Positions 1 through 64,000 of a stretch of 64,000 nucleotides of DNA are shown here, one piece after another. Numbering within the stretch: position 1 is the stretch's first letter; every line of letters begins with the position of its first letter. Position numbers and translations under genes: made by a program. Source of the DNA: an uncultured Alphaproteobacteria bacterium (GTDB lineage Bacteria > Pseudomonadota > Alphaproteobacteria > HIMB59 > GCA-002718135); assembly GCA_902530685.1 (NCBI GenBank), contig CACAAZ010000001.1, forward strand, positions 31,090-95,089, read 5' to 3'. Below the pieces are notes generated by a model. It was not told where the DNA came from. It made no database searches and was given only the letters and a program-made list of their open reading frames with translations.

Positions 1-1043
1 AATATTTTAAAAATTTTGCATTAAAAAACATACTTTTAAGCATAAAATCAGATTTAGAATTAATTAATATAAGATTTGACAAATTTACTCACGAAACTGA
101 AATAGAAAAAAGTAAAATCATTGATGAACTTTTTTCAATCTTGGATGAAAAAAAATTATTATATGAAGGTATTTTAGAAAAGCCAAAAGGTGATGACTCT
201 GATTGGGAACCAAGAGAGCAATTATTATTTAGATCGTCTAACTTATTAGACAATGAAGATCGGGCATTAAAAAAATCAAATGGTGAATGGACATATTTTG
301 CTAATGATGCAGCATATCATTTAGATAAATGTAAAAGAAATTTTGATAGATTAGTCAATATCTGGGGGTCTGATCATATTGGCTATATTCCAAGAATGAA
401 CTCGTTAATTAAAGCCATTAAAGATGATGAAACTTATTTAAATATTTTAACTTGTCAAATTGTAAGTTTAATTCAAAATAAACAAAAAATTAAAATGTCA
501 AAAAGATCTGGAAACTTTGTTACATTAAAAAATGTTCACTCTAAAGTTGGCAAAGATCCAATAAGATATTACATGATTTCTACTAAAAATGAGACAGCAA
601 TTGACTTTGATCTAGATGCTGTTGTTGAAAAAAATAAAGATAATAAAGTTTTTTACTGTCAATACGCACACGCTAGAGCTTCGTCTGTAATTAATAAAGC
701 AAACGAATTAGGTATAAAAATTAAAAATGATTATAACCTTACTGCAATACAAAATTTATCTAATGAGGAGGTAAAATTAATCAAAAAGTTAATTTCTTAT
801 CCTTATTTGCTATATCAATCATCATACTATAATGAACCACATAGACTAATCAATTACCTAGAAGAAATATCGTCTGATTTTCATTCAATTTGGAATAAAG
901 GTAAAGATAATGAATCGCTTCGTTTTATAGATAAAAAAAATAAAGAAAAAACAATTTCAAAAATATTTTGGTTAGAGTCATTTAGAGTTGTTTTAAAAGA
1001 TATATTTTCAATAATTGATATAAGTGCACCTGAAACAATGTAA
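1..1043 (+). CDS. argS: Arginyl-tRNA synthetase, C-terminal part (5' end outside window)
   Basis: Frame 3 is open from nt 3 to the stop at 1041-1043, so the ORF-track TTG at 141 is internal. Motifs SDHIGYIPR and KMSKRSG (KMSKS-type loop), plus an ArgRS-like anticodon-binding tail. Confidence 0.9.
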   Translation, partial: YFKNFALKNILLSIKSDLELINIRFDKFTHETEIEKSKIIDELFSILDEKKLLYEGILEKPKGDDSDWEPREQLLFRSSNLLDNEDRALKKSNGEWTYFANDAAYHLDKCKRNFDRLVNIWGSDHIGYIPRMNSLIKAIKDDETYLNILTCQIVSLIQNKQKIKMSKRSGNFVTLKNVHSKVGKDPIRYYMISTKNETAIDFDLDAVVEKNKDNKVFYCQYAHARASSVINKANELGIKIKNDYNLTAIQNLSNEEVKLIKKLISYPYLLYQSSYYNEPHRLINYLEEISSDFHSIWNKGKDNESLRFIDKKNKEKTISKIFWLESFRVVLKDIFSIIDISAPETM

Positions 1044-1555
1044 TGATTAAAAGAATTATTTTTAAAAGAAAAAATAGTTATATATTAAAATATTCTTTAT
1101 TATTATTGCTATTTATTATTATTTTTTATCTTATTTCATTTTATTATTTTATTAATAGGGACTATTTTGTTATTCCTAAATTTACTAATAAATATTTTGT
1201 CATTCCCACCAATAAAGAAGGTGAGGTTATTGATTATTTAGACAAGAAAAGTTTAAATAACATAGATAATGGAATTCAAGATTATAAATTTAAAAACATG
1301 AGTGAAATTGAATATACAATTCAATTATATAGCAATGATAATTTTGAAAACATCAATAAATACTTGAATAATTTATTAGAAAATAAAAAAGAAATTATAG
1401 ATCATGAAGATATTTTTGTTTTTTATAAAAAAACTGAAATAGGTACTCAATATTTTATTACCTATAAAAATTATATTTCTAAGAATAATGCTTCTGAAGC
1501 TTGTGATTTATTAACTATTGCTAAGAGTTGCATAATACTTAATTTACAAAATTAA
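1043..1555 (+). CDS. Membrane-anchored protein with possible C-terminal SPOR-like domain
   Basis: TAATG overlap with argS. N-terminal TM helix. C-terminus (YTIQLYS...QYFITYKNY...A..AC) resembles a SPOR repeat. A SPOR protein follows argS in many alphaproteobacteria. Confidence 0.45.
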   Translation: MIKRIIFKRKNSYILKYSLLLLLFIIIFYLISFYYFINRDYFVIPKFTNKYFVIPTNKEGEVIDYLDKKSLNNIDNGIQDYKFKNMSEIEYTIQLYSNDNFENINKYLNNLLENKKEIIDHEDIFVFYKKTEIGTQYFITYKNYISKNNASEACDLLTIAKSCIILNLQN

Positions 1556-1594
1556 TAATATTGAGAGAATCTCAATAATTTTATATAAAAAATT

Positions 1595-2362
1595 GTGTTA
1601 AATCTTCCAGATAAAGAAATAAAAGAAGGTCAATTTAACCTATTATTAGACAATTTTGAGGGCCCCATTGACCTTTTGTTGGTTTTGGCTAGATCACAGA
1701 AAGTTGATTTGTCTGATATATCTATATCAGAATTAGCCGATCAATATATTAACTTTATTAATCAATATAGAAATATTCATATTGAAATAGCTGCAGATTA
1801 TTTGGTGATGGCAGCATGGCTTACTTATTTGAAATCAAGATTATTATTGCCTAAAGAAGAAAAAACGGATGAATATACAGCTGATGAGTTAGAAGAGGCT
1901 TTAAAATATCAACTACAGAGACTGGAGGCTTTTCAAAATATTTCTAAAATCATATATTCAAGACCTCTTGTTAACAGAGATGTATTTTATGGAGGGTCAT
2001 CTGAAGGTCTTAAGGTTAAATATAATATAAATTATATTTCTAATTTATATGATTTACTAAAATCATATAGTCAAATACTTAAATCGAATGAACAGGTAAA
2101 ACAATTGACTATTGAGTATTCAGAACTTTATTCAGTTGATCAAGCAGTTAAAAGATTAAAAGGTATTTTTGGAAATATTACAGAATGGACTAATTTTTTA
2201 AATATAATTCCAAATTTAATTAAAGCTAATAAAACAATTAATAAATCAATTATCTCATCTAACTTTGTTGCTTCTTTAGAATTATCTAAAAATGGCTTTA
2301 TTGATTTAAAACAAGATGAAAGTTTTGGTAACATTTATATAAAATTTAATCAAAATGGATAA
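1595..2362 (+). CDS. scpA: Segregation and condensation protein A
   Basis: GTG start. FEGPIDLLLVLARSQKVDLSDISI..LADQYI is the typical ScpA N-terminus. Followed by scpB. Confidence 0.85.
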   Translation: MLNLPDKEIKEGQFNLLLDNFEGPIDLLLVLARSQKVDLSDISISELADQYINFINQYRNIHIEIAADYLVMAAWLTYLKSRLLLPKEEKTDEYTADELEEALKYQLQRLEAFQNISKIIYSRPLVNRDVFYGGSSEGLKVKYNINYISNLYDLLKSYSQILKSNEQVKQLTIEYSELYSVDQAVKRLKGIFGNITEWTNFLNIIPNLIKANKTINKSIISSNFVASLELSKNGFIDLKQDESFGNIYIKFNQNG

Positions 2363-2990
2363 TAAAGACATTAAAATTTTAGAAGCAATATTATTTGCAT
2401 CAGGTGAGCCACTTGATGAAAATGATTTAAAAGAAAAAATCAAAGATAAAAATAATATAAGTAAGCAATTACTAGAAATTAAAGATTTTTATAAAAATAG
2501 AGGTATCAATTTAATTAAAACTGGCAACAAATGGTCTTTTAGAACTGCTGAAGATCTTAGTGATGAATTAACTATTTTTAAAACACAGAAAAGAAAATTA
2601 TCAAGAGCAGCACTTGAAACATTATCTATAATTGCATACCAACAACCAATAACAAGATCAGAAATTGAAAACATTAGAGGTGTTCAAATGGGAAGAGGCT
2701 CACTTGATCATTTGATGGAAATAGGATGGATACGTCCTTCAGGTAGGAAAAGTATACCAGGTAAACCTACTTTATGGTCTACTACAGATTTATTTGTTGA
2801 ACATTTTGGATTAAATAGTTTATCTGATTTACCTAATAAAGATGAACTAAAGGCAACTGGTTTTCTAGATAAACGTGCTGCAATTGCTACAATAAGTGAT
2901 CTTGCCAAAAATGATGAAAATTTACAAAGTAATGATAATTTAGAACAGGATGATGAAAATAATATTGATGATTTTATTTCAAATAATTAA
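2355..2990 (+). CDS. scpB: Segregation and condensation protein B
   Basis: ILEAILFASGEPL and ETLSIIAYQQPITRSEIE..RGV motifs. Overlaps scpA by 8 nt. Confidence 0.85.
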   Translation: MDNKDIKILEAILFASGEPLDENDLKEKIKDKNNISKQLLEIKDFYKNRGINLIKTGNKWSFRTAEDLSDELTIFKTQKRKLSRAALETLSIIAYQQPITRSEIENIRGVQMGRGSLDHLMEIGWIRPSGRKSIPGKPTLWSTTDLFVEHFGLNSLSDLPNKDELKATGFLDKRAAIATISDLAKNDENLQSNDNLEQDDENNIDDFISNN

Positions 2991-3040
2991 TTAATTCTTA
3001 TAATTCTTGTTTTTTCTCGTAGTTTCCTTATAAGCCCCTT

Positions 3041-3226
3041 ATGACACCTAGTATTTGGCAATTATTAATTGTACTCGTTATAGTTCTACTTCTTTTCGGT
3101 AGAGGTAAGATACCTCAACTTATGGGTGATATGGCAAAAGGAATCAAATCATTTAAGAGAGGAATGTCTGACGAAGAAAAAAAAGAAGATAAAAATTTAG
3201 AGAATAAAAACGACGAAGAAAAGTAA
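3041..3226 (+). CDS. tatA: Twin-arginine translocase subunit TatA/E
   Basis: 61 aa: TM helix, FG hinge, then amphipathic helix ([24 protein letters not shown]). Confidence 0.85.
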
Positions 3227-3231
3227 ATATA

Positions 3232-3546
3232 ATGTTTACTTTTGGTTGGAGTGAAATTTTCTTAATTGGGATAATTGTAGTTGTAGTTATTGGCCCAAAA
3301 GATCTTCCAAAATTCATTAAACAAGTTGGTTCATTTACTAAATATATTAAAAAAATGTCTTCTGAATTCAAATCATCAATAAATGAAATTGCTGAAGAGG
3401 AAGAAATTAAAGAATTAGCTAAATCAGTTAAAGAGGTAAAAAAAATAAAAGACGGTATTAATATCAAAAAAAATTTTGAAAATGAGATTAAAGAAGTTCA
3501 AGAAACAGTAAAAATTACCGAGAATGAAATTTCAAAAAAAAATTAA
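3232..3546 (+). CDS. tatB: Twin-arginine translocase subunit TatB
   Basis: MFTFGWSEIFLIGIIVVVVIGPKDLPKF is a TatB-type N-terminus. Lies between tatA and tatC. Confidence 0.8.
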   Translation: MFTFGWSEIFLIGIIVVVVIGPKDLPKFIKQVGSFTKYIKKMSSEFKSSINEIAEEEEIKELAKSVKEVKKIKDGINIKKNFENEIKEVQETVKITENEISKKN

Positions 3547-3561
3547 CTTATTATTTTTGTA

Positions 3562-4317
3562 ATGACTGAAGAAAAATTTGAAGAAATGTCTTTAATAGGG
3601 CATCTAACAGAGTTACGAAAAAGACTACTGTGGAGTTTTTTATATATTTTATTAATTTTCATTGTTTGTTTTTACTTTGCAGATGAATTATTTGCTTTTT
3701 TAGCTAGTCCTCTTGTAGAACTTTTTGATAAAGATAAAGGTCAGGGTTTTATTTATACAGCTTTACAAGAAGCTTTTTTTACAGAATTAAAAATAGCTTT
3801 TTTCTTTGCTTTATTTTTTTCATTTCCATTAATTGCAATACAAATATGGAGATTTATTGCGCCAGGTTTATACAAAAAAGAAAAGCGAGCCTTTTTACCA
3901 TACTTAATTGCAACTCCAATTTTATTTTTTGCAGGTGGTTCTATGGTTTATTATATTATTGCACCATTGGCATGGTCTTTTTTCTTATCATATCAAAACC
4001 TTGGTTCTAGTGGTGTTCCTATTCGATTAGAAGCTAAAATGGGAGAATATTTATCTCTTATGATGCGATTTATTTTTGCTTTTGGTTTAGCATTTCAGCT
4101 TCCTGTTGTATTATCTTTAATGGCAAGAGTAGGGATGGTTACTTACGAGTCTCTCAAAAAATTCAGAAAATATGCAATTGTATTAGCATTTTTATCGGCT
4201 GCATTTCTAACACCTCCCGATCCATTTAGTCAAATAAGCTTAGCTCTACCAATTATATTTTTATACGAGGTTTCAATTTATATTGCAAAATTAATTCAAA
4301 AAAATAAAGATGAATAA
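3562..4317 (+). CDS. tatC: Twin-arginine translocase subunit TatC
   Basis: HL.ELRKRLL N-terminus, six predicted TM segments, FLTPPDP motif. Confidence 0.9.
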   Translation: MTEEKFEEMSLIGHLTELRKRLLWSFLYILLIFIVCFYFADELFAFLASPLVELFDKDKGQGFIYTALQEAFFTELKIAFFFALFFSFPLIAIQIWRFIAPGLYKKEKRAFLPYLIATPILFFAGGSMVYYIIAPLAWSFFLSYQNLGSSGVPIRLEAKMGEYLSLMMRFIFAFGLAFQLPVVLSLMARVGMVTYESLKKFRKYAIVLAFLSAAFLTPPDPFSQISLALPIIFLYEVSIYIAKLIQKNKDE

Positions 4318-5579
4318 TGCATAACATTAATTTTATCAGAAAAAATCCTACGGAGTTTGATAACTACATGAAACAAAGGGGAGAAAAACCAATATCAAAT
4401 AAAATATTAGAACTAGATAAAGTTAAAAGAGAGACTCAGACTGTCCTTCAGAACCTTTTAGCTGAAAGAAACTCTATTTCAAAAAATATAGGTAAGCTTA
4501 AAAGTGAAAATAAAGATGCCTCATCAGAAATAAGTAAAGTAGATGAAATTAAAATTAAAATTAATAATTTAAAAGATCTAGAGATAATTAAAGATGAAGA
4601 GCTAACAACTATCCTAACTAGACTGCCAAATATAGCAGATAAGACTGTGCCAATTGGAATAAATGAAGCAGATAACACAAAGTATAAAGAATGGGGTGAA
4701 AAACCAGGATTTGATTTTAATCCTAAAACACATTTTGAATTAGGGGAAAATTTAGGTTTAATGAATTTTGAAACTGCATCTAAATTATCAGGATCAAGAT
4801 TTGTTTTATTAAAAAATCAGCTTTCTAAACTGGAAAGAGCAATAGCAAATTTTATGTTAGATAAGCATACGAATGAAAATGGTTATATTGAATATAATTT
4901 ACCTTTTTTGGTAAAAGATTCTGCTCTTTTTGGAACAGGGCAATTACCTAAATTTGGTGAAGATTTATTTACCGCTGGGGAAGATCATTGGTTAATACCA
5001 ACTGCTGAAGTTCCTTTAACAAACATGGTTAGAGGGGAAATATTAAACATAAATCAATTACCAATGAGAGTTACTTCTTATACACCTTGTTTTAGATCAG
5101 AGGCTGGTGCCGCAGGTAAGGATACTAGAGGTATGTTAAGACAACATCAATTTACTAAAGTTGAATTAGTTTCAATAGTTGAGCCACATCATTCACAAGG
5201 TGAATTAGAAAGAATGCTTGAAAGTGCCGAAAGTATTCTTAAAGATTTAAATATTCATTATAGAGTTATGACTTTATGTACTGGTGATATGGGTTTTTCA
5301 GCATCAAAAACATATGATATTGAAGTTTGGCTTCCAGGTGAAAATACTTATAGAGAAATTTCAAGTTGTTCTAATTGTTATGATTTTCAAGCTAGAAGAA
5401 TGAACACAAGATATAAATTAGAAAATAAAAATATTTTTGTTCATACACTTAATGGATCTGGTTTAGCAGTAGGTAGAACATTAATTGCAATTCTTGAAAA
5501 TTATCAAATGAAAGATGGAAATATTAAAATTCCAGAAGTTTTGAAAAAATATTTTAACAATTCTGATACCCTCGTCTAG
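4317..5579 (+). CDS. serS: Seryl-tRNA synthetase
   Basis: N-terminal coiled-coil arm and class II motifs (FRSEAG..G.DTRG..R.HQF.KVE, GSGLAVGRT..A.LEN). Confidence 0.95.
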   Translation: MHNINFIRKNPTEFDNYMKQRGEKPISNKILELDKVKRETQTVLQNLLAERNSISKNIGKLKSENKDASSEISKVDEIKIKINNLKDLEIIKDEELTTILTRLPNIADKTVPIGINEADNTKYKEWGEKPGFDFNPKTHFELGENLGLMNFETASKLSGSRFVLLKNQLSKLERAIANFMLDKHTNENGYIEYNLPFLVKDSALFGTGQLPKFGEDLFTAGEDHWLIPTAEVPLTNMVRGEILNINQLPMRVTSYTPCFRSEAGAAGKDTRGMLRQHQFTKVELVSIVEPHHSQGELERMLESAESILKDLNIHYRVMTLCTGDMGFSASKTYDIEVWLPGENTYREISSCSNCYDFQARRMNTRYKLENKNIFVHTLNGSGLAVGRTLIAILENYQMKDGNIKIPEVLKKYFNNSDTLV

Positions 5580-6205
5580 TGCTTGATGTTAGAAAAATAA
5601 GATTGATACTAGAGTTAAGAGAGTTAGGTATTAGTAATGCTGAAGTTTTATCAGCAATAGAAAAAATTCCAAGAGAAAAGTTTATTAGTGAAGCTTATAG
5701 AAATCAAGCTTATGAAAATATAGCTTTACCAATTGAAAACAATCAAACAATTAGTCAACCCTACGTTGTAGCTAGAATGACTGAACTACTTAATGTTAAA
5801 AATAACCACAAGGTATTAGAAATAGGTACTGGCAGTGGATATCAATGTGCAGTATTATCAATCTTAGCAAGGCGTGTATATACGATTGAAAGAATTAAAA
5901 ATTTATATGATGCTTCTAATAATATTTTTGAAAAATTAAAATTAACAAATATTGTTTCTAAATATGATGATGGTAATAATGGTTGGATTGAACAAATTCC
6001 CTTTGATAGAATAATATTTACAGCAGCATCAAAAAAAATAAGTAATGAAATCTTTTCTCATATTACAAATGAAGGGATTATTGTTTGTCCTATTGTTAAA
6101 AATAATAAGCAAATACTTGTAAAATATACAAAACAAAATAATAAAATAATTTCTGAAGAATTTGATAATGTTTTATTTGTTCCAAATCTTCAAGGTGTAG
6201 TATAA
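5579..6205 (+). CDS. pcm: Protein-L-isoaspartate O-methyltransferase
   Basis: GTG start overlapping the serS stop. QTISQPYVVARMTELL and SAM motif VLEIGTGSGYQ. Confidence 0.85.
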   Translation: MLDVRKIRLILELRELGISNAEVLSAIEKIPREKFISEAYRNQAYENIALPIENNQTISQPYVVARMTELLNVKNNHKVLEIGTGSGYQCAVLSILARRVYTIERIKNLYDASNNIFEKLKLTNIVSKYDDGNNGWIEQIPFDRIIFTAASKKISNEIFSHITNEGIIVCPIVKNNKQILVKYTKQNNKIISEEFDNVLFVPNLQGVV

Positions 6206-7563
6206 TTACCTTGAATATTTCGAATTTTATTTGAAGTATAAAAATAATATAAAATACCAATTATCCAGTGAACTAGTGTTAACCCAATAAACATATAAAT
6301 ATAGTTTTCTTCTATAAAATTGTTTATAAATAAAATTACAATTATAGGCACTAAAACAAACCTTACTATGGCCATATACATTACTATTATTGCTTTTTTC
6401 AGTCCCTGGAATGATGCATTGGAAATAAAGAAGAACGGAAAAGCTGGAAAACCAAGTGCATAAATTTTTAGATATATTGATCCGTAGTAAATTACTTCAT
6501 TATCATCGGTAAATAATCTCATAGAATCTTCTGCAGTAATAAATAAAATTAATCCTGCTATAGTTAATATTATTACTCCAGTAATCATTGCTTTATTGTA
6601 CGTTTCTAAAATTCTTTTATAGTTTTTAGCACCAAAATTTTGACCTACTATGGCGGTTACTGCTGTACTTAATCCTAATAAAGGTAAAAAAAGTAGTTGC
6701 TCATATCTTCCAGCTGATGAAAAACCTGCAATTGCATCATTTCCAAAACGACTCACAAAAAATAATAATATATATGACCCAAGAGCAATCATCATTAATC
6801 CTAATGCTGCTGGAATAGCCTGAAATAAAATTTCCTTAATTAAACTTAATTTAGGAATTAAATAATTATTTTTAAAGTTTTCAAAAATCTGTGTTTTATA
6901 AATTTTATATAGTAAATATAACAAACCAATTATTTGAGATAATATGGTAGCTATTGCTATTCCAGTTATACCCATGGGTTCAAATAATTTAAAACCAATT
7001 ATTTTCCCTGTAATTAATATTGGATTTAAAATTATATTAAGAAAAAAACTAAAAATTAAAACATTTCTATAACTCTTTGTATCTCCTTGAGCTGATAAAC
7101 AAGAATTACATACCATAAGTAAAAGAATTATAATTGAACCTAAATATATTATGTTCATATATAATGACGAAAGTTTTAGAGTTTTTGGATCATCATTAAT
7201 TGACTCTAAAATTATATTACCAAAATAGAGTCCAAAAATAGTAATACCTAAGCCTACTAAAATTGTTATAACAAAGGATTGTGTAAATGCATGACTTGCT
7301 TTTTTAATATTTTTTTCTCCTAAGGAATTAGCAACATTACTTGTTGTAGCTATGCTTAGTCCAATTCCAAGTGCAATAATTATAAAATATACAGGAAATG
7401 TTTGACCAATAGCTGCTAAAGCTGTTTCAGAAATCATTCTACCTGCAAAAATAGTATCAACTAATGAATACAGATTATTAAATATAGTTCCAATTGACGC
7501 TGGCAAAGCAATTTTTATAAATAGTTTATAGATATCTTCATCAAGTAAATTAATTTTATTCAT
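6190..7563 (-). CDS. MATE family efflux transporter
   Basis: 457 aa, about 12 TM segments, MATE-type N-terminus (IALPASIGTIFNNLYSLVDTIFAGR). Its 3' end overlaps pcm convergently by 16 nt. Confidence 0.8.
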   Translation of the reverse strand: MNKINLLDEDIYKLFIKIALPASIGTIFNNLYSLVDTIFAGRMISETALAAIGQTFPVYFIIIALGIGLSIATTSNVANSLGEKNIKKASHAFTQSFVITILVGLGITIFGLYFGNIILESINDDPKTLKLSSLYMNIIYLGSIIILLLMVCNSCLSAQGDTKSYRNVLIFSFFLNIILNPILITGKIIGFKLFEPMGITGIAIATILSQIIGLLYLLYKIYKTQIFENFKNNYLIPKLSLIKEILFQAIPAALGLMMIALGSYILLFFVSRFGNDAIAGFSSAGRYEQLLFLPLLGLSTAVTAIVGQNFGAKNYKRILETYNKAMITGVIILTIAGLILFITAEDSMRLFTDDNEVIYYGSIYLKIYALGFPAFPFFFISNASFQGLKKAIIVMYMAIVRFVLVPIIVILFINNFIEENYIYMFIGLTLVHWIIGILYYFYTSNKIRNIQGNYTTP

Positions 7564-7565
7564 AT

Positions 7566-8396
7566 TTATAAATATCTTAATTTAAACCTAGTACTATTTT
7601 CATCTCGTTTTAAAATATTTTGAATTTCGTGTATTATCTCTTTAAGATTTTTCATAATAGATCTGTTTGAAAAATTTATTAATAATAAGCCACTTCCTTG
7701 CATTCCAATATTGTCTCCATATTTCATAATAGGAACTTCAACATTGATAATATTTCCTACACCCTTTTTTCTAATATTCTGAATGAAGGAGTCATTTTCT
7801 AAAATATTTAAAACTGGATACCATATTATGATTTTGGATTTTGAGAATAAATTATCAATATTATTTAGTATCTCCTCTACTTTTTCAAAATCATCCTTTA
7901 TTTCATATGATGGATCTATAAATACAAAATAATTCTTCTCTTTATTAATTTTATTAAAAATAAAATTAAATCCATCAACATTTAAAATTTTAGTATTGGT
8001 ATATTTGTTTAAGTTTATTTTTAGTAAATCATATTCATTATTATGTAGTTCACAAAAAAATAATTTATCTTTTTGATTAGCTATGAACGAAATAAATATA
8101 GGTGATCCAGGATAAAAATTATTTTTTTCAGTAATTTTAGAAATAGTTGAAAGATAATTTTTAATTAAAATATTATTACCTTTGTAATTTTGTATCTTTT
8201 TAATTCCATCTTTATACTCTTTATTTTTATCCATATACTTTGATATATATTTATAAATTCCATTGCCAGAATGAGTATCAATATAACTTATTGAATTATT
8301 GACCTTTTTTTCAAGATTATATAAGTAAAGCAAGATAATATGTTTTATAACATCTGCATGATTTCCTGCATGATAACCGTGTTTATAGCTTAACAT
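7566..8396 (-). CDS. rlmJ: 23S rRNA (adenine2030-N6)-methyltransferase RlmJ-like
   Basis: N-terminus MLSYKHGYHAGNHADVIKH is characteristic of RlmJ/YhiR. IDPSYE motif later in the protein. Confidence 0.8.
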   Translation of the reverse strand: MLSYKHGYHAGNHADVIKHIILLYLYNLEKKVNNSISYIDTHSGNGIYKYISKYMDKNKEYKDGIKKIQNYKGNNILIKNYLSTISKITEKNNFYPGSPIFISFIANQKDKLFFCELHNNEYDLLKINLNKYTNTKILNVDGFNFIFNKINKEKNYFVFIDPSYEIKDDFEKVEEILNNIDNLFSKSKIIIWYPVLNILENDSFIQNIRKKGVGNIINVEVPIMKYGDNIGMQGSGLLLINFSNRSIMKNLKEIIHEIQNILKRDENSTRFKLRYL

Positions 8397-8535
8397 AAAT
8401 AATTAAAATATAGCTTGAAATAAATTACTTATTAGTTATTTAAGTAAATTATTAATAAATTAAATTTATATATATATTATAAGATAAAGATATAAACAAA
8501 CCTCAATAAAAATCATTACAAAGGAGAATACAAAT

Positions 8536-8739
8536 ATGCCAAGTGGTAAAATAAAATGGTTTAATCCGACCAAAGGTTATGGATTTATAGAAAATGACGA
8601 TGGAGGTAAGGATGTTTTCCTTCATGTATCAGCTTTAGAAGCTGCTGGTATTGATACTTTAGAAGAAGGTATGCCAGTTGAATTTGAAATCGGTGAGAAC
8701 CGTGGAAAAGAAAACGCTATTAATATTAAGAAAAAATAA
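8536..8739 (+). CDS. Cold-shock domain protein
   Basis: [15 protein letters not shown] (RNP1) and VFLHVSAL (RNP2). Strong SD AAGGAG upstream. About 140 nt of 5' leader, as is usual for csp genes. Confidence 0.9.
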
Positions 8740-8746
8740 TATTTAA

Positions 8747-8974
8747 TTGAATTCAAATAAACTTTTAGAATGGATTGGTGTATCAACAGCTATCCTTTAT
8801 TCCCTACTAGTTGCATTTAATATTGGATTAGAATTTATTGGCTTTTCATTATTATTGCTATCAGCATTGTTAATTGGAATCTGGGCCTATAAATTAAAAC
8901 ACAATGGAATATTGTTTTTACAATTTTTCTACGCTGGTGCAGGTATTATAGGAATGTATAGATGGTTTGGATAA
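8747..8974 (+). CDS. Small 3-TM membrane protein, unknown function
   Basis: ORF with a TTG start and three hydrophobic segments. No family recognised with confidence. Confidence 0.35.
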   Translation: MNSNKLLEWIGVSTAILYSLLVAFNIGLEFIGFSLLLLSALLIGIWAYKLKHNGILFLQFFYAGAGIIGMYRWFG

Positions 8975-9210
8975 AAATATTTTTTTTATTTTTACTTTTA
9001 TATCCCTCAATTACATATTCTTCTGAATTAAATGAAGAAGAAGAAATGTACTTTAATTTTGTTGATTTAAATAATGATGGAGTGATTTCCTATGAAGAAA
9101 TTGAACAATCATTAAATCTGCTCTTTCAAATTATAGATCTGAATCAAGATAATAAAATTTCTCTAAATGAGATATATGAATTAAAAGGTATAATTGAATC
9201 TTTAAGATGA
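8962..9210 (+). CDS. Secreted EF-hand calcium-binding protein
   Basis: Signal-peptide-like N-terminus. Two EF-hand loops: DLNNDGVISYEE and DLNQDNKISLNE. Confidence 0.6.
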   Translation: MVWIKIFFLFLLLYPSITYSSELNEEEEMYFNFVDLNNDGVISYEEIEQSLNLLFQIIDLNQDNKISLNEIYELKGIIESLR

Positions 9211-9950
9211 GTATTTGGGGAAGAGTTATAGGTGGAGCTGCAGGATTTGCTTTAGGTGGACCTATAGGGGCCATCTTAGGAGTAATGGCTGGCAGTGCTT
9301 ATGACAGAAGATCAAAATCAAAATCATCATTTAACTTTAATCGAATAAATAATAATCAAAAACAACAAATTTTTACATTAAGTTTTATTTTTTTAGCTGC
9401 AAAATTAGCTAAATCAGATGGCATTGTATCAGATGATGAGATTAGAGCATTTAAAGAAAAATTTAAAGTTCCAAAATCTGAAATTTCTAAAGTTGCAAAA
9501 ATATTTAATGAGGCAAAAAAAGACACGTATGGCTATAAACAAATAGCAAATCAAGTAGGGGATTTATTTTCAGCTAATAAAATTTTATTGGAAGAATTAT
9601 TAAATAATTTATTTTATATTGCTGCATCTGATGGAAAGGTATCTATAAGCGAAATAGATTTCTTAAGATCAATTTCTAAATCGTTTAAATTTAGTGAAAA
9701 AGATTTCCAAAGAATTTTCCAATTAAATTTAAAAAACACTGAATCTGACCCTTACAAAATATTGGGTGTTAATAGATCAAGCACTGATAATGAGATTAGA
9801 AAAAAATGGATAAAATTAAATAAAGAACATCACCCAGATAATTTAATTGCTAAAGGGATGCCAAAAGAATTTATCCAGCAAGCAAACAAAGAATTAGCAG
9901 CTATAAACATCGCATACGATAAAATAAAAGAAATTAGAGGTATTAATTGA
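9207..9950 (+). CDS. djlA: DjlA-type co-chaperone (TM + TerB-like domain + C-terminal J domain)
   Basis: Gly-rich N-terminal TM. C-terminal J domain DPYKILGV...HHPD. Confidence 0.75.
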   Translation: MSIWGRVIGGAAGFALGGPIGAILGVMAGSAYDRRSKSKSSFNFNRINNNQKQQIFTLSFIFLAAKLAKSDGIVSDDEIRAFKEKFKVPKSEISKVAKIFNEAKKDTYGYKQIANQVGDLFSANKILLEELLNNLFYIAASDGKVSISEIDFLRSISKSFKFSEKDFQRIFQLNLKNTESDPYKILGVNRSSTDNEIRKKWIKLNKEHHPDNLIAKGMPKEFIQQANKELAAINIAYDKIKEIRGIN

Positions 9951-10927
9951 TACCATTAGAATTATCTGTTGAGAAAATAAATCAAGTATATTTAAAAATA
10001 AAACCTTATATTAATAAAACCCCTTTATTAAAAGTATCTCAAATAACTAATAGTCATTTCTCTACCAATTTATTTCTTAAATATGAATTTTTTCAAAAAT
10101 CTGGATCATTTAAAGCTAGAGGAGCGATTAATAATGTTCTTAGTCAAGAAAAAGAAAAAATTAATAAGGGTATAACTGCAGTAAGTGCTGGTAATCATGC
10201 AATCGCAGCATCATTTGTGGCTAATTTGTTTAATTTAAAAAATAAAATATTTTTATATGAATCAGCAAATGATTACAGAGTTCAAACTTGTAAAAATTAT
10301 GGTGCTAACATTATCTTCACAAATCCAAAACAAGCTTTTATAGATGCTAATAATGCACAAAAAGAAGGGTATTATTTTATCCATCCTTTTGATGGACCCT
10401 ATACATTACAAGGTAGCGCAACTTTAGGTCTTGAAATTTCAGATTATTTTAAAATAAATAACTTAAATTTAGATTATTTGGTTATTTCTGTTGGTGGAGG
10501 TGGATTAATAAGCGGTGTTTCTTCCTATATTAAGCAAATATTTCCTAATACTAAAGTAATTGGAGTTGAGCCAGAAGGTGCACAAGGATTAAGTCAAAGT
10601 TTTAAAAAAAATAAACCTCTACAAAATCTTAACGTCAATAGTATTGCTGATAGTTTATCGGCTCCTCTTCATATGAAATACTCATTTGATATTGCAAAAA
10701 AAGTAGTAGATGAAATAGTTACAGTTACTGATGATCAGATGAGAGAATTTATGATTTTTGCACATAAAAATTTTAAATTAATGCTAGAACCTGCCTGTGT
10801 TGCTGGTTTAGCTGCAATTAAATATAAATTAGAAAATAAACTTAAAAATATGAACACTCTTTTGATTTTATGCGGATCAAGCATTGATTCAAAAAGTTGG
10901 AACTCTTTAATAAATTATAATGGATAA
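9947..10927 (+). CDS. PLP-dependent threonine/serine dehydratase family enzyme
   Basis: SGSFKARGA (PLP lysine), SAGNHA, GGGGLISG motifs. 326 aa with no ACT regulatory domains. Confidence 0.7.
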   Translation: MIPLELSVEKINQVYLKIKPYINKTPLLKVSQITNSHFSTNLFLKYEFFQKSGSFKARGAINNVLSQEKEKINKGITAVSAGNHAIAASFVANLFNLKNKIFLYESANDYRVQTCKNYGANIIFTNPKQAFIDANNAQKEGYYFIHPFDGPYTLQGSATLGLEISDYFKINNLNLDYLVISVGGGGLISGVSSYIKQIFPNTKVIGVEPEGAQGLSQSFKKNKPLQNLNVNSIADSLSAPLHMKYSFDIAKKVVDEIVTVTDDQMREFMIFAHKNFKLMLEPACVAGLAAIKYKLENKLKNMNTLLILCGSSIDSKSWNSLINYNG

Positions 10928-12021
10928 TTTATGACCCCTCCAGAAATTGTTTTTTTTACACCTGTTGTATTCTTATTACTTATAGGAAGTTTTTTGTAAG
11001 ATCTTGCTCCGATATACCCAAACATTTGAGCTTCTACCAAATCACCATTAATATTGAATTCTTCAATATTAAAAATTTTTTTATTTATATTACTTTTTAA
11101 AATTTTAAGTAAAAAATTATTTTTTCTACCTCCTCCAGTAAGTATAATAATATCAAAATTTAATTTAATTTTATTTATTAAATGCTTAAAACCAAGGTAA
11201 GTCATATAGTTTGCTGTTGCCAATGCATCAAATTTATTTAACTTAATTAATTTTCTAAGATAATTATTAAAATAATTCCTATCTAAAGATTTTGGAAATT
11301 TTAATTTAAAAAATTTATCTTTTTTAAATTCATTTATAACAAAATTATTTATTTTACCCAGTTTTGCTAAATTTCCGTTTTTATCAAAATTTATTTTAAA
11401 AAAGTAATTACTTAAATCATCTAACAAGCAATTGGCAGGACCTATGTCAGAAGAAATTATTTTATTTGTTTTGATTGCTGAAAAATTTGCAATTCCTCCT
11501 AAATTAATGATTATAACTTTTTGTTTTATTTTATTTATTAAATATTTGTGATAGTAGCTTCCAATTGGCGCTCCTTCTCCACCTAATTTAATATCCTTGT
11601 CTCTAAAATTACTAATTGTTTTTATTTTTAACTTTTTTGCAATTTCTTTTCCATTACCTAACTGAATTGATAATTTTTCTTTTGGATTATGGTAAACAGT
11701 TTGCCCACTAATTGATATAAAATCAATATTTCTCTTGTTAATTTTATTTTGATTAATAAATTTTTCTAAATATTTTATATAGTTTGCATTAACTTTATGT
11801 TCAATTTTTTCAAAGTACTCTTTTTTTTTAATATTAATTTTTGGTTTATTTATTATTATTTTATTTAAAAAATCTTTATATAATTTCTCAAATTTATAAG
11901 ATTTTTCTTTGATTATCCTTACATAATTCGTACCATTTGTCCTTAGATAACTTATGTCAATTCCATCTATTGATGTACCTGTCATCACCCCAATTATATT
12001 AATTTTCTTTTTTGTACTCAT
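10915..12021 (-). CDS. anmK: Anhydro-N-acetylmuramic acid kinase
   Basis: GVMTGTSIDGIDIS N-terminal motif and ASKHA-type fold motifs. Convergent 13-nt overlap with the upstream gene. Confidence 0.85.
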   Translation of the reverse strand: MSTKKKINIIGVMTGTSIDGIDISYLRTNGTNYVRIIKEKSYKFEKLYKDFLNKIIINKPKINIKKKEYFEKIEHKVNANYIKYLEKFINQNKINKRNIDFISISGQTVYHNPKEKLSIQLGNGKEIAKKLKIKTISNFRDKDIKLGGEGAPIGSYYHKYLINKIKQKVIIINLGGIANFSAIKTNKIISSDIGPANCLLDDLSNYFFKINFDKNGNLAKLGKINNFVINEFKKDKFFKLKFPKSLDRNYFNNYLRKLIKLNKFDALATANYMTYLGFKHLINKIKLNFDIIILTGGGRKNNFLLKILKSNINKKIFNIEEFNINGDLVEAQMFGYIGARSYKKLPISNKNTTGVKKTISGGVINYPL

Positions 12022-12164
12022 TTTTGTAATCTAAAAAATTGAAATGATTTATTTTACACATCTTATTAACAATTGTATTAACAAAATTATAAATTTTATT
12101 TTTTTTTGTATTATTTTCATTTTTTTTTTATTGATAATTTATTTTTTTATTGATAAATTAATTT

Positions 12165-12278
12165 TAATTATCGCACGCAAAGGTGATAAGGAGATAAATA
12201 AGAGGAAACGAAGATTTATCTGAATCGGGAGGAAATGCACGGTTCAAAGAAAAAAGACCTAGCAATAGGTCTTTTTTT
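12165..12278 (+). ncRNA. Candidate small RNA / attenuator unit, copy 1 (unassigned family)
   Basis: A 114-nt unit repeated 218 nt downstream with 3 substitutions. 8-bp hairpin AGATAAAT/ATTTATCT with a 14-nt GGA-containing loop. SD-like AAGGAG and GGGAGGAA. Terminator-like stem AGACCTA/TAGGTCT plus T-run (12255-12278). TTGATA (12131-12136), 17 nt, then TAAATT upstream. Confidence 0.45.
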
Positions 12279-12382
12279 GATTCTAAACCTCATAAACTAT
12301 TAATCCACAAACATACTAACAATTTTTTTTACTAAATCATTTTTTCTATTGATATGTTTTTTTGGAAATAATAAGCTACTAA

Positions 12383-12497
12383 TAATTATTACACGCAAAG
12401 GTAATAAGGAGATAAATAAGAGGAAACGAAGATTTATCTGAATCGGGAGGAAATGCACGGTTCAAAGAAAAAAGACCTAGCAATAGGTCTTTTTTTT
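12383..12497 (+). ncRNA. Candidate small RNA / attenuator unit, copy 2
   Basis: Same unit as 12165-12278. Differs at the positions equivalent to 12172, 12173 and 12185. Has its own TTGATA (12349-12354), 17 nt, then TAAGCT. Terminator-like hairpin plus T-run at 12473-12497. Confidence 0.45.
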
Positions 12498-12554
12498 ATT
12501 TTTGGCCTTTTATTTTAATTGTTAAATCATAAAACTATGTGTAAAATGTAAATA

Positions 12555-12692
12555 ACGGGAGATACTGATTATTTCAGAGCCGAAGGAGCAACGACCCGGA
12601 AACTCTCAGGCAAATGGACCGTTAAAATTAAACTCTGGAAAAGAGCTTTGGCTCTACCGTAGGTGTAAAAACTCTCAGGTAAAAAGACAGAG
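12555..12692 (+). promoter_or_regulatory. Tandem glycine riboswitch (two aptamers) in the gcvT leader
   Basis: Aptamer 1: CGGGAGA...GCCGAAGGAGCAA...CUCUCAGGCAAAUGGACCG. Aptamer 2: CUCUGGAAAAG...ACCGUAGGUGUAAAAACUCUCAGGUAAAAAGACAGAG. Both carry the conserved glycine-riboswitch cores. Sits directly upstream of the gcvT SD/TTG start. Confidence 0.85.
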
Positions 12693-12712
12693 GGGTAACT
12701 TGGAGATATAAT

Positions 12713-13837
12713 TTGAAAGAGTTGCCTTTAGATATTCCTCTAAAAAACTTTCACGAGATCAATGGTGCTAAAATGGTTCCATTTGCAGGTTTTAATATGC
12801 CAATTAATTATAAGACAGGCATAATTAATGAACATAAAAATGTAAGAAATCACTCTGGTATTTTTGATGTAAGTCATATGGGGCAGATGTTACTAGAAGC
12901 TACTGATTTGCATATTAATAATTTAGAAAAATATATTCCATTAAAATTAAAAAATTTAAGAAACAATAGATCAAACTATACATTTTTACTTAATGATAAT
13001 GGTGGTGTAGTGGATGATTTAATTGTTTCTTTAATAGATATAAATAGAAAATCTTTTTTATACATTGTCTACAATGCATCTAGAAAAAATGAAGATGAAA
13101 AAATTTTTTTTAAATGTGCTCCTAACGCTGAAATTTTACACGTCAAAAACTGTTTATTTGCAATTCAAGGTCCAGAATCTATTGAAGTTCTTAATAATGT
13201 AATTGAAATTCCAGTTGATATGCATTTTTTAGATATTGATGTATTAAAGTATAAAAATAATTCTATAATTGTTAGTAGATCTGGTTATACAGGTGAAGAT
13301 GGATTTGAAATTTCTATATCTACAGATCAAGCTGAAATATTCGTAAAAGATTTATTAGAAAATAAAAATACTATGCTTTGCGGTTTAGGATCAAGAGATT
13401 CATTAAGATTAGAAGCTGGATTGAGTTTATATGGTCACGAATTAAATGAAAACATTACACCAATTGAAGCAGGATTATCATGGGCGCTAGATAAAGATCG
13501 CTTAAATGATACTGCACTAAATGGCAATAAAATATTATTAAATCAATTACATAATAAACCTTTAAATAAAAAAATTGGATTAATTTCAGTTAACAGATCA
13601 ATGTTAAGAGATGGAATGATTCTATTTGATCGTAATAAAAATAATATTGGTAAAATTACGAGTGGTTGTTTTAGTCCAAATCTAAATAAATCAATAGGTA
13701 TTGGATATTTAAATTTAAATTTTGATGAAGAAAAAGAAATTTTTTGTGAAATTAGAAATAAAATGGAATTAGTAAAAAAAACTAATCTACCATTTGTTAA
13801 AAAAAATTATAAAAAAAATGGGAGTTATAATGAGTGA
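12713..13837 (+). CDS. gcvT: Glycine cleavage system T protein (aminomethyltransferase)
   Basis: TTG start after SD GGAG. GAKMVPFAGFNMP.NY, FDVSHMG and SRSGYTGEDGFEIS motifs. Confidence 0.9.
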   Translation: MKELPLDIPLKNFHEINGAKMVPFAGFNMPINYKTGIINEHKNVRNHSGIFDVSHMGQMLLEATDLHINNLEKYIPLKLKNLRNNRSNYTFLLNDNGGVVDDLIVSLIDINRKSFLYIVYNASRKNEDEKIFFKCAPNAEILHVKNCLFAIQGPESIEVLNNVIEIPVDMHFLDIDVLKYKNNSIIVSRSGYTGEDGFEISISTDQAEIFVKDLLENKNTMLCGLGSRDSLRLEAGLSLYGHELNENITPIEAGLSWALDKDRLNDTALNGNKILLNQLHNKPLNKKIGLISVNRSMLRDGMILFDRNKNNIGKITSGCFSPNLNKSIGIGYLNLNFDEEKEIFCEIRNKMELVKKTNLPFVKKNYKKNGSYNE

Positions 13838-14201
13838 AAAAAAATACACAAAAGATCATGAATGGGTTTCGATTGATAATGGTATAGCTACTGTTGGTAT
13901 ATCTAATCATGCACAAGAAAGCTTAGGTGATATAGTTTTCATAGAGTTGCCGTCAGTAGGTAAATCTGTCAATTCAAAGGAAGAAATATGTGTAGTAGAG
14001 TCAGTTAAAGCCGCTTCAGATATTTACGCACCAATTGATGGTGAAATCATAGAAGTTAATAATAGTTTAGAGGGTGACGCTGCGATTATAAATCAAGACG
14101 CAGAAAATACAGGATGGATTTTTAAAATGAGAGTTTCAAATCCTAGTCAATATGATGAGCTAATGACTGGAGATGACTATAAAAAATTTCTGGAGGAGTA
14201 A
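13830..14201 (+). CDS. gcvH: Glycine cleavage system H protein
   Basis: Start moved to the ATG at 13830 (SD GGGAG at 13820-13824), since the ORF-track start at 13794 lies inside gcvT. YTKDHEW and the lipoyl-lysine motif VESVKAASD. Confidence 0.9.
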   Translation: MSEKKYTKDHEWVSIDNGIATVGISNHAQESLGDIVFIELPSVGKSVNSKEEICVVESVKAASDIYAPIDGEIIEVNNSLEGDAAIINQDAENTGWIFKMRVSNPSQYDELMTGDDYKKFLEE

Positions 14202-17054
14202 ATGATAGACACAGATAAATTTGCAAGTAGACATATCGGCCCTAGAAATAAAGATATTATTGAAATGCTTGAAATTATTGGTTGTAAATCATTAGATGAC
14301 TTAATAAAAAAAACTGTACCAGATCATATAATTTTAAATGATAAACTTAAATTAAGACCTGGAATGTCTGAAGAATTTAATAAAACTAATACACAACTTT
14401 TGTCTTTGAAAAATAATTTTAAGAAGACTTATATAGGAATGGGTTATTATAATACAACTACTCCAAGTGTTATTCTTAGAAATATACTTGAAAACCCTGG
14501 ATGGTATACTGCTTATACTCCTTATCAACCTGAGGTAAGTCAGGGTAGATTAGAAATGTTAATGAATTTCCAACAAATGATAATTGATTTAACAGGCATG
14601 GATATCGCTAACGCTTCTTTATTAGATGAAAGTACTGCAGTAGCTGAGGCTATGATGATGGCTTTTAAAATTAAAAAAAGTGCAAAGTTTACTTTTTGTA
14701 TTCAAAATAAATGTCATCCACAAACACTATCTGTTTTAAAAACAAGAGCTAAGCCTCTAGGTATAAAAATAATTTATGATAAGCCAGACAATGATACATT
14801 TGGTTGTTTAATTCAAAATCCAGATACATACGGAGAAATTGCAAATCTCAAAGATTTAATAAACACAAATAAATCGCACAATGTGTTATCAATCATAGCA
14901 GCTGATATAATGAGTTTGGTAGTTATGAAATCACCAAAAGATTTTGGAGCTGATATAGTAGTTGGTAGTACACAAAGGTTTGGAGTTCCAATGGGTCTAG
15001 GAGGCCCTCATGCAGCATATTTTGCAACATTAGATGAATATAAAAGAATGATACCTGGAAGACTAATAGGTGTGTCAGTTGATCGTACAAATAAAAGATC
15101 CTACAGAATGGCTCTTCAAACGCGTGAACAGCACATTAGAAGAGAAAAGGCTACAAGTAATATATGTACTGCACAGGCTTTATTAGCAATTATATCTGCT
15201 TCGTATGCAATATATCATGGCCCAACTAGATTAAAAAATATTGCTGAGGACATTCACTATAAATCTAGATATTTAAAGAAATCATTGGAGATATTAAATT
15301 TTGAAGTAAAGTCAAAAAATTATTTTGATACTTTATTAATAAAAGATATAAATTCTAAATACTGGGTTAATAAATCTATAGACAATGGTATAAATTTTAG
15401 ATTTGTAAATAATGATCATTTTTCTATCTCCTTAGATGAAACTACATCACTACAAGATGTAGATAATTTAATTAAATTTTTTAATGAAAAGAATAATGAA
15501 ATATACGTGGAAGAAATTGAAAGTAAAATAGACGATTCTATTTTCAAAAGTGATTTAGAAAGAAAAGATAAAATATTAACCCATCCAGTATTTAATATCT
15601 ATCATTCTGAAACAGAAATGATGAGATATTTAAAAAAACTAGAAAATAAAGATGTCGCTTTAAATAGATCAATGATACCTCTTGGATCTTGCACTATGAA
15701 ATTAAATGCAGCATCTGAAATGCTTCCAATTACTTTACCAGGTTTTTCAAACGCACATCCATTTTTAGAACCTCATCAACGTGAGGGATATAATGAAATG
15801 ATGAGTGAATTAATATCGATGTTAAAAGATATTACTGGTTTTGATGCAGTTTCACTTCAACCTAATGCAGGAGCACAAGGTGAGTTTGCTGGTTTATTAG
15901 CTATTCAAAAATATCATGAAAAAAATTCTGATACTAAAAGAAATATTTGTATAATTCCTAAAAGTGCACACGGAACTAATCCAGCCAGTGCACAAATGTG
16001 TGGTATGGATATTTTAATCGTAAACTGTGATGACAAAGGTAATGTTGATTTAACTCACTTAGATAAAAAAATTGAAGAGGCGGGTGATAAACTCTCAGCT
16101 TTAATGATTACTTATCCATCAACTCATGGTGTATTTGAAGAGAGTATTGTTGAGATTTGTAAAAAAATTCATGATGCTGGTGGGCAAGTATATCTAGATG
16201 GTGCTAACTATAATGCAATGGTTGGTGTAGCTAAACCAGGTAAATTTGGACCTGATGTATGCCATATGAATCTCCATAAGACATTTTGCATACCTCATGG
16301 AGGAGGCGGTCCAGGAGTTGGCGCTATAGGATTAAAAAAACATTTAGCAGATTTTGCTCCCGGGCATCCTATTTTTAAAAATGAAATAGGTTTAACCAAT
16401 CAGGAGGCAGTTTCAGCTGCACCTTGGGGCAGTGCATCTATTTTACCTATTTCATATTCTTATATTTCTATGATGGGTGACGATGGTTTAAAATTAGCAA
16501 CTCAAGTAGCAATATTGAATGCTAATTATATTAAAGAAAGATTAAAAAATTATTACCCTATTTTATATACCGGTAAGAATAATATGGTAGCGCATGAATT
16601 TATTATTGATATCAGACCATTTAAACAAGAATTAAATATTTCAGATGAAGATATTGCAAAAAGATTAATTGATTACGGATTTCACGCTCCTACAATGTCC
16701 TTTCCTGTTCCCGGTACTCTTATGATTGAGCCTACTGAAAGTGAATCAAAAGAGGAATTAGATAGATTTTGTGAAGCAATGATTTCTATTCACAATGAAA
16801 TCACTATGATTAGAGATGGTAAATTTGATAAAGTAGACAATCCTATTAAAAATGCCCCACATACAATTGAAGAAGTATCTTCTGATAATTGGGATCACAA
16901 ATATTCCCGTAAAGACGCTGCATACCCACATGCTTATTTAATTAATAATAAATACTGGAGTCCAGTGAGTAGAATTGATAATGTATATGGCGATAGAAAT
17001 TTATTTTGTGTTTGTCCTCCAATTGATGAATATGAAGAGATTAAAGCAGGATAA
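14202..17054 (+). CDS. gcvP: Glycine dehydrogenase (decarboxylating), single-chain P protein
   Basis: 950 aa. NPGWYTAYTPYQPE.SQGRLE, the HLNLHKTFCIPHGGGGPG PLP-lysine region (here HMNLHKTF), and a full-length alpha+beta fusion. Confidence 0.95.
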   Translation: MIDTDKFASRHIGPRNKDIIEMLEIIGCKSLDDLIKKTVPDHIILNDKLKLRPGMSEEFNKTNTQLLSLKNNFKKTYIGMGYYNTTTPSVILRNILENPGWYTAYTPYQPEVSQGRLEMLMNFQQMIIDLTGMDIANASLLDESTAVAEAMMMAFKIKKSAKFTFCIQNKCHPQTLSVLKTRAKPLGIKIIYDKPDNDTFGCLIQNPDTYGEIANLKDLINTNKSHNVLSIIAADIMSLVVMKSPKDFGADIVVGSTQRFGVPMGLGGPHAAYFATLDEYKRMIPGRLIGVSVDRTNKRSYRMALQTREQHIRREKATSNICTAQALLAIISASYAIYHGPTRLKNIAEDIHYKSRYLKKSLEILNFEVKSKNYFDTLLIKDINSKYWVNKSIDNGINFRFVNNDHFSISLDETTSLQDVDNLIKFFNEKNNEIYVEEIESKIDDSIFKSDLERKDKILTHPVFNIYHSETEMMRYLKKLENKDVALNRSMIPLGSCTMKLNAASEMLPITLPGFSNAHPFLEPHQREGYNEMMSELISMLKDITGFDAVSLQPNAGAQGEFAGLLAIQKYHEKNSDTKRNICIIPKSAHGTNPASAQMCGMDILIVNCDDKGNVDLTHLDKKIEEAGDKLSALMITYPSTHGVFEESIVEICKKIHDAGGQVYLDGANYNAMVGVAKPGKFGPDVCHMNLHKTFCIPHGGGGPGVGAIGLKKHLADFAPGHPIFKNEIGLTNQEAVSAAPWGSASILPISYSYISMMGDDGLKLATQVAILNANYIKERLKNYYPILYTGKNNMVAHEFIIDIRPFKQELNISDEDIAKRLIDYGFHAPTMSFPVPGTLMIEPTESESKEELDRFCEAMISIHNEITMIRDGKFDKVDNPIKNAPHTIEEVSSDNWDHKYSRKDAAYPHAYLINNKYWSPVSRIDNVYGDRNLFCVCPPIDEYEEIKAG

Positions 17055-17095
17055 TTATTATTTATCAATTATTTAAAATATTAATTTAATAATAT

Positions 17096-18124
17096 ATGAT
17101 TTATTTTAATCTGATTTTAGTTTTTTTAGTATTAGTTGCAATACATGAGTACGGTCATTATATAGTTGCGAGATTGTTTAAAGCTGAAGTTACGGATTTC
17201 TCAATTGGATTTGGTAAACCACTTTTAAAATTTACAGATAAAAATGGCACTACGTGGAAATTATCTCCAATTCCATTGGGTGGCTATGTAAAAATCAAAG
17301 GTCTTGATAATATATTTTCTCCAAACCCTAACAATGAAAAGGGATCCTTTCAATCCCTTACACTTTTTCAAAAAATATTAGTACTTTTAGCAGGAAGTGT
17401 TTTTAATATTCTTAGTGCTTGGTTTTCTCTTTTCTGCATTTTTTTCTTTTTTGGAATTGTTAGTTTAATGCCGATTATTGGATCAGTTAGCGAAAATTCA
17501 TCGGCATTTGAAAATGATCTTAGAGAAGGAGATAAAATACTCGAAATAAATAATATAAGTATTAAAGAATTTTCTGATATCCCAAAAGCAATTGCAAATA
17601 ACCAAAGTATAAATATCTTAATAAAAAGAAATACTCAGATAATTGAAAAAAATTTTGATCTAAAATTTAATGAAGAATTAAATAGGTACATTATCGGAAT
17701 ATCTTCACCTCAAAATCCTATTATTGATAAGTATAATTTAATTGATTCAATTAAGAACTCATCTTTATTTATACCTACATATTATGCTGCTTCTTTTTCA
17801 TTTCTTCAGCAATCTTATAAAGAAAATACATTAGGAGATCAGTTAGCTGGACCAATAGGGATAGTTAAAAATGCAGATCAAATGATGCTAGATCAGATTA
17901 GAGGAGTTCTATTTTTATTTATTGTTATATCTTTGTTTGTAGGATTATTTAATTTGCTTCCTATTCCTCTTTTAGATGGTGGTCACATAATGTATTTTAT
18001 TATTAGAAGAATTTTTTCAAACTCTCTTCCTGAGTATATTACAAGAGTTTATTTGGCTGTGGGGATAACAATAATATCTTTTCTTTTTATAGTTGTGACT
18101 TACAACGATATTTTTTATAAATAA
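17096..18124 (+). CDS. rseP: RseP-type site-2 zinc metalloprotease (M50)
   Basis: HEYGHY zinc motif, central PDZ-like segment, NLLPIPLLDGGH motif. Confidence 0.85.
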   Translation: MIYFNLILVFLVLVAIHEYGHYIVARLFKAEVTDFSIGFGKPLLKFTDKNGTTWKLSPIPLGGYVKIKGLDNIFSPNPNNEKGSFQSLTLFQKILVLLAGSVFNILSAWFSLFCIFFFFGIVSLMPIIGSVSENSSAFENDLREGDKILEINNISIKEFSDIPKAIANNQSINILIKRNTQIIEKNFDLKFNEELNRYIIGISSPQNPIIDKYNLIDSIKNSSLFIPTYYAASFSFLQQSYKENTLGDQLAGPIGIVKNADQMMLDQIRGVLFLFIVISLFVGLFNLLPIPLLDGGHIMYFIIRRIFSNSLPEYITRVYLAVGITIISFLFIVVTYNDIFYK

Positions 18125-18142
18125 ATATTATTGGGAGATAAA

Positions 18143-18511
18143 ATGACAAATTTTGAAAAAGTAAAAGAATTTATGACAACTTTTGGTCAAGAAGTTAAAA
18201 ATAATCCAGAATTTCCAAATGATAAAATTGTAGAATTAAGAAAAAAGCTTATTGACGAAGAGTTTAACGAATTAAAAGATGCTATAAGTGATAATGATAT
18301 TGTTGAAGTAGCTGACGCACTAACCGATATATTAGTTGTTACTTATGGAGCTGGTGCTGCTTTTGGTATAGATTTAGATAAATGTTTTGAAGAGGTGCAC
18401 CGCAGCAATATGAGTAAATTATCTGAGGAAGGTAAACCCATTTATAATGAATTTGGAAAGGTAATGAAGGGCCCTAACTATTCACCTCCAGATTTAAAAA
18501 AAATTATCTAA
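18143..18511 (+). CDS. MazG-like nucleotide pyrophosphohydrolase (small all-alpha NTP-PPase)
   Basis: Start moved to the ATG at 18143 after SD GGGAGA. E..EL..A......E.AD...D pattern (EEFNELKDA...VEVADALTDIL) typical of the MazG/HisE superfamily. Confidence 0.65.
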   Translation: MTNFEKVKEFMTTFGQEVKNNPEFPNDKIVELRKKLIDEEFNELKDAISDNDIVEVADALTDILVVTYGAGAAFGIDLDKCFEEVHRSNMSKLSEEGKPIYNEFGKVMKGPNYSPPDLKKII

Positions 18512-18546
18512 AAAAAATAAATATAAAATATTATCTTATAATTTTT

Positions 18547-20085
18547 ATGAATTCTTTAAAAAATACATTGATCTTATTATTACTTATAACTTATAATTCA
18601 TCTGTAAATTCAGAAAATATCAATAATATAAAAAGTATCTTAAAAGTTGAATTTTTTGGTAACTATATTCCTAAAGAAGCAAAAATAAATTCTTCTTTAG
18701 GATCATTTTATTTCTTACCATCTGATTTATTTCAAAGGAATCATAAATCAAAAAATAATCAGGTATATTTTATTAATCATATGGCTTTTGGTAATTTAGA
18801 TAATGATGGAATTACCGATCTTATCATGTCTTACGAAATGGAAGTATGCCCAGGTAAACTTAGATTATCTTCTGTTGGAGTTCCTACATGTGAAGTAGAG
18901 GAAGGAGGAACAAAATATCTAAATTTTTCAGCTTTTACTGTTACTGAGCAAACTCGAAACAATATTAATAAAAAATTTAAACAATTTTCTTATTTAGGAA
19001 GAAATTGTCAGCGCCCAATTTTAGCTGATTTCAATTCTGATAGTATTGATGATGTTTACTGTCCTAGCGCATATGGACATATGTTTAATGACAATTTTTA
19101 TTTTGGCGGTGCTGATGCTGTATTTATATCAAATCAAAATGGAGAATGGATTCAAACTAAAGAAATAGGTGATATGGTAGATGATAAAACTGGTTTGTAT
19201 CAAGGATTTTCTCATGGTGTTACTGTAAATGATATTGATGATGATGGAGATTTAGACATTATAACACCACATATTAAGTGGGAAAAAACTAAGGGCGGAG
19301 GAAAAATTTATTGTCACTTTAATGATGGAGAAGGTAATTTTAATGTAAAACATTGTGCTGACCAATTAGCTTTTGCTGTGACTACTGGGGATTACAACGG
19401 TGATGGAATTGTTGATTTGATTGCTAGTGGAGGATGGTTTGAAAAAAAATTATATTCACATAATTCTAGCAAGAAACATAATAATACGGTAGTTTTATTT
19501 GGTGATGGAAAAGGAAATTTTAAAAATGGATGGAAGAAAATTCCACCTGCATATGATATATATGGTTCAAAATACATGTTTACATCCGTTGTAGATTTAG
19601 TGTCATGGGATTTTGATAGAGATGGTGACTTAGATATTTCTGGAACAACTGTTGGACCTCTTTATGCGGGTGGTACGCATACTATTTGGTCTAATGATGG
19701 TAATGGAAATTTTACTATTGCTGATCAAATTCCAATGATACCTGGTAAAAAAGAATGGGCATCAATAAAAGCTTGGAAAAATGAAATAAGATCTGAAAGT
19801 AATCCTTATAATTCTTATTGTGGACATACCATATTAATAGATATTAATGATGATAACTTAATGGATATGTATTGCGATAGTCCAACTCAAGATAGACACA
19901 GTGGCTGGATTTTTTTAAACAAAGGTGAACTTATTTTTGAAAAAATCTCACCATATAAAGCTTGGAAAAAGGGATGGACTAATTATTATATAGATATATC
20001 AGGTGGTCCCGAAGAAGAATTTATTGGTTACAGTGATAAGGATTTCTTTGAAACACATTGGTACTATAAATCAAATTTTAATTGA
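18547..20085 (+). CDS. Secreted FG-GAP/VCBS repeat protein
   Basis: Signal peptide. Repeated Ca-binding loops DNDGITDL, DIDDDGDLDI, GDYNGDGIVDL, DFDRDGDLDI, DINDDNLMDM. Confidence 0.65.
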   Translation: MNSLKNTLILLLLITYNSSVNSENINNIKSILKVEFFGNYIPKEAKINSSLGSFYFLPSDLFQRNHKSKNNQVYFINHMAFGNLDNDGITDLIMSYEMEVCPGKLRLSSVGVPTCEVEEGGTKYLNFSAFTVTEQTRNNINKKFKQFSYLGRNCQRPILADFNSDSIDDVYCPSAYGHMFNDNFYFGGADAVFISNQNGEWIQTKEIGDMVDDKTGLYQGFSHGVTVNDIDDDGDLDIITPHIKWEKTKGGGKIYCHFNDGEGNFNVKHCADQLAFAVTTGDYNGDGIVDLIASGGWFEKKLYSHNSSKKHNNTVVLFGDGKGNFKNGWKKIPPAYDIYGSKYMFTSVVDLVSWDFDRDGDLDISGTTVGPLYAGGTHTIWSNDGNGNFTIADQIPMIPGKKEWASIKAWKNEIRSESNPYNSYCGHTILIDINDDNLMDMYCDSPTQDRHSGWIFLNKGELIFEKISPYKAWKKGWTNYYIDISGGPEEEFIGYSDKDFFETHWYYKSNFN

Positions 20086-20117
20086 TTATAAAATATTTAT
20101 TTAGACATTAAATAAAA

Positions 20118-21290
20118 TTAAATTAAATCAAGTGCATTATCTAATGCATTTTTTAAATCATTTATATCCTCAATACCAATAGAAAGTCTTATTAAGGTAT
20201 CTGATATTCCTAACTCTTCTCTAATTTTTTTATCAATAGATGCATGAGTCATAATTGCTGGGTGCTCAATTAAACTTTCAACGCCACCTAAGCTTTCAGC
20301 TAAAGTAAAGATTTCAATATTTTCAAGAAATTTTTTTGCAGAATTAATATCACCTTTTAAATCTATAGATAAAATACCTCCAAATCCTTTCATCTGTTTT
20401 TTTGCGACTTCATGATTTGGATCTGAATTTAAACCAGGATAAAAAACATTATTTACTTTATTATGTTTTGATAAGTAATTGGCAATTTCTAAAGCGTTAT
20501 TGTTATGCCTTTCCATTCTTACTGCAAGTGTTTTGATTGATCTTACTAACATGTAACAATCAAATGGACTTGGAACAGATCCTACTGCATTCTGAATGTA
20601 TTTAATTTTTTCTGCTAATTCAGGATTATCATTAATAATAAGAGCTCCTCCAATTATATCACTGTGACCACCTAGATATTTAGTTGAAGAATGAATTACG
20701 GCATCAGCTCCTTGATTTAGTGGTTGTTGATTATAGGGAGAAGCAAAAGTATTATCACATACAACTATTATATCTTGATTATTTATGCTTTTTCTTATTT
20801 TTTCAATATCAATTAACTTTAGTAGTGGGTTAGAAGGTGTTTCTACCCATATCATTTTTGTATTTTCTTTAATATGTCCTTGCCAATTATTATCTTTACT
20901 TAAGTCAGCATAAGTAATTTCAACATTTTGATTAACTGATTTAATTTTATCAAATATTCTTCTTGTTCCACCATATACATCGTCACTTGATAGAATAGAA
21001 TAATTACTACCAAGAGCATCTGACAGAGCAGATATTGCTGCCATTCCAGAACTAAAAGCAAAACCATATACACCATCCTCTATTTCGCATAATAATTTTT
21101 CTAGAACATCTCTTGTTGGATTTGCTGTTCTTGCATATTCATATTTAAAATCTCCAGGTGATTTTTGTTTAAATGTAGACGAAAGATGAATAGGAGGCAT
21201 AACTGCACCTGTAGCTTCATCTGCGCCATGGCCTGAGTGAATTACTTTTGAATTAAATTTTTTATCTTTTGTATTCATGTTTACAACCAA
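20118..21290 (-). CDS. Cys/Met-metabolism PLP enzyme, cystathionine gamma-lyase/beta-lyase-like
   Basis: YARTANPTR, SGMAAI and SSTKYLGGHSD (PLP lysine) motifs. Overlaps the upstream CBS-like gene by 10 nt. Confidence 0.8.
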   Translation of the reverse strand: MVVNMNTKDKKFNSKVIHSGHGADEATGAVMPPIHLSSTFKQKSPGDFKYEYARTANPTRDVLEKLLCEIEDGVYGFAFSSGMAAISALSDALGSNYSILSSDDVYGGTRRIFDKIKSVNQNVEITYADLSKDNNWQGHIKENTKMIWVETPSNPLLKLIDIEKIRKSINNQDIIVVCDNTFASPYNQQPLNQGADAVIHSSTKYLGGHSDIIGGALIINDNPELAEKIKYIQNAVGSVPSPFDCYMLVRSIKTLAVRMERHNNNALEIANYLSKHNKVNNVFYPGLNSDPNHEVAKKQMKGFGGILSIDLKGDINSAKKFLENIEIFTLAESLGGVESLIEHPAIMTHASIDKKIREELGISDTLIRLSIGIEDINDLKNALDNALDLI

Positions 21291-22282
21291 TCGGGAATTG
21301 GTAAATTTTTAGACTGCAAATATTCCTTATTAAACATTTTATCATAATATTTGTTTGCATCATCGCATAGTATAGTGACAATTTTTTTATTTGGACCTAA
21401 TTTTTTACCTAGTTTAATTGCACCACATATATTCACTCCTGAGCTTAAACCAAGAAATAAACCTTCTGTTTTTATTAATTTATATAACATTTTCATACAT
21501 TCTGAGTCTGTTACAAAAAATGATGAATCTACAATACAATTTTCTAGGTTTTTTGTTACCCTAGCTTGTCCTATACCTTCGGTTATTGATTCATCACCTT
21601 TTTTTTCAGGGTTTCCTTTAGTAAAATAATTATACATTGATGACCCCTGAGAGTCTGTACATGCAATATGAATATTTTTATTTAAATTCTTTAAACCTAC
21701 ACTTATTCCTGTTATTGTTCCGCCGGTACCAATTGCACAGGTGAAACCATCAACTGTTCCATTAGTTTGGTCAAATATTTCTTTTGCAGTAGTTTTTTCA
21801 TGGAATTTATAATTTGCAAGATTTTCAAATTGACCAGCCCAAAAAGTTTTTTTTCCAGTTTCTTTTTCCAATTTTTGAGCTAAATTTTCTGATACTCTTT
21901 GATAGTTTCCTGGATCTGAATATGGTTTTGCATCTACTAGATGAAGCTCCGCACCCATATTTCTTAATATATCTCTTTTTGATTCTACTGTAATATTTGG
22001 CATTACAACTTTGAGATTGTAATTTTTAGCATTACACACTAATGCTAACCCAATTCCTGTATTCCCAAATGTACCTTCAACAACTGTACCGCCTGGTTCT
22101 AGAAGTTTTTTTTCTTCAGCATCTAAAATGATTCCAAGTGCTGTTCTATCTTTTACTGAACCACCAGGATTCATGAATTCAGCTTTACCATAAATTTCAC
22201 AACCAGAGATTTCTGAAGGATATTTAAGTTTAATTAATGGTGTGTTGCCAATTAGATCAATAACATTACTTGTTATCATCAA
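21281..22282 (-). CDS. Cysteine synthase / cystathionine beta-synthase-like PLP enzyme (no CBS regulatory domains)
   Basis: NPGGSVKDR (PLP lysine), [15 protein letters not shown] motifs. Confidence 0.8.
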
Positions 22283-22841
22283 TATCTCTTACACCATATG
22301 GATTAAATGATGTATCTTTATTAATATTTATATTTTTAACAGGGTTACCAACCATTGTAGCATAAGGAGGTACATCTTTTAATACAACAGTATTTGCTCC
22401 CACTCTTGCACAATTTCCAATCGTAATAGGACCTAAAATACTTGCACCACAGCCAATTATAACATTATCTTCTACAGTTGGATGTCTCTTAGTATTTCTT
22501 TGGTCGTTAGAATTTTCAGCAGGACTAATACCTCCAAGTGTAACACTATGATAAAGAGTTACATTATCACCAATTTCACTTGTTTCTCCAATTACTGTAC
22601 CCATTCCGTGATCTATAAATAGATTTTTACCAATTTTTGCAGCAGGATGAATTTCAATTCCTGTTAAAAATCGACTAAACTGCGAAATGATTCTTGCTAG
22701 AGTGTACAAGTTTAAGTTCCATAATTGGTTAGCTATCTTATGGAAAAATACTGATTTTACCCCAGGGTATGTAAGTATAATGCTGAGTTTACTCCTTGCA
22801 GCAGGATCCCTTTTAATAATAGACTCTAAATATTCAGACAT
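22266..22841 (-). CDS. cysE: Serine O-acetyltransferase
   Basis: RDPAA...YPG N-terminal SATase region ([20 protein letters not shown]), [11 protein letters not shown] and hexapeptide repeats. Confidence 0.85.
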
Positions 22842-22927
22842 TTATTGAATATTTAGGTATGATAAATAATAATTCAATCTGGTTATTTAGTTCAAAAATC
22901 TTTAAATAATCTTAACATTCAAAAAAA

Positions 22928-23329
22928 ATGAGCACATTAGTTAAGGTATATTACGAAGATACTGATGCATCATCAAGGGTATATTATGCTAATTATTTGA
23001 AATATCTTGAGAGGGGTAGAAGTGATTTTTTATATAAACTAGGTTTTGATCATAAAAAACTATTAGAAAAGTTTAAATTTTATTTTGTCGTAAAGTCTTG
23101 TCTAATTGAATATATTAAACCAGCACATTTTGAAGATTCATTAGAAATAAGAACTAAAATTGTAGGTATTTCCAAAGCTAAAATTGAATTTAACCAATTT
23201 ATTTACAGAGAAAAAATTCTTTTAATAGATTCGAAAATTACAATAGTTTCTGTAAATACACAAGGAAAGATATATAAAATGCCTAATGAAATGCTAGAAA
23301 TTTTAAAAAAACAATTATCAAATAACTAA
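22928..23329 (+). CDS. YbgC/4HBT-family acyl-CoA thioesterase
   Basis: V.YEDTD..SRVYYANYLKYLERGRSDFL hot-dog thioesterase N-terminus. Confidence 0.75.
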   Translation: MSTLVKVYYEDTDASSRVYYANYLKYLERGRSDFLYKLGFDHKKLLEKFKFYFVVKSCLIEYIKPAHFEDSLEIRTKIVGISKAKIEFNQFIYREKILLIDSKITIVSVNTQGKIYKMPNEMLEILKKQLSNN

Positions 23330-23368
23330 TTTATTTTTTTTTAAATTTAAAATGTTAAAATAAAAAAT

Positions 23369-24205
23369 ATGGGTATCATTACTGATGTAATACTTCCGCT
23401 TTCTTTAGCCTTTATTATGTTCTCTCTTGGTCTGGGGCTTTCACTAAATGATTTTACAAGAGTTTTTTTTAAACCTAGGGATTTTTTGATTGGTCTGTTT
23501 TTTCAAATAATAGTGCTGCCAATTGTTGCAATTATTATTGTATTATTTTGGCCTCTAACTCCTGAATTGGCAATTGGCGTAATGATATTAGCAGCAGCAC
23601 CTGGTGGAGTTACTAGTAATGTTCTTACTTCTTATGCAAGGGGTAATATAGCGCTATCAATTTCATTAACTGCTATTAACAGTATTCTTTGCGTAATAAC
23701 AGTTCCTATAATTTTAATAATTTCATTATCGATATTAGGTTATGGAAGTTTAAATGAAGGACAATCTCTATTTAACGTAGCAATACAAATGTTTTTAATT
23801 GTAACAGTTCCAGTTATTTTGGGAGTCCTTTTAAGTAGTTTATTGTCATCTTTTGAAAAAATATCTAAAAATATTTCAATTGTTTTATTTGCATTAGTAT
23901 TACTTGGTGCAATCGTGTCTCAAAGAGAAAATGTCATCAGTTATTTTGCTCAAGCTGGTTTAGTAATGCTAATTCTTAATATTATAATGATGATTACAGT
24001 TTACTATTTATCAAAGCTTTTTAAAGCTAACAAAGAAACTTTTAGATGTTGGTTAATGGAAATAGGTCTTCAAAATGGAACTTTAGCTATAGTAGTAGCA
24101 AATACTTTTTTTGCAAGTACGGTCTATTTAATACCTGCAGCAATTTATAGCTTAATTATGTATGCAACTGCACTTCCACTTATTTACTTTTTAAGAAGAA
24201 ATTAA
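23369..24205 (+). CDS. Bile acid:sodium symporter (BASS) family transporter
   Basis: Polytopic membrane protein with an AAAPGGVTSN motif typical of BASS/SBF. Confidence 0.7.
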   Translation: MGIITDVILPLSLAFIMFSLGLGLSLNDFTRVFFKPRDFLIGLFFQIIVLPIVAIIIVLFWPLTPELAIGVMILAAAPGGVTSNVLTSYARGNIALSISLTAINSILCVITVPIILIISLSILGYGSLNEGQSLFNVAIQMFLIVTVPVILGVLLSSLLSSFEKISKNISIVLFALVLLGAIVSQRENVISYFAQAGLVMLILNIIMMITVYYLSKLFKANKETFRCWLMEIGLQNGTLAIVVANTFFASTVYLIPAAIYSLIMYATALPLIYFLRRN

Positions 24206-24985
24206 TACTGGAAAAGTATCACAATCAAGAATATCGTCATTTTTTAATATTACTTCAGGGAACGGTGGAGACATTTCACCTTTTCTTTTTATATATCTTG
24301 CATCATCGCCAGTTAATCTTAATGAAAAGGCTCTTCTGCTGTTTTTAGAATTATTACCATAAGCTGAGTGGATAGTAGCATAATTAAAAGCGATCGCATC
24401 ACCAACGTCGCATTCATAAGAAATAATTTCATACTTATCTCTATTATTTTCAATATCAGGAATTTTTTCAAATTCTTTATCCCTATGTTCATAATCATAA
24501 CCTTTAAATTTTGTTGGAAGAAATGTTCTATTCCATTTATGAGATCCTTTTATAAATTCCATAGAAGAATCTTTATTTATTTTATCTAATGGAATCCAAA
24601 AACTAACATTATCTTTACCATTTACACAATAATATCCTTGATCTTGATGCCAGGGAGTTCTTTTCCTTGATCCTTTTTCTTTTACTAAAACATGCTCATG
24701 AAATAAATTTACTTTTTTTGAGTTCATTAATGAAGCTGCAATTTGAGATATATCTGAGTTAAAAATAAAAGATCTGTATTCATTTATTCTTTTCCAATTA
24801 CAATAATCATCGTAGAAAACTTCTTCTCCATCGAGCTCCTCGTAAACACATTTATATTTACTTGGATGTTTAAAATTGTATTCTACTCCTTTTTGAAGTT
24901 CTGATATCCAACGCCGCTCAACTAGTTGTTTTAAAAGAACCACTCCATTTTCAAGAAATTCATTTCTTAGCTTATCATCAATCAT
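24191..24985 (-). CDS. Phytanoyl-CoA dioxygenase (PhyH) family Fe(II)/2OG oxygenase
   Basis: WHQDQGY (H.D), distal H (TIHSAYGN) and R..SLR tail as in the PhyH family. Confidence 0.7.
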   Translation of the reverse strand: MIDDKLRNEFLENGVVLLKQLVERRWISELQKGVEYNFKHPSKYKCVYEELDGEEVFYDDYCNWKRINEYRSFIFNSDISQIAASLMNSKKVNLFHEHVLVKEKGSRKRTPWHQDQGYYCVNGKDNVSFWIPLDKINKDSSMEFIKGSHKWNRTFLPTKFKGYDYEHRDKEFEKIPDIENNRDKYEIISYECDVGDAIAFNYATIHSAYGNNSKNSRRAFSLRLTGDDARYIKRKGEMSPPFPEVILKNDDILDCDTFPVLISS

Positions 24986-25747
24986 TTAATTTTTGATTTT
25001 GTAACCTTTTATGAATGTATATGAAATAAAAAATATACATCCAATTAAAATTGTAAAAATTGTTATAATACTTGTTAGTAGTGAAACATCTGACACTTCG
25101 TAGAAACTATATCTAAAACCACTTATTAAATATAAAACAGGATTAAGAAGTGAAATATTTTGCCAGAACTCTGGAAGCATTGTTATTGAGTAGAAAGATC
25201 CACCAAGGAAAGTGAGAGGAGTGATAACTAAAATTGGAATTATTTGTAAACCTTCAAAACCATCGGCATAGAGACCAACAATAAAACCAAAAAGAGAAAA
25301 TGTAATTGATGTTAATATTAAAAAGAAAATCATTAAAATGGGGTGTTGAATTTCAATATCTACAAAAAATCCTGCAGTAATTATAATAATTAAACCAATA
25401 ATTATTGATTTTATAGCTGCTGCACCTACGAAACCTAATATAATTTCAAATGATGAAAGTGGAGCAGCATGTATCTCATATATTGTTGAGGTAAATTTTT
25501 GAAAGTATATTGCAAAAGATGCATTGGATAATGCTTGAGTTAAAATTGTTAACATTATCATACCTGGAACAATGTATGATCCATAATTAATACCATCGAT
25601 TTCTTTAATTCTAGAACCTATAGCTGTTCCAAATACTATAAAATATAAGGATGTTGTAATTATTGGTGATGCAAGACTTTGTAGAAGAGTTCTTTTAAAA
25701 CGATCTAATTCATGAATTAAAATTGCTATTACACCAAAATAATTCAT
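24986..25747 (-). CDS. ABC-2 type transporter permease
   Basis: Six TM segments with ABC-2 topology. Overlaps the ATPase gene by 4 nt. Confidence 0.8.
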   Translation of the reverse strand: MNYFGVIAILIHELDRFKRTLLQSLASPIITTSLYFIVFGTAIGSRIKEIDGINYGSYIVPGMIMLTILTQALSNASFAIYFQKFTSTIYEIHAAPLSSFEIILGFVGAAAIKSIIIGLIIIITAGFFVDIEIQHPILMIFFLILTSITFSLFGFIVGLYADGFEGLQIIPILVITPLTFLGGSFYSITMLPEFWQNISLLNPVLYLISGFRYSFYEVSDVSLLTSIITIFTILIGCIFFISYTFIKGYKIKN

Positions 25748-26673
25748 GATTTTTTATCTTCCTTAATTAACTTTATAAATATTTCTTCCAAAGAACTTTG
25801 TTCAGTAATAAAATCTTTTATTTGATATCCATTATTTTCTATTTCATTCAACATTTTCGTTAGATTAATATTATCTTCTTTAATATTATATTTAAAAGTT
25901 AAAATATTTTTATGTACTACAAGGTTATATTTCTTCTTTAAATTTTCATTAAAGTTTATTTCTTCATTTTTTAATTCAATTTTAATAGATTTTTCGCCTA
26001 ACTTTTTTATTAATTTATCAGTTTCATCAACAAGAATTATTTTTCCATCATTAATTATTGCTACCCTAGAACTTAATTCTTCAGCTTCTTCAATATAATG
26101 CGTCGTCAAAACTATCGTAGTGCCGTTTTTATTTAATTTTCTTACAATGTCCCATGTTTCTTTTCTAAGTTCAACGTCTATACTTGCAGTAGGTTCATCT
26201 AAAAACAGAAGTCTTGGCTGATGAGATAGTGCTTTCGCAATAAGAACTCTTCTTTTCATACCTCCAGAGAGTTCTTTAATTTTACTATCTTTTTTATCCC
26301 ACAAAGATAACATTTTTAATAGATCTTCAACATACTTATGATTTTTCGGTTTCCCAAAAAGTCCTCTTGAATAATTAATATTTTTCCATACTGTTTCAAA
26401 AGATTCCAAATATAATTCTTGAGGTACAATACCCGTTATTTGTCTAGCCTTTCTGTATTCTTTAATATTATCATACCCATTTATTTTAATCGTTCCTGAG
26501 TTAAAATTAACAATTCCACATATAGAATTGATTAATGTGGATTTACCTGCACCATTAGGTCCTAGTAATGAAAAAATTTCACCTTCTTTAATATTTAAAT
26601 TAATATTATCTAATGCCTTTATAGAATTTCTATAACTTTTATTAACGTCATTTATTTCTAAAATATTTTTCAT
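25744..26673 (-). CDS. ABC transporter ATP-binding protein
   Basis: Walker A GPNGAGKST, signature LSGGMKRR, Walker B LLFLDEPT. Confidence 0.9.
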   Translation of the reverse strand: MKNILEINDVNKSYRNSIKALDNINLNIKEGEIFSLLGPNGAGKSTLINSICGIVNFNSGTIKINGYDNIKEYRKARQITGIVPQELYLESFETVWKNINYSRGLFGKPKNHKYVEDLLKMLSLWDKKDSKIKELSGGMKRRVLIAKALSHQPRLLFLDEPTASIDVELRKETWDIVRKLNKNGTTIVLTTHYIEEAEELSSRVAIINDGKIILVDETDKLIKKLGEKSIKIELKNEEINFNENLKKKYNLVVHKNILTFKYNIKEDNINLTKMLNEIENNGYQIKDFITEQSSLEEIFIKLIKEDKKS

Positions 26674-26678
26674 TTAAA

Positions 26679-27860
26679 TTAAAAGTTTTTAATGATTTCA
26701 GGAATATTTTGCTTAAACTTGAAATAACCTTTTTTTGAATAAATCCAACTATTAATATCATAATCTCTATTAAATTTTATAAAATTAATATTTGGATATT
26801 TTTTAATAATTTTTTTATAAATTTTTTTCCAATTACCTTGAGTAACGTATGGTAGATGAATTGTTTTAATATTATTTTTAATTATCCATTTATTTAAATC
26901 TTCATAATAGTTGTTAAAACTTGTTGTAATTTCAGTGTTTTGATAAAAAATATCATCTTTGTAACAAGATAAAACCAAGTTCTTAATGTGATCTAGTATT
27001 TTATTACTAAAATTATGATCATTGTAATCTTCTTTAGGATAGCCACCAAATGCATTACATTTATTTAAATTCAAATCTTTTAGAATATTTATTTCATCAG
27101 TTGGAATAATTATGTAATTAATATCATTTGGATTGGAAATTTCAAAAGTTTCTAATTCAGTAATATTGTAATCTTTATTTTCAAATAATGGTTCAGCAGT
27201 TTCATTCAAATGCTCGTTATCTTTTAGTTTTATATTACTATATTTCTCTATATTTTCTTTTCTGGCTATATAATTCTTACCTTTTGTTTGAATTCCAGCA
27301 CACCACCGCCAACTAAGTAAGTTAGATGCTGTATCTCCATCTAGTAGATTCTGCATAAAAAAATCAGCACCAAGTTGCCATGGAAGCTTTAATGTAAAAA
27401 TCCAAATTGATGAGAACCACATTCTAATGTGATTGTGAAGATAGCCATTATTTTTCAAATCATTCACCCAATTATTGAAAAAGGATAAATTTGTATTTGA
27501 ATTAATAGTATTTAAATAATATTTTTTATTTTTAAATTCGTCATAAAGATTATTTTTTTTAATTATATAATCTGTATAAACATCTGGTCTATGTTCTAGC
27601 CAACCTTTCCAATAAGTCCTCCAAAATATTTCTTGGATATATTTTTCTGCTTTATGTGAGCCATGTGTTTCTAAAACTTGTTTTAAAATATTTTCTTCTG
27701 AAATAGCCCTATACCTAATATATGGAGATAGTAGGGATGTTGTATTTTTATTTGTTTCAAAATCAACAGAATAATTTCTCTTTTTCTCATAATAGCTACC
27801 TGTTTTTGGTAAATAAGAAATAAGTTTATTTTCAGCTTCGCTGATACTTGAAGTGAACAT
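26679..27860 (-). CDS. Cryptochrome/photolyase-family FAD-domain protein with atypical domain order
   Basis: Photolyase FAD-binding-domain motifs occur in the first ~200 aa (TSLLSPYIRYRAIS, EIFWRTYW, GYLHNHIRMWFSSIW, LLDGDTASNLLSWRW). About 190 further residues follow C-terminally. Confidence 0.65.
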   Translation of the reverse strand: MFTSSISEAENKLISYLPKTGSYYEKKRNYSVDFETNKNTTSLLSPYIRYRAISEENILKQVLETHGSHKAEKYIQEIFWRTYWKGWLEHRPDVYTDYIIKKNNLYDEFKNKKYYLNTINSNTNLSFFNNWVNDLKNNGYLHNHIRMWFSSIWIFTLKLPWQLGADFFMQNLLDGDTASNLLSWRWCAGIQTKGKNYIARKENIEKYSNIKLKDNEHLNETAEPLFENKDYNITELETFEISNPNDINYIIIPTDEINILKDLNLNKCNAFGGYPKEDYNDHNFSNKILDHIKNLVLSCYKDDIFYQNTEITTSFNNYYEDLNKWIIKNNIKTIHLPYVTQGNWKKIYKKIIKKYPNINFIKFNRDYDINSWIYSKKGYFKFKQNIPEIIKNF

Positions 27861-27871
27861 TATAATAGTAT

Positions 27872-28258
27872 TTAATCGTCTAGTTTGTTTGTGGATTTTC
27901 TATTTAAGATTTCCATGTGTCGAACTCTAAGAACAACAATAGCTATAGCTAAAATTAAGATTGCTACTGATTCATAAACATAGGCTGACGGCTCGACATC
28001 TTTTCTTCCCATAATTATTAATCTTGCAAGAGCTGTCATGGCTATAAATAATGGATAACTCATCCTTATAACTTTAGAAACCCAATATTCCTTAATCATT
28101 CCAATGATTTCAATATAGATAAAAAGTAAAAGTATGTCTGCAAGTGTAACTTTAAGATTTATGACCATTGCTTGTATTTCCATTCCTATTGCAATAACAG
28201 TGCAGACAATAAGAATTGATAGAACAATTTTTTCTAAAATTTCAAAGTTATAATTCAT
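27872..28258 (-). CDS. PsiE-family membrane protein
   Basis: 128 aa with 4 TM segments. YIEIIGMIKEYW...YPLFIAMTALARLIIM parallels the E. coli PsiE core as I recall it. Confidence 0.6.
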   Translation of the reverse strand: MNYNFEILEKIVLSILIVCTVIAIGMEIQAMVINLKVTLADILLLFIYIEIIGMIKEYWVSKVIRMSYPLFIAMTALARLIIMGRKDVEPSAYVYESVAILILAIAIVVLRVRHMEILNRKSTNKLDD

Positions 28259-28621
28259 TTACAATCTTTCTAGTTTATTTAATTGATTCTTATTCTTATA
28301 AAATAGAAATAGTGCAAAAATTTCATATAAAAACCATGATAATTGATAAATAAGAGGTTTTCTTACTAAAAAAGCCAAAAAACGATATCTTGGTATTTCA
28401 GACCATAGTTCTATAAAAGCATCTACTCCTTGGTAAATTTTATTCTTTTTCTTAACATGCAATCTTCTGAGAAGTTTTTTTGCACTCATTTTTGTTTCTT
28501 TTTTTGCATTCTTATTAGTTGATATATCAACCCAATCTATATTTTTAGTAATTTTCTTATAATGGTCTATTTCAAACTTACATACTCTACAAGAATTATT
28601 AAAATAAACTCTACAGTTCAT
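28259..28621 (-). CDS. DCC-family thiol-disulfide oxidoreductase (DUF393)
   Basis: N-terminal C..C (NNSCRVCKFEIDHYKK), ~120 aa, hydrophobic tail. Confidence 0.7.
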   Translation of the reverse strand: MNCRVYFNNSCRVCKFEIDHYKKITKNIDWVDISTNKNAKKETKMSAKKLLRRLHVKKKNKIYQGVDAFIELWSEIPRYRFLAFLVRKPLIYQLSWFLYEIFALFLFYKNKNQLNKLERL

Positions 28622-28635
28622 ACATAGTAATTAAG

Positions 28636-29430
28636 TTAAATATATTCAAATTCAATTAATCCAAGTTTACCAAAATCAGCTTTAATTCTAGTTCCGGTAT
28701 TTAATCTATAAGCTTTTGTGCATGAACCTGATGAAATAAATTGATGTTTTAACATCGGTTCTCCTTTTTTACATAATGTGTTAATTAACCATAAAACTGC
28801 ATTTAAAGGATTATCAAGAACATTATTTGTATTACCTTTTTCTTGTAACTTATTATCAATAAAAAAAGAAACTTCAAAATTAGTTAAATCAATTTCATCA
28901 ATATTATATACTTTATCATTATATATCCAATAATCTGATGCGCCATTAGTAGAGATAAGATTAATTGCACCAATATCTGCTAATGGTTTTTGAAATCTGA
29001 AATCAACAATCTCAACTGAACATAATATTCCATCTAATAAGTTTTTAATATTATCCAATGAGTAGGGTGCCCTAGAAATATCTATATCGTCTTTTATTCT
29101 AAAACTTATTTCAGGCTCTGCATATGGCTCAAAAAAATATTTTGAATTTAATTTCTCTACATTTTGTGATGAATATTTACTATATAAATTACCATAAAAA
29201 GACTCAGTTACATTCATCTGAGCCTGTGCTGCTTTAGAGGTACATCCAATTTTTTTTCCAATACAAATATTATTTTTCAAACTTAGATAATAAATTTTTA
29301 GTTCATCTTGTATTTTATAAGCATCAATTAAATTTTTTGGTTCCAGGCCGTTAAGGTCATCTAATCCAGTTTTGTTTAGTTTATGATTAAATAAAATTTT
29401 AGATGCTTCTATTATTTGTTGTTTATTCAT
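28636..29430 (-). CDS. 2-keto-4-pentenoate hydratase / fumarylacetoacetate-hydrolase-fold enzyme
   Basis: MhpD-like length and layout (AY.IQ...., G.K.G.TS.A.Q, EPEI.F). Motif-level call only. Confidence 0.55.
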   Translation of the reverse strand: MNKQQIIEASKILFNHKLNKTGLDDLNGLEPKNLIDAYKIQDELKIYYLSLKNNICIGKKIGCTSKAAQAQMNVTESFYGNLYSKYSSQNVEKLNSKYFFEPYAEPEISFRIKDDIDISRAPYSLDNIKNLLDGILCSVEIVDFRFQKPLADIGAINLISTNGASDYWIYNDKVYNIDEIDLTNFEVSFFIDNKLQEKGNTNNVLDNPLNAVLWLINTLCKKGEPMLKHQFISSGSCTKAYRLNTGTRIKADFGKLGLIEFEYI

Positions 29431-29432
29431 TA

Positions 29433-30140
29433 TTATATTGAAAGTTTATTCATACTTTCATAAATACTAAGACTCTCTTCATAAATTTTTTTATATTCAT
29501 TTGGAACATTCATAATAGTATTTGTAGTTTGACTAAATTCGGTAGAATTTATTATATCATGATACCAATGAGAATGCCAAATTCCATAATCTTTTATTGT
29601 ACCTTTGGGCCATTTCATCATTTTCGTCGAAAAATCTATATTTAAATTCATACATAATTTTTTAATATATATTTCTGGATTTTCTAATAATGTGTCAGCA
29701 TTAACTATAACTATATTTTTTGATATATTTTGTTTTACATAATTGAAAAGTCTAAACATCTGATCAAAACCAATATCAGTTATACTATAAAGTTTATTCT
29801 TTTTTATGTATGAATTAATAACTTTTGATGGATGCCTAATTAGAAAACAATTTGTCCCTTTTTCCATCCATTCAATGTTTGTTTTATCTAAAATATGATG
29901 TGTCATGTGTTTTTGATAATAAATACCTTTTTTATCATTCAATATTGTTTCAATAACCTCTTTTTCTTTAGTGGGATAAAAATCTATTATTTCATCTCTC
30001 ATTGGATGATTAAGTCCAGTTTCTTTTAAATAGTATGAATAAAAAGGTTCGTCATATACAAATGTATCATCTCTATTACTAAATGAGCGTAATAAAGCTG
30101 TTGAAATATTACGAGGCCCAGACCACATAAATATTCTCAT
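29433..30140 (-). CDS. Sulfotransferase-like P-loop protein
   Basis: N-terminus MWSGPRNISTALLRSF..R.DT.V.DEPFY resembles a conserved marine/cyanobacterial sulfotransferase-like family. Weak call. Confidence 0.45.
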   Translation of the reverse strand: MRIFMWSGPRNISTALLRSFSNRDDTFVYDEPFYSYYLKETGLNHPMRDEIIDFYPTKEKEVIETILNDKKGIYYQKHMTHHILDKTNIEWMEKGTNCFLIRHPSKVINSYIKKNKLYSITDIGFDQMFRLFNYVKQNISKNIVIVNADTLLENPEIYIKKLCMNLNIDFSTKMMKWPKGTIKDYGIWHSHWYHDIINSTEFSQTTNTIMNVPNEYKKIYEESLSIYESMNKLSI

Positions 30141-31034
30141 TTATCTTAATAATTTTTCATACCAATTTTTTAATTGATAAGTTAAATTTTTATTATTTAA
30201 TTTTAATTTTTTATTATTTATTGCATTAACTGGAACTACACCACCAAAACTACCAGTCACAAATGCTTCATCAGCTTGCATAACTTCTTTAAGTTTAAAA
30301 TCTTTTATTAAAACTTTAATTTTATTTCTTTTACAAATATCTATTATTTTTTGTCTTGTAATACCTGTCACTTGATATTTACCTTTTGAGGTATAAACAC
30401 ATTTATTTTTTATATAAAAAAAATGCGTGCTATTATTTGTTGCAACATTGCCATTAATATCAAACATGAGTGACTCATCTCCCCCTTTTTTATGACCTTC
30501 TATACAGGCTAAAATACAATTCAGTTTAGAAAGACTATTTATTTGAGGGTTTTGAGCATTTAAACTGCCTCTAATTGTTTTTACAGTAACTAATTTCAAT
30601 CCTTTGTTATAAATATTAATGTTTGGTTTTTTATATTCAGGTATAATTATTACTGAGGGATTTGAAACAACGACTTTTTCAGATTGATATGGGGTACTTC
30701 TTAAACCACGAGAAATAATAATTCTCATGTGTACATCATTTTGCATTTTATTAATTTTAATAGTTTTCTCTATTATACGGGTTATATCTTTCCTATTTAA
30801 GTGAAGTTTAATACTTATAAGCTTTAAATCTTTGTATAATCTATCTAAGTGGTCTTTAAGAAAAATAAATTTACCATTGTATATTCTTCCACTTGTCCAA
30901 ACTCCATCTCCTAACAATACTGATGAATCAAATACAGATATCTTGGCTTTATCCCTATGATAATATTTACCATTAATATAAATCTTAATTTCCTTATTTC
31001 TTTTATCTTCTTCAAAATCGTGACTGGAAACCAT
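30141..31034 (-). CDS. Class IV (branched-chain/D-amino-acid) aminotransferase
   Basis: Fold-type IV pattern (V.D....GDGV...R, E.....N.F, GITR). Abuts the upstream gene with a 0-nt gap. Confidence 0.75.
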   Translation of the reverse strand: MVSSHDFEEDKRNKEIKIYINGKYYHRDKAKISVFDSSVLLGDGVWTSGRIYNGKFIFLKDHLDRLYKDLKLISIKLHLNRKDITRIIEKTIKINKMQNDVHMRIIISRGLRSTPYQSEKVVVSNPSVIIIPEYKKPNINIYNKGLKLVTVKTIRGSLNAQNPQINSLSKLNCILACIEGHKKGGDESLMFDINGNVATNNSTHFFYIKNKCVYTSKGKYQVTGITRQKIIDICKRNKIKVLIKDFKLKEVMQADEAFVTGSFGGVVPVNAINNKKLKLNNKNLTYQLKNWYEKLLR

Positions 31035-31113
31035 TACAAATATTAATTTAATTATGATTATCGGTCTAGTAATAAATACTATATACGAAGTATGTCTTAC
31101 AGGTAATCAATAA

Positions 31114-32286
31114 ATGTTTAGTAAAAATTTAATAATAATATTTTTAAGCTCTACAATCGCATCATTTGCGCCTGTAATTACAGTATTATTGAGTGGTATT
31201 ATTGGAAGTCAGTTAATTGATGCCGGTTGGGCAAGTACATTACCAATGTCTTTAATGATTTGTGGTACTTTTATATTTGCACCTATAGCTTCTAAGGTTT
31301 TTAGTTTAATTGGAAGAAGAAAAGGTTTTATGACTGCCACAGTTATAAGTAGCTTTGCTGCTATGATTTGTGCATATTCAATTACAGTTGCTAGTTTTTA
31401 TATATTCTCAATAGGTTGCTTACTAATTGGAGCTGCACATTCTTTTGTTCATCAATATAGATTTGCAGTGCCAGAAACTGTTAAAAAGGAATTTGTACCT
31501 AGAGCTATGTCTTATATTTTGCTACTAGGTATTGTGTCAGCTTTATTAGCGTCTAATTTTGCAAATCTCTTTAAAGATTTAACTGATAGTCAATTCACAG
31601 GTTCATTTCTTTTTTTGTCAATAACAGCTTTAGTGCCAATATTATTTCTTTTTTTCTATGAAGATGAAAAAATGAACATAGAAAGAACTAAATTTGAATT
31701 TAGTAGAATTAATTTAATACTAAAAAATAAAAAAATTATTTTATCAATTATTACTGGTGGAGTAGGGTACTACGTCATGGCTAGTATAATGACAGCTTCA
31801 AGTTTATTTCTTCATGTATTTAAAGAATTTACAATATTTGAAACTTCAATAGTAATTCAGCTGCATATTATCGGGATGTTCCTTCCGAGTTTATTTACTG
31901 GGGATTTAATTAAAAGATTTGGACATAACAAAATTATAATTTCAGGTGTATTTTTATTATCTGCAAGTATTTTTACTAACATTTTTTTTCAAACTTATAT
32001 AGGATATGTAATTGGTTTAATATTGTTAGGCGTAGGTTGGAATTTTTTATTTTTGTGCTCAAGTGCTATATTAGTACTTTCTTATAAAATTGAAGATAAA
32101 TATGTTGCTCAAGGTTCAGCTGATTTTATTATTTTTGCTACTCAAGCAACTGGCAGTTTGAGTGCGGGAATACTTCTTTACACTACAAGTTGGCAGTTTC
32201 TAAATATTATGTGTATACCGCTTTTATTTGCTGTGCTTTATGTTGTTTATGTGACTAATAAAAAAGAAAATCTAAATGTAACTTAA
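31114..32286 (+). CDS. MFS transporter
   Basis: 390 aa, about 12 TM segments, G.IGRRKG loop between TM2 and TM3. Confidence 0.7.
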   Translation: MFSKNLIIIFLSSTIASFAPVITVLLSGIIGSQLIDAGWASTLPMSLMICGTFIFAPIASKVFSLIGRRKGFMTATVISSFAAMICAYSITVASFYIFSIGCLLIGAAHSFVHQYRFAVPETVKKEFVPRAMSYILLLGIVSALLASNFANLFKDLTDSQFTGSFLFLSITALVPILFLFFYEDEKMNIERTKFEFSRINLILKNKKIILSIITGGVGYYVMASIMTASSLFLHVFKEFTIFETSIVIQLHIIGMFLPSLFTGDLIKRFGHNKIIISGVFLLSASIFTNIFFQTYIGYVIGLILLGVGWNFLFLCSSAILVLSYKIEDKYVAQGSADFIIFATQATGSLSAGILLYTTSWQFLNIMCIPLLFAVLYVVYVTNKKENLNVT

Positions 32287-32316
32287 AAAATATTACTTTT
32301 AATTTATAAGTAAATT

Positions 32317-33183
32317 ATGAATAAAAAAATACTATTTATAGGAGCCAATGGATACATGGGGCATGGCATGTCTCATAATCTTTTAAAACATAACAAGCTT
32401 TATGTCCTTGCAAACAAACAAAGAAATAATATTGAAAATCTTATAAAAGATGGAGCAATAGAAATTAAATCTTATGAAGAAATAACTAATCTTAATTTGG
32501 ATTGTTTAATGTTATGTGTAACAAATACTCCAATAGCTTTAAATATTGCTAAGCAAGTAGGTCCATTATTAGATAGCTCTACTCTTGTCATAGATTTAAC
32601 AACTCATAATAAAAATGGTACTAAAGAAATGAAAGATATATTTGATAAATTTAAAATTTCTTTTGTTGTGTCTCCAGTAATGGGCTCAAAAAATGAAAGT
32701 TTAAAAGGAATATTAGGATCGATATGGGGTGGCAATCAAAATAAATTTGAAGAATCAAAAATATATTTAGATGCTTTTTGTAAAAATGTTTTTAATTTTG
32801 GCTCTGTTGAAAAGGCTTGCGCTGCTAAACTATTATCAAATTTTTTATCACTATTAACAACTACAACTGTCATTGAATATTTTAAATCAGCTGAAAAACT
32901 TGATGTTGATTGGAGAAAATTATTTGAAGTTGCTAAACTTGGATCAGGTAATTCTGGTGCTTTAGGTAGAATAGCGGAAAAAGCTATTTCAGGTGATTAT
33001 AAAGGTTATACATTTTCCGTATCAAATACATTAAAAGATTTAACATATATAAACGATCTTTTAAAAGATTTTCCAAATGCAGAAAAGTTTTCATCTATAG
33101 CTAAAACATTTTACGAAGAATCCGTTGAAAGTGGTCATGGGGATTTATTGATTAGTGAATTAATTGATAAAGAAAAATATTAA
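32317..33183 (+). CDS. NAD(P)-binding 3-hydroxyisobutyrate/6-phosphogluconate dehydrogenase-family oxidoreductase
   Basis: Rossmann N-terminus ILFIGANGYMGHGM. AAKLLSN-type helix of the HIBADH family. Confidence 0.7.
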   Translation: MNKKILFIGANGYMGHGMSHNLLKHNKLYVLANKQRNNIENLIKDGAIEIKSYEEITNLNLDCLMLCVTNTPIALNIAKQVGPLLDSSTLVIDLTTHNKNGTKEMKDIFDKFKISFVVSPVMGSKNESLKGILGSIWGGNQNKFEESKIYLDAFCKNVFNFGSVEKACAAKLLSNFLSLLTTTTVIEYFKSAEKLDVDWRKLFEVAKLGSGNSGALGRIAEKAISGDYKGYTFSVSNTLKDLTYINDLLKDFPNAEKFSSIAKTFYEESVESGHGDLLISELIDKEKY

Positions 33184-33359
33184 TGGATAAACTAATACCA
33201 ATTATTTACATGGCAGGTGTTTTTTTGTTAATCTTCCCTGCTTTTATGAATTCAAATAATAATTTCAAAATACTCTTTACCAACTTATCTATTTGGGTAG
33301 CAATTATTTTAGTAGCATTTTCTTTATATTACTTTTACAATCTATATTTAGATTTTTGA
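33183..33359 (+). CDS. Unannotated 58-aa two-TM membrane peptide (below the ORF-track cutoff)
   Basis: The ATG shares its A with the TAA stop of the upstream gene (TAATG). Translates to MDKLIPIIYMAGVFLLIFPAF...WVAIILVAFSLYYFYNLYLDF. Confidence 0.3.
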   Translation: MDKLIPIIYMAGVFLLIFPAFMNSNNNFKILFTNLSIWVAIILVAFSLYYFYNLYLDF

Positions 33360-33440
33360 TAGATTTAATTTAAATATTTTAATATAACCAATATGATGAT
33401 TTGACATGATATGTTCTAATATTTATAGCGCATATTTTAA

Positions 33441-34562
33441 ATGAACGCTCCCACTGTAGCTAAATCAAGAAGATTAAGAAGTACCATATATTCATCTCGT
33501 ATTGAGAAACAGGGTTTGAAATCTTATACTGTTTACAATCATATGCTTTTACCAGCAGGTTTTTCAGATTCATTAGAGGATTCTTATTATCATCTTAAAG
33601 AGCATGTTCAGATTTGGGATGTTGCCGCTGAACGCCAGATACAAATTAAAGGCGAGGACGCAAGTGAATTAATTCAATTAATGACACCTAGAAATCTCTC
33701 TAAATCAATTGAAGGTAAATGTTATTATTGTCCAATAGTCGACGATAATGGATTCCTAATCAATGACCCAGTTATATTAAAATTTAATGACAATAAATGG
33801 TGGGTATCAATTGCTGATTCAGATTTGTTATTATTTGCAAAAGGTTTAGCTATTGGTAAGAATTTTCATGTAAATATTTCTGAACCTAATGTTAATATTA
33901 TGGCTGTTCAGGGGCCTAAATCTTTTTCATTAATGAGCAAGGTCTTTGGAAAAGAAATTCTAGATCTGAAATTTTATAATTTTAAATATTATAATTTTAA
34001 TGGATCTTCCTATTTAGTTGCAAGATCAGGCTGGTCAAAACAAGGTGGTTTTGAAATATATGTTGAAGATGATGATGCTGGTTTAAAACTATATGATGAA
34101 TTTTTTAAAATAGGAGATGAATTTAATGTAAAACCTGGTTGTCCTCATCTTATTGAACGAATTGAAAGTGGTTTACTATCCTATGGAAATGATATTGATC
34201 TAAATGATAATCCATTTGAATGTGGATTTGATAAATTTGTAGATCTCGATAATGACTTTAACTTTCTTGGTAAAGAAAAACTTAAAAAGATTAAAGAAAA
34301 TGGAATATCAAAAAAATTAATGGGAGCAATTATAGATATTAAAGAAATTCAAATGACCGGATCTCTTAGTTTATTTTTTGACAATAAAGTTATTGGAGAA
34401 TTAAGATCAGCAGTCTATTCACCAACATTCGATAAGGTAATTGGAATAGCCATGATAGACAAACCATATTTTAATATTGATCAAGAGTTTGAAATAAATC
34501 TAATAGATAAAAGTAATAAAAATATTCATAAAGGGAAAATTTGCGAATTACCTTTTCTTTAA
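33441..34562 (+). CDS. dmdA: GcvT-family aminomethyltransferase, DMSP demethylase (DmdA)-like
   Basis: N-terminus [33 protein letters not shown] and the W.VSIADSD / [12 protein letters not shown] regions match my recollection of DmdA rather than GcvT. A separate bona fide gcvT is present at 12713. Confidence 0.65.
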
Positions 34563-34571
34563 TAGTTTTCC

Positions 34572-35459
34572 ATGAGTAAAAATATTCAAGCAATACTTCT
34601 TGCCTTAATAGCATCATTTTGTGCAGTCTTAATGTCAGTTTTTCTCAAATTGGGCCAACAAGATGCAAATGTATTCTCTGTAGGTTTTATGAGATTCTTC
34701 TTTGGATTATTAATTATTTTGCCATTTATAATAAAATCAAGATTTAAAATTTATAATACTGCTAATTTAAAACTTCATATTTCACGAAGTATAATAAATG
34801 TTCCTATGATGATTTTAGGATTTGCTGCATTGATGTATATTCCTTTAGAGCAAATAAAAGCAATTGGTTTTTTAAGTCCAATCTTAGTCGTAATTTTGAG
34901 TGTAATTTTTTTAAAAGAAAGAATTTATTTAATTCGAACTTTTTCGTTGATATTAGGTTTTATTGGAACGTTAATTATTTTACGACCAGGTATAATTGAA
35001 ATTAATATTGGTGTTTATATGGTACTTCTTTCCGGACTGTTATGGTCAACTGTTATTATTATTACAAAATTTATGTCAAAAACTGACTCTGCCATGACAA
35101 TACTTACATATCAATATACATTTGTATCATTATTTACTTTACCATTAGCTATTATCTATTGGTCTAATCCAACTTTTACATCAATTTTTTATAGTTTTTT
35201 GGCAGCAGTTGTTGGTACTGTTTTACATCTTTGTATTAATAACTCTTATAAATTAGCAGATTTATCAATTATTCAACCCGTTTGGTTTACCCAATTAATA
35301 TTCGCTTCTTTGCTCGGTTTTATAATATTCGGTTCATTACCAGATTTATTTACATGGATTGGTGCTATTTTAGTTTTTTCATCCGTTCTTATTATTACTT
35401 ACAGGGAAAATTACTTAAAAAAAGATATAGCAAAAAATTCTATGCCACTCAAAAATTAA
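34572..35459 (+). CDS. EamA/DMT-family transporter
   Basis: 10 TM segments, two EamA-like halves. Confidence 0.8.
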   Translation: MSKNIQAILLALIASFCAVLMSVFLKLGQQDANVFSVGFMRFFFGLLIILPFIIKSRFKIYNTANLKLHISRSIINVPMMILGFAALMYIPLEQIKAIGFLSPILVVILSVIFLKERIYLIRTFSLILGFIGTLIILRPGIIEINIGVYMVLLSGLLWSTVIIITKFMSKTDSAMTILTYQYTFVSLFTLPLAIIYWSNPTFTSIFYSFLAAVVGTVLHLCINNSYKLADLSIIQPVWFTQLIFASLLGFIIFGSLPDLFTWIGAILVFSSVLIITYRENYLKKDIAKNSMPLKN

Positions 35460-35511
35460 ATTTTATTAAATTTACCTTTAAAAAAGAATATAAATTAAAT
35501 AAAATAATTTT

Positions 35512-36444
35512 ATGAATACTAAGCTATCCAATCAATTTAAATATTCTGGTATTTGGCCAGTTGCTCCAACACCATTTCACGATGATGGCCAAGTTGATTA
35601 TGAAGGAATGAAGAGAGTAATTGATTGTATAGTTGATCAAAAAGTTGATGGTGTTTGTATACTAGCAAATTTTTCAGAACAATTTTTACTTTCTGATGAA
35701 GAGAGATTTAAATTAACTAATTTATGTTTAGAGCATATTAATGGAAGGATTAAATCTATAGTTACTATTTCTCATTTTGCTACTGATATTGTTTATGAAA
35801 GAGCTAGATTAGCTAAATCATTAGGGGCAAATATAGTCATGATGATGCCACCATATCATGGTGCTTTATTAAAAGGTAATCAAGATCAAATTTATAAACA
35901 GTTTTCTAAAGTAAGCGAAATAGATATACCTATTATGATACAAGATGCTCCTCTATCGGGCATAGAGTTACCTGTTCCTTTTCTTACAAAAATGATTAAT
36001 GAGATTGAGAATCTTACTTGTTTTAAAATTGAAAGTGCTCAAGCAGCTTCTAAAATAAGACAATTAATATTAAATTGTAAGAACAATTTAGACGCGCCAT
36101 TTGATGGTGAAGAATCAATTACATTATTGGCTGATTTATATGCAGGCATTACTGGCTCAATGAGTTCTGCCTTATTACCAGATAAAATTAGACCAGTAAT
36201 TATTGATTTTCTAAATGATAAAAAAAAAGAAGCAGGAGAAAAATACAATAATATTTTACCATTAATAAATTTTGAAAATAGACAATGCGGTTTTCAAGCA
36301 ACAAAAATAATTATGAAAGAGGGGGGTGTAATTAATTCAGCATATTGCAGACATCCAATAAAAATTTTAGATGATCATACCAAAAATTTACTTATATCTA
36401 TCGCTAAAGACTATGATTTAATTTCAATGAAATGGGGAAAATAA
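35512..36444 (+). CDS. Dihydrodipicolinate synthase/N-acetylneuraminate lyase family aldolase
   Basis: TIM-barrel DapA-family pattern (P.TPF..DG.VDYEG....ID......VDG......SE...LS.EE). Confidence 0.7.
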   Translation: MNTKLSNQFKYSGIWPVAPTPFHDDGQVDYEGMKRVIDCIVDQKVDGVCILANFSEQFLLSDEERFKLTNLCLEHINGRIKSIVTISHFATDIVYERARLAKSLGANIVMMMPPYHGALLKGNQDQIYKQFSKVSEIDIPIMIQDAPLSGIELPVPFLTKMINEIENLTCFKIESAQAASKIRQLILNCKNNLDAPFDGEESITLLADLYAGITGSMSSALLPDKIRPVIIDFLNDKKKEAGEKYNNILPLINFENRQCGFQATKIIMKEGGVINSAYCRHPIKILDDHTKNLLISIAKDYDLISMKWGK

Positions 36445-36487
36445 TTTAATTAATTGACAAATATTATTTAAAAAATATTCAGGTAAA

Positions 36488-37006
36488 ATGTTAAAAAAAT
36501 TAGAAGGTCTTTTAGAAAATTTTATTTTCAATTCTAGGTGGTTACTAACACCAATCTATATTGTACTCGTCTTAACTTTAATAATTATTGGCGTTAAAAC
36601 AGTTCAAGAATTTTTATATGAAATTACTCATATTTTTGAAATGACTGTTAATGACCTTTTAATATTCGTATTACATATTGTTGATTTGGCATTAGTTGCT
36701 AATCTGGTGTTAATATTAATTATGAGTTCTTACAGCTCTTTTGTTTCAAGAATTGAAGTTGCTGAAGATTCAGTTGATACTCCAAAATTTTTAGGCAAAG
36801 TTGGATTTAAAGATCTTAAACTAAAAGTTATTGCATCAATAATTGCAATTAGCTCAATAGGTTTACTAGAAGCTTTTGTTGATACATCTAAAAAAACAGC
36901 TGATGAAATTTATCTAATGATCTATATCCATGCTATTTTTATTATTTCTGGTTTGTTACTTGCTTTAATGGATTACTTTAGTAGTAGATCAGATCTAGAC
37001 GAATAA
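36488..37006 (+). CDS. UPF0114 (YqhA) family membrane protein
   Basis: FNSRWLLTPIY and VIASIIAISSIGLLEAF mirror E. coli YqhA as I recall it. Confidence 0.75.
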   Translation: MLKKLEGLLENFIFNSRWLLTPIYIVLVLTLIIIGVKTVQEFLYEITHIFEMTVNDLLIFVLHIVDLALVANLVLILIMSSYSSFVSRIEVAEDSVDTPKFLGKVGFKDLKLKVIASIIAISSIGLLEAFVDTSKKTADEIYLMIYIHAIFIISGLLLALMDYFSSRSDLDE

Positions 37007-37104
37007 TTTCAAATAGTATCTTGCAGATAATTCAATTTTACATGTGTCATCATGTTACCAAGAATCTATAATTTATTGTATATAAATAAAAAGAGGAGGC
37101 TTAT

Positions 37105-37518
37105 ATGGTCGAAAATTTTGGTGGAAGTATTATTTACCTAATACTTTTTATTATTCAACTATTAGGTTTAACATTTTACTGTTATTTAACTATTTTGAAT
37201 CCAAAAAAGATTATTAATGATTATCAAGTTGGTGAAGGAGCAATTGCTCCAATAAGACTGATAGGATCTTTTATACTGCCATTAGTATTGGTAGGGATTT
37301 ATTTGATGTTCACTTCAATTGAAAATATGTGGGTATATTTTGTTCTAGGTCTTATGACTACAGTTTATCAGCTACTTTACGATCTTGGAAATAGAATGGG
37401 TATAATAGATAAAAACTATACTATTGTTAATAAAACAGAAGATACAATTATTTCTATTGTTTTTGTTATTATTAATATTGTTCTAATAATAGGACTACAA
37501 GATAGAATAGGTTTATAA
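37105..37518 (+). CDS. Hypothetical 4-TM membrane protein
   Basis: ORF with strong SD AGAGGAGG upstream. Hydrophobic segments only. Confidence 0.4.
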   Translation: MVENFGGSIIYLILFIIQLLGLTFYCYLTILNPKKIINDYQVGEGAIAPIRLIGSFILPLVLVGIYLMFTSIENMWVYFVLGLMTTVYQLLYDLGNRMGIIDKNYTIVNKTEDTIISIVFVIINIVLIIGLQDRIGL

Positions 37519-37549
37519 AAAATTAGATTGCTGGATTAATTCCAGCAAT

Positions 37550-38089
37550 CTATCCTAAGCTAAATTCTTTAATTTTATTAAATGGAAAATGATCGGCAAT
37601 ATCCTTCTTTGCATAATATACTTCTTCTACTATGCCTTCTTCGTTGATTAAAACATCTGTTACAGCAATATCAAAATATCCTTTTATTCTCGTTGGAATA
37701 TAACCTCTAATTAAAGCAGGAAATACTTTATGAGCTTTAAATAGAAATGTAGCAAACATTTTAGAATAAGATCTTTCTACCTCATATTTTTGAAAATATT
37801 TAAAATCATTATCAGCCAAAACAGTAAAGGGTAGAGGACCATGTTTACTCATAAAATGTTTTAGATTATCAACTGGTGAATGGAATATGCCTACATGAGT
37901 AAAATTCTTACCAAACTCTCCGAAACGTCTATTGAATTCGTGTAACCTTAAATTACAAAAACTGCATCCAGCTATTCTATAAAAAGTCAGCAAAACCTTT
38001 TTACCTTTAGTTTCAGATAAATTAAATATTGAACCATCTGGTTTAGGAAGAGTAATTTCCTCTATTTTATCACCTTGTTTTATTTTCAT
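37550..38089 (-). CDS. AhpC/TSA (redoxin)-like thioredoxin-fold protein
   Basis: GKKVLLTFYRIAGCSFCN is a thioredoxin-fold C..C context. Confidence 0.6.
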   Translation of the reverse strand: MKIKQGDKIEEITLPKPDGSIFNLSETKGKKVLLTFYRIAGCSFCNLRLHEFNRRFGEFGKNFTHVGIFHSPVDNLKHFMSKHGPLPFTVLADNDFKYFQKYEVERSYSKMFATFLFKAHKVFPALIRGYIPTRIKGYFDIAVTDVLINEEGIVEEVYYAKKDIADHFPFNKIKEFSLG

Positions 38090-38136
38090 AATAAAATATT
38101 AATACTATATTATAAAATAATTAATATTTAATTTTA

Positions 38137-38562
38137 ATGACAATTATAATAACATTTAAATTTGTACACTACCTTGCAATAGTTTTTTCTGGTGGAGTTT
38201 TAGTTGGTGGTGGTGTTATTCAATCTGTTTATGCTAAAGCAAATCAAATTCCTGATTTAACTACAGCGAAGGTATTGAAGTTACTTGGCTATATTGGTCT
38301 AATATCCTTAATTGTTTTATGGATATCTGGAATTATACTATCAATTAATCTCTATGGCGGCTTTATTATTAATAGTGCATTTACAATCAAAATAATTGCA
38401 GCAGGTTTTCTTTTAGGACTATCTACTTTTGTAAATTTTCACGTTTTTAATTCTTCTAAAAATAATTTACCTCCAAATAAAACTATCATGAAAATAGCTA
38501 CAATGAGTGGAAGAGGGCTGTTAGTAATAGTTTTAATTGCAGCAGCAATTGCATTTTATTAA
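38137..38562 (+). CDS. Hypothetical 4-TM membrane protein
   Basis: ORF with hydrophobic segments. Last core-like gene before the integrase. Confidence 0.4.
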   Translation: MTIIITFKFVHYLAIVFSGGVLVGGGVIQSVYAKANQIPDLTTAKVLKLLGYIGLISLIVLWISGIILSINLYGGFIINSAFTIKIIAAGFLLGLSTFVNFHVFNSSKNNLPPNKTIMKIATMSGRGLLVIVLIAAAIAFY

Positions 38563-38572
38563 ATTCAAATAA

Positions 38573-39652
38573 TTAAATTTTCTTTCCAACACTTATTGAT
38601 TTGATGTCAGTAATTTTAGTGTATCTATTGATCATCTGTTCTGTCTTGTGCCCACTCATTTTCATAATTTCGTGAGTTAATGCACCATTCATTCTTGCTT
38701 GTGTAATTGCACCTATTCTCAGACTGTGTCCTGATATTTTATCACAATCATTCAGTCCGGCTAGACGGGCTCTTTTTTTTAAAATTAAAACAAAACTTGT
38801 ATCTGTTAAACTAATTTTTTTATTATTGTCATTTAATTCATATTTTATAATAGAATTTGCTTTGTCAATTCTGTAAAATAGGGGGCCAGAGTTTATCATA
38901 GATACCTCTAACCATTTGTTAAGAGCTCTAATTGGACAATATAATTCACTATCATCTCTTTTTTGCAAATATATTATTCTACCTTCACCTTTTTGGTCAG
39001 TTTTTGAAAATGGTATTAAAATTTGAATTCCACCATTATCATAAGTTAAATGTTCATATCTCATTCCCAGTAATTCTGATCTTCTACAAAAACTAAAATA
39101 CCCAACTAATATAAGAGCTTTATCTCTAATATTTTTATAATCATCAGTATCATCTGGAATTGAATTGATAATTTGCTCAATATCTTTTCTTAATAACTCT
39201 TTAGCTTGACCCGATTTATTATTTTTTTCGTTTCTAACTATTGCTCCAATAGTTTCTGAAATATTATTGTTTTTTCTGTCAAATTGAAAACCGTTTATCC
39301 TATATTTATATGTTATTGATGCTAAAATTCTTTGAATTGTAGATGCTTTATAAGCAGATGACGAGTAGGGGTTATTATTAATTTTTTCTCTACCTGGAAT
39401 GTTGCTTGTTCCCTTCAATATTTTCGCTTCTGGATCTTCATGGAGCCAATCTAAGTAATTACAAGTTAATGCATAAGCGCTTTCTAAATCATCAACCTCT
39501 AAAGGACTACAATTATGCTTATTTTTACAATAATCGATAAATTTAAGCCAATCTCCCTGATATTTATCTTGAGTGTTTTTGGCTTTAGATTTTTCTTTTA
39601 ATTTCTTTACATTTTCATTTAATAATATCTTTACCATGATAAAATAATACAT
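38573..39652 (-). CDS. Tyrosine recombinase / phage-type integrase
   Basis: C-terminal catalytic region FCRRSEL...GHSLRIGAITQ...MSGHKTEQMINRYTK (R, H.LR, H, Y). The true start may be the ATG at 39637 (MVKILL). Confidence 0.85.
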   Translation of the reverse strand: MYYFIMVKILLNENVKKLKEKSKAKNTQDKYQGDWLKFIDYCKNKHNCSPLEVDDLESAYALTCNYLDWLHEDPEAKILKGTSNIPGREKINNNPYSSSAYKASTIQRILASITYKYRINGFQFDRKNNNISETIGAIVRNEKNNKSGQAKELLRKDIEQIINSIPDDTDDYKNIRDKALILVGYFSFCRRSELLGMRYEHLTYDNGGIQILIPFSKTDQKGEGRIIYLQKRDDSELYCPIRALNKWLEVSMINSGPLFYRIDKANSIIKYELNDNNKKISLTDTSFVLILKKRARLAGLNDCDKISGHSLRIGAITQARMNGALTHEIMKMSGHKTEQMINRYTKITDIKSISVGKKI

Positions 39653-39804
39653 TACGATAATTACAGTTATCGTAAATAATAGTCAAGTGATAAATAATAT
39701 AACTATAAATCAGTAATTTATATATATTATCTAATTTAATTTCTAATATTACAAACTAGATATAGATTTTCACGTGTAATAAAATACTGTATATAGTGTA
39801 TCAA

Positions 39805-40530
39805 ATGGAACAATTACCGCAGATTTCAGCTGATTCCCAGATCTTTGTATTAACGGGTGCTGGTATAAGTAAAGAATCTGGGATTGAGACATTCAGAGAC
39901 TCTGATGGACTGTGGAATAATCATAGGATTGAGGATGTTGCCAGTCCTGAAGGATTCTATAGAAACCCTACTCTTGTATACGATTTTTATAATAAACGCC
40001 GAAAAGAACTAAACTCAGGAATTAAGCCAAATAGGGCCCATATTTTACTACATGAATTAGAAAAAACATATAAAATTCATATAGTTACACAAAATATCGA
40101 TAATTTACATGAGATTGGAGGTTCATCATCAATTATTCACATGCATGGTGAGTTAAATAAAGCTAGATGTATCATGAATGAAAACCATGTTTTTCAATGG
40201 CTAGAGGACCTCAATGAGACCCATAAATGCCCTAAATGTAATTCTCAATTAAGACCTCATATTGTTTGGTTTGGAGAAATGCCAATGCAAATGGAAGAAA
40301 TCCATGATTTAGCTGAGCAATCTAGTTTGTTTGTCTCTATTGGGACTTCTGGAGAGGTCTACCCTGCCGCTGGGTTTGTTTCTATGTTCAAAGATATGCA
40401 AAAACCAACTGTAGAACTAAATCTAGAACCATCACGCAATCAAGATCAATTTGATTTTGCTATTCATAAGCCTGCAACAGTTGCTGTTGAAGAATTTAAA
40501 AACTTACTTTTAAACAATTTAAAAAACTAA
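39805..40530 (+). CDS. cobB: NAD-dependent protein deacylase, Sir2/CobB family
   Basis: TGAGISKESGI.TFR, TQNIDNLHE, CPKC...LRPHIVWFGE, GTSG.VYPAA. ATG at 39805 preferred over the ORF-track GTG at 39796. Confidence 0.85.
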   Translation: MEQLPQISADSQIFVLTGAGISKESGIETFRDSDGLWNNHRIEDVASPEGFYRNPTLVYDFYNKRRKELNSGIKPNRAHILLHELEKTYKIHIVTQNIDNLHEIGGSSSIIHMHGELNKARCIMNENHVFQWLEDLNETHKCPKCNSQLRPHIVWFGEMPMQMEEIHDLAEQSSLFVSIGTSGEVYPAAGFVSMFKDMQKPTVELNLEPSRNQDQFDFAIHKPATVAVEEFKNLLLNNLKN

Positions 40531-40613
40531 TTTATTCACGTTATTAAATTTTTTTTAACAAAAAAATTTTTCTATAACTTTCTTTATAAAGAATCATTCG
40601 CATTAATGTTTTT

Positions 40614-41069
40614 ATGACAAGAAAACATCCTGATTACACTGAAGCACGTAATTATTACATAAAATGAGAGAGAAATGAGTACCCTACTCTTCAAGATATC
40701 GCTACAGAATTCAATTATTCTTTATCTACATTAAGAAAACAAGCAGCAAATGAAGGCTGGCTTTCAAAAAGAAAAGAAAGAATTGATCTTAAAGAAACAA
40801 TTAAAATGAGAAAAGAATTTATGGGAAAAGCTTCTAAACTTACCAATGTTTCTTTTAATGCAATTAGTGCTGCAGAATATATCATTACTAAAATTCAAGA
40901 AGAGCAAAAGCAAATTGAATTAGGACATAAAAGTTTTGATGTTCACATTGCTACTAAGCAAATTTGGGCTTTAAATAATGCAATGAAACTTGTTGAAAGA
41001 GGTCAACAAACACTTGATGAGATCGAAAATGGACATATGTCCCCTCTTGATGATTTATCTTTCTTATAA
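40614..41069 (+). pseudogene. Phage-type HTH / small-terminase-like gene interrupted by an in-frame TGA
   Basis: ATG at 40614 gives MTRKHPDYTEARNYYIK, then TGA (40665-40667). The same frame continues ERNEYPTLQDIATEFNYSLSTLRKQAANEGWLSKRKE... into the ORF-track ORF at 40806-41069. Confidence 0.55.
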
Positions 41070-41091
41070 AAAAATAGGTAAAAAGAAATAA

Positions 41092-41796
41092 TTAACGAGC
41101 TTCAACCAAACCTGGAACTTCAATTAAGATGATTTCTGTATCAGGATGACATTCAAGTGATATTTCTTCTTCATTTTTTATGGCTATACCATCTCCTTTT
41201 GAAGCTTCAATATCGCCAATCTTAATATTTCCTTTAGAAACAAGAAGATATCCTTGTCCTTTAATAAGATGCTTAAGTGTTGTGTTATCTTTAAACATAC
41301 CAGTGTATATTCTTGCATCTTGATGAATTTGAAGCGGCGCATCATTATTTCCAGATACTAATAATTTTAGTTTATCTGTTGTAGAGGTAGTTGGAAATTC
41401 TGCACTTCCCCATTTTGGCTCAATATCTCTTGATTTAGGTATGATCCAAATTTGAAAGATATTCGTCTCTTCATCCTCGTGATTAAATTCAGAATGCATA
41501 ATTCCTGTTCCAGCACTCATTACTTGAACATTACCTGCAGTAGTTCTCCCTTTATTACCTTGACTATCTTCATGACTAATAGCCCCTTTTCGAACAAAAG
41601 TTATTATTTCCATATTGTCATGCGGGTGCTTTCCAAAACCTGTATTAGGAGCAATTCTATCGTCATTAATTACTAATAATTCTCCAAAACCCATTTTTTT
41701 AGGATCGTAATAATTAGCAAAACTAAAATGATGTTTGGCATTAAGCCAACCGTGATTGGCACCACCAAGAGTATCAAATGGATAATGTGTAATCAT
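41092..41796 (-). CDS. Pirin-family bicupin protein
   Basis: GF..HPH...E..T.V..G...H.DS.G pattern (GFGKHPHDNMEIITFVRKGAISHEDSQGN). Confidence 0.85.
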   Translation of the reverse strand: MITHYPFDTLGGANHGWLNAKHHFSFANYYDPKKMGFGELLVINDDRIAPNTGFGKHPHDNMEIITFVRKGAISHEDSQGNKGRTTAGNVQVMSAGTGIMHSEFNHEDEETNIFQIWIIPKSRDIEPKWGSAEFPTTSTTDKLKLLVSGNNDAPLQIHQDARIYTGMFKDNTTLKHLIKGQGYLLVSKGNIKIGDIEASKGDGIAIKNEEEISLECHPDTEIILIEVPGLVEAR

Positions 41797-41951
41797 GGCT
41801 CTTAGTTAGTGATCAATTTTTTATAATCAAGAATATCAAATGATCAACGAAAAATTTTATAAAATTTTCTAATCATCAGATTAGTCAAACCAGATCATGT
41901 GAGTTGCTAATTTTAATTGATTTTACAATTACTCTAGCTAAATAAAAACGT

Positions 41952-42560
41952 ATGAAAGAAACTTACTACAAACCTTTTGGGCCAACAATTGGTAAATATA
42001 ATTTATCACATACAATGATTGGTAAAGTTAATTCTTTTGCAAATAAGATAATTGAAAATAAACACAAAAGTAAAGTGTTGGATCACTCACATAGATTAGT
42101 GGGAAATGTTCAACAACAATTTCGCTTAACAAAAGATTTTCTTTTTACTAGCGGTTTAGAAAAACAACTTAACCGCATTATTGAATCTTATTACAAAAAC
42201 GTCATTCAAGTTAAGCCCTCCTCCATTAAAATTGATCGCGCGTGGATTGTTAGACAATTTGCTGGTGATTTTAACCCACCACATATTCATAGAGGGAATG
42301 TTAGTGGAGTTTGTTATCTTGAAGTTCCAAATTCTATTAAATATAACAAAGAGATTGCTTTTGCTGGAAGACTTTCTTTTTTTGATGGTCGTGTCTCCAT
42401 GCCACGCAATAGTCCTCCTTTGGTAAAGCATCGTATTACCTTTAAACCTCGTGTCGGTGATATGTATATATTTCCTGCTTTTTTAATGCATGATGTTCAT
42501 CCTTTTCGTAAAGATGGCGAGCGAAGATGTTTTTCTTTTAATGCATTTGTAAAAACTTAA
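41952..42560 (+). CDS. 2OG-Fe(II) oxygenase superfamily protein (TIGR02466-like)
   Basis: PPHIHRGNVSGVCYLEVP ... GDMYIFPAFLMHDVHPF ... RRCFSFN match the family hallmarks. Confidence 0.7.
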   Translation: MKETYYKPFGPTIGKYNLSHTMIGKVNSFANKIIENKHKSKVLDHSHRLVGNVQQQFRLTKDFLFTSGLEKQLNRIIESYYKNVIQVKPSSIKIDRAWIVRQFAGDFNPPHIHRGNVSGVCYLEVPNSIKYNKEIAFAGRLSFFDGRVSMPRNSPPLVKHRITFKPRVGDMYIFPAFLMHDVHPFRKDGERRCFSFNAFVKT

Positions 42561-42770
42561 AATTTATTTTGTAGTAGCAAATTATTTTTGGTAGGTAATA
42601 AAAGAAGGAATTTCTTTCATTACGATTATCCCACCACCAACTAAGGAGATTGTTAATGGACTCTGCTATATAAATATTTCATGTCTATAATGCATCCAAA
42701 GCATTTATCTAAGAGTAAAAAATATGTAACAAAAGAGTGTTATGGTTATTAAAATAAGAAAGGAAAAATT

Positions 42771-43139
42771 ATGGACTCAAAAGCAATAGTACAAAAAGGT
42801 TATGATCTATTTGGAAAAGGTGACATGGAAGGTTTCATGGATTTAGTACATGATGATTTTATTTGGATATATCCAGGTGATAAACATCCATTTTCAGGAA
42901 CTCATAATAAAGAGGGTTTTCAACAACAATTAATGAAAACTCCTGAACTCTGGACCAATTTTCAAGTTACTATAGAATCAATGATCAGCGAAGGTGATAA
43001 AGTTTTTATAAATGCAAAAGCAACTGCTGAAGGCATGGATACAATTTTTGGACACTACATGGAAGTAAAAGATGATAAGTTGTCAAAGTTTATCGCTTAT
43101 GATGATACTTTAAGTATGTTTAATGCAATGAAAAAATAG
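42771..43139 (+). CDS. SnoaL/NTF2-like fold protein
   Basis: 122 aa. VQKGYDLFGKGDMEGFMDLVHDDFIW is a typical SnoaL-like N-terminus. Confidence 0.65.
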   Translation: MDSKAIVQKGYDLFGKGDMEGFMDLVHDDFIWIYPGDKHPFSGTHNKEGFQQQLMKTPELWTNFQVTIESMISEGDKVFINAKATAEGMDTIFGHYMEVKDDKLSKFIAYDDTLSMFNAMKK

Positions 43140-43227
43140 ATTTTATAAAAATTTCATTAGAAGGGATTAACTCCCCTCAAATTTTTTAAAAGAATACAAA
43201 TTTCAATTGTAAGAAAGGAGTTTAATT

Positions 43228-43503
43228 ATGAAAATTATATCACACGCAAAATTAACTAAAGGTTATGAGCATTGGAAACAAGCATTTGATGAAAACGAAA
43301 GTTTAAGACAAGAATATGGGGTTACTGTATTAGCTTACGGACATCCCAAAGATAAAAAAGATGAAATTTATACTGTTCTTCAGGTTGAGTCTATGGAGCG
43401 AATGCAAGAAATGTTGAATTTACCATCAATGGTAAAATTAAGAACAGAGGCAGGAGTAGACCTTGAAACTCAAACATTCATTATGTTAGAAGGTGGAAAT
43501 TAA
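43228..43503 (+). CDS. Small hypothetical protein (possible alpha+beta barrel)
   Basis: 91-aa ORF with SD AAGGAG upstream. No confident family. Confidence 0.4.
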   Translation: MKIISHAKLTKGYEHWKQAFDENESLRQEYGVTVLAYGHPKDKKDEIYTVLQVESMERMQEMLNLPSMVKLRTEAGVDLETQTFIMLEGGN

Positions 43504-43512
43504 TATTGTAAT

Positions 43513-43902
43513 ATGTCTAATCCTTTTATTTTAATAGCTAGAATAAGAGTAAAAGAAGGTAAGGTTGATGAGTATCTTAAGATAGCAAAAGAAGCTGATG
43601 ACGCCGTTAATGCATCAGAACCAGATATGTTGATCCATACTTTTGATCAAGATCCAACAGATCCATTAGAATTTACCTGGAGTGAAGTCTACCGTACCAG
43701 TGAAGCGATGGTTCATCACATTAATAACCCTCCTGTTGTAGCTTATGTAGAAAAACATCAAGAAATAGCAGATAAATTTGAAATAGAAGTTTACGGTAAT
43801 ATTACGGATGAAACTATTAAAGCAATTGAAGATCTTAATGTTCCCTTCAGACACTTTAAAACAACTAAAGTTGGCTATATTAGAAAGGAAAAATTCACAT
43901 GA
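43513..43902 (+). CDS. Antibiotic-biosynthesis-monooxygenase (ABM)-like protein
   Basis: IARIRVKEGKVDEYL......A...EP..L.H......P..F...EVY.. is an ABM-like pattern. Confidence 0.55.
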   Translation: MSNPFILIARIRVKEGKVDEYLKIAKEADDAVNASEPDMLIHTFDQDPTDPLEFTWSEVYRTSEAMVHHINNPPVVAYVEKHQEIADKFEIEVYGNITDETIKAIEDLNVPFRHFKTTKVGYIRKEKFT

Positions 43903-44900
43903 AATATATTCTAATTTTTTTACTAATTGTATCTATACCCTCTTTGTCTTTTGGAAATAAATTCGAAGATAAAATGAAAAAAAAAGAAAAGAAAAATTAT
44001 GATCAATATGTTCTAAGAGGTGAATTAGAAGGCAATATGGTTTTCACAATAAGAAATATCAAAGAAAAAAAGGGGTTAGTTAGTTTTTTTGATGAATTTG
44101 AAGATAGATTTGGTGTCAAAGAAAAAGGTGTAGAATTTAATATTAAATATTCAGATGAAGGTCATAAATTGGATTGGGAAAGATGGGGTAATCCCGGGCA
44201 CGCTCAACGCTTTCAGATAATGGAACCACTTAAAAAAGTTGCCAAAAAAAACCAAACTAAATGGTACCGCGTAGAATATTTTTTAGATGGAAAATATTTT
44301 AGCAAGAAACATAATCTAAGTATTTTTGATTTTAAGCCTATTAAAGGTAAATCAGAAGTAGGAGTAGGCCCAACTTTTAATTATTCAAATAATAGGTTTT
44401 CATGGACATTTAATTCAGAAAAATTTTTTACAGATAATAATGAAACTGGTCGACAGAATTATTACAATACCTTTTCTCTTGATCTTAACCAAAATGAAAT
44501 TTCCTTAAAAGGGAAGTGGGTTAATTTAATAATAAATGCTAAGTGGGCAGATGATGGCTTCTTGCATTTATGGATTGATGGGAAACTGGTATCAAGTTAC
44601 TATGGTCAAACTTTGGCAGGCGCAGATAAAATTCGTATAAAGTTTGGTCCTTATCGAAACTATATGGATGATGCTACGTCAGAAAATATAGATATCCCTG
44701 ATCTAAATGTGAAATATGCAAATATTGGAAAATCTAATAAATGTGATGACCTTTGGTCTGGATGTGATGAACTGACAGATCAGTTATTGAATAATTCTCA
44801 AGCACATTTTGCTCATGCTATAATCTTATGTGAAACCGCACCTAATAAAGATACGAAATGTAGAAATTCTGGTTGGCCTCAAAAAAATATTCCTTTTTAA
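43899..44900 (+). CDS. Secreted protein, polysaccharide-lyase/concanavalin-like fold (tentative)
   Basis: Signal peptide. W.NL...AKW..DGFLHLWIDGKLV.....IRIKFGPYR resembles heparin-lyase-I-like Polysacc_lyase proteins. Low certainty. Confidence 0.4.
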   Translation: MKYILIFLLIVSIPSLSFGNKFEDKMKKKEKKNYDQYVLRGELEGNMVFTIRNIKEKKGLVSFFDEFEDRFGVKEKGVEFNIKYSDEGHKLDWERWGNPGHAQRFQIMEPLKKVAKKNQTKWYRVEYFLDGKYFSKKHNLSIFDFKPIKGKSEVGVGPTFNYSNNRFSWTFNSEKFFTDNNETGRQNYYNTFSLDLNQNEISLKGKWVNLIINAKWADDGFLHLWIDGKLVSSYYGQTLAGADKIRIKFGPYRNYMDDATSENIDIPDLNVKYANIGKSNKCDDLWSGCDELTDQLLNNSQAHFAHAIILCETAPNKDTKCRNSGWPQKNIPF

Positions 44901-45318
44901 TTAAATTAAAAATGTTTTTAAAATTAATTTACTTATTAGAAAGTTAATATTGATTTTTTAAAAGTATAAAGTTAATATAAATTCTTTTTTAGCTTCCTCA
45001 ATTAAGAATTTTTCTAATTTAGATAATTCCTTTCTAGAAGTTATTTTATAAAAATCTTCCTTCCATGGTAAATGATCAGTTTTTATATAGACCCAATTTT
45101 CTATTTTTGTTTCATCTTCATTAAATTTTTTAGCTATCTTTTTTACTATAAAACTTAAATAATATTTTTTAACTTTTTCTTGCTCGTCGGATAATCTATT
45201 ATTAACTTTAATTATCTCTCTTAATTCTTCATCTGTATACTTAACTTCTTTATCAAGTTCATAATTTAAATTTAATTTTTTAAATTTTTGGAATATTTTA
45301 TGTTATCAAATTTTATTT

Positions 45319-46488
45319 TTATAGAAGTTTTAATTGAAAATTATTATTTTTTATTTCTTTATTTAAGTGTTTTTTTATAAGAATTTCATTGATTTGTTCA
45401 CCAATACATTTAGCTAAAATGGGTGGTACAGCATTACCTATTTGAATGCCAATTGATCCTCTAGATCCATAAAATATAAAATCATCATCAAAGGATTGAA
45501 GTCTTGCAGCCTCTCTTGCTGTTATTGCTCTGTTTTGAAGAGGGTGCACTACCCTGCCAACTGATGGTGTATCAAACCTTGTTGTTATAGTATAGCTTTG
45601 TTTGTTTAACTCCATTCTACCAAATGAACCACTATGAATAGATTTTGTCCTTAAATTTTTTGGTAAATCATTTCTGCCTTGACCAGGTTTTATCATTTCT
45701 AATAATTTAATAATTCTTTCGTCATGACTGCTTGCAATATGGTTATATAGAATATTACTTTTTTTTCTTCTTGCTTTTTGATACTCACTTATGGGTTTTT
45801 TTGTGTATTGAGTTTCAAACTCACCTTCCCCATTATTTAAAACAGGTAAATCCATAATTGCATCACTTATTGAAACATAAGAATTTTTATATGTTGTTAT
45901 TTTTTTTGGATAAAAAAGATCAGGATTAATTTTTAAATTATTACCTATAAAGAAAGCTCTTTTTCTTTGTTGAGGTACTCCATAATCAGATGCTTTTAAT
46001 ACCTTAACCTTCAAATCATAGCCAATACTATTAAATAAGTTAAAAATTTCATTTTTAATTTTACCATTTTCTAAATTTAAAATCCCTTGCACATTTTCAA
46101 TTACAAAAACTTTTGGGTTAAGGTTTTTAACAATTTTATAAAATTGATAAAATAATTGATTTCTATCATCATCGATAAATTTACCATTACCTCTAATCCT
46201 TCTTCCAGACATGCTAAAACCTTGGCAAGGAGGCCCACCAATTATGATATCAATTTTTTTGTTTTGTGATAATTTTTTAATATCAATATTAATAATATCT
46301 TGAGAAAACATCTTAACATTTGGGTGATTTTTTGTGTAGGTATTTGCTATACTTTTATTAAACTCAACAGCAGAAACAATATTAAAACCAGCTTGTTCAA
46401 AACCTTTTGAAAAACCACCTACTCCGGAAAAGAGATCAATAACATTAAATATCTTTTTTTTGCCAGCCATATATATTTTTTGAACCAA
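45319..46488 (-). CDS. DNA (cytosine-5) methyltransferase
   Basis: Complete motif set: I DLFSGVGG (aa 18-25), IV GGPPCQGFS (84-92), VI ENV, VIII QQRKRAFF, IX RAITAREAARLQSFDD, X GNAVPP. The start may be the ATG at 46470. Overlaps the upstream MTase. Confidence 0.9.
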   Translation of the reverse strand: MVQKIYMAGKKKIFNVIDLFSGVGGFSKGFEQAGFNIVSAVEFNKSIANTYTKNHPNVKMFSQDIINIDIKKLSQNKKIDIIIGGPPCQGFSMSGRRIRGNGKFIDDDRNQLFYQFYKIVKNLNPKVFVIENVQGILNLENGKIKNEIFNLFNSIGYDLKVKVLKASDYGVPQQRKRAFFIGNNLKINPDLFYPKKITTYKNSYVSISDAIMDLPVLNNGEGEFETQYTKKPISEYQKARRKKSNILYNHIASSHDERIIKLLEMIKPGQGRNDLPKNLRTKSIHSGSFGRMELNKQSYTITTRFDTPSVGRVVHPLQNRAITAREAARLQSFDDDFIFYGSRGSIGIQIGNAVPPILAKCIGEQINEILIKKHLNKEIKNNNFQLKLL

Positions 46489-48049
46489 TTAATATTTTTT
46501 TGTAATTAAAAGCAGTTGATAAAAATTTATCAAGATTGTTAATACAAAAATAATTATATTTATAAAAACTTTTACTGACAATAAAAGGTATAATTATTTC
46601 ATATAATTTATCAGGAGTTAAAATATTATTATTTTTTTCAATTAAATTAGTTACATTTTTAATTAATAATTTTTCTAACTTTTCTTCAGATAGATTATTT
46701 TTATGGATTTTGATTTGGTTATTTTTAGTCTCTTTTCTAAAATTATAAATAAAATCACCATAAAATGTATTTTTGTAATTAAGACCTTGTGTGCCTGATT
46801 TAACTGCTTGTGATTGATAATTAATATTAATCAATTTAAATCCAGAATTAAGAGCGGCATTTATCACTGCTCTCCATATATTCATATCTCTATTATGAAA
46901 AGAAAAAGAAAAATACTTTTTGTTTTTTAATACTCTATAGATTTCTTTAAATGTACTGGTCATTCTTAACTCGTAATCTTCATATAGTTTTTTTCTATAA
47001 GGATCATAAATTATCTCACTTTTGTATTTAACTTTTTTTTGCAACCAAGAATTCCAAAACATACTTAAGCCTAAATATGCAATACTTTCACCATAAGGAG
47101 GGTCAGTAAAAACATAATCTATTGATTGGTTTTTGAGAAAATTCATTTTTTCAGAAGTTTTATTAAAAATTTTAGCATTTTTTGAGTTGAGATTTAACTC
47201 TTCTTTACCTTCTTTCATTTTTTTGAATCTATTTTCAAATGTAATAAATATATTTTTTTCAGTATGGATTTTAGGAACCCATAGTTTACTTACTACCCAC
47301 CCCGATCTACCACGAATATTTTTTTCATTTCCGGGTATCATTTTGGATACAGATGATAACATTGAAGAAAAACACAACATCAAACAATCTCTGTATTTGG
47401 TATTTTTTATTAGTAAAATCTTTTTATAAATACTACCGAGTATTAATAATGCTCTTTCAGAATAGAGTTGATCTATATTAGTTTTTCCACTCCTTTTAAC
47501 ATATTGCAATATTAAATCTTTTGGGTAAAAAATTTTATTTTCTTTACTTAATTTAAATAATTTTCTTTTTGCTTGGTTAAATAACTTAATATCTTCATCA
47601 TTAGCTTTTCTATTGGTTTCACCACATTTTTTACATTTCACTTTTATAAGTTTCAATTTTTCTTGTTCCCATATTGAATTAATTAACTCACCACTATTTT
47701 TACAATTAATACAAGATGATTTATAATATTTAGAATATTCTAATTGTGTTGTTGTAAGGATTTCATAAAATATTTTTTCTAGCCTATTTAAATTTATATT
47801 CTCTATTGTAATTTTTGTCAGTAAACATGAAATTGGATTTATATCAACACCAACTGCATTTCTTGATTCTTTTAGAGATTCTATTATAACAACACCACTA
47901 CCTAGAAATGGATCTAATACCGTGTCACCTTTTTTTGAGTAAGCTTTAATGTATTCATTGACTACATTGTGTGGCTTTCTACCCCAATATCTATGAAGTA
48001 AATAATGTTTTGGATGACTTTTTGGTTCAATATTTTTAGAAATTTTCAA
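46445..48049 (-). CDS. N6-adenine/N4-cytosine DNA methyltransferase with internal Zn-ribbon
   Basis: SAM motif HRYWGRKPHN...VLDPFLGSG (aa 46-52) at the N-terminus. Catalytic DPPYG at aa 316-320. CINC...CKKC (C113, C116, C139, C142) lies between them. Confidence 0.85.
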   Translation of the reverse strand: MKISKNIEPKSHPKHYLLHRYWGRKPHNVVNEYIKAYSKKGDTVLDPFLGSGVVIIESLKESRNAVGVDINPISCLLTKITIENINLNRLEKIFYEILTTTQLEYSKYYKSSCINCKNSGELINSIWEQEKLKLIKVKCKKCGETNRKANDEDIKLFNQAKRKLFKLSKENKIFYPKDLILQYVKRSGKTNIDQLYSERALLILGSIYKKILLIKNTKYRDCLMLCFSSMLSSVSKMIPGNEKNIRGRSGWVVSKLWVPKIHTEKNIFITFENRFKKMKEGKEELNLNSKNAKIFNKTSEKMNFLKNQSIDYVFTDPPYGESIAYLGLSMFWNSWLQKKVKYKSEIIYDPYRKKLYEDYELRMTSTFKEIYRVLKNKKYFSFSFHNRDMNIWRAVINAALNSGFKLININYQSQAVKSGTQGLNYKNTFYGDFIYNFRKETKNNQIKIHKNNLSEEKLEKLLIKNVTNLIEKNNNILTPDKLYEIIIPFIVSKSFYKYNYFCINNLDKFLSTAFNYKKILIGSKNIYGWQKKDI

Positions 48050-48052
48050 ATT

Positions 48053-50563
48053 TTATCTCCAGTGTAAATCATTAGATTGGAGATAATTTAAATATTTTGA
48101 TTTATTATGTTTATCAAATAAAATTATTGATTTGGTTTTTAATAAATTTTCAAATTTATTTATTCTATTATTAACTATATCAATTTTTTCATCAGGTATT
48201 TTTATATAAGTATTGTTTATTTTTAAATGATTAGAATATTTGAATATTTCTGGAATTCTATCATCAAGACCTTGAGATGCAGATGGTGTTTTTTCTTTCA
48301 AAAGTCTTCTGAGATCGTGAATATTCTCTTCTTCACGAAAATTTATTATTAATCTATATGCGCTATCCCAATCATTATAATTTTTTAGAAAAATAATAAA
48401 AAATCGCCATTCTTCTAATGATACCGTGTATGATCCCGTTGTTTTTCCTATTTCTAGAATTATTTTATACAACGTCATAATAAAATAATTTTTAAAATCT
48501 GTAAAAAAAACCCTTGTATCTTTCGCCTTTCTTATATCTGTATCTCTTCCTATTCCTCCAAAATAAAATAATTTTTCTATTTGATCGGTAATGATATTAT
48601 TAATAACTCTTAAATTAGTTAAGCTTGAATCCCTTAAGTAAATTTTTTCAAATACTTTTGTTACAACCCATTTATTGTGTTTTTCCTCTTTTAGTAATCC
48701 TAAAATTTTTGATAAAAAAAGACCTCTTCTTCCAGCTGTGAATTCTTCTGTGTATTTTTTAATTTCTATTTTAAATTCTCCATCTTTTATATCAGGTTTT
48801 TCATATAATATTTTGCAACCTAGTAATTGATCTAATATATTCTTATTTTGTTTTTGTATTTTACAAAAAGCTTGATTTTTTGTTTTTACTTCTATTGCTT
48901 TTGCATATTGTATCCATTCATCTGAAATTTTTTCAATTCTAACTCTTTGACTTAGTAACGCATCAGATCTATTAAAGAATTCTTGTAATCTTTTTGTAAA
49001 ATGAACTTCACAATTATTATTATCAAAATAATAGGTATCTTTTATTTTTTTATCTTTAATACCTAATGATTTTCTTAATTGATCTGCTCTGTATTGATTT
49101 TCACCAATAAAATCTAACACTATGACTGACTCTTTTCTTGGAGATATTCTTAACCCTCTTCCTAATTGTTGAGTAAATATAACTTCTGATTCAGTAGGTC
49201 TTAAAAATAATAAGCATTCTACATCTGGAAAATCTATACCTTCATTAAATACATCTTTGCAGAAAATAATTTCATAATCGTTATTTCTAAACCCCTCGGT
49301 AAATTCTGCTCTATCCTCAGCACTCAACTGACTAACATCGCTATGAATTGCCTTAGTTTTAAAACCATTCTTATTAAATACATTTGATATGTGTTCCGCA
49401 TATTCAATACTTGGACAAAAACCAATGGTTTTCTTTCCTAAAGCATGGTATTTATATTCCTTAACTATAGCCTTATCTCTTTTTTCAACTATTAAAAGCT
49501 TATTAAGGTCGTCTTCATCATACCTAAAACCGTTATGGTAAATTTTTGAGTAATCAATATCATCATCAAGCGTAATATATTTAAATGATACTAACCATCC
49601 CTTATCCATTGCTTCATGAACTCCAACATCATCAATGACGTTATCATCATAAACTGTTTGAACATTAGTCCCATCAGTTCTTACTGGAGTTCCAGTTACA
49701 CCAAGTAAAAAGCTAGGTTTAAAATAATTTAATATTTTTTGATAACTTTTTGCAGTTACATGATGGGTTTCATCAAAAATGATATAATCAAAATGATTTT
49801 TATCAAAAATTTCTAAATTTTTTGTTTTTGACAAAGTTTGCACTGATGCAAAAATTACTTGTTTATAAAAAATGCCTTTTGTTTTCTCTTTGCCATAATA
49901 AAAACCTTTTGAACTCTGTGGCCAAACATCATCGAATGCATTTTTATTTTGTTCAAGAACATCATTTAAATGAACTATAAATAATGTTTTTTTATTATAA
50001 CGTTTGGCATCAAAAGCAGTTAAGTATGTTTTTCCTAAACCAGTTGCGTGAATAATAATTCCTTTTTTGTTTCCTTTTGCTCTAGATTTTTCAATTTTAT
50101 CTAACGCAATCCTTTGTGGCTCATAAGGAGTTATTTTTTTATCAGTATATTTGTTCAGAGCATAAACATTTAATTCCTCATCTGCTATGAATAATCTCTT
50201 TAACTGATCAATACACTTATGTGGTTTTTGTTTAATATCATCTAGAGGTACTCTATGAATTGTATAACCTTTTCTTGATAATACATTTTGTCTATCATTT
50301 TGATCAATCAATTGTTCTGGACTTAAAACTCCATGAGTTCCGTAATCATCTATTTCGATAGCATATTTTTTTAATTTAGTTTTTATTGTGAAATCGATAA
50401 AATTATTTTTTCCACTATCTCTTTCGAAGGGAGTTTCTGGATTGATTAAGTTTAATCCATATTCTTTTAAATATGGATAATAGACATTTCTTATAAACAT
50501 TTCAGATCCATAGGTAAGTTTTCTACCTCTATACTTTGCATTTAGAAAAAAATTTAAATCCAT
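48053..50563 (-). CDS. Nuclease-helicase fusion: Vsr/DUF559-like N-domain + SF2 (ResIII/DEAH) helicase + unknown ~330-aa C-domain
   Basis: aa 50-110 FIDF...YAIEIDDYGTHG...DRQNVLSRKGYTIHRV (PD-(D/E)XK-like). Walker A ATGLGKT (173-179), DETH (264-267), TGTP (290-293), QQLGRGLR (465-472). aa ~500-836 unrecognised. Confidence 0.85.
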   Translation of the reverse strand: MDLNFFLNAKYRGRKLTYGSEMFIRNVYYPYLKEYGLNLINPETPFERDSGKNNFIDFTIKTKLKKYAIEIDDYGTHGVLSPEQLIDQNDRQNVLSRKGYTIHRVPLDDIKQKPHKCIDQLKRLFIADEELNVYALNKYTDKKITPYEPQRIALDKIEKSRAKGNKKGIIIHATGLGKTYLTAFDAKRYNKKTLFIVHLNDVLEQNKNAFDDVWPQSSKGFYYGKEKTKGIFYKQVIFASVQTLSKTKNLEIFDKNHFDYIIFDETHHVTAKSYQKILNYFKPSFLLGVTGTPVRTDGTNVQTVYDDNVIDDVGVHEAMDKGWLVSFKYITLDDDIDYSKIYHNGFRYDEDDLNKLLIVEKRDKAIVKEYKYHALGKKTIGFCPSIEYAEHISNVFNKNGFKTKAIHSDVSQLSAEDRAEFTEGFRNNDYEIIFCKDVFNEGIDFPDVECLLFLRPTESEVIFTQQLGRGLRISPRKESVIVLDFIGENQYRADQLRKSLGIKDKKIKDTYYFDNNNCEVHFTKRLQEFFNRSDALLSQRVRIEKISDEWIQYAKAIEVKTKNQAFCKIQKQNKNILDQLLGCKILYEKPDIKDGEFKIEIKKYTEEFTAGRRGLFLSKILGLLKEEKHNKWVVTKVFEKIYLRDSSLTNLRVINNIITDQIEKLFYFGGIGRDTDIRKAKDTRVFFTDFKNYFIMTLYKIILEIGKTTGSYTVSLEEWRFFIIFLKNYNDWDSAYRLIINFREEENIHDLRRLLKEKTPSASQGLDDRIPEIFKYSNHLKINNTYIKIPDEKIDIVNNRINKFENLLKTKSIILFDKHNKSKYLNYLQSNDLHWR

Positions 50564-50668
50564 TTAATCAATTTCACATGCGTAAACATATTTGTGACCT
50601 AAAAGTTCAAGACCAAAATGAAGGCCTCCTAAGCCTGAAAATAGATCAATAAATTTTAATTTTGCCAT
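50564..50668 (-). pseudogene. 34-aa N-terminal stub of a second C5 DNA methyltransferase
   Basis: Minus-strand ORF MAKLKFIDLFSGLGGLHFGLELLGHKYVYACEID* carries motif I (DLFSGLGG) and motif II (ACEID) only. Its TAA is immediately followed by the helicase ATG. Confidence 0.6.
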
Positions 50669-50673
50669 TTTAA

Positions 50674-51438
50674 TTAGACACCGGAGTTACGATATAAGCA
50701 ATGCTTGCAGTTTGGATTTTGATCTGGAATTTTATCATTATCTAATGTTTTTTTAATATTTAAAATTGTTTTATCAACCCAAGAATAATCTCCTTCATAG
50801 GATAAAATATCAATTTTAAATTTTAACTCTTCATTAAAGTTTTCTATATTTTTATAATATGCACTACAAAAAACAAAATAGGCAGTTGTAGAAACATCAA
50901 AGCCATTTTTATTAAACAGCCATTGATAAAATTCAACTTGTTTCTTATACCAATATTTATGAGGGGCTCCTTTTTCATCTAATGAGGGATCTAGAGGTTC
51001 ATTTGTTTTTTTATCATATGATACTGTTGTACTTTTATAATCAGCAATAAAAATTTTACCATTTTTGTCAGTCCAACAATCATCTATTGCCCCGTATAAT
51101 AGAAAATTAGTATCAGTATCGTGGTACTGTATTCCTTTGCGATTATTTTGCCAATCTTCAATTTCATCATGTTTATAGGGAATTAAATCTATTTCATGTT
51201 CTTTACAGTATGGGTGTACAGTTTGTGTTTTTCTATATTTATCAAATTCATTTTTAAGTAATTTATCCAAAGCTGTTGGAATATATGACATTGGTCCTGA
51301 TGGACGGGCAATGCGATATTTTTCTAAACGATCTATGTAAAAACAACGAGGACATTGTAAAAAAAGATCAACCTTGCTTCGACTAAGTTTAAAAGGTTCG
51401 TTTTGACCTGATATATATAAATTTTTTTTATTAACCAT
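50674..51438 (-). CDS. Cas4/RecB-like PD-(D/E)XK nuclease with 4-Cys cluster
   Basis: C29..C32 and C244..C247. GAIDD (D119/D120), IADYK (D133, K135), QVEFY (Q167...Y171) give the RecB-family D/(D/E)XK/QxxxY arrangement. Confidence 0.75.
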   Translation of the reverse strand: MVNKKNLYISGQNEPFKLSRSKVDLFLQCPRCFYIDRLEKYRIARPSGPMSYIPTALDKLLKNEFDKYRKTQTVHPYCKEHEIDLIPYKHDEIEDWQNNRKGIQYHDTDTNFLLYGAIDDCWTDKNGKIFIADYKSTTVSYDKKTNEPLDPSLDEKGAPHKYWYKKQVEFYQWLFNKNGFDVSTTAYFVFCSAYYKNIENFNEELKFKIDILSYEGDYSWVDKTILNIKKTLDNDKIPDQNPNCKHCLYRNSGV

Positions 51439-51775
51439 TTTTTATTTATTTATACTTATTACAACCGCGTAATATTAAAAAAAAGCCCAAAAAAAATAAT
51501 ATTGTAAATAAGAGGTCATTGTTGACCTCTTATTTTCAATATAAGTCAATCTCTCTTGGCAGTTCGTAATGAGCTAATAAAGGTGTGGCACTTAACAGGA
51601 GTTTTGAAATGATTAATTTTATAATGAATATTTTTTTGACTCAGTGCCACAGAAATATTTCTATTTATTAATTTAGGCAAATTCTGGTTTAAAATATGTT
51701 TAGATTAAGATTTGTTCTTAATATTACCTTAATCATTTCTCATTTTTATCAAAATTTATTTTTATAGAAGTTTTA

Positions 51776-52543
51776 GTGGCACCAGTTATCAAAAGAATTA
51801 TAATTTTTCTATTTTCCCTCCTTATTATTATTCTCCTTCTAGCTGGTGCTGCTAAAGGGGATCAATTATTAAGTTCGAAAGAATTTATTAAAAAAGAACT
51901 TCCCCTTGATCAGGGAAATGATAAAATTATTATTACTGAAACAAAAGAATATCCTAAAAGAACATTTTATTTTGATCCTTTAGTTGTTTTTGATGAACAA
52001 GATGAGGTAAGTTTGTGCGGGTATGAGCTTACGACAGTTGATTTTACGGGTACAAGGATTGTTGTCAGCATTTATGCTGCTCTTTTTGATGATGCACCAG
52101 CAATTATCAATTATGTAAGGTTAGAAACATTACAATTAACGCCTTTTAATAAAGAATTATCTTTTAGTGATATGAAAAAATTGGAACTCTATCCCTACAC
52201 AATGGAAATTATAAAAAATAATACTTTATTTGAGTCTCTTGAAAGAAATAATTCCAAAGCAAGTGTTATAATTCATGAGTCAACAAATAATTATCTCTTA
52301 GATAAAGGGAAAATCTTAAAAGAATTTTATATGGGTGGATATGATTTACATGTAGAGTTTATTAAAGGATACCCTATTCACATCCCTATTCCGCAAAATA
52401 TAAAATTTTTAAATGCTAAAATTGATCTCATTGATCACTGTCTTATTGAACTAATAAAGAATGAGAAAAAAATTAAAAAACCTGAAGAAAACTTTTTAAA
52501 AGAAGCGTCTTATATAATTCAACAAATTTATTTAAAATATTAA
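51776..52543 (+). CDS. Hypothetical membrane-anchored/secreted protein
   Basis: GTG start. N-terminal hydrophobic anchor IIIFLFSLLIIILLLAGAAKG. No recognisable domain. Confidence 0.4.
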   Translation: MAPVIKRIIIFLFSLLIIILLLAGAAKGDQLLSSKEFIKKELPLDQGNDKIIITETKEYPKRTFYFDPLVVFDEQDEVSLCGYELTTVDFTGTRIVVSIYAALFDDAPAIINYVRLETLQLTPFNKELSFSDMKKLELYPYTMEIIKNNTLFESLERNNSKASVIIHESTNNYLLDKGKILKEFYMGGYDLHVEFIKGYPIHIPIPQNIKFLNAKIDLIDHCLIELIKNEKKIKKPEENFLKEASYIIQQIYLKY

Positions 52544-52563
52544 AAATTATAATATATTAGTCC

Positions 52564-52610
52564 GGGGTATAAAGCCCTCTCCACTGAGGGAGTTTTGCCC
52601 CATTTATTTT
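52564..52610 (+). terminator. GC-rich nested hairpin plus T-rich tail (likely intrinsic terminator)
   Basis: GGGG(52564-67)...CCCTC(75-79) tccact GAGGG(86-90)...CCCC(98-601), followed by ATTTATTTT, 21 nt after the stop at 52543. Confidence 0.4.
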
Positions 52611-52628
52611 AATTATATAAGATAATTT

Positions 52629-53600
52629 GTGCATAGATACTTTTTAATCCCATTTATTGGATTTTTTACCATTGTATCTGCATTTGTTTTTTTCCTTCAA
52701 TTCATAAATGAAGATTGGAAATTTATTGCTCCTAAAATTATTCTTCCTGATTCTTGTGATAACTATATTGAAACTGAATTTATCATCTATGAAAATGATA
52801 AAAAAATAAACAGATCGTTTAAAGATGAACAAGATACCTATAAAGGAAATCAATTTCATCCAATTTTTTTACTCCCATGTGAAAGAGTTGATCGCGAATA
52901 TGATATTAATAATAAAATTAATTCTTCTCTTCTTGCAATAAACAAATGGTTAAGAGAACAGACATCAAATCAAGAAATTAGATTTGATAAAAAACTTGAT
53001 GGTGACATTGATATAACTTTTTTACGAGTAAATAAAACGATGGATTGGTTTGGAGATTTACATAACAAAGATAAATCAATTAATATTACAGAAGTATCGA
53101 ATAAAATTGAAAAGATAATTAATAATAATAGTAATTTCTTTAATAATTTTTCTTCTAAGAAATTTATTATTTTTTTTGAAGGTTGGGAGAAAAGAAAATA
53201 TATTGACTATGACATATGTGGTAAATCACGATTTAATGGCAATATTGCAATTTACTACACTTATTCTAGATTTAAAAAAAACATTGGTGATGATGTAATT
53301 TTATCAAATAATGATAGAATATTTTCTTGTACTCACAAAGATCATCTAAATGATATGAATGATGAAGTCTTTGGTGATGCAGAAGCTACAATTTTGCATG
53401 AAATGATTCATGCATTAGGCTTTCCTGCTAGTTGCTCAACAAATAATAAATTTTATCATGTTACTGATAATAAAAGTGATATTATGCATAAACAATCTGG
53501 GAAAAAATATTTAGACTATAATAATGATGATTATTATAATCATGAACTTGATAACTGTCCTGATTTAAAAAATAGTAAATTTTTAAAAGAATTTTTGTAA
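52629..53600 (+). CDS. Hypothetical membrane-anchored protein with HExxH zinc-metalloprotease motif
   Basis: GTG start and N-terminal TM. ILHEMIHALGFP (HExxHxxG) near the C-terminus. No family assignment. Confidence 0.4.
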   Translation: MHRYFLIPFIGFFTIVSAFVFFLQFINEDWKFIAPKIILPDSCDNYIETEFIIYENDKKINRSFKDEQDTYKGNQFHPIFLLPCERVDREYDINNKINSSLLAINKWLREQTSNQEIRFDKKLDGDIDITFLRVNKTMDWFGDLHNKDKSINITEVSNKIEKIINNNSNFFNNFSSKKFIIFFEGWEKRKYIDYDICGKSRFNGNIAIYYTYSRFKKNIGDDVILSNNDRIFSCTHKDHLNDMNDEVFGDAEATILHEMIHALGFPASCSTNNKFYHVTDNKSDIMHKQSGKKYLDYNNDDYYNHELDNCPDLKNSKFLKEFL

Positions 53601-53659
53601 ATAAATTATTTTCTAAGCGTAATTTCAGGAATAACTAATTCTTCACGTTTATTTTCTCT

Positions 53660-53728
53660 GATGTTACTCAAGAATTTAAACACTACTTATCTACTTTAAG
53701 AAAAAAAGTAGCAAATGAAGGTTGGTAA
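53660..53728 (+). pseudogene. Truncated, diverged second copy of the HTH gene at 40614-41069
   Basis: DVTQEFKHYLSTLRKKVANEGW* versus DIATEFNYSLSTLRKQAANEGW(LSK...) at 40695-40760, 14/22 aa identical. Decayed similarity (AAGCGTAATT) is visible back to ~53614. Confidence 0.5.
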
Positions 53729-53729
53729 G

Positions 53730-53753
53730 GCACTCTTAAATAGAGTGCTTTTT
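53730..53753 (+). terminator. Intrinsic-terminator-like hairpin
   Basis: GCACTCT taaat AGAGTGC followed by TTTTT, directly after the HTH remnant. Confidence 0.45.
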
Positions 53754-53756
53754 AAA

Positions 53757-54074
53757 TTATGAAGTAGGAGGAGAAAAATCTACTTTATTTCCCATTTCTC
53801 TTACTTTGTTTAAATCAACAGACTCTAAAGTAACTGCCTCAGTAAGAGTACCTGCTGCTTTTGCTTTTAGAGCACAAGCTGCCATACTTTCAAAAGAATC
53901 AGCTTCAGTAATCATTACAAAATCATACTGCCCTCTTGTAATATGGTAATCAATTAATTTTCCACCAACACTGCTTACCATTTTTTCCATAGCTGCTTTT
54001 CTATCAGAGTCTCCATTAATGATACCATCTGCACCTTTTTGAGAATATATACCAAGTGATACAAAAATTGACAT
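53757..54074 (-). CDS. GYD-domain protein
   Basis: 105 aa. RGQYDFVMITEA contains the GYD signature. SD AAGGAGG upstream. Confidence 0.7.
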   Translation of the reverse strand: MSIFVSLGIYSQKGADGIINGDSDRKAAMEKMVSSVGGKLIDYHITRGQYDFVMITEADSFESMAACALKAKAAGTLTEAVTLESVDLNKVREMGNKVDFSPPTS

Positions 54075-54209
54075 TTAATAACCTCCTTTTTAATCTTTAT
54101 TAATTATATTTGAATTTTTTATTAAAAAGTTATGAAGATCAATAATATTTTTATTAATAAACTTAAAAGATTTGAATAACTATTCGTTAATTGTTAAGTT
54201 AGAATGTTT

Positions 54210-55403
54210 TTAATTTAAATGACTTAGTGCCTGGTCTAAATCATTAATTAAATCTTCAACATCTTCAATTCCACAACTATATCTTACAAGCCCCTCCGGT
54301 ATTCCAGCAGCAGCTCTTTCATTAGCACTACACTCAACATGACTTGTTGTTGAGGGCGGCCCTACTACTGTTTCTACACATCCAAGATTTGCTGCCATAT
54401 GAGCATATTTTAATTTAGGTAAAAATATTTTGATTGCATCTAAATCACCTTTAACAGCAAAACTAAGCATGCCACCATAACCACCAGGCATTTGTTCTTT
54501 GGCAATTTCATGTCCAGGATGAGTTTCTAAACCAGGATAATTAACTTGTTCAACCATAGGATGTTTTTGTAAATGTTTTGCAATAATCATTGCGCTTTCA
54601 TTTTGTTTTTCTATCCTTAGTTTAAGAGTTTTCATACCACGTAATAAGCTATAAGCATCCATTGGTGATAAAGTTGCTCCATTTATCTCCCTGTAGTGAT
54701 TTGCTTTCTTAATTAGATCTTTATTGCCACAAATCACTCCTCCAAGAGCATCAGCGTGACCACCTAAATATTTTGAAGCAGAATGAAGAACAATATCTGC
54801 ACCTAATGTTAATGGATGCTGATTAATTGGAGTAGCAAATGTATTATCAACAATAACCAAAGCCCCTACTTTCTTTGCTTCTGCACTTAGTTTTTTAATA
54901 TCTGTAATTTTAACAGTTGGATTAGTTGGTGTTTCTAAATATAAAATTTGGCAACCTCTTGCTATTTCATTTTTTATTTGTTCATCATCATGGGTTTCAC
55001 AAAGACTAACGTCTATATTTAACGGAGGTAAAAATTCATTGAAAATTATATTTGTTCCACCATAACTATCTTTAATAGAAACAATTCTGTCTCCAGATTT
55101 TAAAAAGGTTAATAAAGAATTACTTATAGCGGCCATACCTGAGGAAAAACTTGTAGCTGCTTCAGCATTTTCTAGTTCTTTACATTTATCTTCAAAGGCT
55201 CTTACAGTAGGATTGCTATTTCGGGAATAAATGTGGCCATCAACCATACCAAGAGCAGCTTGATGCCACGTATCAATATCTTTGTATCCAAAAGATACGC
55301 TATGAACAACGGGGACTTGTGTGGAACGTTCATAGAGCTCATGCTCTTGTTCTCCGCCCCAGATACTTTTTGTTGATTGTCCTATTTCTTTTTTATCACT
55401 CAT
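54210..55403 (-). CDS. Cys/Met-metabolism PLP enzyme (cystathionine gamma-synthase / O-acylhomoserine sulfhydrylase / methionine gamma-lyase family)
   Basis: YSRNSNPT, SGMAAI and SASKYLGGHAD (PLP lysine). Start moved to the ATG at 55403 after SD AGGAG, because the ORF-track TTG at 55451 adds a non-homologous leader. Confidence 0.8.
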   Translation of the reverse strand: MSDKKEIGQSTKSIWGGEQEHELYERSTQVPVVHSVSFGYKDIDTWHQAALGMVDGHIYSRNSNPTVRAFEDKCKELENAEAATSFSSGMAAISNSLLTFLKSGDRIVSIKDSYGGTNIIFNEFLPPLNIDVSLCETHDDEQIKNEIARGCQILYLETPTNPTVKITDIKKLSAEAKKVGALVIVDNTFATPINQHPLTLGADIVLHSASKYLGGHADALGGVICGNKDLIKKANHYREINGATLSPMDAYSLLRGMKTLKLRIEKQNESAMIIAKHLQKHPMVEQVNYPGLETHPGHEIAKEQMPGGYGGMLSFAVKGDLDAIKIFLPKLKYAHMAANLGCVETVVGPPSTTSHVECSANERAAAGIPEGLVRYSCGIEDVEDLINDLDQALSHLN

Positions 55404-55578
55404 AAAAACTCCTATTCTTGCATGACTATAAATAAGCAAATTACTTTTCAAGGCAGCGCTATAAAAGCCTTTATCTTGATGTGAAATATTATACTTAAAA
55501 TTATTAATTTTGATAGAATTTTTTTGAATTCTTGTATTTTCAAATTAATAATAAAGATGCTAAGATTAAATAATAAAA

Positions 55579-56424
55579 ATGATCGAAGAAAATATTAGCT
55601 ATTTTATTAATTTAGATAAATATCCAATTCATGATCCCGAAAGTAAAAAATATCAGTCTGTTATCAAAGAAGCTCGAGAAGCTCTAAAATTTGATGGTTG
55701 TTATGTTTTACAATCAATAGTTAATGCTGATGCTATTAAAGAAATGCAAGATGAAGCAACAAGAATTGAAAAATTAGCTCATTATACATCAAATAAAGTT
55801 AATGTATATTTTAGCAAGGATGACCCATCTTATCCTGAGGATCATCCACGTCGATTTTTTATGGAAAGAAGTAATGGATTTGTTTCAGGTGATAAATTTC
55901 CTGAAAATTCAAAAATAAAAGATTTATATTATTCTGAAATACTTAAAAATTTTATTGCTGATTGTTTAGAAGTAAAAATGTATCACTATGCTGATCCTTT
56001 AGCTTCATTAACAATAAATGTAAATAAACCAGGCGATCGTTTTTCTTGGCATTATGATACAAATGAATTTACAGTTACAATGCTAGTTCAGGATTGTGAT
56101 CAAGGAGGTATTTTTCAATACGTTCCTAACATTAGGAATAAAGATGATGAATGTTATGATGAAGTTCAAAAACTTCTTCATGGAGATACATCTAAAATAA
56201 AAGAAATAAAACTTAATGAAGGTGATCTTCAATTATTTAAAGGTCGTTATGCTCTTCACAGAGCAACCAGAGCTGAAGGAGATAAAACAAGAAATTTAGT
56301 TGTATTTACATACACTGAAAAAGAAAACGTTATTGGATCTTCTTACAGAACAGAAGAGCTTTACGGTAAGACACTTGATGTTCATAAACAAACAAAAGTT
56401 AGAAGTGATAATTTAACTGATTAA
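55579..56424 (+). CDS. Putative Fe(II)/2OG-dependent oxygenase
   Basis: WHYDTNEF (H.D) and distal LHRAT...R with a jelly-roll-like spacing. Motif-level call only. Confidence 0.5.
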   Translation: MIEENISYFINLDKYPIHDPESKKYQSVIKEAREALKFDGCYVLQSIVNADAIKEMQDEATRIEKLAHYTSNKVNVYFSKDDPSYPEDHPRRFFMERSNGFVSGDKFPENSKIKDLYYSEILKNFIADCLEVKMYHYADPLASLTINVNKPGDRFSWHYDTNEFTVTMLVQDCDQGGIFQYVPNIRNKDDECYDEVQKLLHGDTSKIKEIKLNEGDLQLFKGRYALHRATRAEGDKTRNLVVFTYTEKENVIGSSYRTEELYGKTLDVHKQTKVRSDNLTD

Positions 56425-56428
56425 AACT

Positions 56429-57361
56429 ATGAAAAAAATTGGAATGATAGGTCTTGGAAATATGGGTAGTGCAGTTGCACGCAATATTCTAAGAGCTTAC
56501 TACCCTCTTTATGTCTATGATATTAATAAAAAAGCTGGCAAAAATGTAATAGATAATGGCGGTATAGTTACAAACTCCCCAAAAGAACTTTTAAGTGAAG
56601 TTGATATTATTGTTTCTATGGTTTTTGGGCCAAAAGAAATTGAAGATGTTTTAAAAGGACAAAACGGTATGCTGAAAACATCTTGCAAAGATAAAGTTTG
56701 GATAGATTTAACAACTAGTTCCCCTACTCTAATGAGAAGTTTAGCAAAAGAATTTGAAGATGCTGGTGGGTATACAGTTGATGCACCAGTTACAGGTTCA
56801 TTAGACTCAGCAATACGCGGAGATATGATTATGTTTGTTGGGGGATCAGAAATTGCCTTAGAAAAAGCAAAGGAAGTTTTAGACACAATTGGCAAAACAA
56901 GATTAGTTGGAAAATATGGCAATGGATACGTAGCAAAGCTTGTTAACAATCAATTATGGAAGATTCATGCTTCAGCTATTGGAGAAGCAATGGTCTTAGC
57001 TAAAAAAGCAGGATTAGAACCAGATGTTTGGTGGGAAGTAATGAAAGGTGGTGCAGCAGATAGCTTTGTTCTTCATCATGATGTGCCATCAATATTTGCT
57101 GGTCATTATGATCCATCTTTTCGTGTAGAATTAGCATTAAAGGATTTGGATTTAATACAAGAATTAATTAATGAACATAAAACTAGAGCAGAATTAACTA
57201 ATGCTGCTCATGAGAGATTTAAAGAAGCTAAAGATCGTTACGGAGACAAAGCTGGAGAAATGACAGTTTGCAAAGTAATCGAAGAAGATGCTAATGTAAA
57301 TTTACAAGTTAAGGGTAATTGGATTGCCCCATGGGAAGTAAAACATCCTAAAGAAAATTAA
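56429..57361 (+). CDS. 3-hydroxyisobutyrate / 2-hydroxy-3-oxopropionate reductase-family dehydrogenase
   Basis: IGMIGLGNMGSAVARN Rossmann motif and the G.G...KL.NN helix (GNGYVAKLVNNQ). Confidence 0.8.
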   Translation: MKKIGMIGLGNMGSAVARNILRAYYPLYVYDINKKAGKNVIDNGGIVTNSPKELLSEVDIIVSMVFGPKEIEDVLKGQNGMLKTSCKDKVWIDLTTSSPTLMRSLAKEFEDAGGYTVDAPVTGSLDSAIRGDMIMFVGGSEIALEKAKEVLDTIGKTRLVGKYGNGYVAKLVNNQLWKIHASAIGEAMVLAKKAGLEPDVWWEVMKGGAADSFVLHHDVPSIFAGHYDPSFRVELALKDLDLIQELINEHKTRAELTNAAHERFKEAKDRYGDKAGEMTVCKVIEEDANVNLQVKGNWIAPWEVKHPKEN

Positions 57362-57368
57362 ATATTAA

Positions 57369-58304
57369 TCATGTTCTAAGTGTTGTTTTAGCAACGACTA
57401 AAGATTTCTTTCTATTCTCTCTAAAAACTATGTAAATACCACTTACAACAATAAGAATGATACCCATAAAGGAATAGAAATCTGGTAGTTCATTAAAAAT
57501 TAAAAATCCTAAAATTACTGCAAAAATTAAATGAACATATTCTGCAGGGGCATTTATTAATGGAGACCCTATTCTATAAGCTGCTATTAAAGATATAATG
57601 CCTAAACTTCCTAAAACTCCAATGAATAAAATAAAGATAACGGTTTGAATGTCATTAAGGATCCAAGGATTATTTAAATTATCAAGAATATTAAAATTTA
57701 TATCTGAGTGATATATCAAAGCACTTATTACAGTTCCTCCAATAAATGAACCTATATAAATATGAAAAGTTTGTTGAAATAATGAATCTTTATCAGAAGT
57801 CTTTTTAGCTAATGTCATGGATAGAGCATAACTGCACGCTGTAATAATAGGAAATGTCATATAGATATTTAAATTTGTAAAATCAGGTTTAATAATTAAT
57901 AGTGTTCCAGAAAAACCCACTATAATACTGAAAATTCTATTTATACCAATTTCATTTTTTAAAATAAAATAAGAAAATATTGTAATAAAAAAAGGACTGA
58001 CAAAAAATAAGCTCGTTGCTTCAGCAAGACCAATTTTACTTAATGAAATAAAAAAAAATAAAAAACCAAAAAAGAATGATACACCTCTAAAGATAGCAAC
58101 ATACGGATATGAAGAACTAAAGACAATCTTCTGTTTTGTATAAAGTAAATAAAAAATTAAAATTAAAGATCCTACTATTGCTCTAAAAGCTAATATTTGA
58201 AGTAATGACAGATCATTAACTGTTAACTTGATTAAAGTATCATGAACAATAAAAAATAACATTCCAAATATAATAAGTAATAATCCTTTAATATTGTTAT
58301 TCAT
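57369..58304 (-). CDS. EamA/DMT-family transporter
   Basis: 10 TM segments. Core-like AT-rich composition. Confidence 0.8.
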   Translation of the reverse strand: MNNNIKGLLLIIFGMLFFIVHDTLIKLTVNDLSLLQILAFRAIVGSLILIFYLLYTKQKIVFSSSYPYVAIFRGVSFFFGFLFFFISLSKIGLAEATSLFFVSPFFITIFSYFILKNEIGINRIFSIIVGFSGTLLIIKPDFTNLNIYMTFPIITACSYALSMTLAKKTSDKDSLFQQTFHIYIGSFIGGTVISALIYHSDINFNILDNLNNPWILNDIQTVIFILFIGVLGSLGIISLIAAYRIGSPLINAPAEYVHLIFAVILGFLIFNELPDFYSFMGIILIVVSGIYIVFRENRKKSLVVAKTTLRT

Positions 58305-58361
58305 TAAATAAGGTATAATACTATTTTTGTTTTAGAATAAACAAAAAATGGATTGTAGAAG

Positions 58362-59048
58362 GTGATAGATTTTTTTTCTAAGTTACGAGATAATCGTATA
58401 TTCCAATTTACTGTTGTAATCATTATAATTCTTAATGCTGTATTAATTGGAGCCACTACTTATGAATTAGAACCTTTATTTTTAAACTTCATACATCTTC
58501 TTGATTATGCAATAACAATTTTTTTTGTTATTGAGATCTTAATTAGATTTATTGGTGAAAAAGAGAAAAAAAACTTTTTTAAAGATGGTTGGAATATATT
58601 TGATACAATTATAGTTGCAATTTCACTTATCCCTATTCCTAATAATTCAAGCTACCTAGTCTTACGTTTACTTAGAATATTTAGAGTTTTAAGATTAATT
58701 TCAGTAATACCTGAATTAAAAAAAATAATTGAAGCAATACTTGCATCAATCAAAAGAGTTTTCTATGTTAGTCTCCTTCTTTTTATAATTCTCTATATTT
58801 ATGCAACAATGGGATCAATTTTATTTGGAGAAAATGACCCAGCAAGATGGGCAGATCTTGGTATTTCACTTATTACGTTATTTCAAGTTTTAACATTATC
58901 AAGTTGGGAAAATGTTATGCTTCCAATGCAAGCAATTTATTGGTGGAGCTGGATTTATTTTTTTAGCTTCATTACAATATGCTCAATTACAATATTAAAT
59001 TTAGTAATTGCCATACTGGTAGACGTTGTAAATCACCAAAAAAAATAA
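58362..59048 (+). CDS. Bacterial voltage-gated sodium channel, NavRh-like
   Basis: S4 LRLLRIFRVLRLISVIPELK. Pore LFQVLTLSSWENVM with a TLSSWE filter. Overall very close to my recollection of NavRh from alphaproteobacterium HIMB114. Confidence 0.85.
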   Translation: MIDFFSKLRDNRIFQFTVVIIIILNAVLIGATTYELEPLFLNFIHLLDYAITIFFVIEILIRFIGEKEKKNFFKDGWNIFDTIIVAISLIPIPNNSSYLVLRLLRIFRVLRLISVIPELKKIIEAILASIKRVFYVSLLLFIILYIYATMGSILFGENDPARWADLGISLITLFQVLTLSSWENVMLPMQAIYWWSWIYFFSFITICSITILNLVIAILVDVVNHQKK

Positions 59049-59154
59049 ATATTTATTGAAAAAAAGGTTAAATTTTATTAGAATTATATTAAATTTTAAT
59101 AACGATAGCAGTAACAGCAACCTGCATAATCAAAACTGAAGATGGAGGGAAAAA

Positions 59155-59613
59155 ATGTTTGAAAAAAAAGAAGATAATTCAAGTTTTACTGCCGATGTAT
59201 TTAGACCGACAAAAGGATCTGCTAAAGTAGTAATTGGCAATGGTGTATCTATTAATGGTGAAATAAAGAAAGCCGATGAAGTTCAGATAGATGGAGAGGC
59301 AGACGTAACAATGAAAACTGATAATTTGGTAATTGGTGTAACAGGAGAATGTAAAGGCGATATTGAAACTCATAATGCTGATATTTGGGGTAAATTTGAT
59401 GGTGATATTAAGGCATCAGGAACGCTTACAATTCAAGAGCAAGGAAGTGCATCGGGGAAAATTGAATATCAAAATTTACAAATTAAACTAGGTGGTCAAA
59501 TTAGTGGAGATATTAAATTATCTGATAAAATAAAACCTATTAAAGAGCAAAATACATCTGTAAAAGATGATAGTATGTCTTTACAAGAAGCAATGAAGAA
59601 GGATGAAAAATAA
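59155..59613 (+). CDS. Bactofilin
   Basis: Repetitive beta-helix pattern (I.G.I....V.I.G...G.I....L.I...G...G.I). SD GGAGGG upstream. Confidence 0.8.
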   Translation: MFEKKEDNSSFTADVFRPTKGSAKVVIGNGVSINGEIKKADEVQIDGEADVTMKTDNLVIGVTGECKGDIETHNADIWGKFDGDIKASGTLTIQEQGSASGKIEYQNLQIKLGGQISGDIKLSDKIKPIKEQNTSVKDDSMSLQEAMKKDEK

Positions 59614-59745
59614 TTAATAATTTAATTAATTTTTAAGATTTAAAAATTATTGATAATGAAAAAATCATAGCATCATCCTGATACTATTTCTTTTTAAATA
59701 ATTACAAGTTTAATTATTAACTATATAAATTATTACTTCAGTAAT

Positions 59746-60987
59746 CTAATTGCACCATTCACCTTGTTTAAAAATTGGAATCATATTTCCATTTTGATCT
59801 TTACCTAAAACATCAATTTTATCTGAACCAATCATCCAATCTATGTGAATCATACTTGAATTTCCACCTCTAGATTTAATTTCTTCTTTACTTAAATTTT
59901 TTTTACTTTTAAAACATTTAGAATAACATTGACCTAATGCAATATGAGAGGCAGCATTTTCATCAAATAAAGTATTATAAAAAGTTATACCTAGCTGTGA
60001 AATTGGTGAACTATGAGGAACTAAAGCTACTTCTCCTAATCGTCTTGATCCTTCATCTGAGTCTAAGACTTTGTGTAAAACACTTTCTCCTTTAGAAGCA
60101 CTAGCATTGACAATTTTCCCCTCTTTAAACTCGACTGCGATATCTTGAATTAATGTACCTTGATATGAAAGTGGCTTAGTTGAACAAACCGTTCCTTTTA
60201 CATTTAATGCATGGGGTGTAGTAAACACTTCCTCAGAAGGAATATTTGGATTGCATATTATACCATTCTGAGACTCAGAGGCGCCACCCATCCATTCATG
60301 ATCTTGAGCTAAACCAACTTCTAGAGATGTGCCTGGACCTGAGTAATGAAGAGATTGAAAATTCATAGAATTTAACCAATTAGTTTTTTCACGCAAATTT
60401 TTATTGTGATTATCCCATTCTTTAACTGGATCGTCAGATAAAATTCTAGATGCATGAAAGATTGCATCTCCAAGTTTTTTAACTGCTTCATCTTTTTCTA
60501 ATTCTGGAAAAACTCTTTTTGACCAAGCTGTTCCAGGCCATGAAATAATATTCCAATTAATTTTAAATTCAGTTATTCTCTCTCGTGCAGGTTTATATGC
60601 TAATGCATTAGCCTTATTTGCTCTAGATACTTTATCAGGATCCATGTCTGCTAAAAGCATCGGGTCATCACCTGCGATTGCCATTCTTGCTGTATTATTA
60701 TCAAATGATTCTGCCATTCCATTGTAAAGCCAACTAGCAGCTTTATCAAATGACTCATCATGAGCATATTTAAAACGTGATAACGTAATATTGGAATCTG
60801 TAAATAAAGGTGTGACTATTCCAGCACCTTCTTTATAGGCGTGTTCACAAATTTTTCTGACTAAAGGAATTGATTCCAATGGGGCGGTAATTAATAAATT
60901 TTGACCTTTTTTAAGAGCAACTCCTCTTTTAATAGATAAGTGAGCTAATTTATCTATATTAATTAAATCTAATTTAGTATCCATCAT
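59746..60987 (-). CDS. M29 (AmpS/PepS-type) aminopeptidase
   Basis: 413 aa. LAHLSIKRGV.LKKGQ.LLI N-terminus, EVFT.P and HIA.G motifs of the thermophilic metalloprotease family. Confidence 0.8.
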   Translation of the reverse strand: MMDTKLDLINIDKLAHLSIKRGVALKKGQNLLITAPLESIPLVRKICEHAYKEGAGIVTPLFTDSNITLSRFKYAHDESFDKAASWLYNGMAESFDNNTARMAIAGDDPMLLADMDPDKVSRANKANALAYKPARERITEFKINWNIISWPGTAWSKRVFPELEKDEAVKKLGDAIFHASRILSDDPVKEWDNHNKNLREKTNWLNSMNFQSLHYSGPGTSLEVGLAQDHEWMGGASESQNGIICNPNIPSEEVFTTPHALNVKGTVCSTKPLSYQGTLIQDIAVEFKEGKIVNASASKGESVLHKVLDSDEGSRRLGEVALVPHSSPISQLGITFYNTLFDENAASHIALGQCYSKCFKSKKNLSKEEIKSRGGNSSMIHIDWMIGSDKIDVLGKDQNGNMIPIFKQGEWCN

Positions 60988-61080
60988 TATTTAATTAGTT
61001 TCGAAAAATAAAAAAGTCTATAAAATTATAACTAAAAATATTTAATTTTTTAATTATCGATAAAGATTTTGGAGGTTGAT

Positions 61081-61404
61081 ATGATTAGAAAAGGTATGGT
61101 TAGAGCGATAAAACCAGAATATGTAAAAGAATATAAAAAGACACATTCAAATATTTGGCCTGAAATATTAGAAAGAATTACTAACTGCAAAATAAAAAAT
61201 TACTCTGTATTTGCCTGTGGGGATAAACTATTTAGTTTTTTTGAATATCACGGCGACAATTTTGATAAAGACTCTAAAGAAATGAAAAATAATAAAAAAT
61301 TTGAAGAATGGGAAAAATTTCATGAACACATGTTTAAACCTTTGGAAAACAAAAATACTGATGAAGGATGGATTGAATTAGAAGAAATTTTTAGGAAAAA
61401 TTAA
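61081..61404 (+). CDS. L-rhamnose mutarotase family protein
   Basis: MIRKGMVRAIKPEYVKEYKKTHSNIWPEILE matches the RhaM/YiiL family N-terminus. ATG at 61081 preceded by SD GGAGG; the ORF-track TTG at 61069 includes the SD. Confidence 0.7.
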   Translation: MIRKGMVRAIKPEYVKEYKKTHSNIWPEILERITNCKIKNYSVFACGDKLFSFFEYHGDNFDKDSKEMKNNKKFEEWEKFHEHMFKPLENKNTDEGWIELEEIFRKN

Positions 61405-61430
61405 AACAATTTAATGTGCCGCTAATTTCT

Positions 61431-61507
61431 TGGCGCGTCCGACAGGATTCAAACCTATGACCTATCGCTTAGGAGGCGATTGCTCTATTCATCTGAGCTA
61501 CGGACGC
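61431..61507 (-). tRNA. tRNA-Arg (anticodon CCT), CCA encoded
   Basis: The reverse complement folds as a cloverleaf: acceptor GCGTCCG/CGGACGC, D stem GCTC/GAGC, anticodon stem ATCGC/GCGAT with loop CTCCTAA, T arm ATAGG-TTTGAAT-CCTGT, then G-CCA. Confidence 0.9.
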
Positions 61508-61534
61508 ATAATAAAATAAAATTCATTTTTTGGA

Positions 61535-61717
61535 TTAAAAAAAAGATAAGATGACACATAAAAAAGCAATACCAAAAAAAATATTCATTATTCTATTTAT
61601 AATTATTTTCTTTTTATCTAATAACTCTTTATTACTTTTTAAATAATAAAAAAAACAACCAATAACAAAAAAAGCACAACCGGCAAAATAAATATACAAT
61701 TGTGTATCATTCATCAT
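61535..61717 (-). CDS. Small 2-TM hypothetical membrane protein
   Basis: 60-aa ORF with two hydrophobic helices. Nothing else supports it. Confidence 0.3.
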   Translation of the reverse strand: MMNDTQLYIYFAGCAFFVIGCFFYYLKSNKELLDKKKIIINRIMNIFFGIAFLCVILSFF

Positions 61718-61763
61718 AAAATTAAGTAATTCTATTTTTTTTTAAATATTTATTCATAACTAT

Positions 61764-62426
61764 TTAAAAAAACTTTCCTACAAAATATAAACCAAATGAA
61801 ACTGAAAAACCAATTCCAACAGCATACAAAATTGTACCTATGCCAACTATTCCACCTAAATAAAAACCTAAAATAACCGCACTTAATTCTAAAAGAGTCC
61901 TTATTAATGTAAAAGACATTCCTGTTTTTTGTTGTAGTGCTGTCATTAATCCATCTCTAGGTCCTGGTCCTAAATTTGCCACCAAATAAAACCCACTTCC
62001 TATTCCCACTAGTATAATAGCAAATAATACCTGAATTAGTTGTAAATAAATATTACTAGGGCCTGGTAAATAAGGAAAAGAAAAATCTAAAACTATAGAA
62101 ATAATTATAGCATTCATTATAGTTCCAATACCTGGCTTTTGTTTTAATGGCACCCAAAATATTAATACAATAACACTTACTAAAAAAGTAGTAATACCAA
62201 TTGTATATCCGCTAATAAATGATATGCCTTGATGTAGAACAAACCAAGGGCTAACTCCAATGTTAGCTTTTACAAGTAAAGTTTCCCCTATACCAAATAA
62301 AAATAGTCCAATTATTAAATAAAGAATGGTCAAAAACTTAGGTTTTAAGTTTAGCTCATCATTTGAACTCCATTCTAAATGTGGAATTTTTTTTAATGTA
62401 AAAATGTGTATAATTTTTTTAATCAT
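61764..62426 (-). CDS. Polytopic membrane protein (YczE/YitT-like, tentative)
   Basis: GETLLVKANIGVSPWFVLHQGIS resembles the G.G.SPWDV motif of YczE/YyaS/YitT proteins. Confidence 0.5.
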   Translation of the reverse strand: MIKKIIHIFTLKKIPHLEWSSNDELNLKPKFLTILYLIIGLFLFGIGETLLVKANIGVSPWFVLHQGISFISGYTIGITTFLVSVIVLIFWVPLKQKPGIGTIMNAIIISIVLDFSFPYLPGPSNIYLQLIQVLFAIILVGIGSGFYLVANLGPGPRDGLMTALQQKTGMSFTLIRTLLELSAVILGFYLGGIVGIGTILYAVGIGFSVSFGLYFVGKFF

Positions 62427-62480
62427 ATTGAAATTTTTAAGCTTGATGAAAAAATTTATTTAAATAAACTATAAACTAAG

Positions 62481-63509
62481 ATGACTTATAAAGCACAATC
62501 AAAAAGATATACTAAATTAATATATAGAAGATGTGGAAATAGTGGCTTACTTTTACCACCAATAACTTTAGGTTTATGGCATAATTTTGGTGGAAAAAAT
62601 AGTATGCTTAACGAGTCAAAAAAAATATTATTTCGTGCTTTTGATAGAGGAATTACCCATTTTGATTTAGCAAATAATTATGGACCACCATATGGTTCAG
62701 CTGAAAGTAATTTTGGGAAAGTATTAAATAAAGATTTAAAAAAATATAGAGATGAATTAATCATTTCAACTAAAGCAGGTTATGATATGTGGCCTGGACC
62801 TTATGGTGAATGGGGTTCAAAAAAATATCTTTTAGCTAGTCTTGATCAAAGTTTAAAAAGAATGAAGGTAGATTATGTTGATATATTTTATTCTCATAGA
62901 TTTGATCCATTGACTCCTTTAGAAGAAACCGCAGATGCACTTGCTCAGTCAGTAAAGCTAGGGAAAGCTTTATATGTTGGAATTTCATCTTATTCTTCTA
63001 AGCAAACCTTAAAAATGAATAAATTATTAAAACAAAGAGGCGTACCATGCTTGATCCATCAACCTTCGTATTCAATGATTAATAGATGGATTGAAAAAGA
63101 TTTAATAAAAACATTAAAAAAACTAGGAATCGGATGTATTGCTTTTTCACCATTAGCTCAAGGCATGTTATCAGGAAAATACTTGAAATCTATTCCTAAA
63201 ATTTCTAGAATTTCCGATAATTCATCACTAGATAAAAAAATGATTACCGAAAGTTATTTAACTAAAATTAAACAATTAACTAAAATAGCTAAAAAAAGAA
63301 ATCAATCATTACCTCAAATGGCATTATCTTGGGTTCTTAGACATAAAAATATGACTTCAGCTCTTATTGGAGCAAGAACTGTTGATCAACTAGATGAATG
63401 TTTAGATAGTCAAAATAATTTAATATTTTCTTCTAATGAATTAAAAGAAATAGATAAGTTTGCAAAAGAAGAAAATATAAATCTTTGGTCAAAATCAAGT
63501 AAAGACTAA
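62481..63509 (+). CDS. Aldo/keto reductase (YghZ/Tas-like)
   Basis: GLWHNFG, FDLANNYG, D.FYSHR.D and SPLAQG.L.GKY motifs. Confidence 0.85.
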   Translation: MTYKAQSKRYTKLIYRRCGNSGLLLPPITLGLWHNFGGKNSMLNESKKILFRAFDRGITHFDLANNYGPPYGSAESNFGKVLNKDLKKYRDELIISTKAGYDMWPGPYGEWGSKKYLLASLDQSLKRMKVDYVDIFYSHRFDPLTPLEETADALAQSVKLGKALYVGISSYSSKQTLKMNKLLKQRGVPCLIHQPSYSMINRWIEKDLIKTLKKLGIGCIAFSPLAQGMLSGKYLKSIPKISRISDNSSLDKKMITESYLTKIKQLTKIAKKRNQSLPQMALSWVLRHKNMTSALIGARTVDQLDECLDSQNNLIFSSNELKEIDKFAKEENINLWSKSSKD

Positions 63510-63584
63510 GAATGGAATATTAATTAACCAATTTTTTAGATAAGAATCATTAATATTTTGATAATTAATACTAAAGGAGATTTT

Positions 63585-64000
63585 ATGGCTGAATATATTC
63601 TAGAAGCAGGAGGAACAATGGCATTTACATTCCATGTTTTATTCATGCTTTTTAATTTATTTATTATTTATCAGTTCTATTTTAATGATAAATTTTTCAA
63701 CGAATTAGGTTTTTCCAATGAGGAGCCTAAATTGGTTTTTAGAGGACCTTTAGGTGCAGTTTTTCTTACAATGCTATTAATGTCTGTATTGTTAACTTTT
63801 GATGTAACTGGAAATACCTATGAAGAAAATGTAGTACAATATAAATTCTGGTATTCATTTTTATTCATGCTTATGGCAATAGCTTTAATTAACTCAGTAG
63901 TTAGGTATTTTAATCTAGTAAACAACTATGGAATTACTCCAAATATAAGAGGTGTAATGTTTCCATTAGTTGGATTAATTATAATTATTCTTAGAACTAT
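63585..64000 (+). CDS. Hypothetical multi-TM membrane protein (3' end outside window)
   Basis: ATG at 63585 after SD AAAGGAGA. The frame stays open to the window end (MAEYILEAGGTMAFTFHVLFMLF...). Absent from the ORF track because no stop is reached. Confidence 0.4.
   Translation, partial: MAEYILEAGGTMAFTFHVLFMLFNLFIIYQFYFNDKFFNELGFSNEEPKLVFRGPLGAVFLTMLLMSVLLTFDVTGNTYEENVVQYKFWYSFLFMLMAIALINSVVRYFNLVNNYGITPNIRGVMFPLVGLIIIILRT

Follow-up and report, generated by a model that had tools for sequence, protein, structure and literature searches.

Tandem IMES-4 RNA genes ahead of the glycine riboswitch and gcvTHP in an uncultured marine alphaproteobacterium

Results

The intergenic gap between anmK, on the reverse strand, and gcvT spans 691 nt (12022–12712) of the 64-kb stretch of DNA analysed here (the window). 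It holds two near-identical units on the forward strand, followed by a tandem glycine riboswitch. A first-pass annotation had described the units as promoter-to-terminator modules with a 218-nt period and three differing bases, placed in a gap of about 690 nt ahead of the glycine aptamers, and repeat search, alignment and measurement agree with this description. The repeat search of the window yields a 161-nt direct repeat (12122–12282 against 12340–12500) with a spacing of 218 nt and 89% identity, promoters included. In the pairwise alignment the unit bodies (approximately 12166–12278 and 12384–12497) are the same except at positions 12172, 12173 and 12185, and their flanks are far less similar than the bodies. 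The three differences fall on two adjacent base pairs of the first hairpin, P1, and keep its pairing, with U-A replaced by C-G and A-U by G-U. The glycine aptamers begin about 56 nt past the T-run of the second unit.

The promoter of the first unit (copy A, 12122–12159, forward strand) comprises a T-rich upstream tract, a −35 box TTGATA (12131–12136), a 17-nt spacer and a −10 box TAAATT (12154–12159). That of the second unit (copy B, 12340–12377, forward strand) has the T-tract, TTGATA at 12349–12354, a 17-nt spacer and TAAGCT at 12372–12377, and is orthologous to the promoter of the second copy in the relative L071, introduced below. These are the boxes read in the first pass, now backed by a promoter scan (copy A) and by family conservation: across 142 distinct upstream regions from related loci, the T-tract, TTGAT (−36 to −32) and TAaaTT (−13 to −8) are retained. 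Judged by their sequence, the promoters are strong-looking and of the σ70 type, and would set the start of transcription at the first base of P1, predicted to be the A at about 12166 in copy A and the A at about 12384 in copy B.

Both units end in the terminator stem AGACCTA-GCAA-TAGGTCT noticed earlier. In copy A the intrinsic terminator (12249–12278, forward strand) consists of an A-tract, the stem at 12255–12272 and seven T, and forms a 13-bp hairpin in the predicted fold. In copy B (12467–12498, forward strand; 12466–12497 in the terminator scan) the stem lies at 12473–12490, is followed by eight T and is likewise present in the fold. Across the family the terminator helix covaries and measures 13–14 bp with 7–10 U, and it looks constitutive. 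The linker between the last hairpin, P3, and the terminator is purine-rich and carries 1-nt indels among close relatives.

Both units encode the IMES-4 RNA (RF02037) as tandem paralogues and do not represent a new kind of RNA. The first-pass annotation could place them in no RNA family and had listed a clear Rfam match as grounds against its reading; both units are such matches, aligning to the whole covariance model with scores above its curated gathering threshold of 48 bits. The core of copy A (12167–12246, forward strand) scores 73.8 bits over model positions 1–80 of 80, and 93.2 bits with R1, a covariance model built in this analysis, with a fold z of −6.4; the core of copy B (12385–12464, forward strand) scores 77.8 bits over the same 80 positions and 97.2 bits with R1, with a fold z of −7.2. 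Searched across the window, R1 matches only the two units. To our knowledge, IMES-4 has been reported as abundant, without an assigned function or host locus, and has not been found in cultured organisms. A full-text literature search, whose reach did not extend to the original descriptions, found no paper mentioning IMES-4. The motif was reportedly described from marine metagenomes and metatranscriptomes by Weinberg and colleagues and by Shi and colleagues in 2009.

The core folds into three hairpins. In copy A, on the forward strand, these are P1 (12167–12190, loop ACGCAAAG), P2 (12192–12221, with a G-GAAA-C apex and a 4x4 purine internal loop) and P3 (12222–12245, loop GGAGGAAAUGCA); in copy B, on the same strand, they occupy 12385–12408, 12410–12439 and 12440–12463. 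The loops CACGCAAAGG, GGAAAC and CGGGAGGAAAUGcACG are intact in both copies. The single body hairpin proposed earlier, with its AGATAAAT/ATTTATCT stem, corresponds to the lower part of P2, but P1 and P3 had been overlooked. Two of the three GGA-like motifs singled out at the same time are family-conserved (the P2 and P3 loops); the remaining one, AAGGAG, lies where P1 meets P2 and is confined to the subtype found here. Over the full 80-position model, the window units agree with RF02037 in their three hairpins and in the conserved sequences of the loops. The model ends before the linker and the terminator, both of them conserved parts of the unit.

The search for homologues and covariation suggested in the first pass gave 194 related loci and three covarying hairpins, supported by a shuffle test. 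In an alignment of 45 distinct sequences, the two window copies among them, the P1, P2 and P3 helices are 98%, 90% and 98% paired, and double changes occur at 19 of the 27 core pairs, values that were reached in none of 500 shuffles. Overall, 94% of cells are paired, with double changes at 25 of 36 pairs (0/500 shuffles match). The invariance of 22 loop nucleotides is partly circular, because an exact pattern covering these nucleotides served to gather the loci; only the upper-case Rfam consensus and the unforced positions (GGAAAC, CACG and the terminator apex) support loop conservation independently. The search pattern forced neither GGAAAC nor CACG, and each is present in 79 of the 81 distinct cores. 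The conserved loop bases are spread over the three loops with strictly fixed spacing, the gap being 42 ± 1 nt in all loci. For four sequences, the two window copies and two relatives, the MFE structure equals the centroid, with four independent hairpins. None of the four is predicted to have a competing fold, and by inspection the aptamer-like part shows no complementarity to the terminator strands.

The loci collected derive from 74 species-representative genomes and 120 metagenome contigs, all of them marine SAGs, MAGs or metagenome contigs, and belong to one clade with conserved synteny, so that locus counts are not independent events. All 194 occupy a common slot, PALP – anmK(−) – [eamA] – IMES-4 – [sbp(−)] – FCY1-like deaminase – glycine riboswitch – gcvTH. 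IMES-4 would be a stand-alone sRNA of approximately 113 nt, encoded by marine alphaproteobacteria of the Pelagibacterales-like (SAR11) and HIMB59-like groups that are uncultivated. Five further matches from the genome scan (L005, L027, L061, L069 and L076), in GC-rich non-marine MAGs, have no IMES-4 structure and were discarded as chance. Viral contigs of IMG/VR contain no IMES-4 by exact pattern. Deaminase homologues among the matches listed come from close relatives only, at identities of at least 60%, and from the same loci.

One IMES-4 copy per locus is the rule among the 194 related loci, and the sole tandem exception besides the window is L071 (SAG AG-893-I03), the nearest species representative, with a GcvT 93% identical to that of the window. 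A tandem-specific pattern, which matches the window and L071, has no match in the metagenome collection. Both tandem loci are devoid of the deaminase. The window copies also depart from RF02037 in sequence: P2 differs and includes the 4x4 internal loop, the P3 stem is altered, and the terminator apex is GCAA as opposed to the CUUG of the family. Their Rfam scores are the lowest in the set, compared with 83–103 bits in the collected relatives. We considered whether the P1 loop could form a kissing interaction with the terminator apex (GCAA/UUGC) and rejected this, the GCAA apex of this divergent, 'W-type' subtype being of the same sense. The comparison of loci indicates an ancestral state with a single IMES-4 between anmK/eamA and the FCY1-like deaminase, ahead of the glycine riboswitch and gcvTHP; in the window lineage the deaminase gene is missing from the locus, IMES-4 has been duplicated and the W-type subtype has arisen.

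The intergenic regions of the window and L071 align at about 95% identity except for the block 12408–12491. Within this block the second copy of L071 keeps the canonical family sequence, and copy B of the window equals copy A. The alignment indicates that in this genome the W-type body was copied onto copy B by a gene conversion within the locus that covered about 85 nt, with the tract (12408–12491, forward strand) overwriting P2, P3, the linker and the terminator of copy B with those of copy A. The three differences between the copies are located in P1, outside the tract. Such a conversion would explain why the bodies are near-identical and the promoters and flanks are unlike.

The glycine riboswitch is a neighbour of the units only. 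It extends over 12542–12694 on the forward strand and scores 64.2 bits with RF00504 and 88.6 bits with RF03166, the latter below the threshold of 110 for that model. Its own promoter, which also heads the gcvTHP leader, was located by promoter scan at 12519–12547 on the forward strand (TTGTTA, 17 nt, TAAAAT), outside the IMES-4 units, and in other lineages a TTG..-17-TATA.A box is found at an equal distance before the riboswitch GGGAGA, right after the deaminase stop codon. Homology between IMES-4 and the glycine aptamer was rejected: the two share short purine motifs only and give no covariance-model match even at E <= 1.

Discussion

We consider it probable that the two units are tandem paralogous IMES-4 genes, homogenized by conversion, each encoding a stand-alone structured RNA that acts in trans by binding a protein or a small ligand with its loops. 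We infer that IMES-4 is an autonomous sRNA gene and neither a leader of gcvTHP nor obligatorily one of the deaminase. The earlier suggestion of paired sRNA genes is borne out to the extent that both units are self-contained promoter-to-terminator RNA genes. Its companion proposal, that the units are attenuators in series with the glycine riboswitch providing multi-input control of gcvTHP, is contradicted by several observations. Conserved promoters precede each unit and, separately, the riboswitch; in almost all relatives the deaminase gene, sometimes together with a convergent transporter gene, separates IMES-4 from the riboswitch; one relative (L124) retains IMES-4 at a locus from which both the deaminase and gcvTHP are missing; and folding predicts no terminator/antiterminator alternative. 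The separate riboswitch promoter and the persistence of IMES-4 in the absence of gcvTHP and ahead of a convergent gene argue for an autonomous gene.

In the reading we favour, a σ70 promoter would drive a transcript of three hairpins with conserved loops, followed by the linker and the terminator. The RNA would most likely act by binding a protein or a small ligand through these loops and not by antisense pairing, since the fold is rigid and of fixed length, the conserved loops sit on freely covarying stems, and complementary sites are absent from the neighbourhood. The P3 loop, which resembles a Shine-Dalgarno (SD) sequence plus AUG, and the GGA-containing loops of P2 and P3 are candidate contact sites. 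The two copies probably just raise dosage.

A leader function in cis retains some appeal, though we regard it as rather unlikely. IMES-4 would then be a 5' leader, riboswitch-like or a protein-dependent attenuator, whose terminator gates read-through into the gene downstream: ancestrally the FCY1-like deaminase, and in the window the next IMES-4 unit, then possibly the riboswitch and gcvTHP. The short RNA reported as abundant would then be this leader after termination. Riboswitch control is typical of nucleobase deaminase genes, and conserved loops on covarying stems followed by a terminator are the usual riboswitch layout; terminator-type leaders such as the purine riboswitches and the adjacent glycine riboswitch likewise join a structured domain to a terminator, and in most genomes IMES-4 lies just upstream of the deaminase. 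Its orientation is always that of the downstream deaminase/gcv block. In 131 of 166 loci the deaminase start codon lies 12–59 nt past the T-run, and in at least 12 distinct sequences the distance is only 12–16 nt; at 12–59 nt there is hardly any space, if any, for the deaminase to have a promoter of its own, which gives IMES-4 the look of a leader. A −35 box for the deaminase formed by TTGCTG in the terminator apex was rejected, its spacing to −10-like boxes being inconsistent and the apex being no less conserved at loci that have no deaminase next to the RNA. Both IMES-4 and the deaminase are also missing at the corresponding locus of HTCC1062 (PMC2704228, Table 1).

The adjacency itself, however, may be mere inheritance, because all loci form one syntenic block. 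A convergent sbp gene lies between IMES-4 and the deaminase in about 25 of the 194 loci (22 in the count of deaminase distances), and there the structure is as well conserved (95.0% paired, compensatory changes in 14 of 27 pairs) as in the deaminase-adjacent subset (96.7%, 14 of 27). It is equally kept after loss of the deaminase in the window and L071, and in L124. IMES-4 differs from terminator-type leaders in having no predicted mutually exclusive terminator/antiterminator fold and in being conserved with no co-oriented gene downstream, and it is classed by Rfam as 'Gene', not 'Cis-reg'. The length and constitutive look of its terminator and the promoters preceding both units and the riboswitch also speak against gating.

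A combination of both roles has a small chance of being correct. IMES-4 could be a nucleobase-sensing or protein-gated attenuator of the FCY1-like deaminase whose terminated product has a role in trans, acquired later or always present; the trans role would account for the survival and duplication of IMES-4 after the deaminase was lost. If so, this orphan ocean RNA would be a new riboswitch class tied to nucleobase-nitrogen salvage in SAR11-type cells.

The chance that IMES-4 is a CsrA/RsmE-type sponge or SD mimic, with the loop GGAs (P2 GGAAAC, P3 GGGAGGAAAUG) titrating a GGA-binding translational repressor or the 30S subunit, is slim; this is the mechanism in trans put forward in the first pass. 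Two loop GGA motifs about 25 nt apart are conserved family-wide, GGGAGG could pair with the anti-SD, and a duplicated sRNA with its own terminator would suit a dosage role. IMES-4 is also akin to CsrB, RsmY and RsmZ in being stand-alone, terminator-ended and highly structured, with GGA in hairpin loops. Csr/Rsm sponge sRNAs, however, typically hold five or more GGA motifs, and only two GGA loops are conserved across the IMES-4 family; AAGGAG is restricted to one lineage, and the P1 loop is as conserved as the others and has no GGA. Neither csrA nor hfq or proQ was found in the 64-kb window.

Base pairing of the Hfq type, with a conserved loop serving as the seed for mRNAs elsewhere in the genome, strikes us as very doubtful. 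The long U-tail terminator after a purine/A-rich linker and the conserved single-stranded segments would fit it, as would the tandem arrangement. Tandem paralogues are common among pairing sRNAs, and PrrF1/PrrF2 of Pseudomonas and OmrA/OmrB of enterobacteria are, like the window units, adjacent same-strand sRNA genes with their own promoters and terminators, kept similar via duplication or conversion. Those RNAs, however, are Hfq-dependent and have known regulons, whereas a search of the 64-kb window and of related loci totalling about 1.1 Mb, which represents a small fraction of any one genome, found no loop-complementary sites beyond chance except on the IMES-4 antisense strand. Conservation of three loops at fixed spacing is moreover more typical of a three-dimensional fold than of a linear seed.

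That the repeat is a relic or a duplication without function, or a small-peptide gene read from the AUG of the P3 loop, is barely credible: both copies have intact promoters, helices and terminators, and, although an AUG follows GGAGG and opens a 21–22-codon ORF reading through the terminator, and ORFs of 52 and 59 aa overlap the units, the GGAGG-AUG spacing is only 2 nt, the linker indels between close relatives break the frame, no stop codon would close the ORF before the RNA terminates, the overlapping ORFs match nothing in Pfam, and variation tracks RNA pairing and not codons.

The long gap upstream of gcvT is thus composed of two genes for a known sRNA and a glycine riboswitch, and is not a new multi-input leader. 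The analysis adds to the orphan ocean RNA IMES-4 its probable gene boundaries (promoter, start and terminator), a host group of Pelagibacterales-like and HIMB59-like marine alphaproteobacteria, and a single fixed slot beside a nucleobase deaminase and the glycine-cleavage operon. The natural 'experiments' recorded at this slot—loss of the deaminase, loss of gcvTHP, insertion of a convergent gene, and tandem duplication with conversion—indicate that the RNA is selected in its own right.

Results

The 691-nt gap between anmK (10915–12021, minus strand) and gcvT (12713–13837) contains a direct repeat of 161 nt with a period of 218 nt (12122–12282 versus 12340–12500, 89% identity by repeat search), a length and identity that cannot be the product of chance. 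The bodies of the two units, ~12166–12278 and ~12384–12497, differ in pairwise alignment solely at positions 12172, 12173 and 12185, and their flanks are far less alike. The first-pass annotation had described two near-identical units with these three differences, and its account of their promoter boxes (TTGATA-17-TAAATT and TTGATA-17-TAAGCT) and terminator stems (AGACCTA-GCAA-TAGGTCT at 12255–12272 and 12473–12490) is borne out as well; the T-runs after the stems count 7 and 8 T. The tandem glycine aptamers begin ~56 nt past the second T-run.

A scan of the whole window against Rfam at the gathering threshold returned four hits. Two are IMES-4 (RF02037, threshold 48 bits), at 12167–12246 (copy A, 73.8 bits) and 12385–12464 (copy B, 77.8 bits); the others are the glycine riboswitch and one tRNA. 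The two units, which the first-pass annotation had not placed in any RNA family, are almost certainly tandem IMES-4 genes; a clear match to a catalogued Rfam family is among the outcomes it had named as refuting its reading. Both matches span the entire Rfam model, with three hairpins in succession: P1 with the loop ACGCAAAG, P2 with a long stem and a G-GAAA-C cap, and P3 with the loop GGAGGAAAUGCA. The three differences between the copies affect two neighbouring P1 pairs and keep the pairing (U-A to C-G, A-U to G-U). The 8-bp hairpin noted at first pass is real and constitutes the lower part of P2, P1 and P3 having been overlooked. Marine metagenomes and metatranscriptomes are reported to have yielded IMES-4 in 2009, as an abundant RNA with neither a known function nor a known host.

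Relatives were gathered with a pattern that demands exact matches to two of the conserved loops (CACGCAAAGG, N30–55, CGGGAGGAAATG). Bacterial and archaeal contigs, taken at one genome per species, yielded 79 loci, 74 of them in marine alphaproteobacterial SAGs and MAGs (labelled Pelagibacterales, Pelagibacteraceae, HIMB59, MarineAlpha5 or uncultured Alphaproteobacteria), with no cultured isolates among these 74; the remaining five, from GC-rich genomes, were rejected as chance hits. At least 120 metagenome contigs match the loop pattern, and viral contigs gave zero matches. Among the matches listed, all 194 real loci share one neighbourhood: PALP enzyme, anmK (minus), optionally an EamA transporter (plus), IMES-4 (plus), optionally the convergent periplasmic binding-protein gene sbp (minus), deaminase (plus), glycine riboswitch, gcvT and gcvH. 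In HIMB59-like loci and many others, EamA is the immediate upstream neighbour of IMES-4; a homologue of this transporter is encoded in the window at 57369–58304 (minus), ~45 kb from IMES-4, so that in the window lineage eamA lies outside the local block. In the cultured reference strain 'Ca. P. ubique' HTCC1062 (intergenic region 649763–649953), a membrane protein gene (plus) is followed by a 191-nt spacer with the glycine riboswitch alone and then gcvT, the locus having neither IMES-4 nor deaminase (PMC2704228, Table 1).

Rfam confirms representative loci, and our own covariance model of the core and terminator finds exactly one IMES-4 per locus among the matches listed, with the sole exception of L071 (SAG AG-893-I03). 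This nearest species representative to the window (GcvT 93% identical) likewise lacks the deaminase and carries IMES-4 twice, with a spacing of 218 nt. Since IMES-4 is single elsewhere, and a pattern specific to the tandem state, which does match both the window and L071, made zero finds in the metagenome collection, the tandem state is rare. An extra inverted IMES-4 upstream of the normal copy in L187, a metagenome contig of 1052 nt (~290–370 and 773–837), most likely reflects a chimeric or palindromic misassembly of this short contig.

Among 142 distinct upstream regions, conserved promoter elements keep to fixed positions: TTGAT (−36 to −32) and TAaaTT (−13 to −8) with a 17-nt spacer between them, a T-tract (−44 to −39) and A at −1. 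By these elements transcription would begin one base ahead of P1, at ~12166 and ~12384 of the window. In 45 distinct sequences, pairing reaches 94% over the helices of P1, P2, P3 and the terminator, with changes on both sides in 25 of the 36 pairs; neither any of 500 column shuffles nor any slid control came near the observed pairing values. MFE and centroid predictions give the same four hairpins, with no competing structure, for both window copies and two relatives (z −6.4 to −7.2). The P1 and P3 loops lie 42 ± 1 nt apart in every listed locus. The 22 loop bases invariant in the locus set are so by construction, being imposed by the search pattern; independent backing for loop conservation comes from the Rfam consensus and from positions the pattern left free: of 81 distinct cores, 79 carry GGAAAC at the P2 apex and 79 carry CACG as the 3' end of the P3 loop. 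Across clades the terminator apex UAG-CUUG-CUG(A) hardly varies, not even where the lower stem shows covariation (e.g. loci L006, L085, L129), a surprising conservation for what should be a plain terminator loop. The apex UA-GCAA-UA was found only in a divergent subtype of the window lineage (W-type), represented by both window copies, the first copy of L071 and the metagenome contig L124 (CEOK01010714.1).

The intergenic regions of the window and L071 are ~95% identical over their full length, except for the block 12408–12491. Here the second copy of L071 has the P2, P3 and terminator canonical for the family, like other lineages, and window copy B matches copy A exactly. The second copies of the two genomes have orthologous promoters and P1 hairpins, and the three remaining differences between A and B lie in P1, just beyond the tract. 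The simplest reading of these alignments is a history of three steps. An older duplication would have taken the place of the deaminase gene; the upstream copy would then have diverged into the W-type, with its new P2 bearing a 4 × 4 purine internal loop, compensated P3 changes and GCAA terminator apex; finally, in the window genome, a gene-conversion tract of ~85 nt would have overwritten the second copy with the body of the W-type. The W-type occurs as a single copy in L124.

Discussion

The deaminase adjoining IMES-4 (190–193 aa, CDA fold, FCY1-like, PF00383) has no NCBIfam match, and among solved structures it comes nearest to yeast-type cytosine deaminase, 'nucleoside deaminase' and GuaD; the JGI auto-annotation names it TadA. 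Its start codon lies 12–59 nt past the T-run in 131 of 166 loci among the matches listed (e.g. L006, 3411–3455; L048, 7267–7281), and most of these 131 carry a CAAATC/TAAATC motif 4–10 nt past the T-run. Such short spacing implies that the deaminase is expressed either through read-through or by a promoter that overlaps the terminator, and is a real argument for IMES-4 acting on the deaminase in cis. However, pairing is 95.0% in 23 distinct cores preceding the convergent sbp versus 96.7% in 58 deaminase-adjacent cores, compensatory changes affect 14 of 27 pairs in each subset, IMES-4 persists, even duplicated, where the deaminase is lost, and no antiterminator is predicted. Because of this equal pairing, the survival without the deaminase and the lack of a predicted antiterminator, we take IMES-4 to be an autonomous sRNA gene, to which read-through into the deaminase may be secondary; a cis effect may exist, but is unlikely as the main role. 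That IMES-4 is, or started as, a ligand-responsive attenuator of the deaminase appears improbable. The sbp product (PBP_like_2, 266 aa) is encoded between IMES-4 and the deaminase in L044, L051, L077 and ~22 metagenome loci (e.g. L083, 4490–5221). In these loci the A-tract/U-tract hairpin of IMES-4 is met by both genes and may terminate transcription in either direction, in agreement with weak reverse-strand hits of the model at every terminator.

As far as sequence comparison can tell, IMES-4 more probably adopts a defined three-dimensional fold, with loops that a protein or small-molecule partner would contact, than acts through a linear antisense seed: its stems covary freely under fixed spacing, conserved bases gather in three loops, of which one is a GNRA tetraloop, and sites complementary to the loops are absent from the window and ~1.1 Mb of related sequence. 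The P3 loop resembles a Shine-Dalgarno sequence followed by AUG; its use as a coding start is ruled out by the 2-nt spacing and by frame-breaking indels downstream. Three GGA motifs had been singled out at first pass, of which two are conserved loops and the third is lineage-specific, making a CsrA-sponge role possible but weak. No csrA, hfq or proQ was found within the 64-kb window, which says nothing of the rest of the genome. Taken as a whole, the reading we moderately favour is that of an autonomous structured RNA acting in trans, whose two copies gene conversion has homogenised.

The riboswitch has its own promoter (TTGTTA-17-TAAAAT, 12519–12547, by promoter scan), and in other lineages the same box stands at the same distance from the riboswitch, immediately past the deaminase stop codon. 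The tandem riboswitch itself (12542–12694) scores 88.6 bits on RF03166, the glycine-GGAnGA variant, below the threshold of 110, and its first aptamer 64.2 bits on RF00504. The promoter fits the SAR11 glycine-riboswitch transcripts, which start at or shortly before P1 (PMC5069720). In nearly all genomes the riboswitch is set apart from IMES-4 by one or two intervening genes. L124 (2173–2390), ~76% identical to the window, has anmK, a single W-type IMES-4 and then directly homologues of window ORFs 17096–18124 (RseP-like protease) and 18131–18511, with neither the glycine riboswitch nor any of the gcvTHP operon. The separate promoter, the intervening genes and the arrangement in L124 contradict the proposal of attenuators in series with the glycine riboswitch, and IMES-4 would not be a leader of gcvTHP.

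The RNA family is already catalogued, so no new kind of element is described here. New, as far as can be told, are the divergent W-type, the rare tandem arrangement with a clear gene-conversion footprint, the full boundaries of the IMES-4 gene, its host group, and its one conserved chromosomal slot beside a nucleobase deaminase and the glycine-cleavage operon. These points are useful clues to an orphan RNA.

Follow-up and report, generated by a model that had tools for sequence, protein, structure and literature searches.

The question raised by this locus is whether the accessory genes lying next to a tyrosine recombinase gene were brought in by that recombinase. The first-pass annotation had read the region as an integrase-bounded island of stacked acquisitions built by serial integration; taken as a whole, that observation is partly confirmed and its interpretation partly supported. 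The window, the whole 64,000-nucleotide stretch of DNA that was analysed and in which all positions are numbered (Table 1), contains a genuine hypervariable gene-exchange hotspot of an ocean Pelagibacteraceae (SAR11) genome, in which lineages trade blocks of accessory genes and the blocks become stacked. Among named relatives, Pelagibacteraceae MAGs come closest (GcvP identity 77%). A hotspot of swapped and stacked blocks is an already known kind of feature, and the region is probably best explained as a chromosomal flexible-gene hotspot (hypervariable region or additive flexible genomic island) of a SAR11-family bacterium, with exchange mainly by homologous recombination. The neighbouring "integrase" gene is a long-standing resident and probably not the vehicle for the cargo.

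Table 1. Features of the hotspot and its anchors, with window coordinates.
Feature	Position	Strand	Basis or remark
INT, Cre-like tyrosine recombinase, 354 aa, left anchor	38573..39637	-	Pfam Phage_integrase, E 1e-14
24-bp palindrome, TTACGATAA-TTACAG-TTATCGTAA	39652..39675		~12 nt upstream of INT start codon
SIR2, CobB-type sirtuin, first gene of exchanged segment, divergent from INT	39805..40530	+	Pfam SIR2, E 3e-46
HTH gene, 150 aa, inactivated	40614..41069	+	In-frame TGA at 40665-40667
Pirin(-), 2OG-Fe(II) oxygenase, SnoaL-like protein, 91-aa ORF (block A cassettes)	41092..43503		Pfam
ABM monooxygenase and polysaccharide-lyase-like secreted protein (PL)	43513..44900	+	Pfam
8.8-kb segment separating PL from GYD, which are adjacent in L100 and L082	44901..53725		Comparison of junctions
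Open frame, ~108 codons, without ATG/GTG/TTG start	44965..45290	-	Six-frame translation
30-nt direct repeat, left copy (29/30 match to right copy, 51746-51775)	45303..45332	+	Copies flank RM cluster
Restriction-modification (RM)/defence cluster	45319..51438	-	Pfam, NCBIfam, PADLOC
u255, N-terminal hydrophobic segment	51776..52543	+	No family match
38-nt GC-rich hairpin, GGGGTATAAAGCCCTCTCCACTGAGGGAGTTTTGCCCC	52564..52601	+	Invariant
u323, N-terminal hydrophobic segment	52629..53600	+	No family match
EamA' remnant, 3' end, last 17 codons, RENKREELVIPEITLRK and stop	53602..53659	-	Foreign allele
HTH' remnant, residues 27-49, ending ...ANEGW and stop	53660..53725	+	66 nt, 77% identical to full HTH gene
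GYD-domain protein and cystathionine-gamma-synthase-family PLP enzyme	53757..55451	-	Pfam, NCBIfam
HalD-like Fe/2OG enzyme and HIBADH-type dehydrogenase	55579..57361	+	Pfam
EamA transporter, right anchor, 3' end towards island	57369..58304	-	Pfam EamA

The gene content from SIR2 to EamA differs in each of the ten related loci compared (L001, L004, L081, L082, L083, L085, L086, L088, L090 and L100) while the anchors stay in place, which bears out the description of the region as hypervariable. Cassettes are more identical between genomes than their flanks are. Against the SAG L100, the flanking genes of the window are 71.6% (AhpC), 87.8% (mem141) and 76.7% (INT, nucleotide level) identical, and the cargo genes 99.7% (SIR2), 99.8% (HTH), 99.1% (pirin) and 100% (both the 2OG-Fe(II) oxygenase and the SnoaL-like protein). 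L082 and L100 share ABM-PL-GYD at 95% and the INT-SIR2-HTH stretch at 84%, and the HalD-HIBADH pair is 88-89% identical at the nucleotide level to that of L004, where it also abuts EamA, with EamA at 76% and an ion channel at 80% in the same comparison. The DNA between the anchors has been exchanged as cassettes among diverged lineages. Since INT is 77% identical to its L100 counterpart while the genes from SIR2 through SnoaL are 99-100% identical, the recombinase gene does not travel with the cargo. The relationships of INT and SIR2 are discordant, and the patchworks of identity change partner at approximately 39.6, 40.15 and 40.45 kb. The crossover point varies with the genome pair, which favours homologous over site-specific recombination.

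The base composition had been judged from four 60-nt lines, whose counts of 23, 29, 11 and 6 G+C are exact. In windowed statistics the compositional break holds for the two higher-GC blocks, but the step is modest at 4-5 points over the core. Block A (39796-44900, GC 0.312) and block B (53757-57361, GC 0.318) exceed the maxima of core windows of matching size (0.297 and 0.307, respectively; 0.271 +/- 0.015 for such windows), and their tetranucleotide distances peak at z = +4.8 and +3.4, respectively. The island proteins are indeed poorer in Lys, Asn and Ile, with K+N+I of 0.22 and 0.20 versus a core value of 0.278 (MWU p = 2e-5). The middle block (45.0-53.6 kb), which had been called ultra-AT, has a GC content of 0.256-0.259, near the 20th percentile of the core windows, and does not differ from the core in GC3, GC1 or amino-acid composition; the line with 6/60 G+C is a local extreme. 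GC3 is raised in block A only (0.204 vs core 0.150 +/- 0.024). Block B has a core-like GC3 of 0.145 with its GC excess at codon positions 1 and 2, and its excess therefore reflects protein composition. The last observation, the core-like middle block and the single core genes that are as GC-rich as the island (GC 0.32-0.33) would all fit a native gene order in which GC differences mirror nothing but the encoded proteins. The raised GC3 and tetranucleotide distance of block A speak against it, as does the contrast between cargo at 99-100% identity and core genes at 72-88% in the same genomes, and the gene order differs in every relative examined. This reading is hardly credible and is already refuted by the comparative data.

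The recombinase gene at the compositional edge was correctly recognised, with an open frame at 38573-39652(-), but it sits outside the exchanged DNA. Its real start is probably at 39637, because homologues are 352-354 aa long. The nearest solved structure is Cre (E 2.5e-6), with XerD far behind (E 0.3), and the catalytic residues R185, K212, H304, R307, H330 and Y339 are invariant across nine INT homologues. The family is large and close-knit (757 homologues, the best 120 at 67-94% identity) and of fixed length, 352-355 aa. With a dN/dS of 0.03-0.15, the gene is vertically inherited under strong purifying selection. INT is functional and ancient, and nothing shows that the cargo was moved by it. 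A search of IMG/VR gave no relatives, and matches in phage GenBank entries are at most 28% identical. The left side of INT is also variable, as L081 and L082 carry MlrC and a cyclase/channel block there, both absent from the window.

The palindrome upstream of INT may serve as a recombinase core site or as an operator. It is present in all nine INT loci, exactly in seven and with one outer mismatch in two, and its noncoding, low-GC 9-6-9 layout includes a spacer that is likewise invariant in 9/9 loci. No further copy was found elsewhere in 1.5 Mb of loci, and in none of the nine loci has cargo been inserted at it. Identity between the window and L100 rises from approximately 80% to 99.5% at its left edge, with the switch at 39,651.

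Wherever the contig of an INT locus extends to that side, SIR2 is paired with INT (seven related loci; L084 and L087 are left out as their contigs end first). SIR2 scores 284 bits against the NCBIfam Sir2 deacetylase model, under the 318-bit cutoff, and has no defence match in PADLOC. The HTH gene that follows is 91% identical to an intact 151-aa ORF of L082, where the codon at the position of the in-frame TGA encodes Gly (GGA); the TGA is the sole difference from L100 within the gene. The copy and the remnant of this gene noted in the first-pass annotation are real. The label "phage-type" is not sustained: the protein gives only sub-threshold terminase-small-subunit matches (E 0.007-0.008), and a search for viral relatives found none. 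The block A cassettes from pirin to the 91-aa ORF have a GC3 of 0.17-0.22 versus 0.15 in the core and are 96-100% identical to L100. The ABM-PL pair is common to L100 (94-96%) and L082 (94%) and also occurs in other arrangements in L001 and L096.

In L100 and L082 the PL stop lies 15 nt from the GYD terminator hairpin, with an identical junction sequence in both. The comparison supports 44901-53725 as a probable insertion between genes that are adjacent in these two genomes, its polarity (insertion versus deletion) being set by parsimony alone, two genomes versus one. Near its left end is the open frame without a start codon, which has no Pfam, PHROG or PADLOC match. The RM cluster encodes a C5 MTase, an N4/N6 MTase, a helicase-nuclease resembling type IV restriction enzymes and a Cas4-like PD-(D/E)XK nuclease (PADLOC: MTase_II 404 and 189 bits, mREase_IV 203 bits), and its GC3 is core-like. 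L081 holds just a 3' relic of the PD-(D/E)XK gene (96.7% identical) next to a different RM system. The 30-nt repeat pair that flanks the cluster was matched by none of 200 dinucleotide shuffles, and its right copy is the sequence that natively precedes u255, also in L004 and L081. The u255 gene, which also lacks a PADLOC match, is 91% identical to L081 and 71% to L004 at the nucleotide level, and u323 has homologues (57-60%) in the neighbourhood of bactofilin in L057-L060 and L066.

At the right end of the 8.8-kb segment, EamA' and HTH' abut at 53659/53660, and the right end of HTH' is the exact insertion boundary relative to L082 and L100. EamA' matches the EamA 3' ends of L100, L094 and L097 at 89.7% identity, and these stand directly beside the hairpin in their loci; EamA' is less like the window's own EamA (~65%). 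The junction is the scar left by a second copy of the island, which was probably circularly permuted or in tandem. Stacking is supported: internal remnants of both end anchors stand side by side, and the segment interrupts the PL|GYD adjacency, so the claim of stacked acquisitions stands. The 30-nt repeat pair and the PD-(D/E)XK relic of L081 point the same way.

The hairpin marks the EamA-proximal end of the island. It has a predicted RNA fold of -23.9 kcal/mol (z = -4.2) and matches no Rfam family. Sixteen copies are known, one per locus, with left- and right-flank types that re-assort freely, and a covariance-model search of 1.4 Mb found no diverged copies. At least four different cargoes lie within the 18-35 nt that separate the hairpin from the EamA stop codon, a variety that suggests more targeting than homologous recombination alone would give; an anchor of 38 nt is also short for RecA-dependent exchange, which counts against homologous recombination.

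The right edge is as sharp as had been described, with the HIBADH gene ending at 57361 and the EamA stop codon starting at 57369. EamA neighbours different cargo in L001, L004, L014, L100 and L092-L098. The GYD protein is 98% identical to L082 at the amino-acid level, none of the compared loci yielded a close copy of the PLP enzyme, and L090 has the order hairpin-HalD-HIBADH.

A history that would account for these observations places the vertically inherited Cre-like recombinase gene, the palindrome, the sirtuin gene and often the 150-aa HTH gene as left anchors, and the invariant hairpin with the EamA 3' end as right anchors. Exchange would rely mainly on homologous recombination with both endpoints in conserved anchors or shared cassettes, and illegitimate joins would arise at module borders. 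The first layer would be the SIR2-to-SnoaL block, shared very recently, with an older ABM-PL tail. A second layer would be the insertion at PL|GYD, which carries the RM cluster, u255, hairpin, u323 and the joined remnants; their junction goes back to the second island copy, which was probably circular or tandem when incorporated. The GYD, PLP-enzyme and HalD-HIBADH cassettes beside EamA would form a third layer.

The model of the first-pass annotation, in which the integrase is part of the island, built it, and left att-like scars through the serial site-specific integration of prophage remnants, integrative islands or similar mobile elements, is improbable. The recombinase is intact with all of its catalytic residues, and the duplicated HTH and EamA 3'-end fragments resemble att duplications at the 3' end of a gene; these remnants, however, are 77% and ~65% like the full copies and not exact cores. 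The identity step beside the integrase gene also fits, as a site-specific crossover at the palindrome would give the same step within 1-2 nt of it, yet crossover points are not fixed between pairs and the palindrome holds no cargo in any locus. A search for direct repeats joining the two island edges found none above chance and no att repeats bounding the island. Phage, conjugation and replication genes are missing from the island, INT and the HTH protein both lack viral relatives, and INT diverges where the cargo does not. Very little probability attaches to an integron-like platform in which a resident recombinase captures promoterless cassettes, with the palindrome in the role of attI and the hairpin in that of an attC-like site. 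Such a platform would match the resident recombinase with an adjacent site and mostly co-oriented small ORFs (122, 91 and 129 aa), and the hairpin stands exactly where left and right modules re-assort. INT has no match to the integron-integrase model, however, and is nearest to Cre and not IntI; the hairpin occurs once per island and not once per cassette, and by inspection lacks the R''/R' GTTRRRY core. SIR2 is always the first gene, the palindrome never receives an insert, and whole multi-gene blocks move with genes in both orientations.

It is also possible, though unlikely, that INT and the palindrome form a housekeeping site-specific module, for chromosome-dimer resolution or of a Cre/loxP-like kind, and that variable DNA merely accumulates alongside. 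Variable DNA builds up around dif sites and replication termini. Against this, INT reaches 35-49 bits with the NCBIfam XerD, XerC and XerA models, whose cutoffs are 220-335, and the palindrome may just as well serve as operator of the divergent INT and SIR2 promoters. No replicative GC-skew inflection is present at 39.66 kb or elsewhere in the window, a powerless test as replicative skew itself is undetectable there. In favour are the invariant noncoding palindrome directly upstream of the recombinase gene, the vertical inheritance, purifying selection and fixed length of INT, and Cre as its closest solved relative. The absence of dif/Xer reported for P. ubique (PMC2731167) and the overlooked single-recombinase Xer system of Legionellales as a precedent (PMC9765430) count on the same side. 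The module is likened to XerS/difSL, XerH/difH, XerL/dif and Cre/loxP, and the arrangement of palindrome and INT is the same as in the xerS and xerH modules (PMC2731167).

The stretch between the recombinase gene and EamA (approximately 39.65–57.36 kb of the window) is a hypervariable region, as the first-pass annotation had proposed, since its cargo differs in all ten informative loci while its anchors recur. These loci came from an M29-peptidase genome scan and from look-ups of the integrase and pirin homologues. The left anchor, composed of a Cre-like tyrosine recombinase gene (INT) and a divergent sirtuin gene (SIR2), recurs in every INT locus whose contig covers that side. On the right, the order EamA, ion channel, bactofilin and M29 peptidase recurs among the related loci. 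The window GcvP has its nearest named relatives in Pelagibacteraceae MAGs (77% identity), which identifies the host as a SAR11-family bacterium. Exact-protein look-ups with the two island-bordering genes gave no recorded match. Two tandem IMES-4 RNA motifs (74–78 bits) lie just upstream of the glycine riboswitch and gcvT-H-P operon (12167–12246, 12385–12464, 12546–12631). The features of the island and of the loci compared with it (L-numbers) are collected in the table.

Features of the island and gene orders of the related loci
Locus	Feature	Position	Strand	Remarks
Window	INT, tyrosine recombinase	38573–39637	minus	left anchor
Window	24-bp palindrome	39652–39675		perfect 9-6-9, TTACGATAA-TTACAG-TTATCGTAA; ~12 nt upstream of INT start codon
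Window	conserved block upstream of SIR2	39760–39800		GATTTTCACGTGTAATAAAATACTGTATATAGTGTA
Window	SIR2, CobB-type sirtuin			left anchor; divergent from INT
Window	HTH gene, 150 aa			left anchor; in-frame TGA at 40665–40667
Window	block A	39796–44900		cargo: pirin, 2OG oxygenase, SnoaL-like protein, 91-aa ORF, ABM monooxygenase, polysaccharide-lyase-like protein (PL)
Window	segment between PL and GYD	44901–53725		8.8 kb
Window	startless open frame, ~108 codons	44965–45290	minus	without ATG, GTG or TTG start; without family match
Window	30-nt direct repeat	45303–45332; 51746–51775		29/30 match
Window	RM cluster			C5 methyltransferase, N4/N6 methyltransferase, type-IV-restriction-like helicase-nuclease, Cas4-like PD-(D/E)XK nuclease
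Window	noncoding stretch, 307 nt	51439–51745		PD-(D/E)XK gene to u255; hairpin aagaggtcattgttgacctctt at ~51513–51534
Window	u255 and u323			two proteins, no family
Window	GC-rich hairpin, 38 nt	52564–52601	plus	near EamA end of island
Window	EamA remnant	53602–53659	minus	last 17 codons
Window	HTH remnant	53660–53725		residues 27–49
Window	block B	53757–57361		GYD protein, cystathionine-gamma-synthase-family enzyme, HalD-like enzyme, HIBADH-type dehydrogenase; then core EamA (right anchor)
L100	gene order			INT-SIR2-HTH-pirin-2OG-SnoaL-91aa-ABM-PL, directly GYD, 89-aa ORF, hairpin, EamA
L100	hairpin	6124–6161		
L082	gene order			SIR2-HTH-PD-(D/E)XK-like-C5 MTase-rhodanese-ABM-PL-GYD-DUF1330...
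L082	hairpin	306–343		
L081	gene content			SIR2, type III-like Res/Mod pair, relic of the window's PD-(D/E)XK gene, u255, copper protein, MacB/ABC
L004	gene order			SIR2-u255-MacB/ABC/HlyD-hairpin-HalD-HIBADH-EamA
L004	hairpin	8889–8926		
L001	gene order			ABM-desaturase-hairpin-PL-EamA
L001	hairpin	14773–14810		
L088	gene order			SIR2-HTH-UvrD-DUF2779-Eco57I-C5 MTase
L083	gene order			SIR2-M50 peptidase-glyoxalase-cupin-TRAP transporter
L089–L099	hairpin			

The cargo of L100, a SAG locus, corresponds to block A and the GYD protein only. The TGA codon within the window HTH gene replaces a GGA (Gly) codon of L082 and L100, is the sole within-gene difference from L100, and could reflect either recent nonsense mutation or an error in sequencing. 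With methyltransferases beside nuclease and helicase genes, the RM cluster is predicted from its domains to be a restriction-modification or defence cluster; its C5 methyltransferase scores 264 bits with Pfam and 404 bits with PADLOC, and its helicase is mREase_IV-like and features an MTES_1575 nuclease domain. SIR2 was also considered as a defence gene, but PADLOC gave no match and the protein is CobB-like. The right edge of the island is as sharp as had been described, with 7 nt between the HIBADH stop codon and that of the core EamA gene. Promoter and terminator scans gave counts not above those of shuffled sequence. Most of the noncoding stretch beside u255 (51439–51696) has no match in any related locus.

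Variation extends to the left of INT, where an MlrC gene and a 5.5-kb guanylate-cyclase/ion-channel block differ between loci. The MlrC-family gene (1.5 kb) lies between INT and the next gene in L081 (11089–12564), L082 and L088 and is absent in the window, where the stop codons of INT and of the left-flank gene mem141 are 10 nt apart (38562–38573). The 5.5-kb block is found in L081, L082 and L100 and is missing from the window's left flank. A second indel hotspot is the gap between the M29 peptidase and bactofilin genes (59613–59746), which holds approximately 5 kb of extra DNA in L002, L005, L006 and L014, including in L014 a match to the 5' ureB sRNA family. Also in L014, the position immediately next to the EamA 3' end (18662–18784) holds none of the window cargo but glutamine riboswitches in tandem and an ATP-grasp gene that is circularly permuted. 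Past the ABM gene, the SAG contig of L001 (17000–21239) is at approximately 40% GC over a length exceeding 4 kb that has no ORF larger than about 107 aa and no Rfam match; chimeric assembly could account for this stretch, as could foreign DNA that has degraded.

The compositional argument for an island was sound in part. The four 60-nt G+C counts made by hand (23, 29, 11 and 6) are exact on recount, and the two blocks described as GC-rich, A (0.312) and B (0.318), are higher than all windows of their size in the 45 kb that flank the island (mean 0.271, sd 0.015, maxima 0.297 and 0.307), the window as a whole having a G+C content of 27.4%. The step is small, and individual core genes attain equal values. 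Synonymous sites are raised in block A only (GC3 0.204 vs 0.150 ± 0.024); the excess of block B reflects protein composition, because its GC3 of 0.145 is core-like. The reported shortage of Lys, Asn and Ile in island proteins is borne out (p = 2e-5). The tetranucleotide distance peaks in block A (z = +4.8) and block B (z = +3.4), and the lowest composition-normalised tetranucleotide correlation lies at 49–54 kb (z = -3.5). The label "ultra-AT" for the middle block (45.0–53.6 kb) did not survive: its GC of 0.256–0.259 is at about the 20th percentile among core windows, and no difference from the core was detected in GC1, GC2, GC3 or amino-acid use.

Comparison with L100 bears on how the cargo moves. 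Outside the cargo, nucleotide identity is 71.6% for the left-flank gene AhpC, 87.8% for mem141 and 76.7% for INT, whereas within it SIR2 (99.7%), HTH (99.8%), pirin (99.1%), 2OG and SnoaL (both 100%) are nearly or fully identical, followed by the 91-aa ORF, ABM and PL at 94–96%. Mismatches are dense through 39650 and almost absent from 39652, the first base of the 24-bp palindrome, so the identity step falls at the palindrome's left edge. Smaller steps of like kind occur against L081 and L082, and the window's closest partner changes at ~40.15 and ~40.45 kb. INT and SIR2 relationships are discordant in many locus pairs and the crossover point shifts: L085 and L086 are 100% identical in INT and the spacer and 94% in SIR2, whereas L085 and L088 share 69% in the spacer and 93% in SIR2. 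At the right end, HalD and HIBADH of the window and L004 are 88–89% identical against 76% for EamA (flanking core 76–80%). At both ends the shared cassettes are therefore more alike than the flanking core (99–100% vs 72–88% and 88–89% vs 76–80%), as in a flexible island. These alignments point to homologous recombination that took place repeatedly and ended at variable points, and not to a single fixed crossover. A second strongly conserved block, upstream of SIR2, is kept even where INT identity is 73%; it includes the palindrome CACGTG as well as a half-match to an SOS box of the CTGT type.

The integrase had been taken to bound the island and to have built it by serial integration; a tyrosine recombinase does lie at the island end, but its role as builder is not upheld. 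INT has 757 homologues, the best 120 of which are 67–94% identical and 352–355 aa in length. It evolves with a dN/dS of 0.03–0.15 (0.027 in the single unsaturated pair) and its chromosomal neighbourhood is conserved. Its history differs from that of the cargo, at 76.7% identity to L100 against 99–100% for SIR2 through SnoaL. The closest solved structure is Cre (E 2.5e-6, aligned over residues 98–344), with XerD far behind (E 0.3). All six catalytic residues (R185, K212, H304, R307, H330, Y339) are invariant, and the R-K-H-R-(H/W)-Y set, the two-domain size and the lack of an arm-binding domain are those of a Cre-type recombinase. No Xer or integron-integrase model of NCBIfam reaches its threshold, the Xer scores being 49 bits against a cutoff of 330 for XerD, 41 against 220 for XerA and 38 against 335 for XerC.

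Other routes of integration were weighed and rejected. The direct repeats expected to join the island edges as att sites were not recovered, as the longest shared word is 11 nt, against 9.9 on average and at most 14 in shuffled sequences. For a phage or prophage origin, the PHROGs matches in the island comprise a generic integrase, a helicase and Sir2 only, with no phage, conjugation or replication genes among them; none of INT, the HTH profile and the hairpin had relatives in scans of IMG/VR, and in phage GenBank entries the INT matches are at most 28% identical and the HTH protein has none. A tRNA target would have to be the sole tRNA gene, Arg-CCT (61431–61507), which lies 4 kb beyond the island, where no partial copy of it occurs. 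An integron is opposed by the lack of an IntI model match, of IntI among the listed structures, where Cre is closest, and of any repeated attC-like family, there being one hairpin per island.

Two short DNA elements mark the island ends. The arms and spacer of the palindrome are conserved in nine of nine INT loci; no further copy was found in the island or any locus (1.5 Mb), and no cargo is inserted at it in any of the nine. By analogy with loxP beside cre and difSL, which adjoins xerS (PMC2731167), it may be the recombinase core site, or else an operator. P. ubique is reported to have no dif/Xer (PMC2731167) and an overlooked single-recombinase Xer system was later found in Legionellales (PMC9765430), which makes dimer resolution a candidate role for INT worth testing. 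Corrected for gene orientation, the strand skew (left, -0.002 ± 0.012; right, -0.001 ± 0.017) leaves no replicative signal by which a terminus could be placed within the 64-kb window. It seems unlikely to us that INT and the palindrome constitute an unrecognised SAR11 site-specific system, either a dif/Xer-type dimer resolvase or a lox-like left docking site with the hairpin as the right-hand docking or insertion site.

The 38-nt hairpin (-23.9 kcal/mol, z = -4.2) is present as a single copy per locus, both in the five loci that were retrieved independently (the window, L001, L004, L082 and L100) and in 11 metagenome contigs found through a near-exact pattern. Four of the five independent copies are identical, and that of L004 differs at three positions. 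In seven loci it lies 18–35 nt from the EamA stop codon; in others PL, HalD-HIBADH, a GMC oxidoreductase or u323 stands between them. Its flanks re-assort freely, with at least three left types and at least five right types. As a known RNA it was rejected, with no Rfam family even at E = 10; a covariance model detected no diverged copies in 1.4 Mb, and a simple terminator scan did not flag it. Candidate roles for the hairpin are those of a short homology anchor, of a target for insertion and of a conserved terminator acting in both directions.

The interior of the island bears out the stacking that the first-pass annotation had suspected. PL and GYD are neighbours in L100 and L082, where 15 nt separate the stop codon of PL from the GYD terminator hairpin and the junction sequence is identical; in the window the 8.8-kb segment interrupts this adjacency. 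The HTH remnant reported earlier is present at the right end of this segment, and directly left of it is an EamA remnant that had been missed. The latter shares 89.7% identity with the 3' ends of EamA in L100, L094 and L097, which adjoin the hairpin, and is less similar to the window's own EamA. With the two remnants abutting, a right-hand anchor is joined to a left-hand anchor inside the island, a junction type that arises in a tandem hotspot duplication or a circularised island copy. Since these remnants represent diverged alleles, another lineage was most likely involved, either as the source of the second island copy or by converting it afterwards. A permuted circle could have inserted between PL and GYD, or a tandem arrangement could have formed and then been trimmed by deletions. 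At the left end of the inserted segment, the startless open frame may represent a gene that was truncated. The 30-nt direct repeat flanks the RM cluster (0/200 shuffles); on the right it coincides with the native sequence upstream of u255, and its left copy provides the stop codon of the C5 methyltransferase. In L081 only the 3' third of the PD-(D/E)XK gene is left, beside a different RM system, which shows that defence genes have been replaced in situ.

The original observation is largely right, and its interpretation is right on hypervariability and stacking and wrong in making the integrase the builder. SAR11 is the most abundant bacterial clade of the ocean, and its flexible genes are located in a few hotspots. 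The clade is not known to possess integrons, Xer/dif or most types of mobile element. The turnover of these hotspots is poorly understood because mobile elements are almost absent. The window gives a nucleotide-level view of one hotspot, with defined anchors, shared cassettes, RM replacement and a stacking scar, and its cassettes are 99–100% identical in genomes with core genes 72–88% identical. It also draws attention to a resident recombinase of Cre-like type and to two short DNA elements that are extremely conserved. Should the recombinase and the palindrome prove to serve in dimer resolution or docking, they would close a gap that has been noted since 2009, and in either case SAR11 would have a new kind of cassette-exchange platform.

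Among known systems, simple tyrosine recombinase modules include P1 Cre, Dre/rox and Vika/vox. INT resembles Cre over ~240 residues, in size and in its catalytic hexad, and has a short palindromic site with an asymmetric spacer adjoining its gene. Unlike Cre, to which it is ~23% identical, it is chromosomal and vertically inherited in a free-living bacterium, its recombinase activity is predicted, and its one known site has 9-nt arms and a 6-nt spacer instead of the 13-8-13 arrangement. As in chromosomal integrons, a resident tyrosine recombinase heads a variable array with small co-oriented ORFs, but the integrase is not of IntI type, cassettes have no attC, the first gene (SIR2) is constant, and multi-gene blocks in both orientations are exchanged. 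The displaced EamA 3' end recalls islands accreted in tandem at gene 3' ends, although the remnants here are diverged alleles and not exact att cores. In Helicobacter, RM gene complexes are reportedly inserted with long target duplication. The 30-nt repeat bracketing the RM cluster, with a native right copy, is similar, but on the RM side the repeat overlaps the stop codon of the methyltransferase. Neither an integrase nor a transposase was found inside the inserted segment.

The single-recombinase Xer/dif systems (XerS/difSL, XerH/difH and XerL/dif; PMC2731167, PMC1914069, PMC9765430) likewise employ one ~355-aa recombinase, and the INT site is similarly palindromic with a 6-nt centre, low in GC, noncoding, lineage-conserved and linked to the recombinase gene. 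INT differs in falling below every Xer family threshold, and no IMEX-like insertion is seen at its palindrome. The island belongs to a known kind, the hypervariable regions or flexible islands of SAR11 (Wilhelm et al. 2007, PMC2217521; gMED SAR11 pangenome study, PMC11796062), the latter study linking one integrase to 'GI-35'. It shares with them a fixed slot between conserved genes, content that varies among close relatives, enrichment in restriction-modification, transport and unknown genes, the absence of attC sites and canonical mobile elements, and exchange that is apparently through homologous flanks. It is a new, well-resolved case of this kind. In contrast to those regions, its anchors (the INT palindrome, the 38-nt hairpin and the 3' end of EamA) can be placed with nucleotide precision, its recombinase is shown to be resident and discordant with the neighbouring SIR2, and internal remnants of both anchors record a stacked or permuted second copy.

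What the first reader, a model, noticed from the sequence alone, without database searches (positions are those of the whole stretch)
48053..50563. Helicase with N-terminal Vsr/DUF559-like nuclease and a large unassigned C-terminal domain
The domain order is inverted relative to Type III Res, which has the helicase first and the nuclease last. The first ~120 aa (FIDF...YAIEIDDYGTHG...DRQNVLSRKGYTIHRV) look like the small PD-(D/E)XK module usually found fused to Upf1-like helicases. The SF2 core spans about aa 150-490. Residues ~500-836 are one third of the protein and match nothing I recognise. That region could be the target-recognition or methylation-sensing module of the system.
Basis: inference. 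Interest (0 to 1): 0.6.

Follow-up and report, generated by a model that had tools for sequence, protein, structure and literature searches.

The report
Motor-driven restriction enzyme with two methylases
The gene encodes the cutting subunit of a three-gene restriction-modification system: a small nuclease, an ATP-driven DNA motor like that of SauUSI, and a C-terminal DNA-reading domain of the kind used by Type IIS restriction enzymes, followed by two protective DNA methylases. This combination is widespread in metagenomes, and I found no description of it in the libraries or papers I searched.

Summary
The 836-aa ORF is real, but it lies on the minus strand (48053..50563). The N-terminal Vsr/DUF559-like PD-(D/E)XK nuclease is confirmed. 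D57 is kept in 49/49 full-length homologues, E70 in 47/49, D72 in 41/49 and H77 in 46/49. The SF2 core (aa 142-492) is closest to the Type IV enzyme SauUSI. The "unassigned" C-terminal third can be assigned. Its AlphaFold model matches only the DNA-recognition domains of the Type IIS enzymes Nt.BspD6I and BpuJI, and homologues hit the N-terminal part of Pfam RE_AlwI. In all 10 distinct loci that encode this architecture, the gene sits next to a C5-cytosine methylase. In 9 of 9 loci that could be judged, it also sits next to a (D/N)PPY amino-methylase. That is the two-methylase signature of an asymmetric target site. Related helicases without this C-domain almost never have a methylase neighbour. 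A sub-clade whose N-domain has lost its catalytic residues has a separate PD-(D/E)XK (NOV_C) gene appended to the operon. The same recognition domain and methylase pair also occur with McrB-like GTPases. Best reading: an ATP-dependent, sequence-specific, methylation-blocked restriction enzyme, a new variant of known kinds (SauUSI, Type ISP, CglI, LlaJI). PADLOC's "Type IV" label rests on the helicase alone.

The parts
48053..50563 (-). R gene: 836-aa nuclease-motor-TRD restriction subunit (stop codon included)
   Evidence: ORF. Full-length homologues. AlphaFold full-length model with pLDDT 86. Top PDB fold match is SauUSI 7clg, E 3e-24.
50174..50563 (-). aa 1-130: Vsr/DUF559/MTES_1575-like PD-(D/E)XK nuclease domain (D57, E70-x-D72, H77)
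   Evidence: Pfam MTES_1575 E 1.5e-5 in the query; 35/49 homologues hit MTES_1575 and 13/49 hit DUF559. Motif conservation. Predicted alpha-beta-beta-beta-alpha-beta core. The only PDB profile hits are the Vsr-class structures 3r3p and 3hrl, and they are weak (E 0.3 and 0.9).
49088..50140 (-). aa 142-492: SF2 helicase-like ATPase core with intact motifs I (GLGKT, 175-179), II (DETH, 264-267), III (TGT) and VI (QQLGRGLR)
   Evidence: Pfam ResIII and Helicase_C. PDB phmmer hit to SauUSI 7clg, E 5e-57, over aa 142-519. PADLOC mREase_IV hit covers the helicase region only. Motifs.
48905..49087 (-). aa 493-553: conserved linker (beta-hairpin with the invariant Y-D-N-N-G motif plus helices), a candidate coupler between motor and TRD
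   Evidence: Invariant or near-invariant D514, N515, G517. Secondary structure. This stretch is not shared with the McrB-linked copies of the TRD (profile positions below ~65 are absent there).
48056..48904 (-). aa 554-836: tandem winged-helix target-recognition domain of the Type IIS (AlwI/BspD6I, BpuJI) kind
   Evidence: Foldseek against PDB. Pfam RE_AlwI N-terminal part in homologues. A profile search finds the same domain at the N-terminus of McrB-like AAA_5 proteins, E 1e-15 to 1e-26.
46445..48049 (-). M1: 534-aa amino-methylase (motif I VLDPFLGSG at aa 44, DPPY at aa 316), predicted N6-adenine; starts 4 nt after the R stop codon
   Evidence: Pfam N6_N4_Mtase and PADLOC MTase_II over the full length. 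Motifs. Orthologues adjacent to R in L001, L006, L087, L088 and L092.
45319..46488 (-). M2: 389-aa C5-cytosine methylase; overlaps the end of M1 by 44 nt (26 nt if the internal ATG is used)
   Evidence: Pfam DNA_methylase E 2e-78. A C5 methylase is adjacent to R in 10/10 loci.
50622..50636 (-). Terminator-like hairpin between the upstream Cas4-like gene and R. This is weak evidence that R-M1-M2 is its own transcription unit.
   Evidence: one site found against 1.3 expected in shuffles, so the evidence is only suggestive.

Best explanation
The ORF is the restriction subunit of a compact R-M1-M2 operon. Shown: it is one polypeptide with (i) an N-terminal Vsr/DUF559-class PD-(D/E)XK nuclease with conserved catalytic residues, (ii) an SF2 helicase-like ATPase most similar to the motor of SauUSI, with all ATPase motifs intact, (iii) a conserved linker, and (iv) a C-terminal tandem winged-helix domain of the kind that reads short asymmetric sites in the Type IIS enzymes Nt.BspD6I and BpuJI. 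It is always encoded beside one C5-cytosine methylase and one (D/N)PPY amino-methylase. Inferred mechanism: the C-domain binds an unmethylated asymmetric site. M1 (probably m6A) marks one strand and M2 (m5C) marks the other, so both hemimethylated daughter duplexes stay protected after replication. Binding to an unmodified site switches on the ATPase, which moves the enzyme along double-stranded DNA, as in SauUSI and Type ISP enzymes. The N-terminal nuclease, which has a single active site, nicks the DNA. A double-strand break then needs two nuclease domains, either from a homodimer or from two enzymes that converge from oppositely oriented sites. Which of these two applies is open.
For: Domain anatomy. 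Nuclease residues conserved: D57 49/49, E70 47/49, D72 41/49, H77 46/49; 108 of 114 Ndom+Hel+Cdom homologues keep the DF...xEx[DN] motif. The TRD is assigned by three independent routes. First, Foldseek gives significant hits only to Nt.BspD6I and the BpuJI recognition domain. Second, Pfam RE_AlwI positions 45-140 are hit in 15/49 homologues, five of them above the gathering score. Third, a profile search finds the same domain N-terminal in McrB-like AAA_5 proteins. Gene context: all 10 distinct loci with helicase+Cdom (window, L001, L003, L005, L006, L008, L086, L087, L088, L092) have an adjacent C5 methylase, and 9 of 9 assessable loci have an adjacent (D/N)PPY amino-methylase. That amino-methylase comes in three unrelated architectures and in either gene orientation. 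Among about 74 loci with related helicases lacking Cdom, only 2 have a C5 methylase within 8 kb. Compensation: the sub-clade with a catalytically dead N-domain gains a NOV_C/DUF3883 PD-(D/E)XK gene directly after M2 in both independent loci (DUF3883 is assigned to the PD-(D/E)XK fold in PMC3424549). McrB-like proteins carrying the same TRD sit directly after an amino-methylase plus C5-methylase pair in 2 of 3 loci; in the third (L089) the gene upstream of the C5 methylase is cut off by the contig start and was not identified. Their C5 methylases share conserved blocks in the variable region with the helicase-linked ones. Precedents from the literature: two methylases for asymmetric Type IIS sites, and LlaJI as a McrBC-like system that reads unmodified DNA (PMC12707154); SauUSI architecture and translocation (PMC7913695; 10.1101/2025.10.16.682607); a SauUSI-like motor-nuclease reused against unmethylated DNA in MANTIS (10.64898/2026.09.23.753747).
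Against: There is no biochemical or genetic test of any family member, and the recognition sequence is unknown. Pfam RE_AlwI does not hit the query itself, and the fold match has modest TM-scores (0.43-0.55). MTES_1575 scores below Pfam's gathering score in the query, and the N-domain fold was not searched on its own. R is the first gene of the operon, which is an unusual order for safe establishment of an R-M system. K-mer statistics of the window show no avoided asymmetric site. The oligomeric state and cleavage geometry are pure inference. The context statistics rest on 10 loci.
Confidence: 0.7

Rival explanations
1. It is a Type IV, methylation-dependent restriction enzyme of the SauUSI family, as PADLOC labels it, and the neighbouring methylases are unrelated.
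For: The best PADLOC hits are mREase_IV PDLC03658/9, E about 1e-60. The best PDB sequence and fold match is SauUSI.
Against: These matches cover only the helicase core (aa 142-519). The PLD nuclease and the SRA/DUF3427 reader that define SauUSI are both absent. Two methylases are adjacent in every locus examined, whereas helicase relatives without this C-domain lack them. A methyl-directed nuclease that is constantly linked to two methylases would be self-toxic.
Confidence: 0.03
2. Target recognition is supplied by the methylases, as in Type III or MANTIS. The C-domain would then be a docking or coupling module, or would give only non-specific DNA binding, and would not be an autonomous TRD.
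For: Type III Res and MANTIS MtsD rely on partner proteins for recognition. The C-domain is fairly well conserved across the family (44% mean column identity, with invariant W550, R613, Q661, K664, R769), which is unlike hypervariable TRDs.
Against: The fold is that of autonomous DNA-recognition domains, one of which was solved in complex with its cognate DNA (BpuJI 2vla). The amino-methylase partner has been replaced by three unrelated architectures (permuted ~530 aa, beta-class ~260 aa, gamma-class 595 aa), which is hard to reconcile with a specific R-M protein complex. Gene orientation relative to the methylases also varies.
Confidence: 0.12
3. It is a repair enzyme and not a defence enzyme: a helicase-coupled, Vsr-like nickase that corrects T:G mismatches from 5-methylcytosine deamination at the sites of the linked C5 methylase.
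For: The N-domain belongs to the Vsr/DUF559 group (PMC3424549). Vsr genes are classically linked to C5 methylases. A C5 methylase is adjacent in 10/10 loci.
Against: Pfam Vsr (PF03852) is not hit, and the motif is the DUF559/MTES_1575 type (E-x-D-G..H). A predicted adenine methylase, whose product creates no deamination mismatch, is linked just as constantly. In one sub-clade the nuclease is replaced by an unrelated PD-(D/E)XK protein. The same TRD and methylase cassette is used by McrBC-type restriction machinery. The distribution is patchy and associated with mobile elements (a conjugative element in L003; a recombinase near the window locus).
Confidence: 0.05

Closest known systems
SauUSI (Type IV ATP-dependent restriction enzyme, PDB 7clg)
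   Same: One polypeptide in the order nuclease - SF2 helicase-like ATPase - linker - C-terminal TRD. The helicase core is clearly homologous (E 5e-57; top Foldseek hit E 3e-24).
   Different: SauUSI has a PLD nuclease that forms the dimer, an SRA-type TRD that needs 5mC/5hmC, and no cognate methylase (PMC7913695). Here the nuclease is Vsr/DUF559-like, the TRD is of the Type IIS winged-helix kind, and two methylases are always linked.
Type ISP restriction-modification enzymes (LlaGI/LlaBIII, PDB 4xqk)
   Same: N-terminal PD-(D/E)XK nuclease, SF2 translocase and C-terminal TRD reading an asymmetric unmodified site. LlaBIII is a high-ranking full-length fold match (rank 8).
   Different: Type ISP enzymes carry the methylase inside the same polypeptide and, from my own knowledge of the family, methylate one strand only. 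Here no methylase domain is fused, two separate methylases are present, and the TRD has a different fold.
AlwI / Nt.BspD6I / BpuJI Type IIS restriction enzymes
   Same: The recognition domain has the same fold and is partly detectable by sequence. Both use the two-methylase logic for asymmetric sites (PMC12707154).
   Different: Those enzymes are ATP-independent and carry their own C-terminal catalytic domain. That part of the RE_AlwI profile is never matched here. In this protein the TRD is C-terminal and is driven by a motor.
CglI / NgoAVII (ATP-dependent Type II) and LlaJI (McrBC-like R-M)
   Same: NTP-driven restriction of unmodified asymmetric sites, protected by separate methylases. The same design principle applies. 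McrB-like proteins with this very TRD exist.
   Different: Those systems split recognition/nuclease and motor into separate subunits and use a B3-type TRD. CglI/NgoAVII use a PLD nuclease; LlaJI restricts through a McrC-related nuclease working with a McrB-type NTPase.
MANTIS MtsD
   Same: A SauUSI-like motor-nuclease used against unmethylated DNA.
   Different: MtsD has a PLD nuclease and no TRD; recognition comes from the MtsABC complex, and methylation is on one strand only.

Membership tests
SauUSI-type Type IV enzymes (PADLOC mREase_IV) | Homologous SF2 helicase-like ATPase core | tested here: met
SauUSI-type Type IV enzymes (PADLOC mREase_IV) | N-terminal PLD (HxK) nuclease | tested here: not met
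   No PLD hit; the N-domain is MTES_1575/DUF559-like.
SauUSI-type Type IV enzymes (PADLOC mREase_IV) | SRA/DUF3427 modification-reading TRD and no cognate methylase | tested here: not met
   The C-domain matches Type IIS recognition domains only. Two methylases are adjacent in all loci.
Type III Res subunit | Helicase first, PD-(D/E)XK nuclease at the C-terminus, recognition supplied by a Mod subunit | tested here: not met
   The nuclease is N-terminal and the protein carries its own C-terminal TRD. The Pfam ResIII hit is the generic helicase N-lobe.
Type ISP R-M enzymes | Nuclease - SF2 motor - coupler - TRD order in one chain | tested here: met
Type ISP R-M enzymes | Methylase domain fused in the same polypeptide | tested here: not met
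   No methylase domain in the 836-aa protein. The methylases are separate genes.
AlwI/BspD6I and BpuJI Type IIS REases | Tandem winged-helix recognition domain | tested here: met
   Foldseek E 7e-5 to 9e-4, the only significant hits. RE_AlwI positions 45-140 hit in 15/49 homologues. Not detectable by Pfam in the query itself.
AlwI/BspD6I and BpuJI Type IIS REases | The family's own C-terminal catalytic domain; ATP-independent cleavage | tested here: not met
   RE_AlwI profile positions beyond ~141 are never matched. An SF2 ATPase with intact motifs is present. ATP dependence itself cannot be tested here.
Vsr/DUF559/MTES_1575 group of PD-(D/E)XK nucleases | Conserved D ... E-x-D-(G) ... H catalytic motif on an alpha-beta-beta-beta-alpha-beta core | tested here: met
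Vsr/DUF559/MTES_1575 group of PD-(D/E)XK nucleases | Score above the Pfam family threshold, or a clear match to solved members | tested here: inconclusive
   MTES_1575 scores 25.4 bits against a cutoff of 38.2. The PDB profile hits 3r3p and 3hrl have E 0.3 and 0.9 only. The N-domain fold was not searched separately.
Restriction-modification system in general | Methylation by M1/M2 protects against cleavage by R | not testable with these tools
   Needs methylome sequencing and restriction assays.

The most novel reading that the evidence does not exclude
This is the prototype of an undescribed class of restriction enzyme: a single-chain, ATP-driven 'motorised Type IIS' enzyme. Its specificity cassette (winged-helix TRD plus an m6A and an m5C methylase) can be exchanged between two unrelated NTP motors, a SauUSI-type helicase and a McrB-type GTPase. 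Its nuclease can be supplied in cis (Vsr-like domain) or in trans (NOV_C protein). It would not fit Types I-IV as currently defined.
Probability: 0.5. Interest if true: 0.65.

Novelty: new variant of a known kind. Interest (0 to 1): 0.55.

Why it matters
It shows that a SauUSI-type motor, so far known from methyl-directed (Type IV) restriction and from MANTIS, is also used in a widespread classical R-M format with its own sequence reader. Current annotation tools mislabel these genes as "Type IV" or simply "DEAD/DEAH helicase". The family gives a clean natural experiment in module swapping among R-M systems: the same TRD and methylase pair on two different motors, and the nuclease in cis or in trans. 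A characterised member would add a new ATP-dependent enzyme for an asymmetric site, and a test case for how translocation is coupled to nicking by a nuclease with a single active site. Here the system sits in a very AT-rich marine genome.

Full report
OBSERVATION. The coordinates 48053..50563 hold an 836-aa ATG ORF on the minus strand; the plus-strand translation is full of stop codons. The gene is real. A search of the protein collection returned 2119 relatives, of which more than 100 are full-length proteins of about 850 aa at 35-51% identity, with E-values down to 1e-268. The exact sequence is present in an NCBI assembly on a 118.5-kb contig, and its cluster contains a TARA Oceans surface-water fragment. 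The window is 24-31% G+C throughout, and the locus is not compositionally distinct.

ANATOMY. Pfam places MTES_1575 (a Vsr/DUF559-class restriction-endonuclease fold) at aa 54-122. The E-value is 1.5e-5, but the score of 25.4 bits is below the gathering score of 38.2. ResIII lies at 144-295 and Helicase_C at 372-473, and nothing is found beyond aa 500. NCBIfam has no family-level model for the protein; all hits are far below their cutoffs. PADLOC calls it 'mREase_IV' at E about 1e-60, but that alignment covers only aa 142-511, which is the helicase. The best solved relative by sequence is SauUSI (7clg, E 5e-57, aa 142-519). It is also the best fold match of the full-length AlphaFold model (pLDDT 86; Foldseek E 3e-24), ahead of RadD, the Type ISP enzyme LlaBIII and Type I HsdR. 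ATPase motifs I (GLGKT), II (DETH), III (TGT) and VI (QQLGRGLR) are present and invariant in 49 homologues.

N-DOMAIN. In an alignment of 49 full-length homologues, D57 is kept in 49/49, E70 in 47/49, D72 in 41/49 (N in five), H77 in 46/49 and K/R91 in 46/49. MTES_1575 is hit in 35/49 members and DUF559 in 13/49. The predicted core is alpha-beta-beta-beta-alpha-beta. A profile of the domain finds only two solved structures, 3r3p and 3hrl, and both hits are weak (E 0.3 and 0.9). These are the two structures that the PD-(D/E)XK classification of Steczkiewicz et al. groups with Vsr and DUF559 (PMC3424549). Across the top 120 hits, 108 of the 114 proteins with all three domains keep the DF...xEx[DN] motif.

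C-DOMAIN. This part changes the finding. An AlphaFold model of aa 495-836, built on 24 homologues, is confident (pLDDT 85, pTM 0.83). Foldseek against the PDB gives twelve significant hits. All of them are the nicking enzyme Nt.BspD6I (6qnz, 2ewf, 5lhc, 5liq, 5liz; E 7e-5 to 4e-4) or the isolated recognition domain of BpuJI, including its complex with cognate DNA (2vla, 5hnf, 5hnh, 5hlt; E 6e-4 to 9e-4, TM 0.55 on the target). About 300 columns are aligned in each case, and the thirteenth hit has E 0.3. Independently, 15 of 49 homologues hit Pfam RE_AlwI. In the five inspected, the match covers profile positions 45-141 of 441, which is the N-terminal recognition part, and falls at about aa 675-782 of the homologues. 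All five score above the gathering score. The C-terminal third is therefore a tandem winged-helix target-recognition domain (TRD) of the Type IIS kind. It is preceded by a family-specific linker (aa 493-553) with an invariant YDNNG beta-hairpin.

CONTEXT. On the same strand, four nucleotides after the R stop codon, lies a 534-aa amino-methylase (VLDPFLGSG at aa 44, DPPY at aa 316). Overlapping its end is a 389-aa C5-cytosine methylase. I looked up seven homologues on their contigs and scanned all fetched loci with my own HMMs. Every distinct locus that encodes helicase plus this C-domain has a C5 methylase adjacent: window, L001, L003, L005, L006, L008, L086, L087, L088 and L092, which is 10/10. 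Every locus where the contig extends far enough also has a (D/N)PPY amino-methylase adjacent (9/9). The amino-methylase comes in three unrelated architectures: permuted ~530 aa, beta-class ~260 aa, and gamma-class 595 aa with NPPY. The methylases can be co-directional with R or convergent on it. As a control, about 74 loci from the genome collection carry closely related helicases without this C-domain, and only two of them have any C5 methylase within 8 kb. One methylase for each strand is the textbook solution for asymmetric Type IIS sites (PMC12707154).

TWO FURTHER LINES OF EVIDENCE. (a) A sub-clade (P0099, P0104, P0110, P0111, P0103, L006) keeps the helicase, the TRD and both methylases, but its N-domain has lost the catalytic residues; for four of these proteins the N-domain HMM no longer detects the domain, while P0103 still scores weakly. 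In both independent loci of this sub-clade, a 450-aa NOV_C/DUF3883 protein is encoded directly after the C5 methylase (L006 7610-8962; L092 12167-13519; Pfam E 2e-13 and 2e-15). DUF3883 is a PD-(D/E)XK family. None of the seven loci with an intact N-domain shows such a gene. A nuclease supplied in trans when the cis nuclease is dead argues that DNA cleavage is the output of the system. (b) A profile of the C-domain searched against 1.8 billion cluster representatives gave 227 hits. Of the best 144 hits not already held from the first homologue search, 51 are proteins of at least 450 aa with the domain at their N-terminus, and 43 of these have a GxxGxGK[ST] P-loop downstream. All eight of these that I scanned carry AAA_5, the McrB-type GTPase domain. 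Three such genes were looked up. All three lie directly downstream of a C5 methylase. In two (L090, L091) this is preceded by an Eco57I-type amino-methylase. In the third (L089) the upstream gene is cut off by the contig start and was not identified. The variable (TRD) region of these C5 methylases shares long conserved blocks with the helicase-linked ones. The same recognition domain and methylase pair is therefore mounted on two different NTP-driven restriction chassis. The McrB version parallels LlaJI, which reads an unmodified asymmetric site and has two methylases. Sister families keep the Vsr-like nuclease and the helicase but replace the C-domain with arrays of the 'homing endonuclease associated repeat'. 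L007 and L026, the two examples whose surroundings were read, sit next to amino-methylases.

MECHANISM. Shown: the domain composition, the conservation of nuclease and ATPase residues, the TRD fold, and the obligatory linkage to two methylases. Inferred from SauUSI (PMC7913695; 10.1101/2025.10.16.682607), Type ISP enzymes and Type IIS logic: the TRD binds an unmethylated asymmetric site, and either the m6A mark on one strand or the m5C mark on the other blocks it. Site binding activates the ATPase and translocation on double-stranded DNA, and the N-terminal nuclease cuts. A Vsr-class domain has one active site, so a double-strand break needs two copies. These could come from a dimer, or from collision of two enzymes as in Type ISP. 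This step is open. I give 0.7 to 'ATP-dependent, methylation-blocked, sequence-specific restriction subunit' and much less to any particular cleavage geometry.

RIVALS. The Type IV reading (0.03) rests on the helicase only and is contradicted by the domains and the context. Methylase-supplied recognition, as in Type III or MANTIS (0.12), is disfavoured by the autonomous-TRD fold and by the repeated replacement of the amino-methylase. A Vsr-like repair role (0.05) is disfavoured by the constant adenine methylase, the NOV_C substitution and the McrBC-linked cassette.

COMPARISON AND NOVELTY. The protein works like SauUSI or a Type ISP enzyme in chassis, and like a Type IIS system in recognition and protection. 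It fails defining tests for membership in each class. It has no PLD nuclease or SRA reader (SauUSI). It has no fused methylase (Type ISP). It has no AlwI catalytic domain, and it does have an ATPase (Type IIS). It has no C-terminal nuclease or Mod-dependent recognition (Type III). Its nearest conceptual relatives are CglI/NgoAVII and LlaJI, but these are multi-subunit systems with B3-type TRDs. Literature searches found no description of this architecture. The curated libraries name it only as a generic helicase or wrongly as Type IV. REBASE could not be consulted, so a prior computational prediction there cannot be excluded. I rate it a new variant of a known kind, with interest 0.55. It is not categorically new, because every module and the overall design principle have precedents. 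It is nevertheless a coherent, widespread and testable system that current classifications miss.

Noticed in passing
window 50674-51438 (- strand); L003 14153-15631; L092 14380-15960: Directly upstream of R lies a 254-aa Cas4-like PD-(D/E)XK protein (Pfam PDDEXK_1, E 8e-11) with Cys pairs at both ends (CPRC...CKHC). Two homologue loci have a DUF2779 gene next to the system (DUF2779 is, from memory, also Cas4-like; not checked here). There is no sequence similarity between the window protein and those genes, and a terminator-like hairpin separates the window gene from R. This may be a recurrent accessory nuclease or a defence-island coincidence.
   Followed up: partly
L006 2402-8962; L092 7001-13519 (= L093): A sub-clade of the family has a catalytically dead N-domain and has gained a 450-aa NOV_C/DUF3883 PD-(D/E)XK gene immediately after the C5 methylase. 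The nuclease appears to be supplied in trans.
   Followed up: yes
L089 1810-3648; L090 4277-10157; L091 434-5119: McrB-like AAA_5 GTPases carry the same recognition domain at their N-terminus and sit directly downstream of a C5 methylase. In L090 and L091 this is preceded by an Eco57I-type amino-methylase; in L089 the upstream gene is truncated by the contig start. L090 also has a 409-aa gene after the GTPase, possibly McrC-like. This is a LlaJI-like system with a different TRD.
   Followed up: partly
L007 7941-10604; L026 7932-10676; P0115, P0118: Sister families share the Vsr-like nuclease and the helicase but end in 'homing endonuclease associated repeat' (PF18780) modules, up to 8 copies in P0115. 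L007 is flanked by two amino-methylases and L026 by one. This suggests a broader modular class of motorised restriction enzymes.
   Followed up: partly
L008 6504-9068: In a Pseudomonadales MAG the R gene is split into ORFs of 763 and 91 aa, either by a frameshift or by an assembly error. This could be decay of the restriction gene beside a retained C5 methylase.
   Followed up: no
window 12167-12246, 12385-12464, 12546-12631 (+ strand): Two tandem IMES-4 RNA motifs (78 and 74 bits) lie directly upstream of a glycine riboswitch aptamer (64 bits). These precede an ORF at 12713 and a 950-aa glycine dehydrogenase at 14202. IMES-4 has no known function, so its placement next to a glycine riboswitch may be worth a look.
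   Followed up: no
window 38573-40530: A tyrosine recombinase (XerD-like, weak match) lies at 38573..39652 and a Sir2-family NAD-dependent deacylase at 39796..40530, about 5 kb from the R-M operon. Several ORFs between them and the operon have no family assignment. This may mark the edge of a variable island, although G+C content gives no signal.
   Followed up: no
L001 4501-7908 (= L002 1503-4910): In the closest full-length homologue locus (51% identity), the gene upstream of R is a 1135-aa protein with RNase_H_2 and AAA_11/AAA_12 (SF1 helicase) domains. In the window that position is taken by the Cas4-like gene.
   Followed up: no
window 45319-48055: The three genes are tightly packed. M1 has a TTG start 4 nt after the R stop codon, and M2 overlaps M1 by 44 nt (TTG start) or 26 nt (internal ATG). 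R is the first gene of the operon, so how methylation gets ahead of restriction on entry into a new host is unclear.
   Followed up: no
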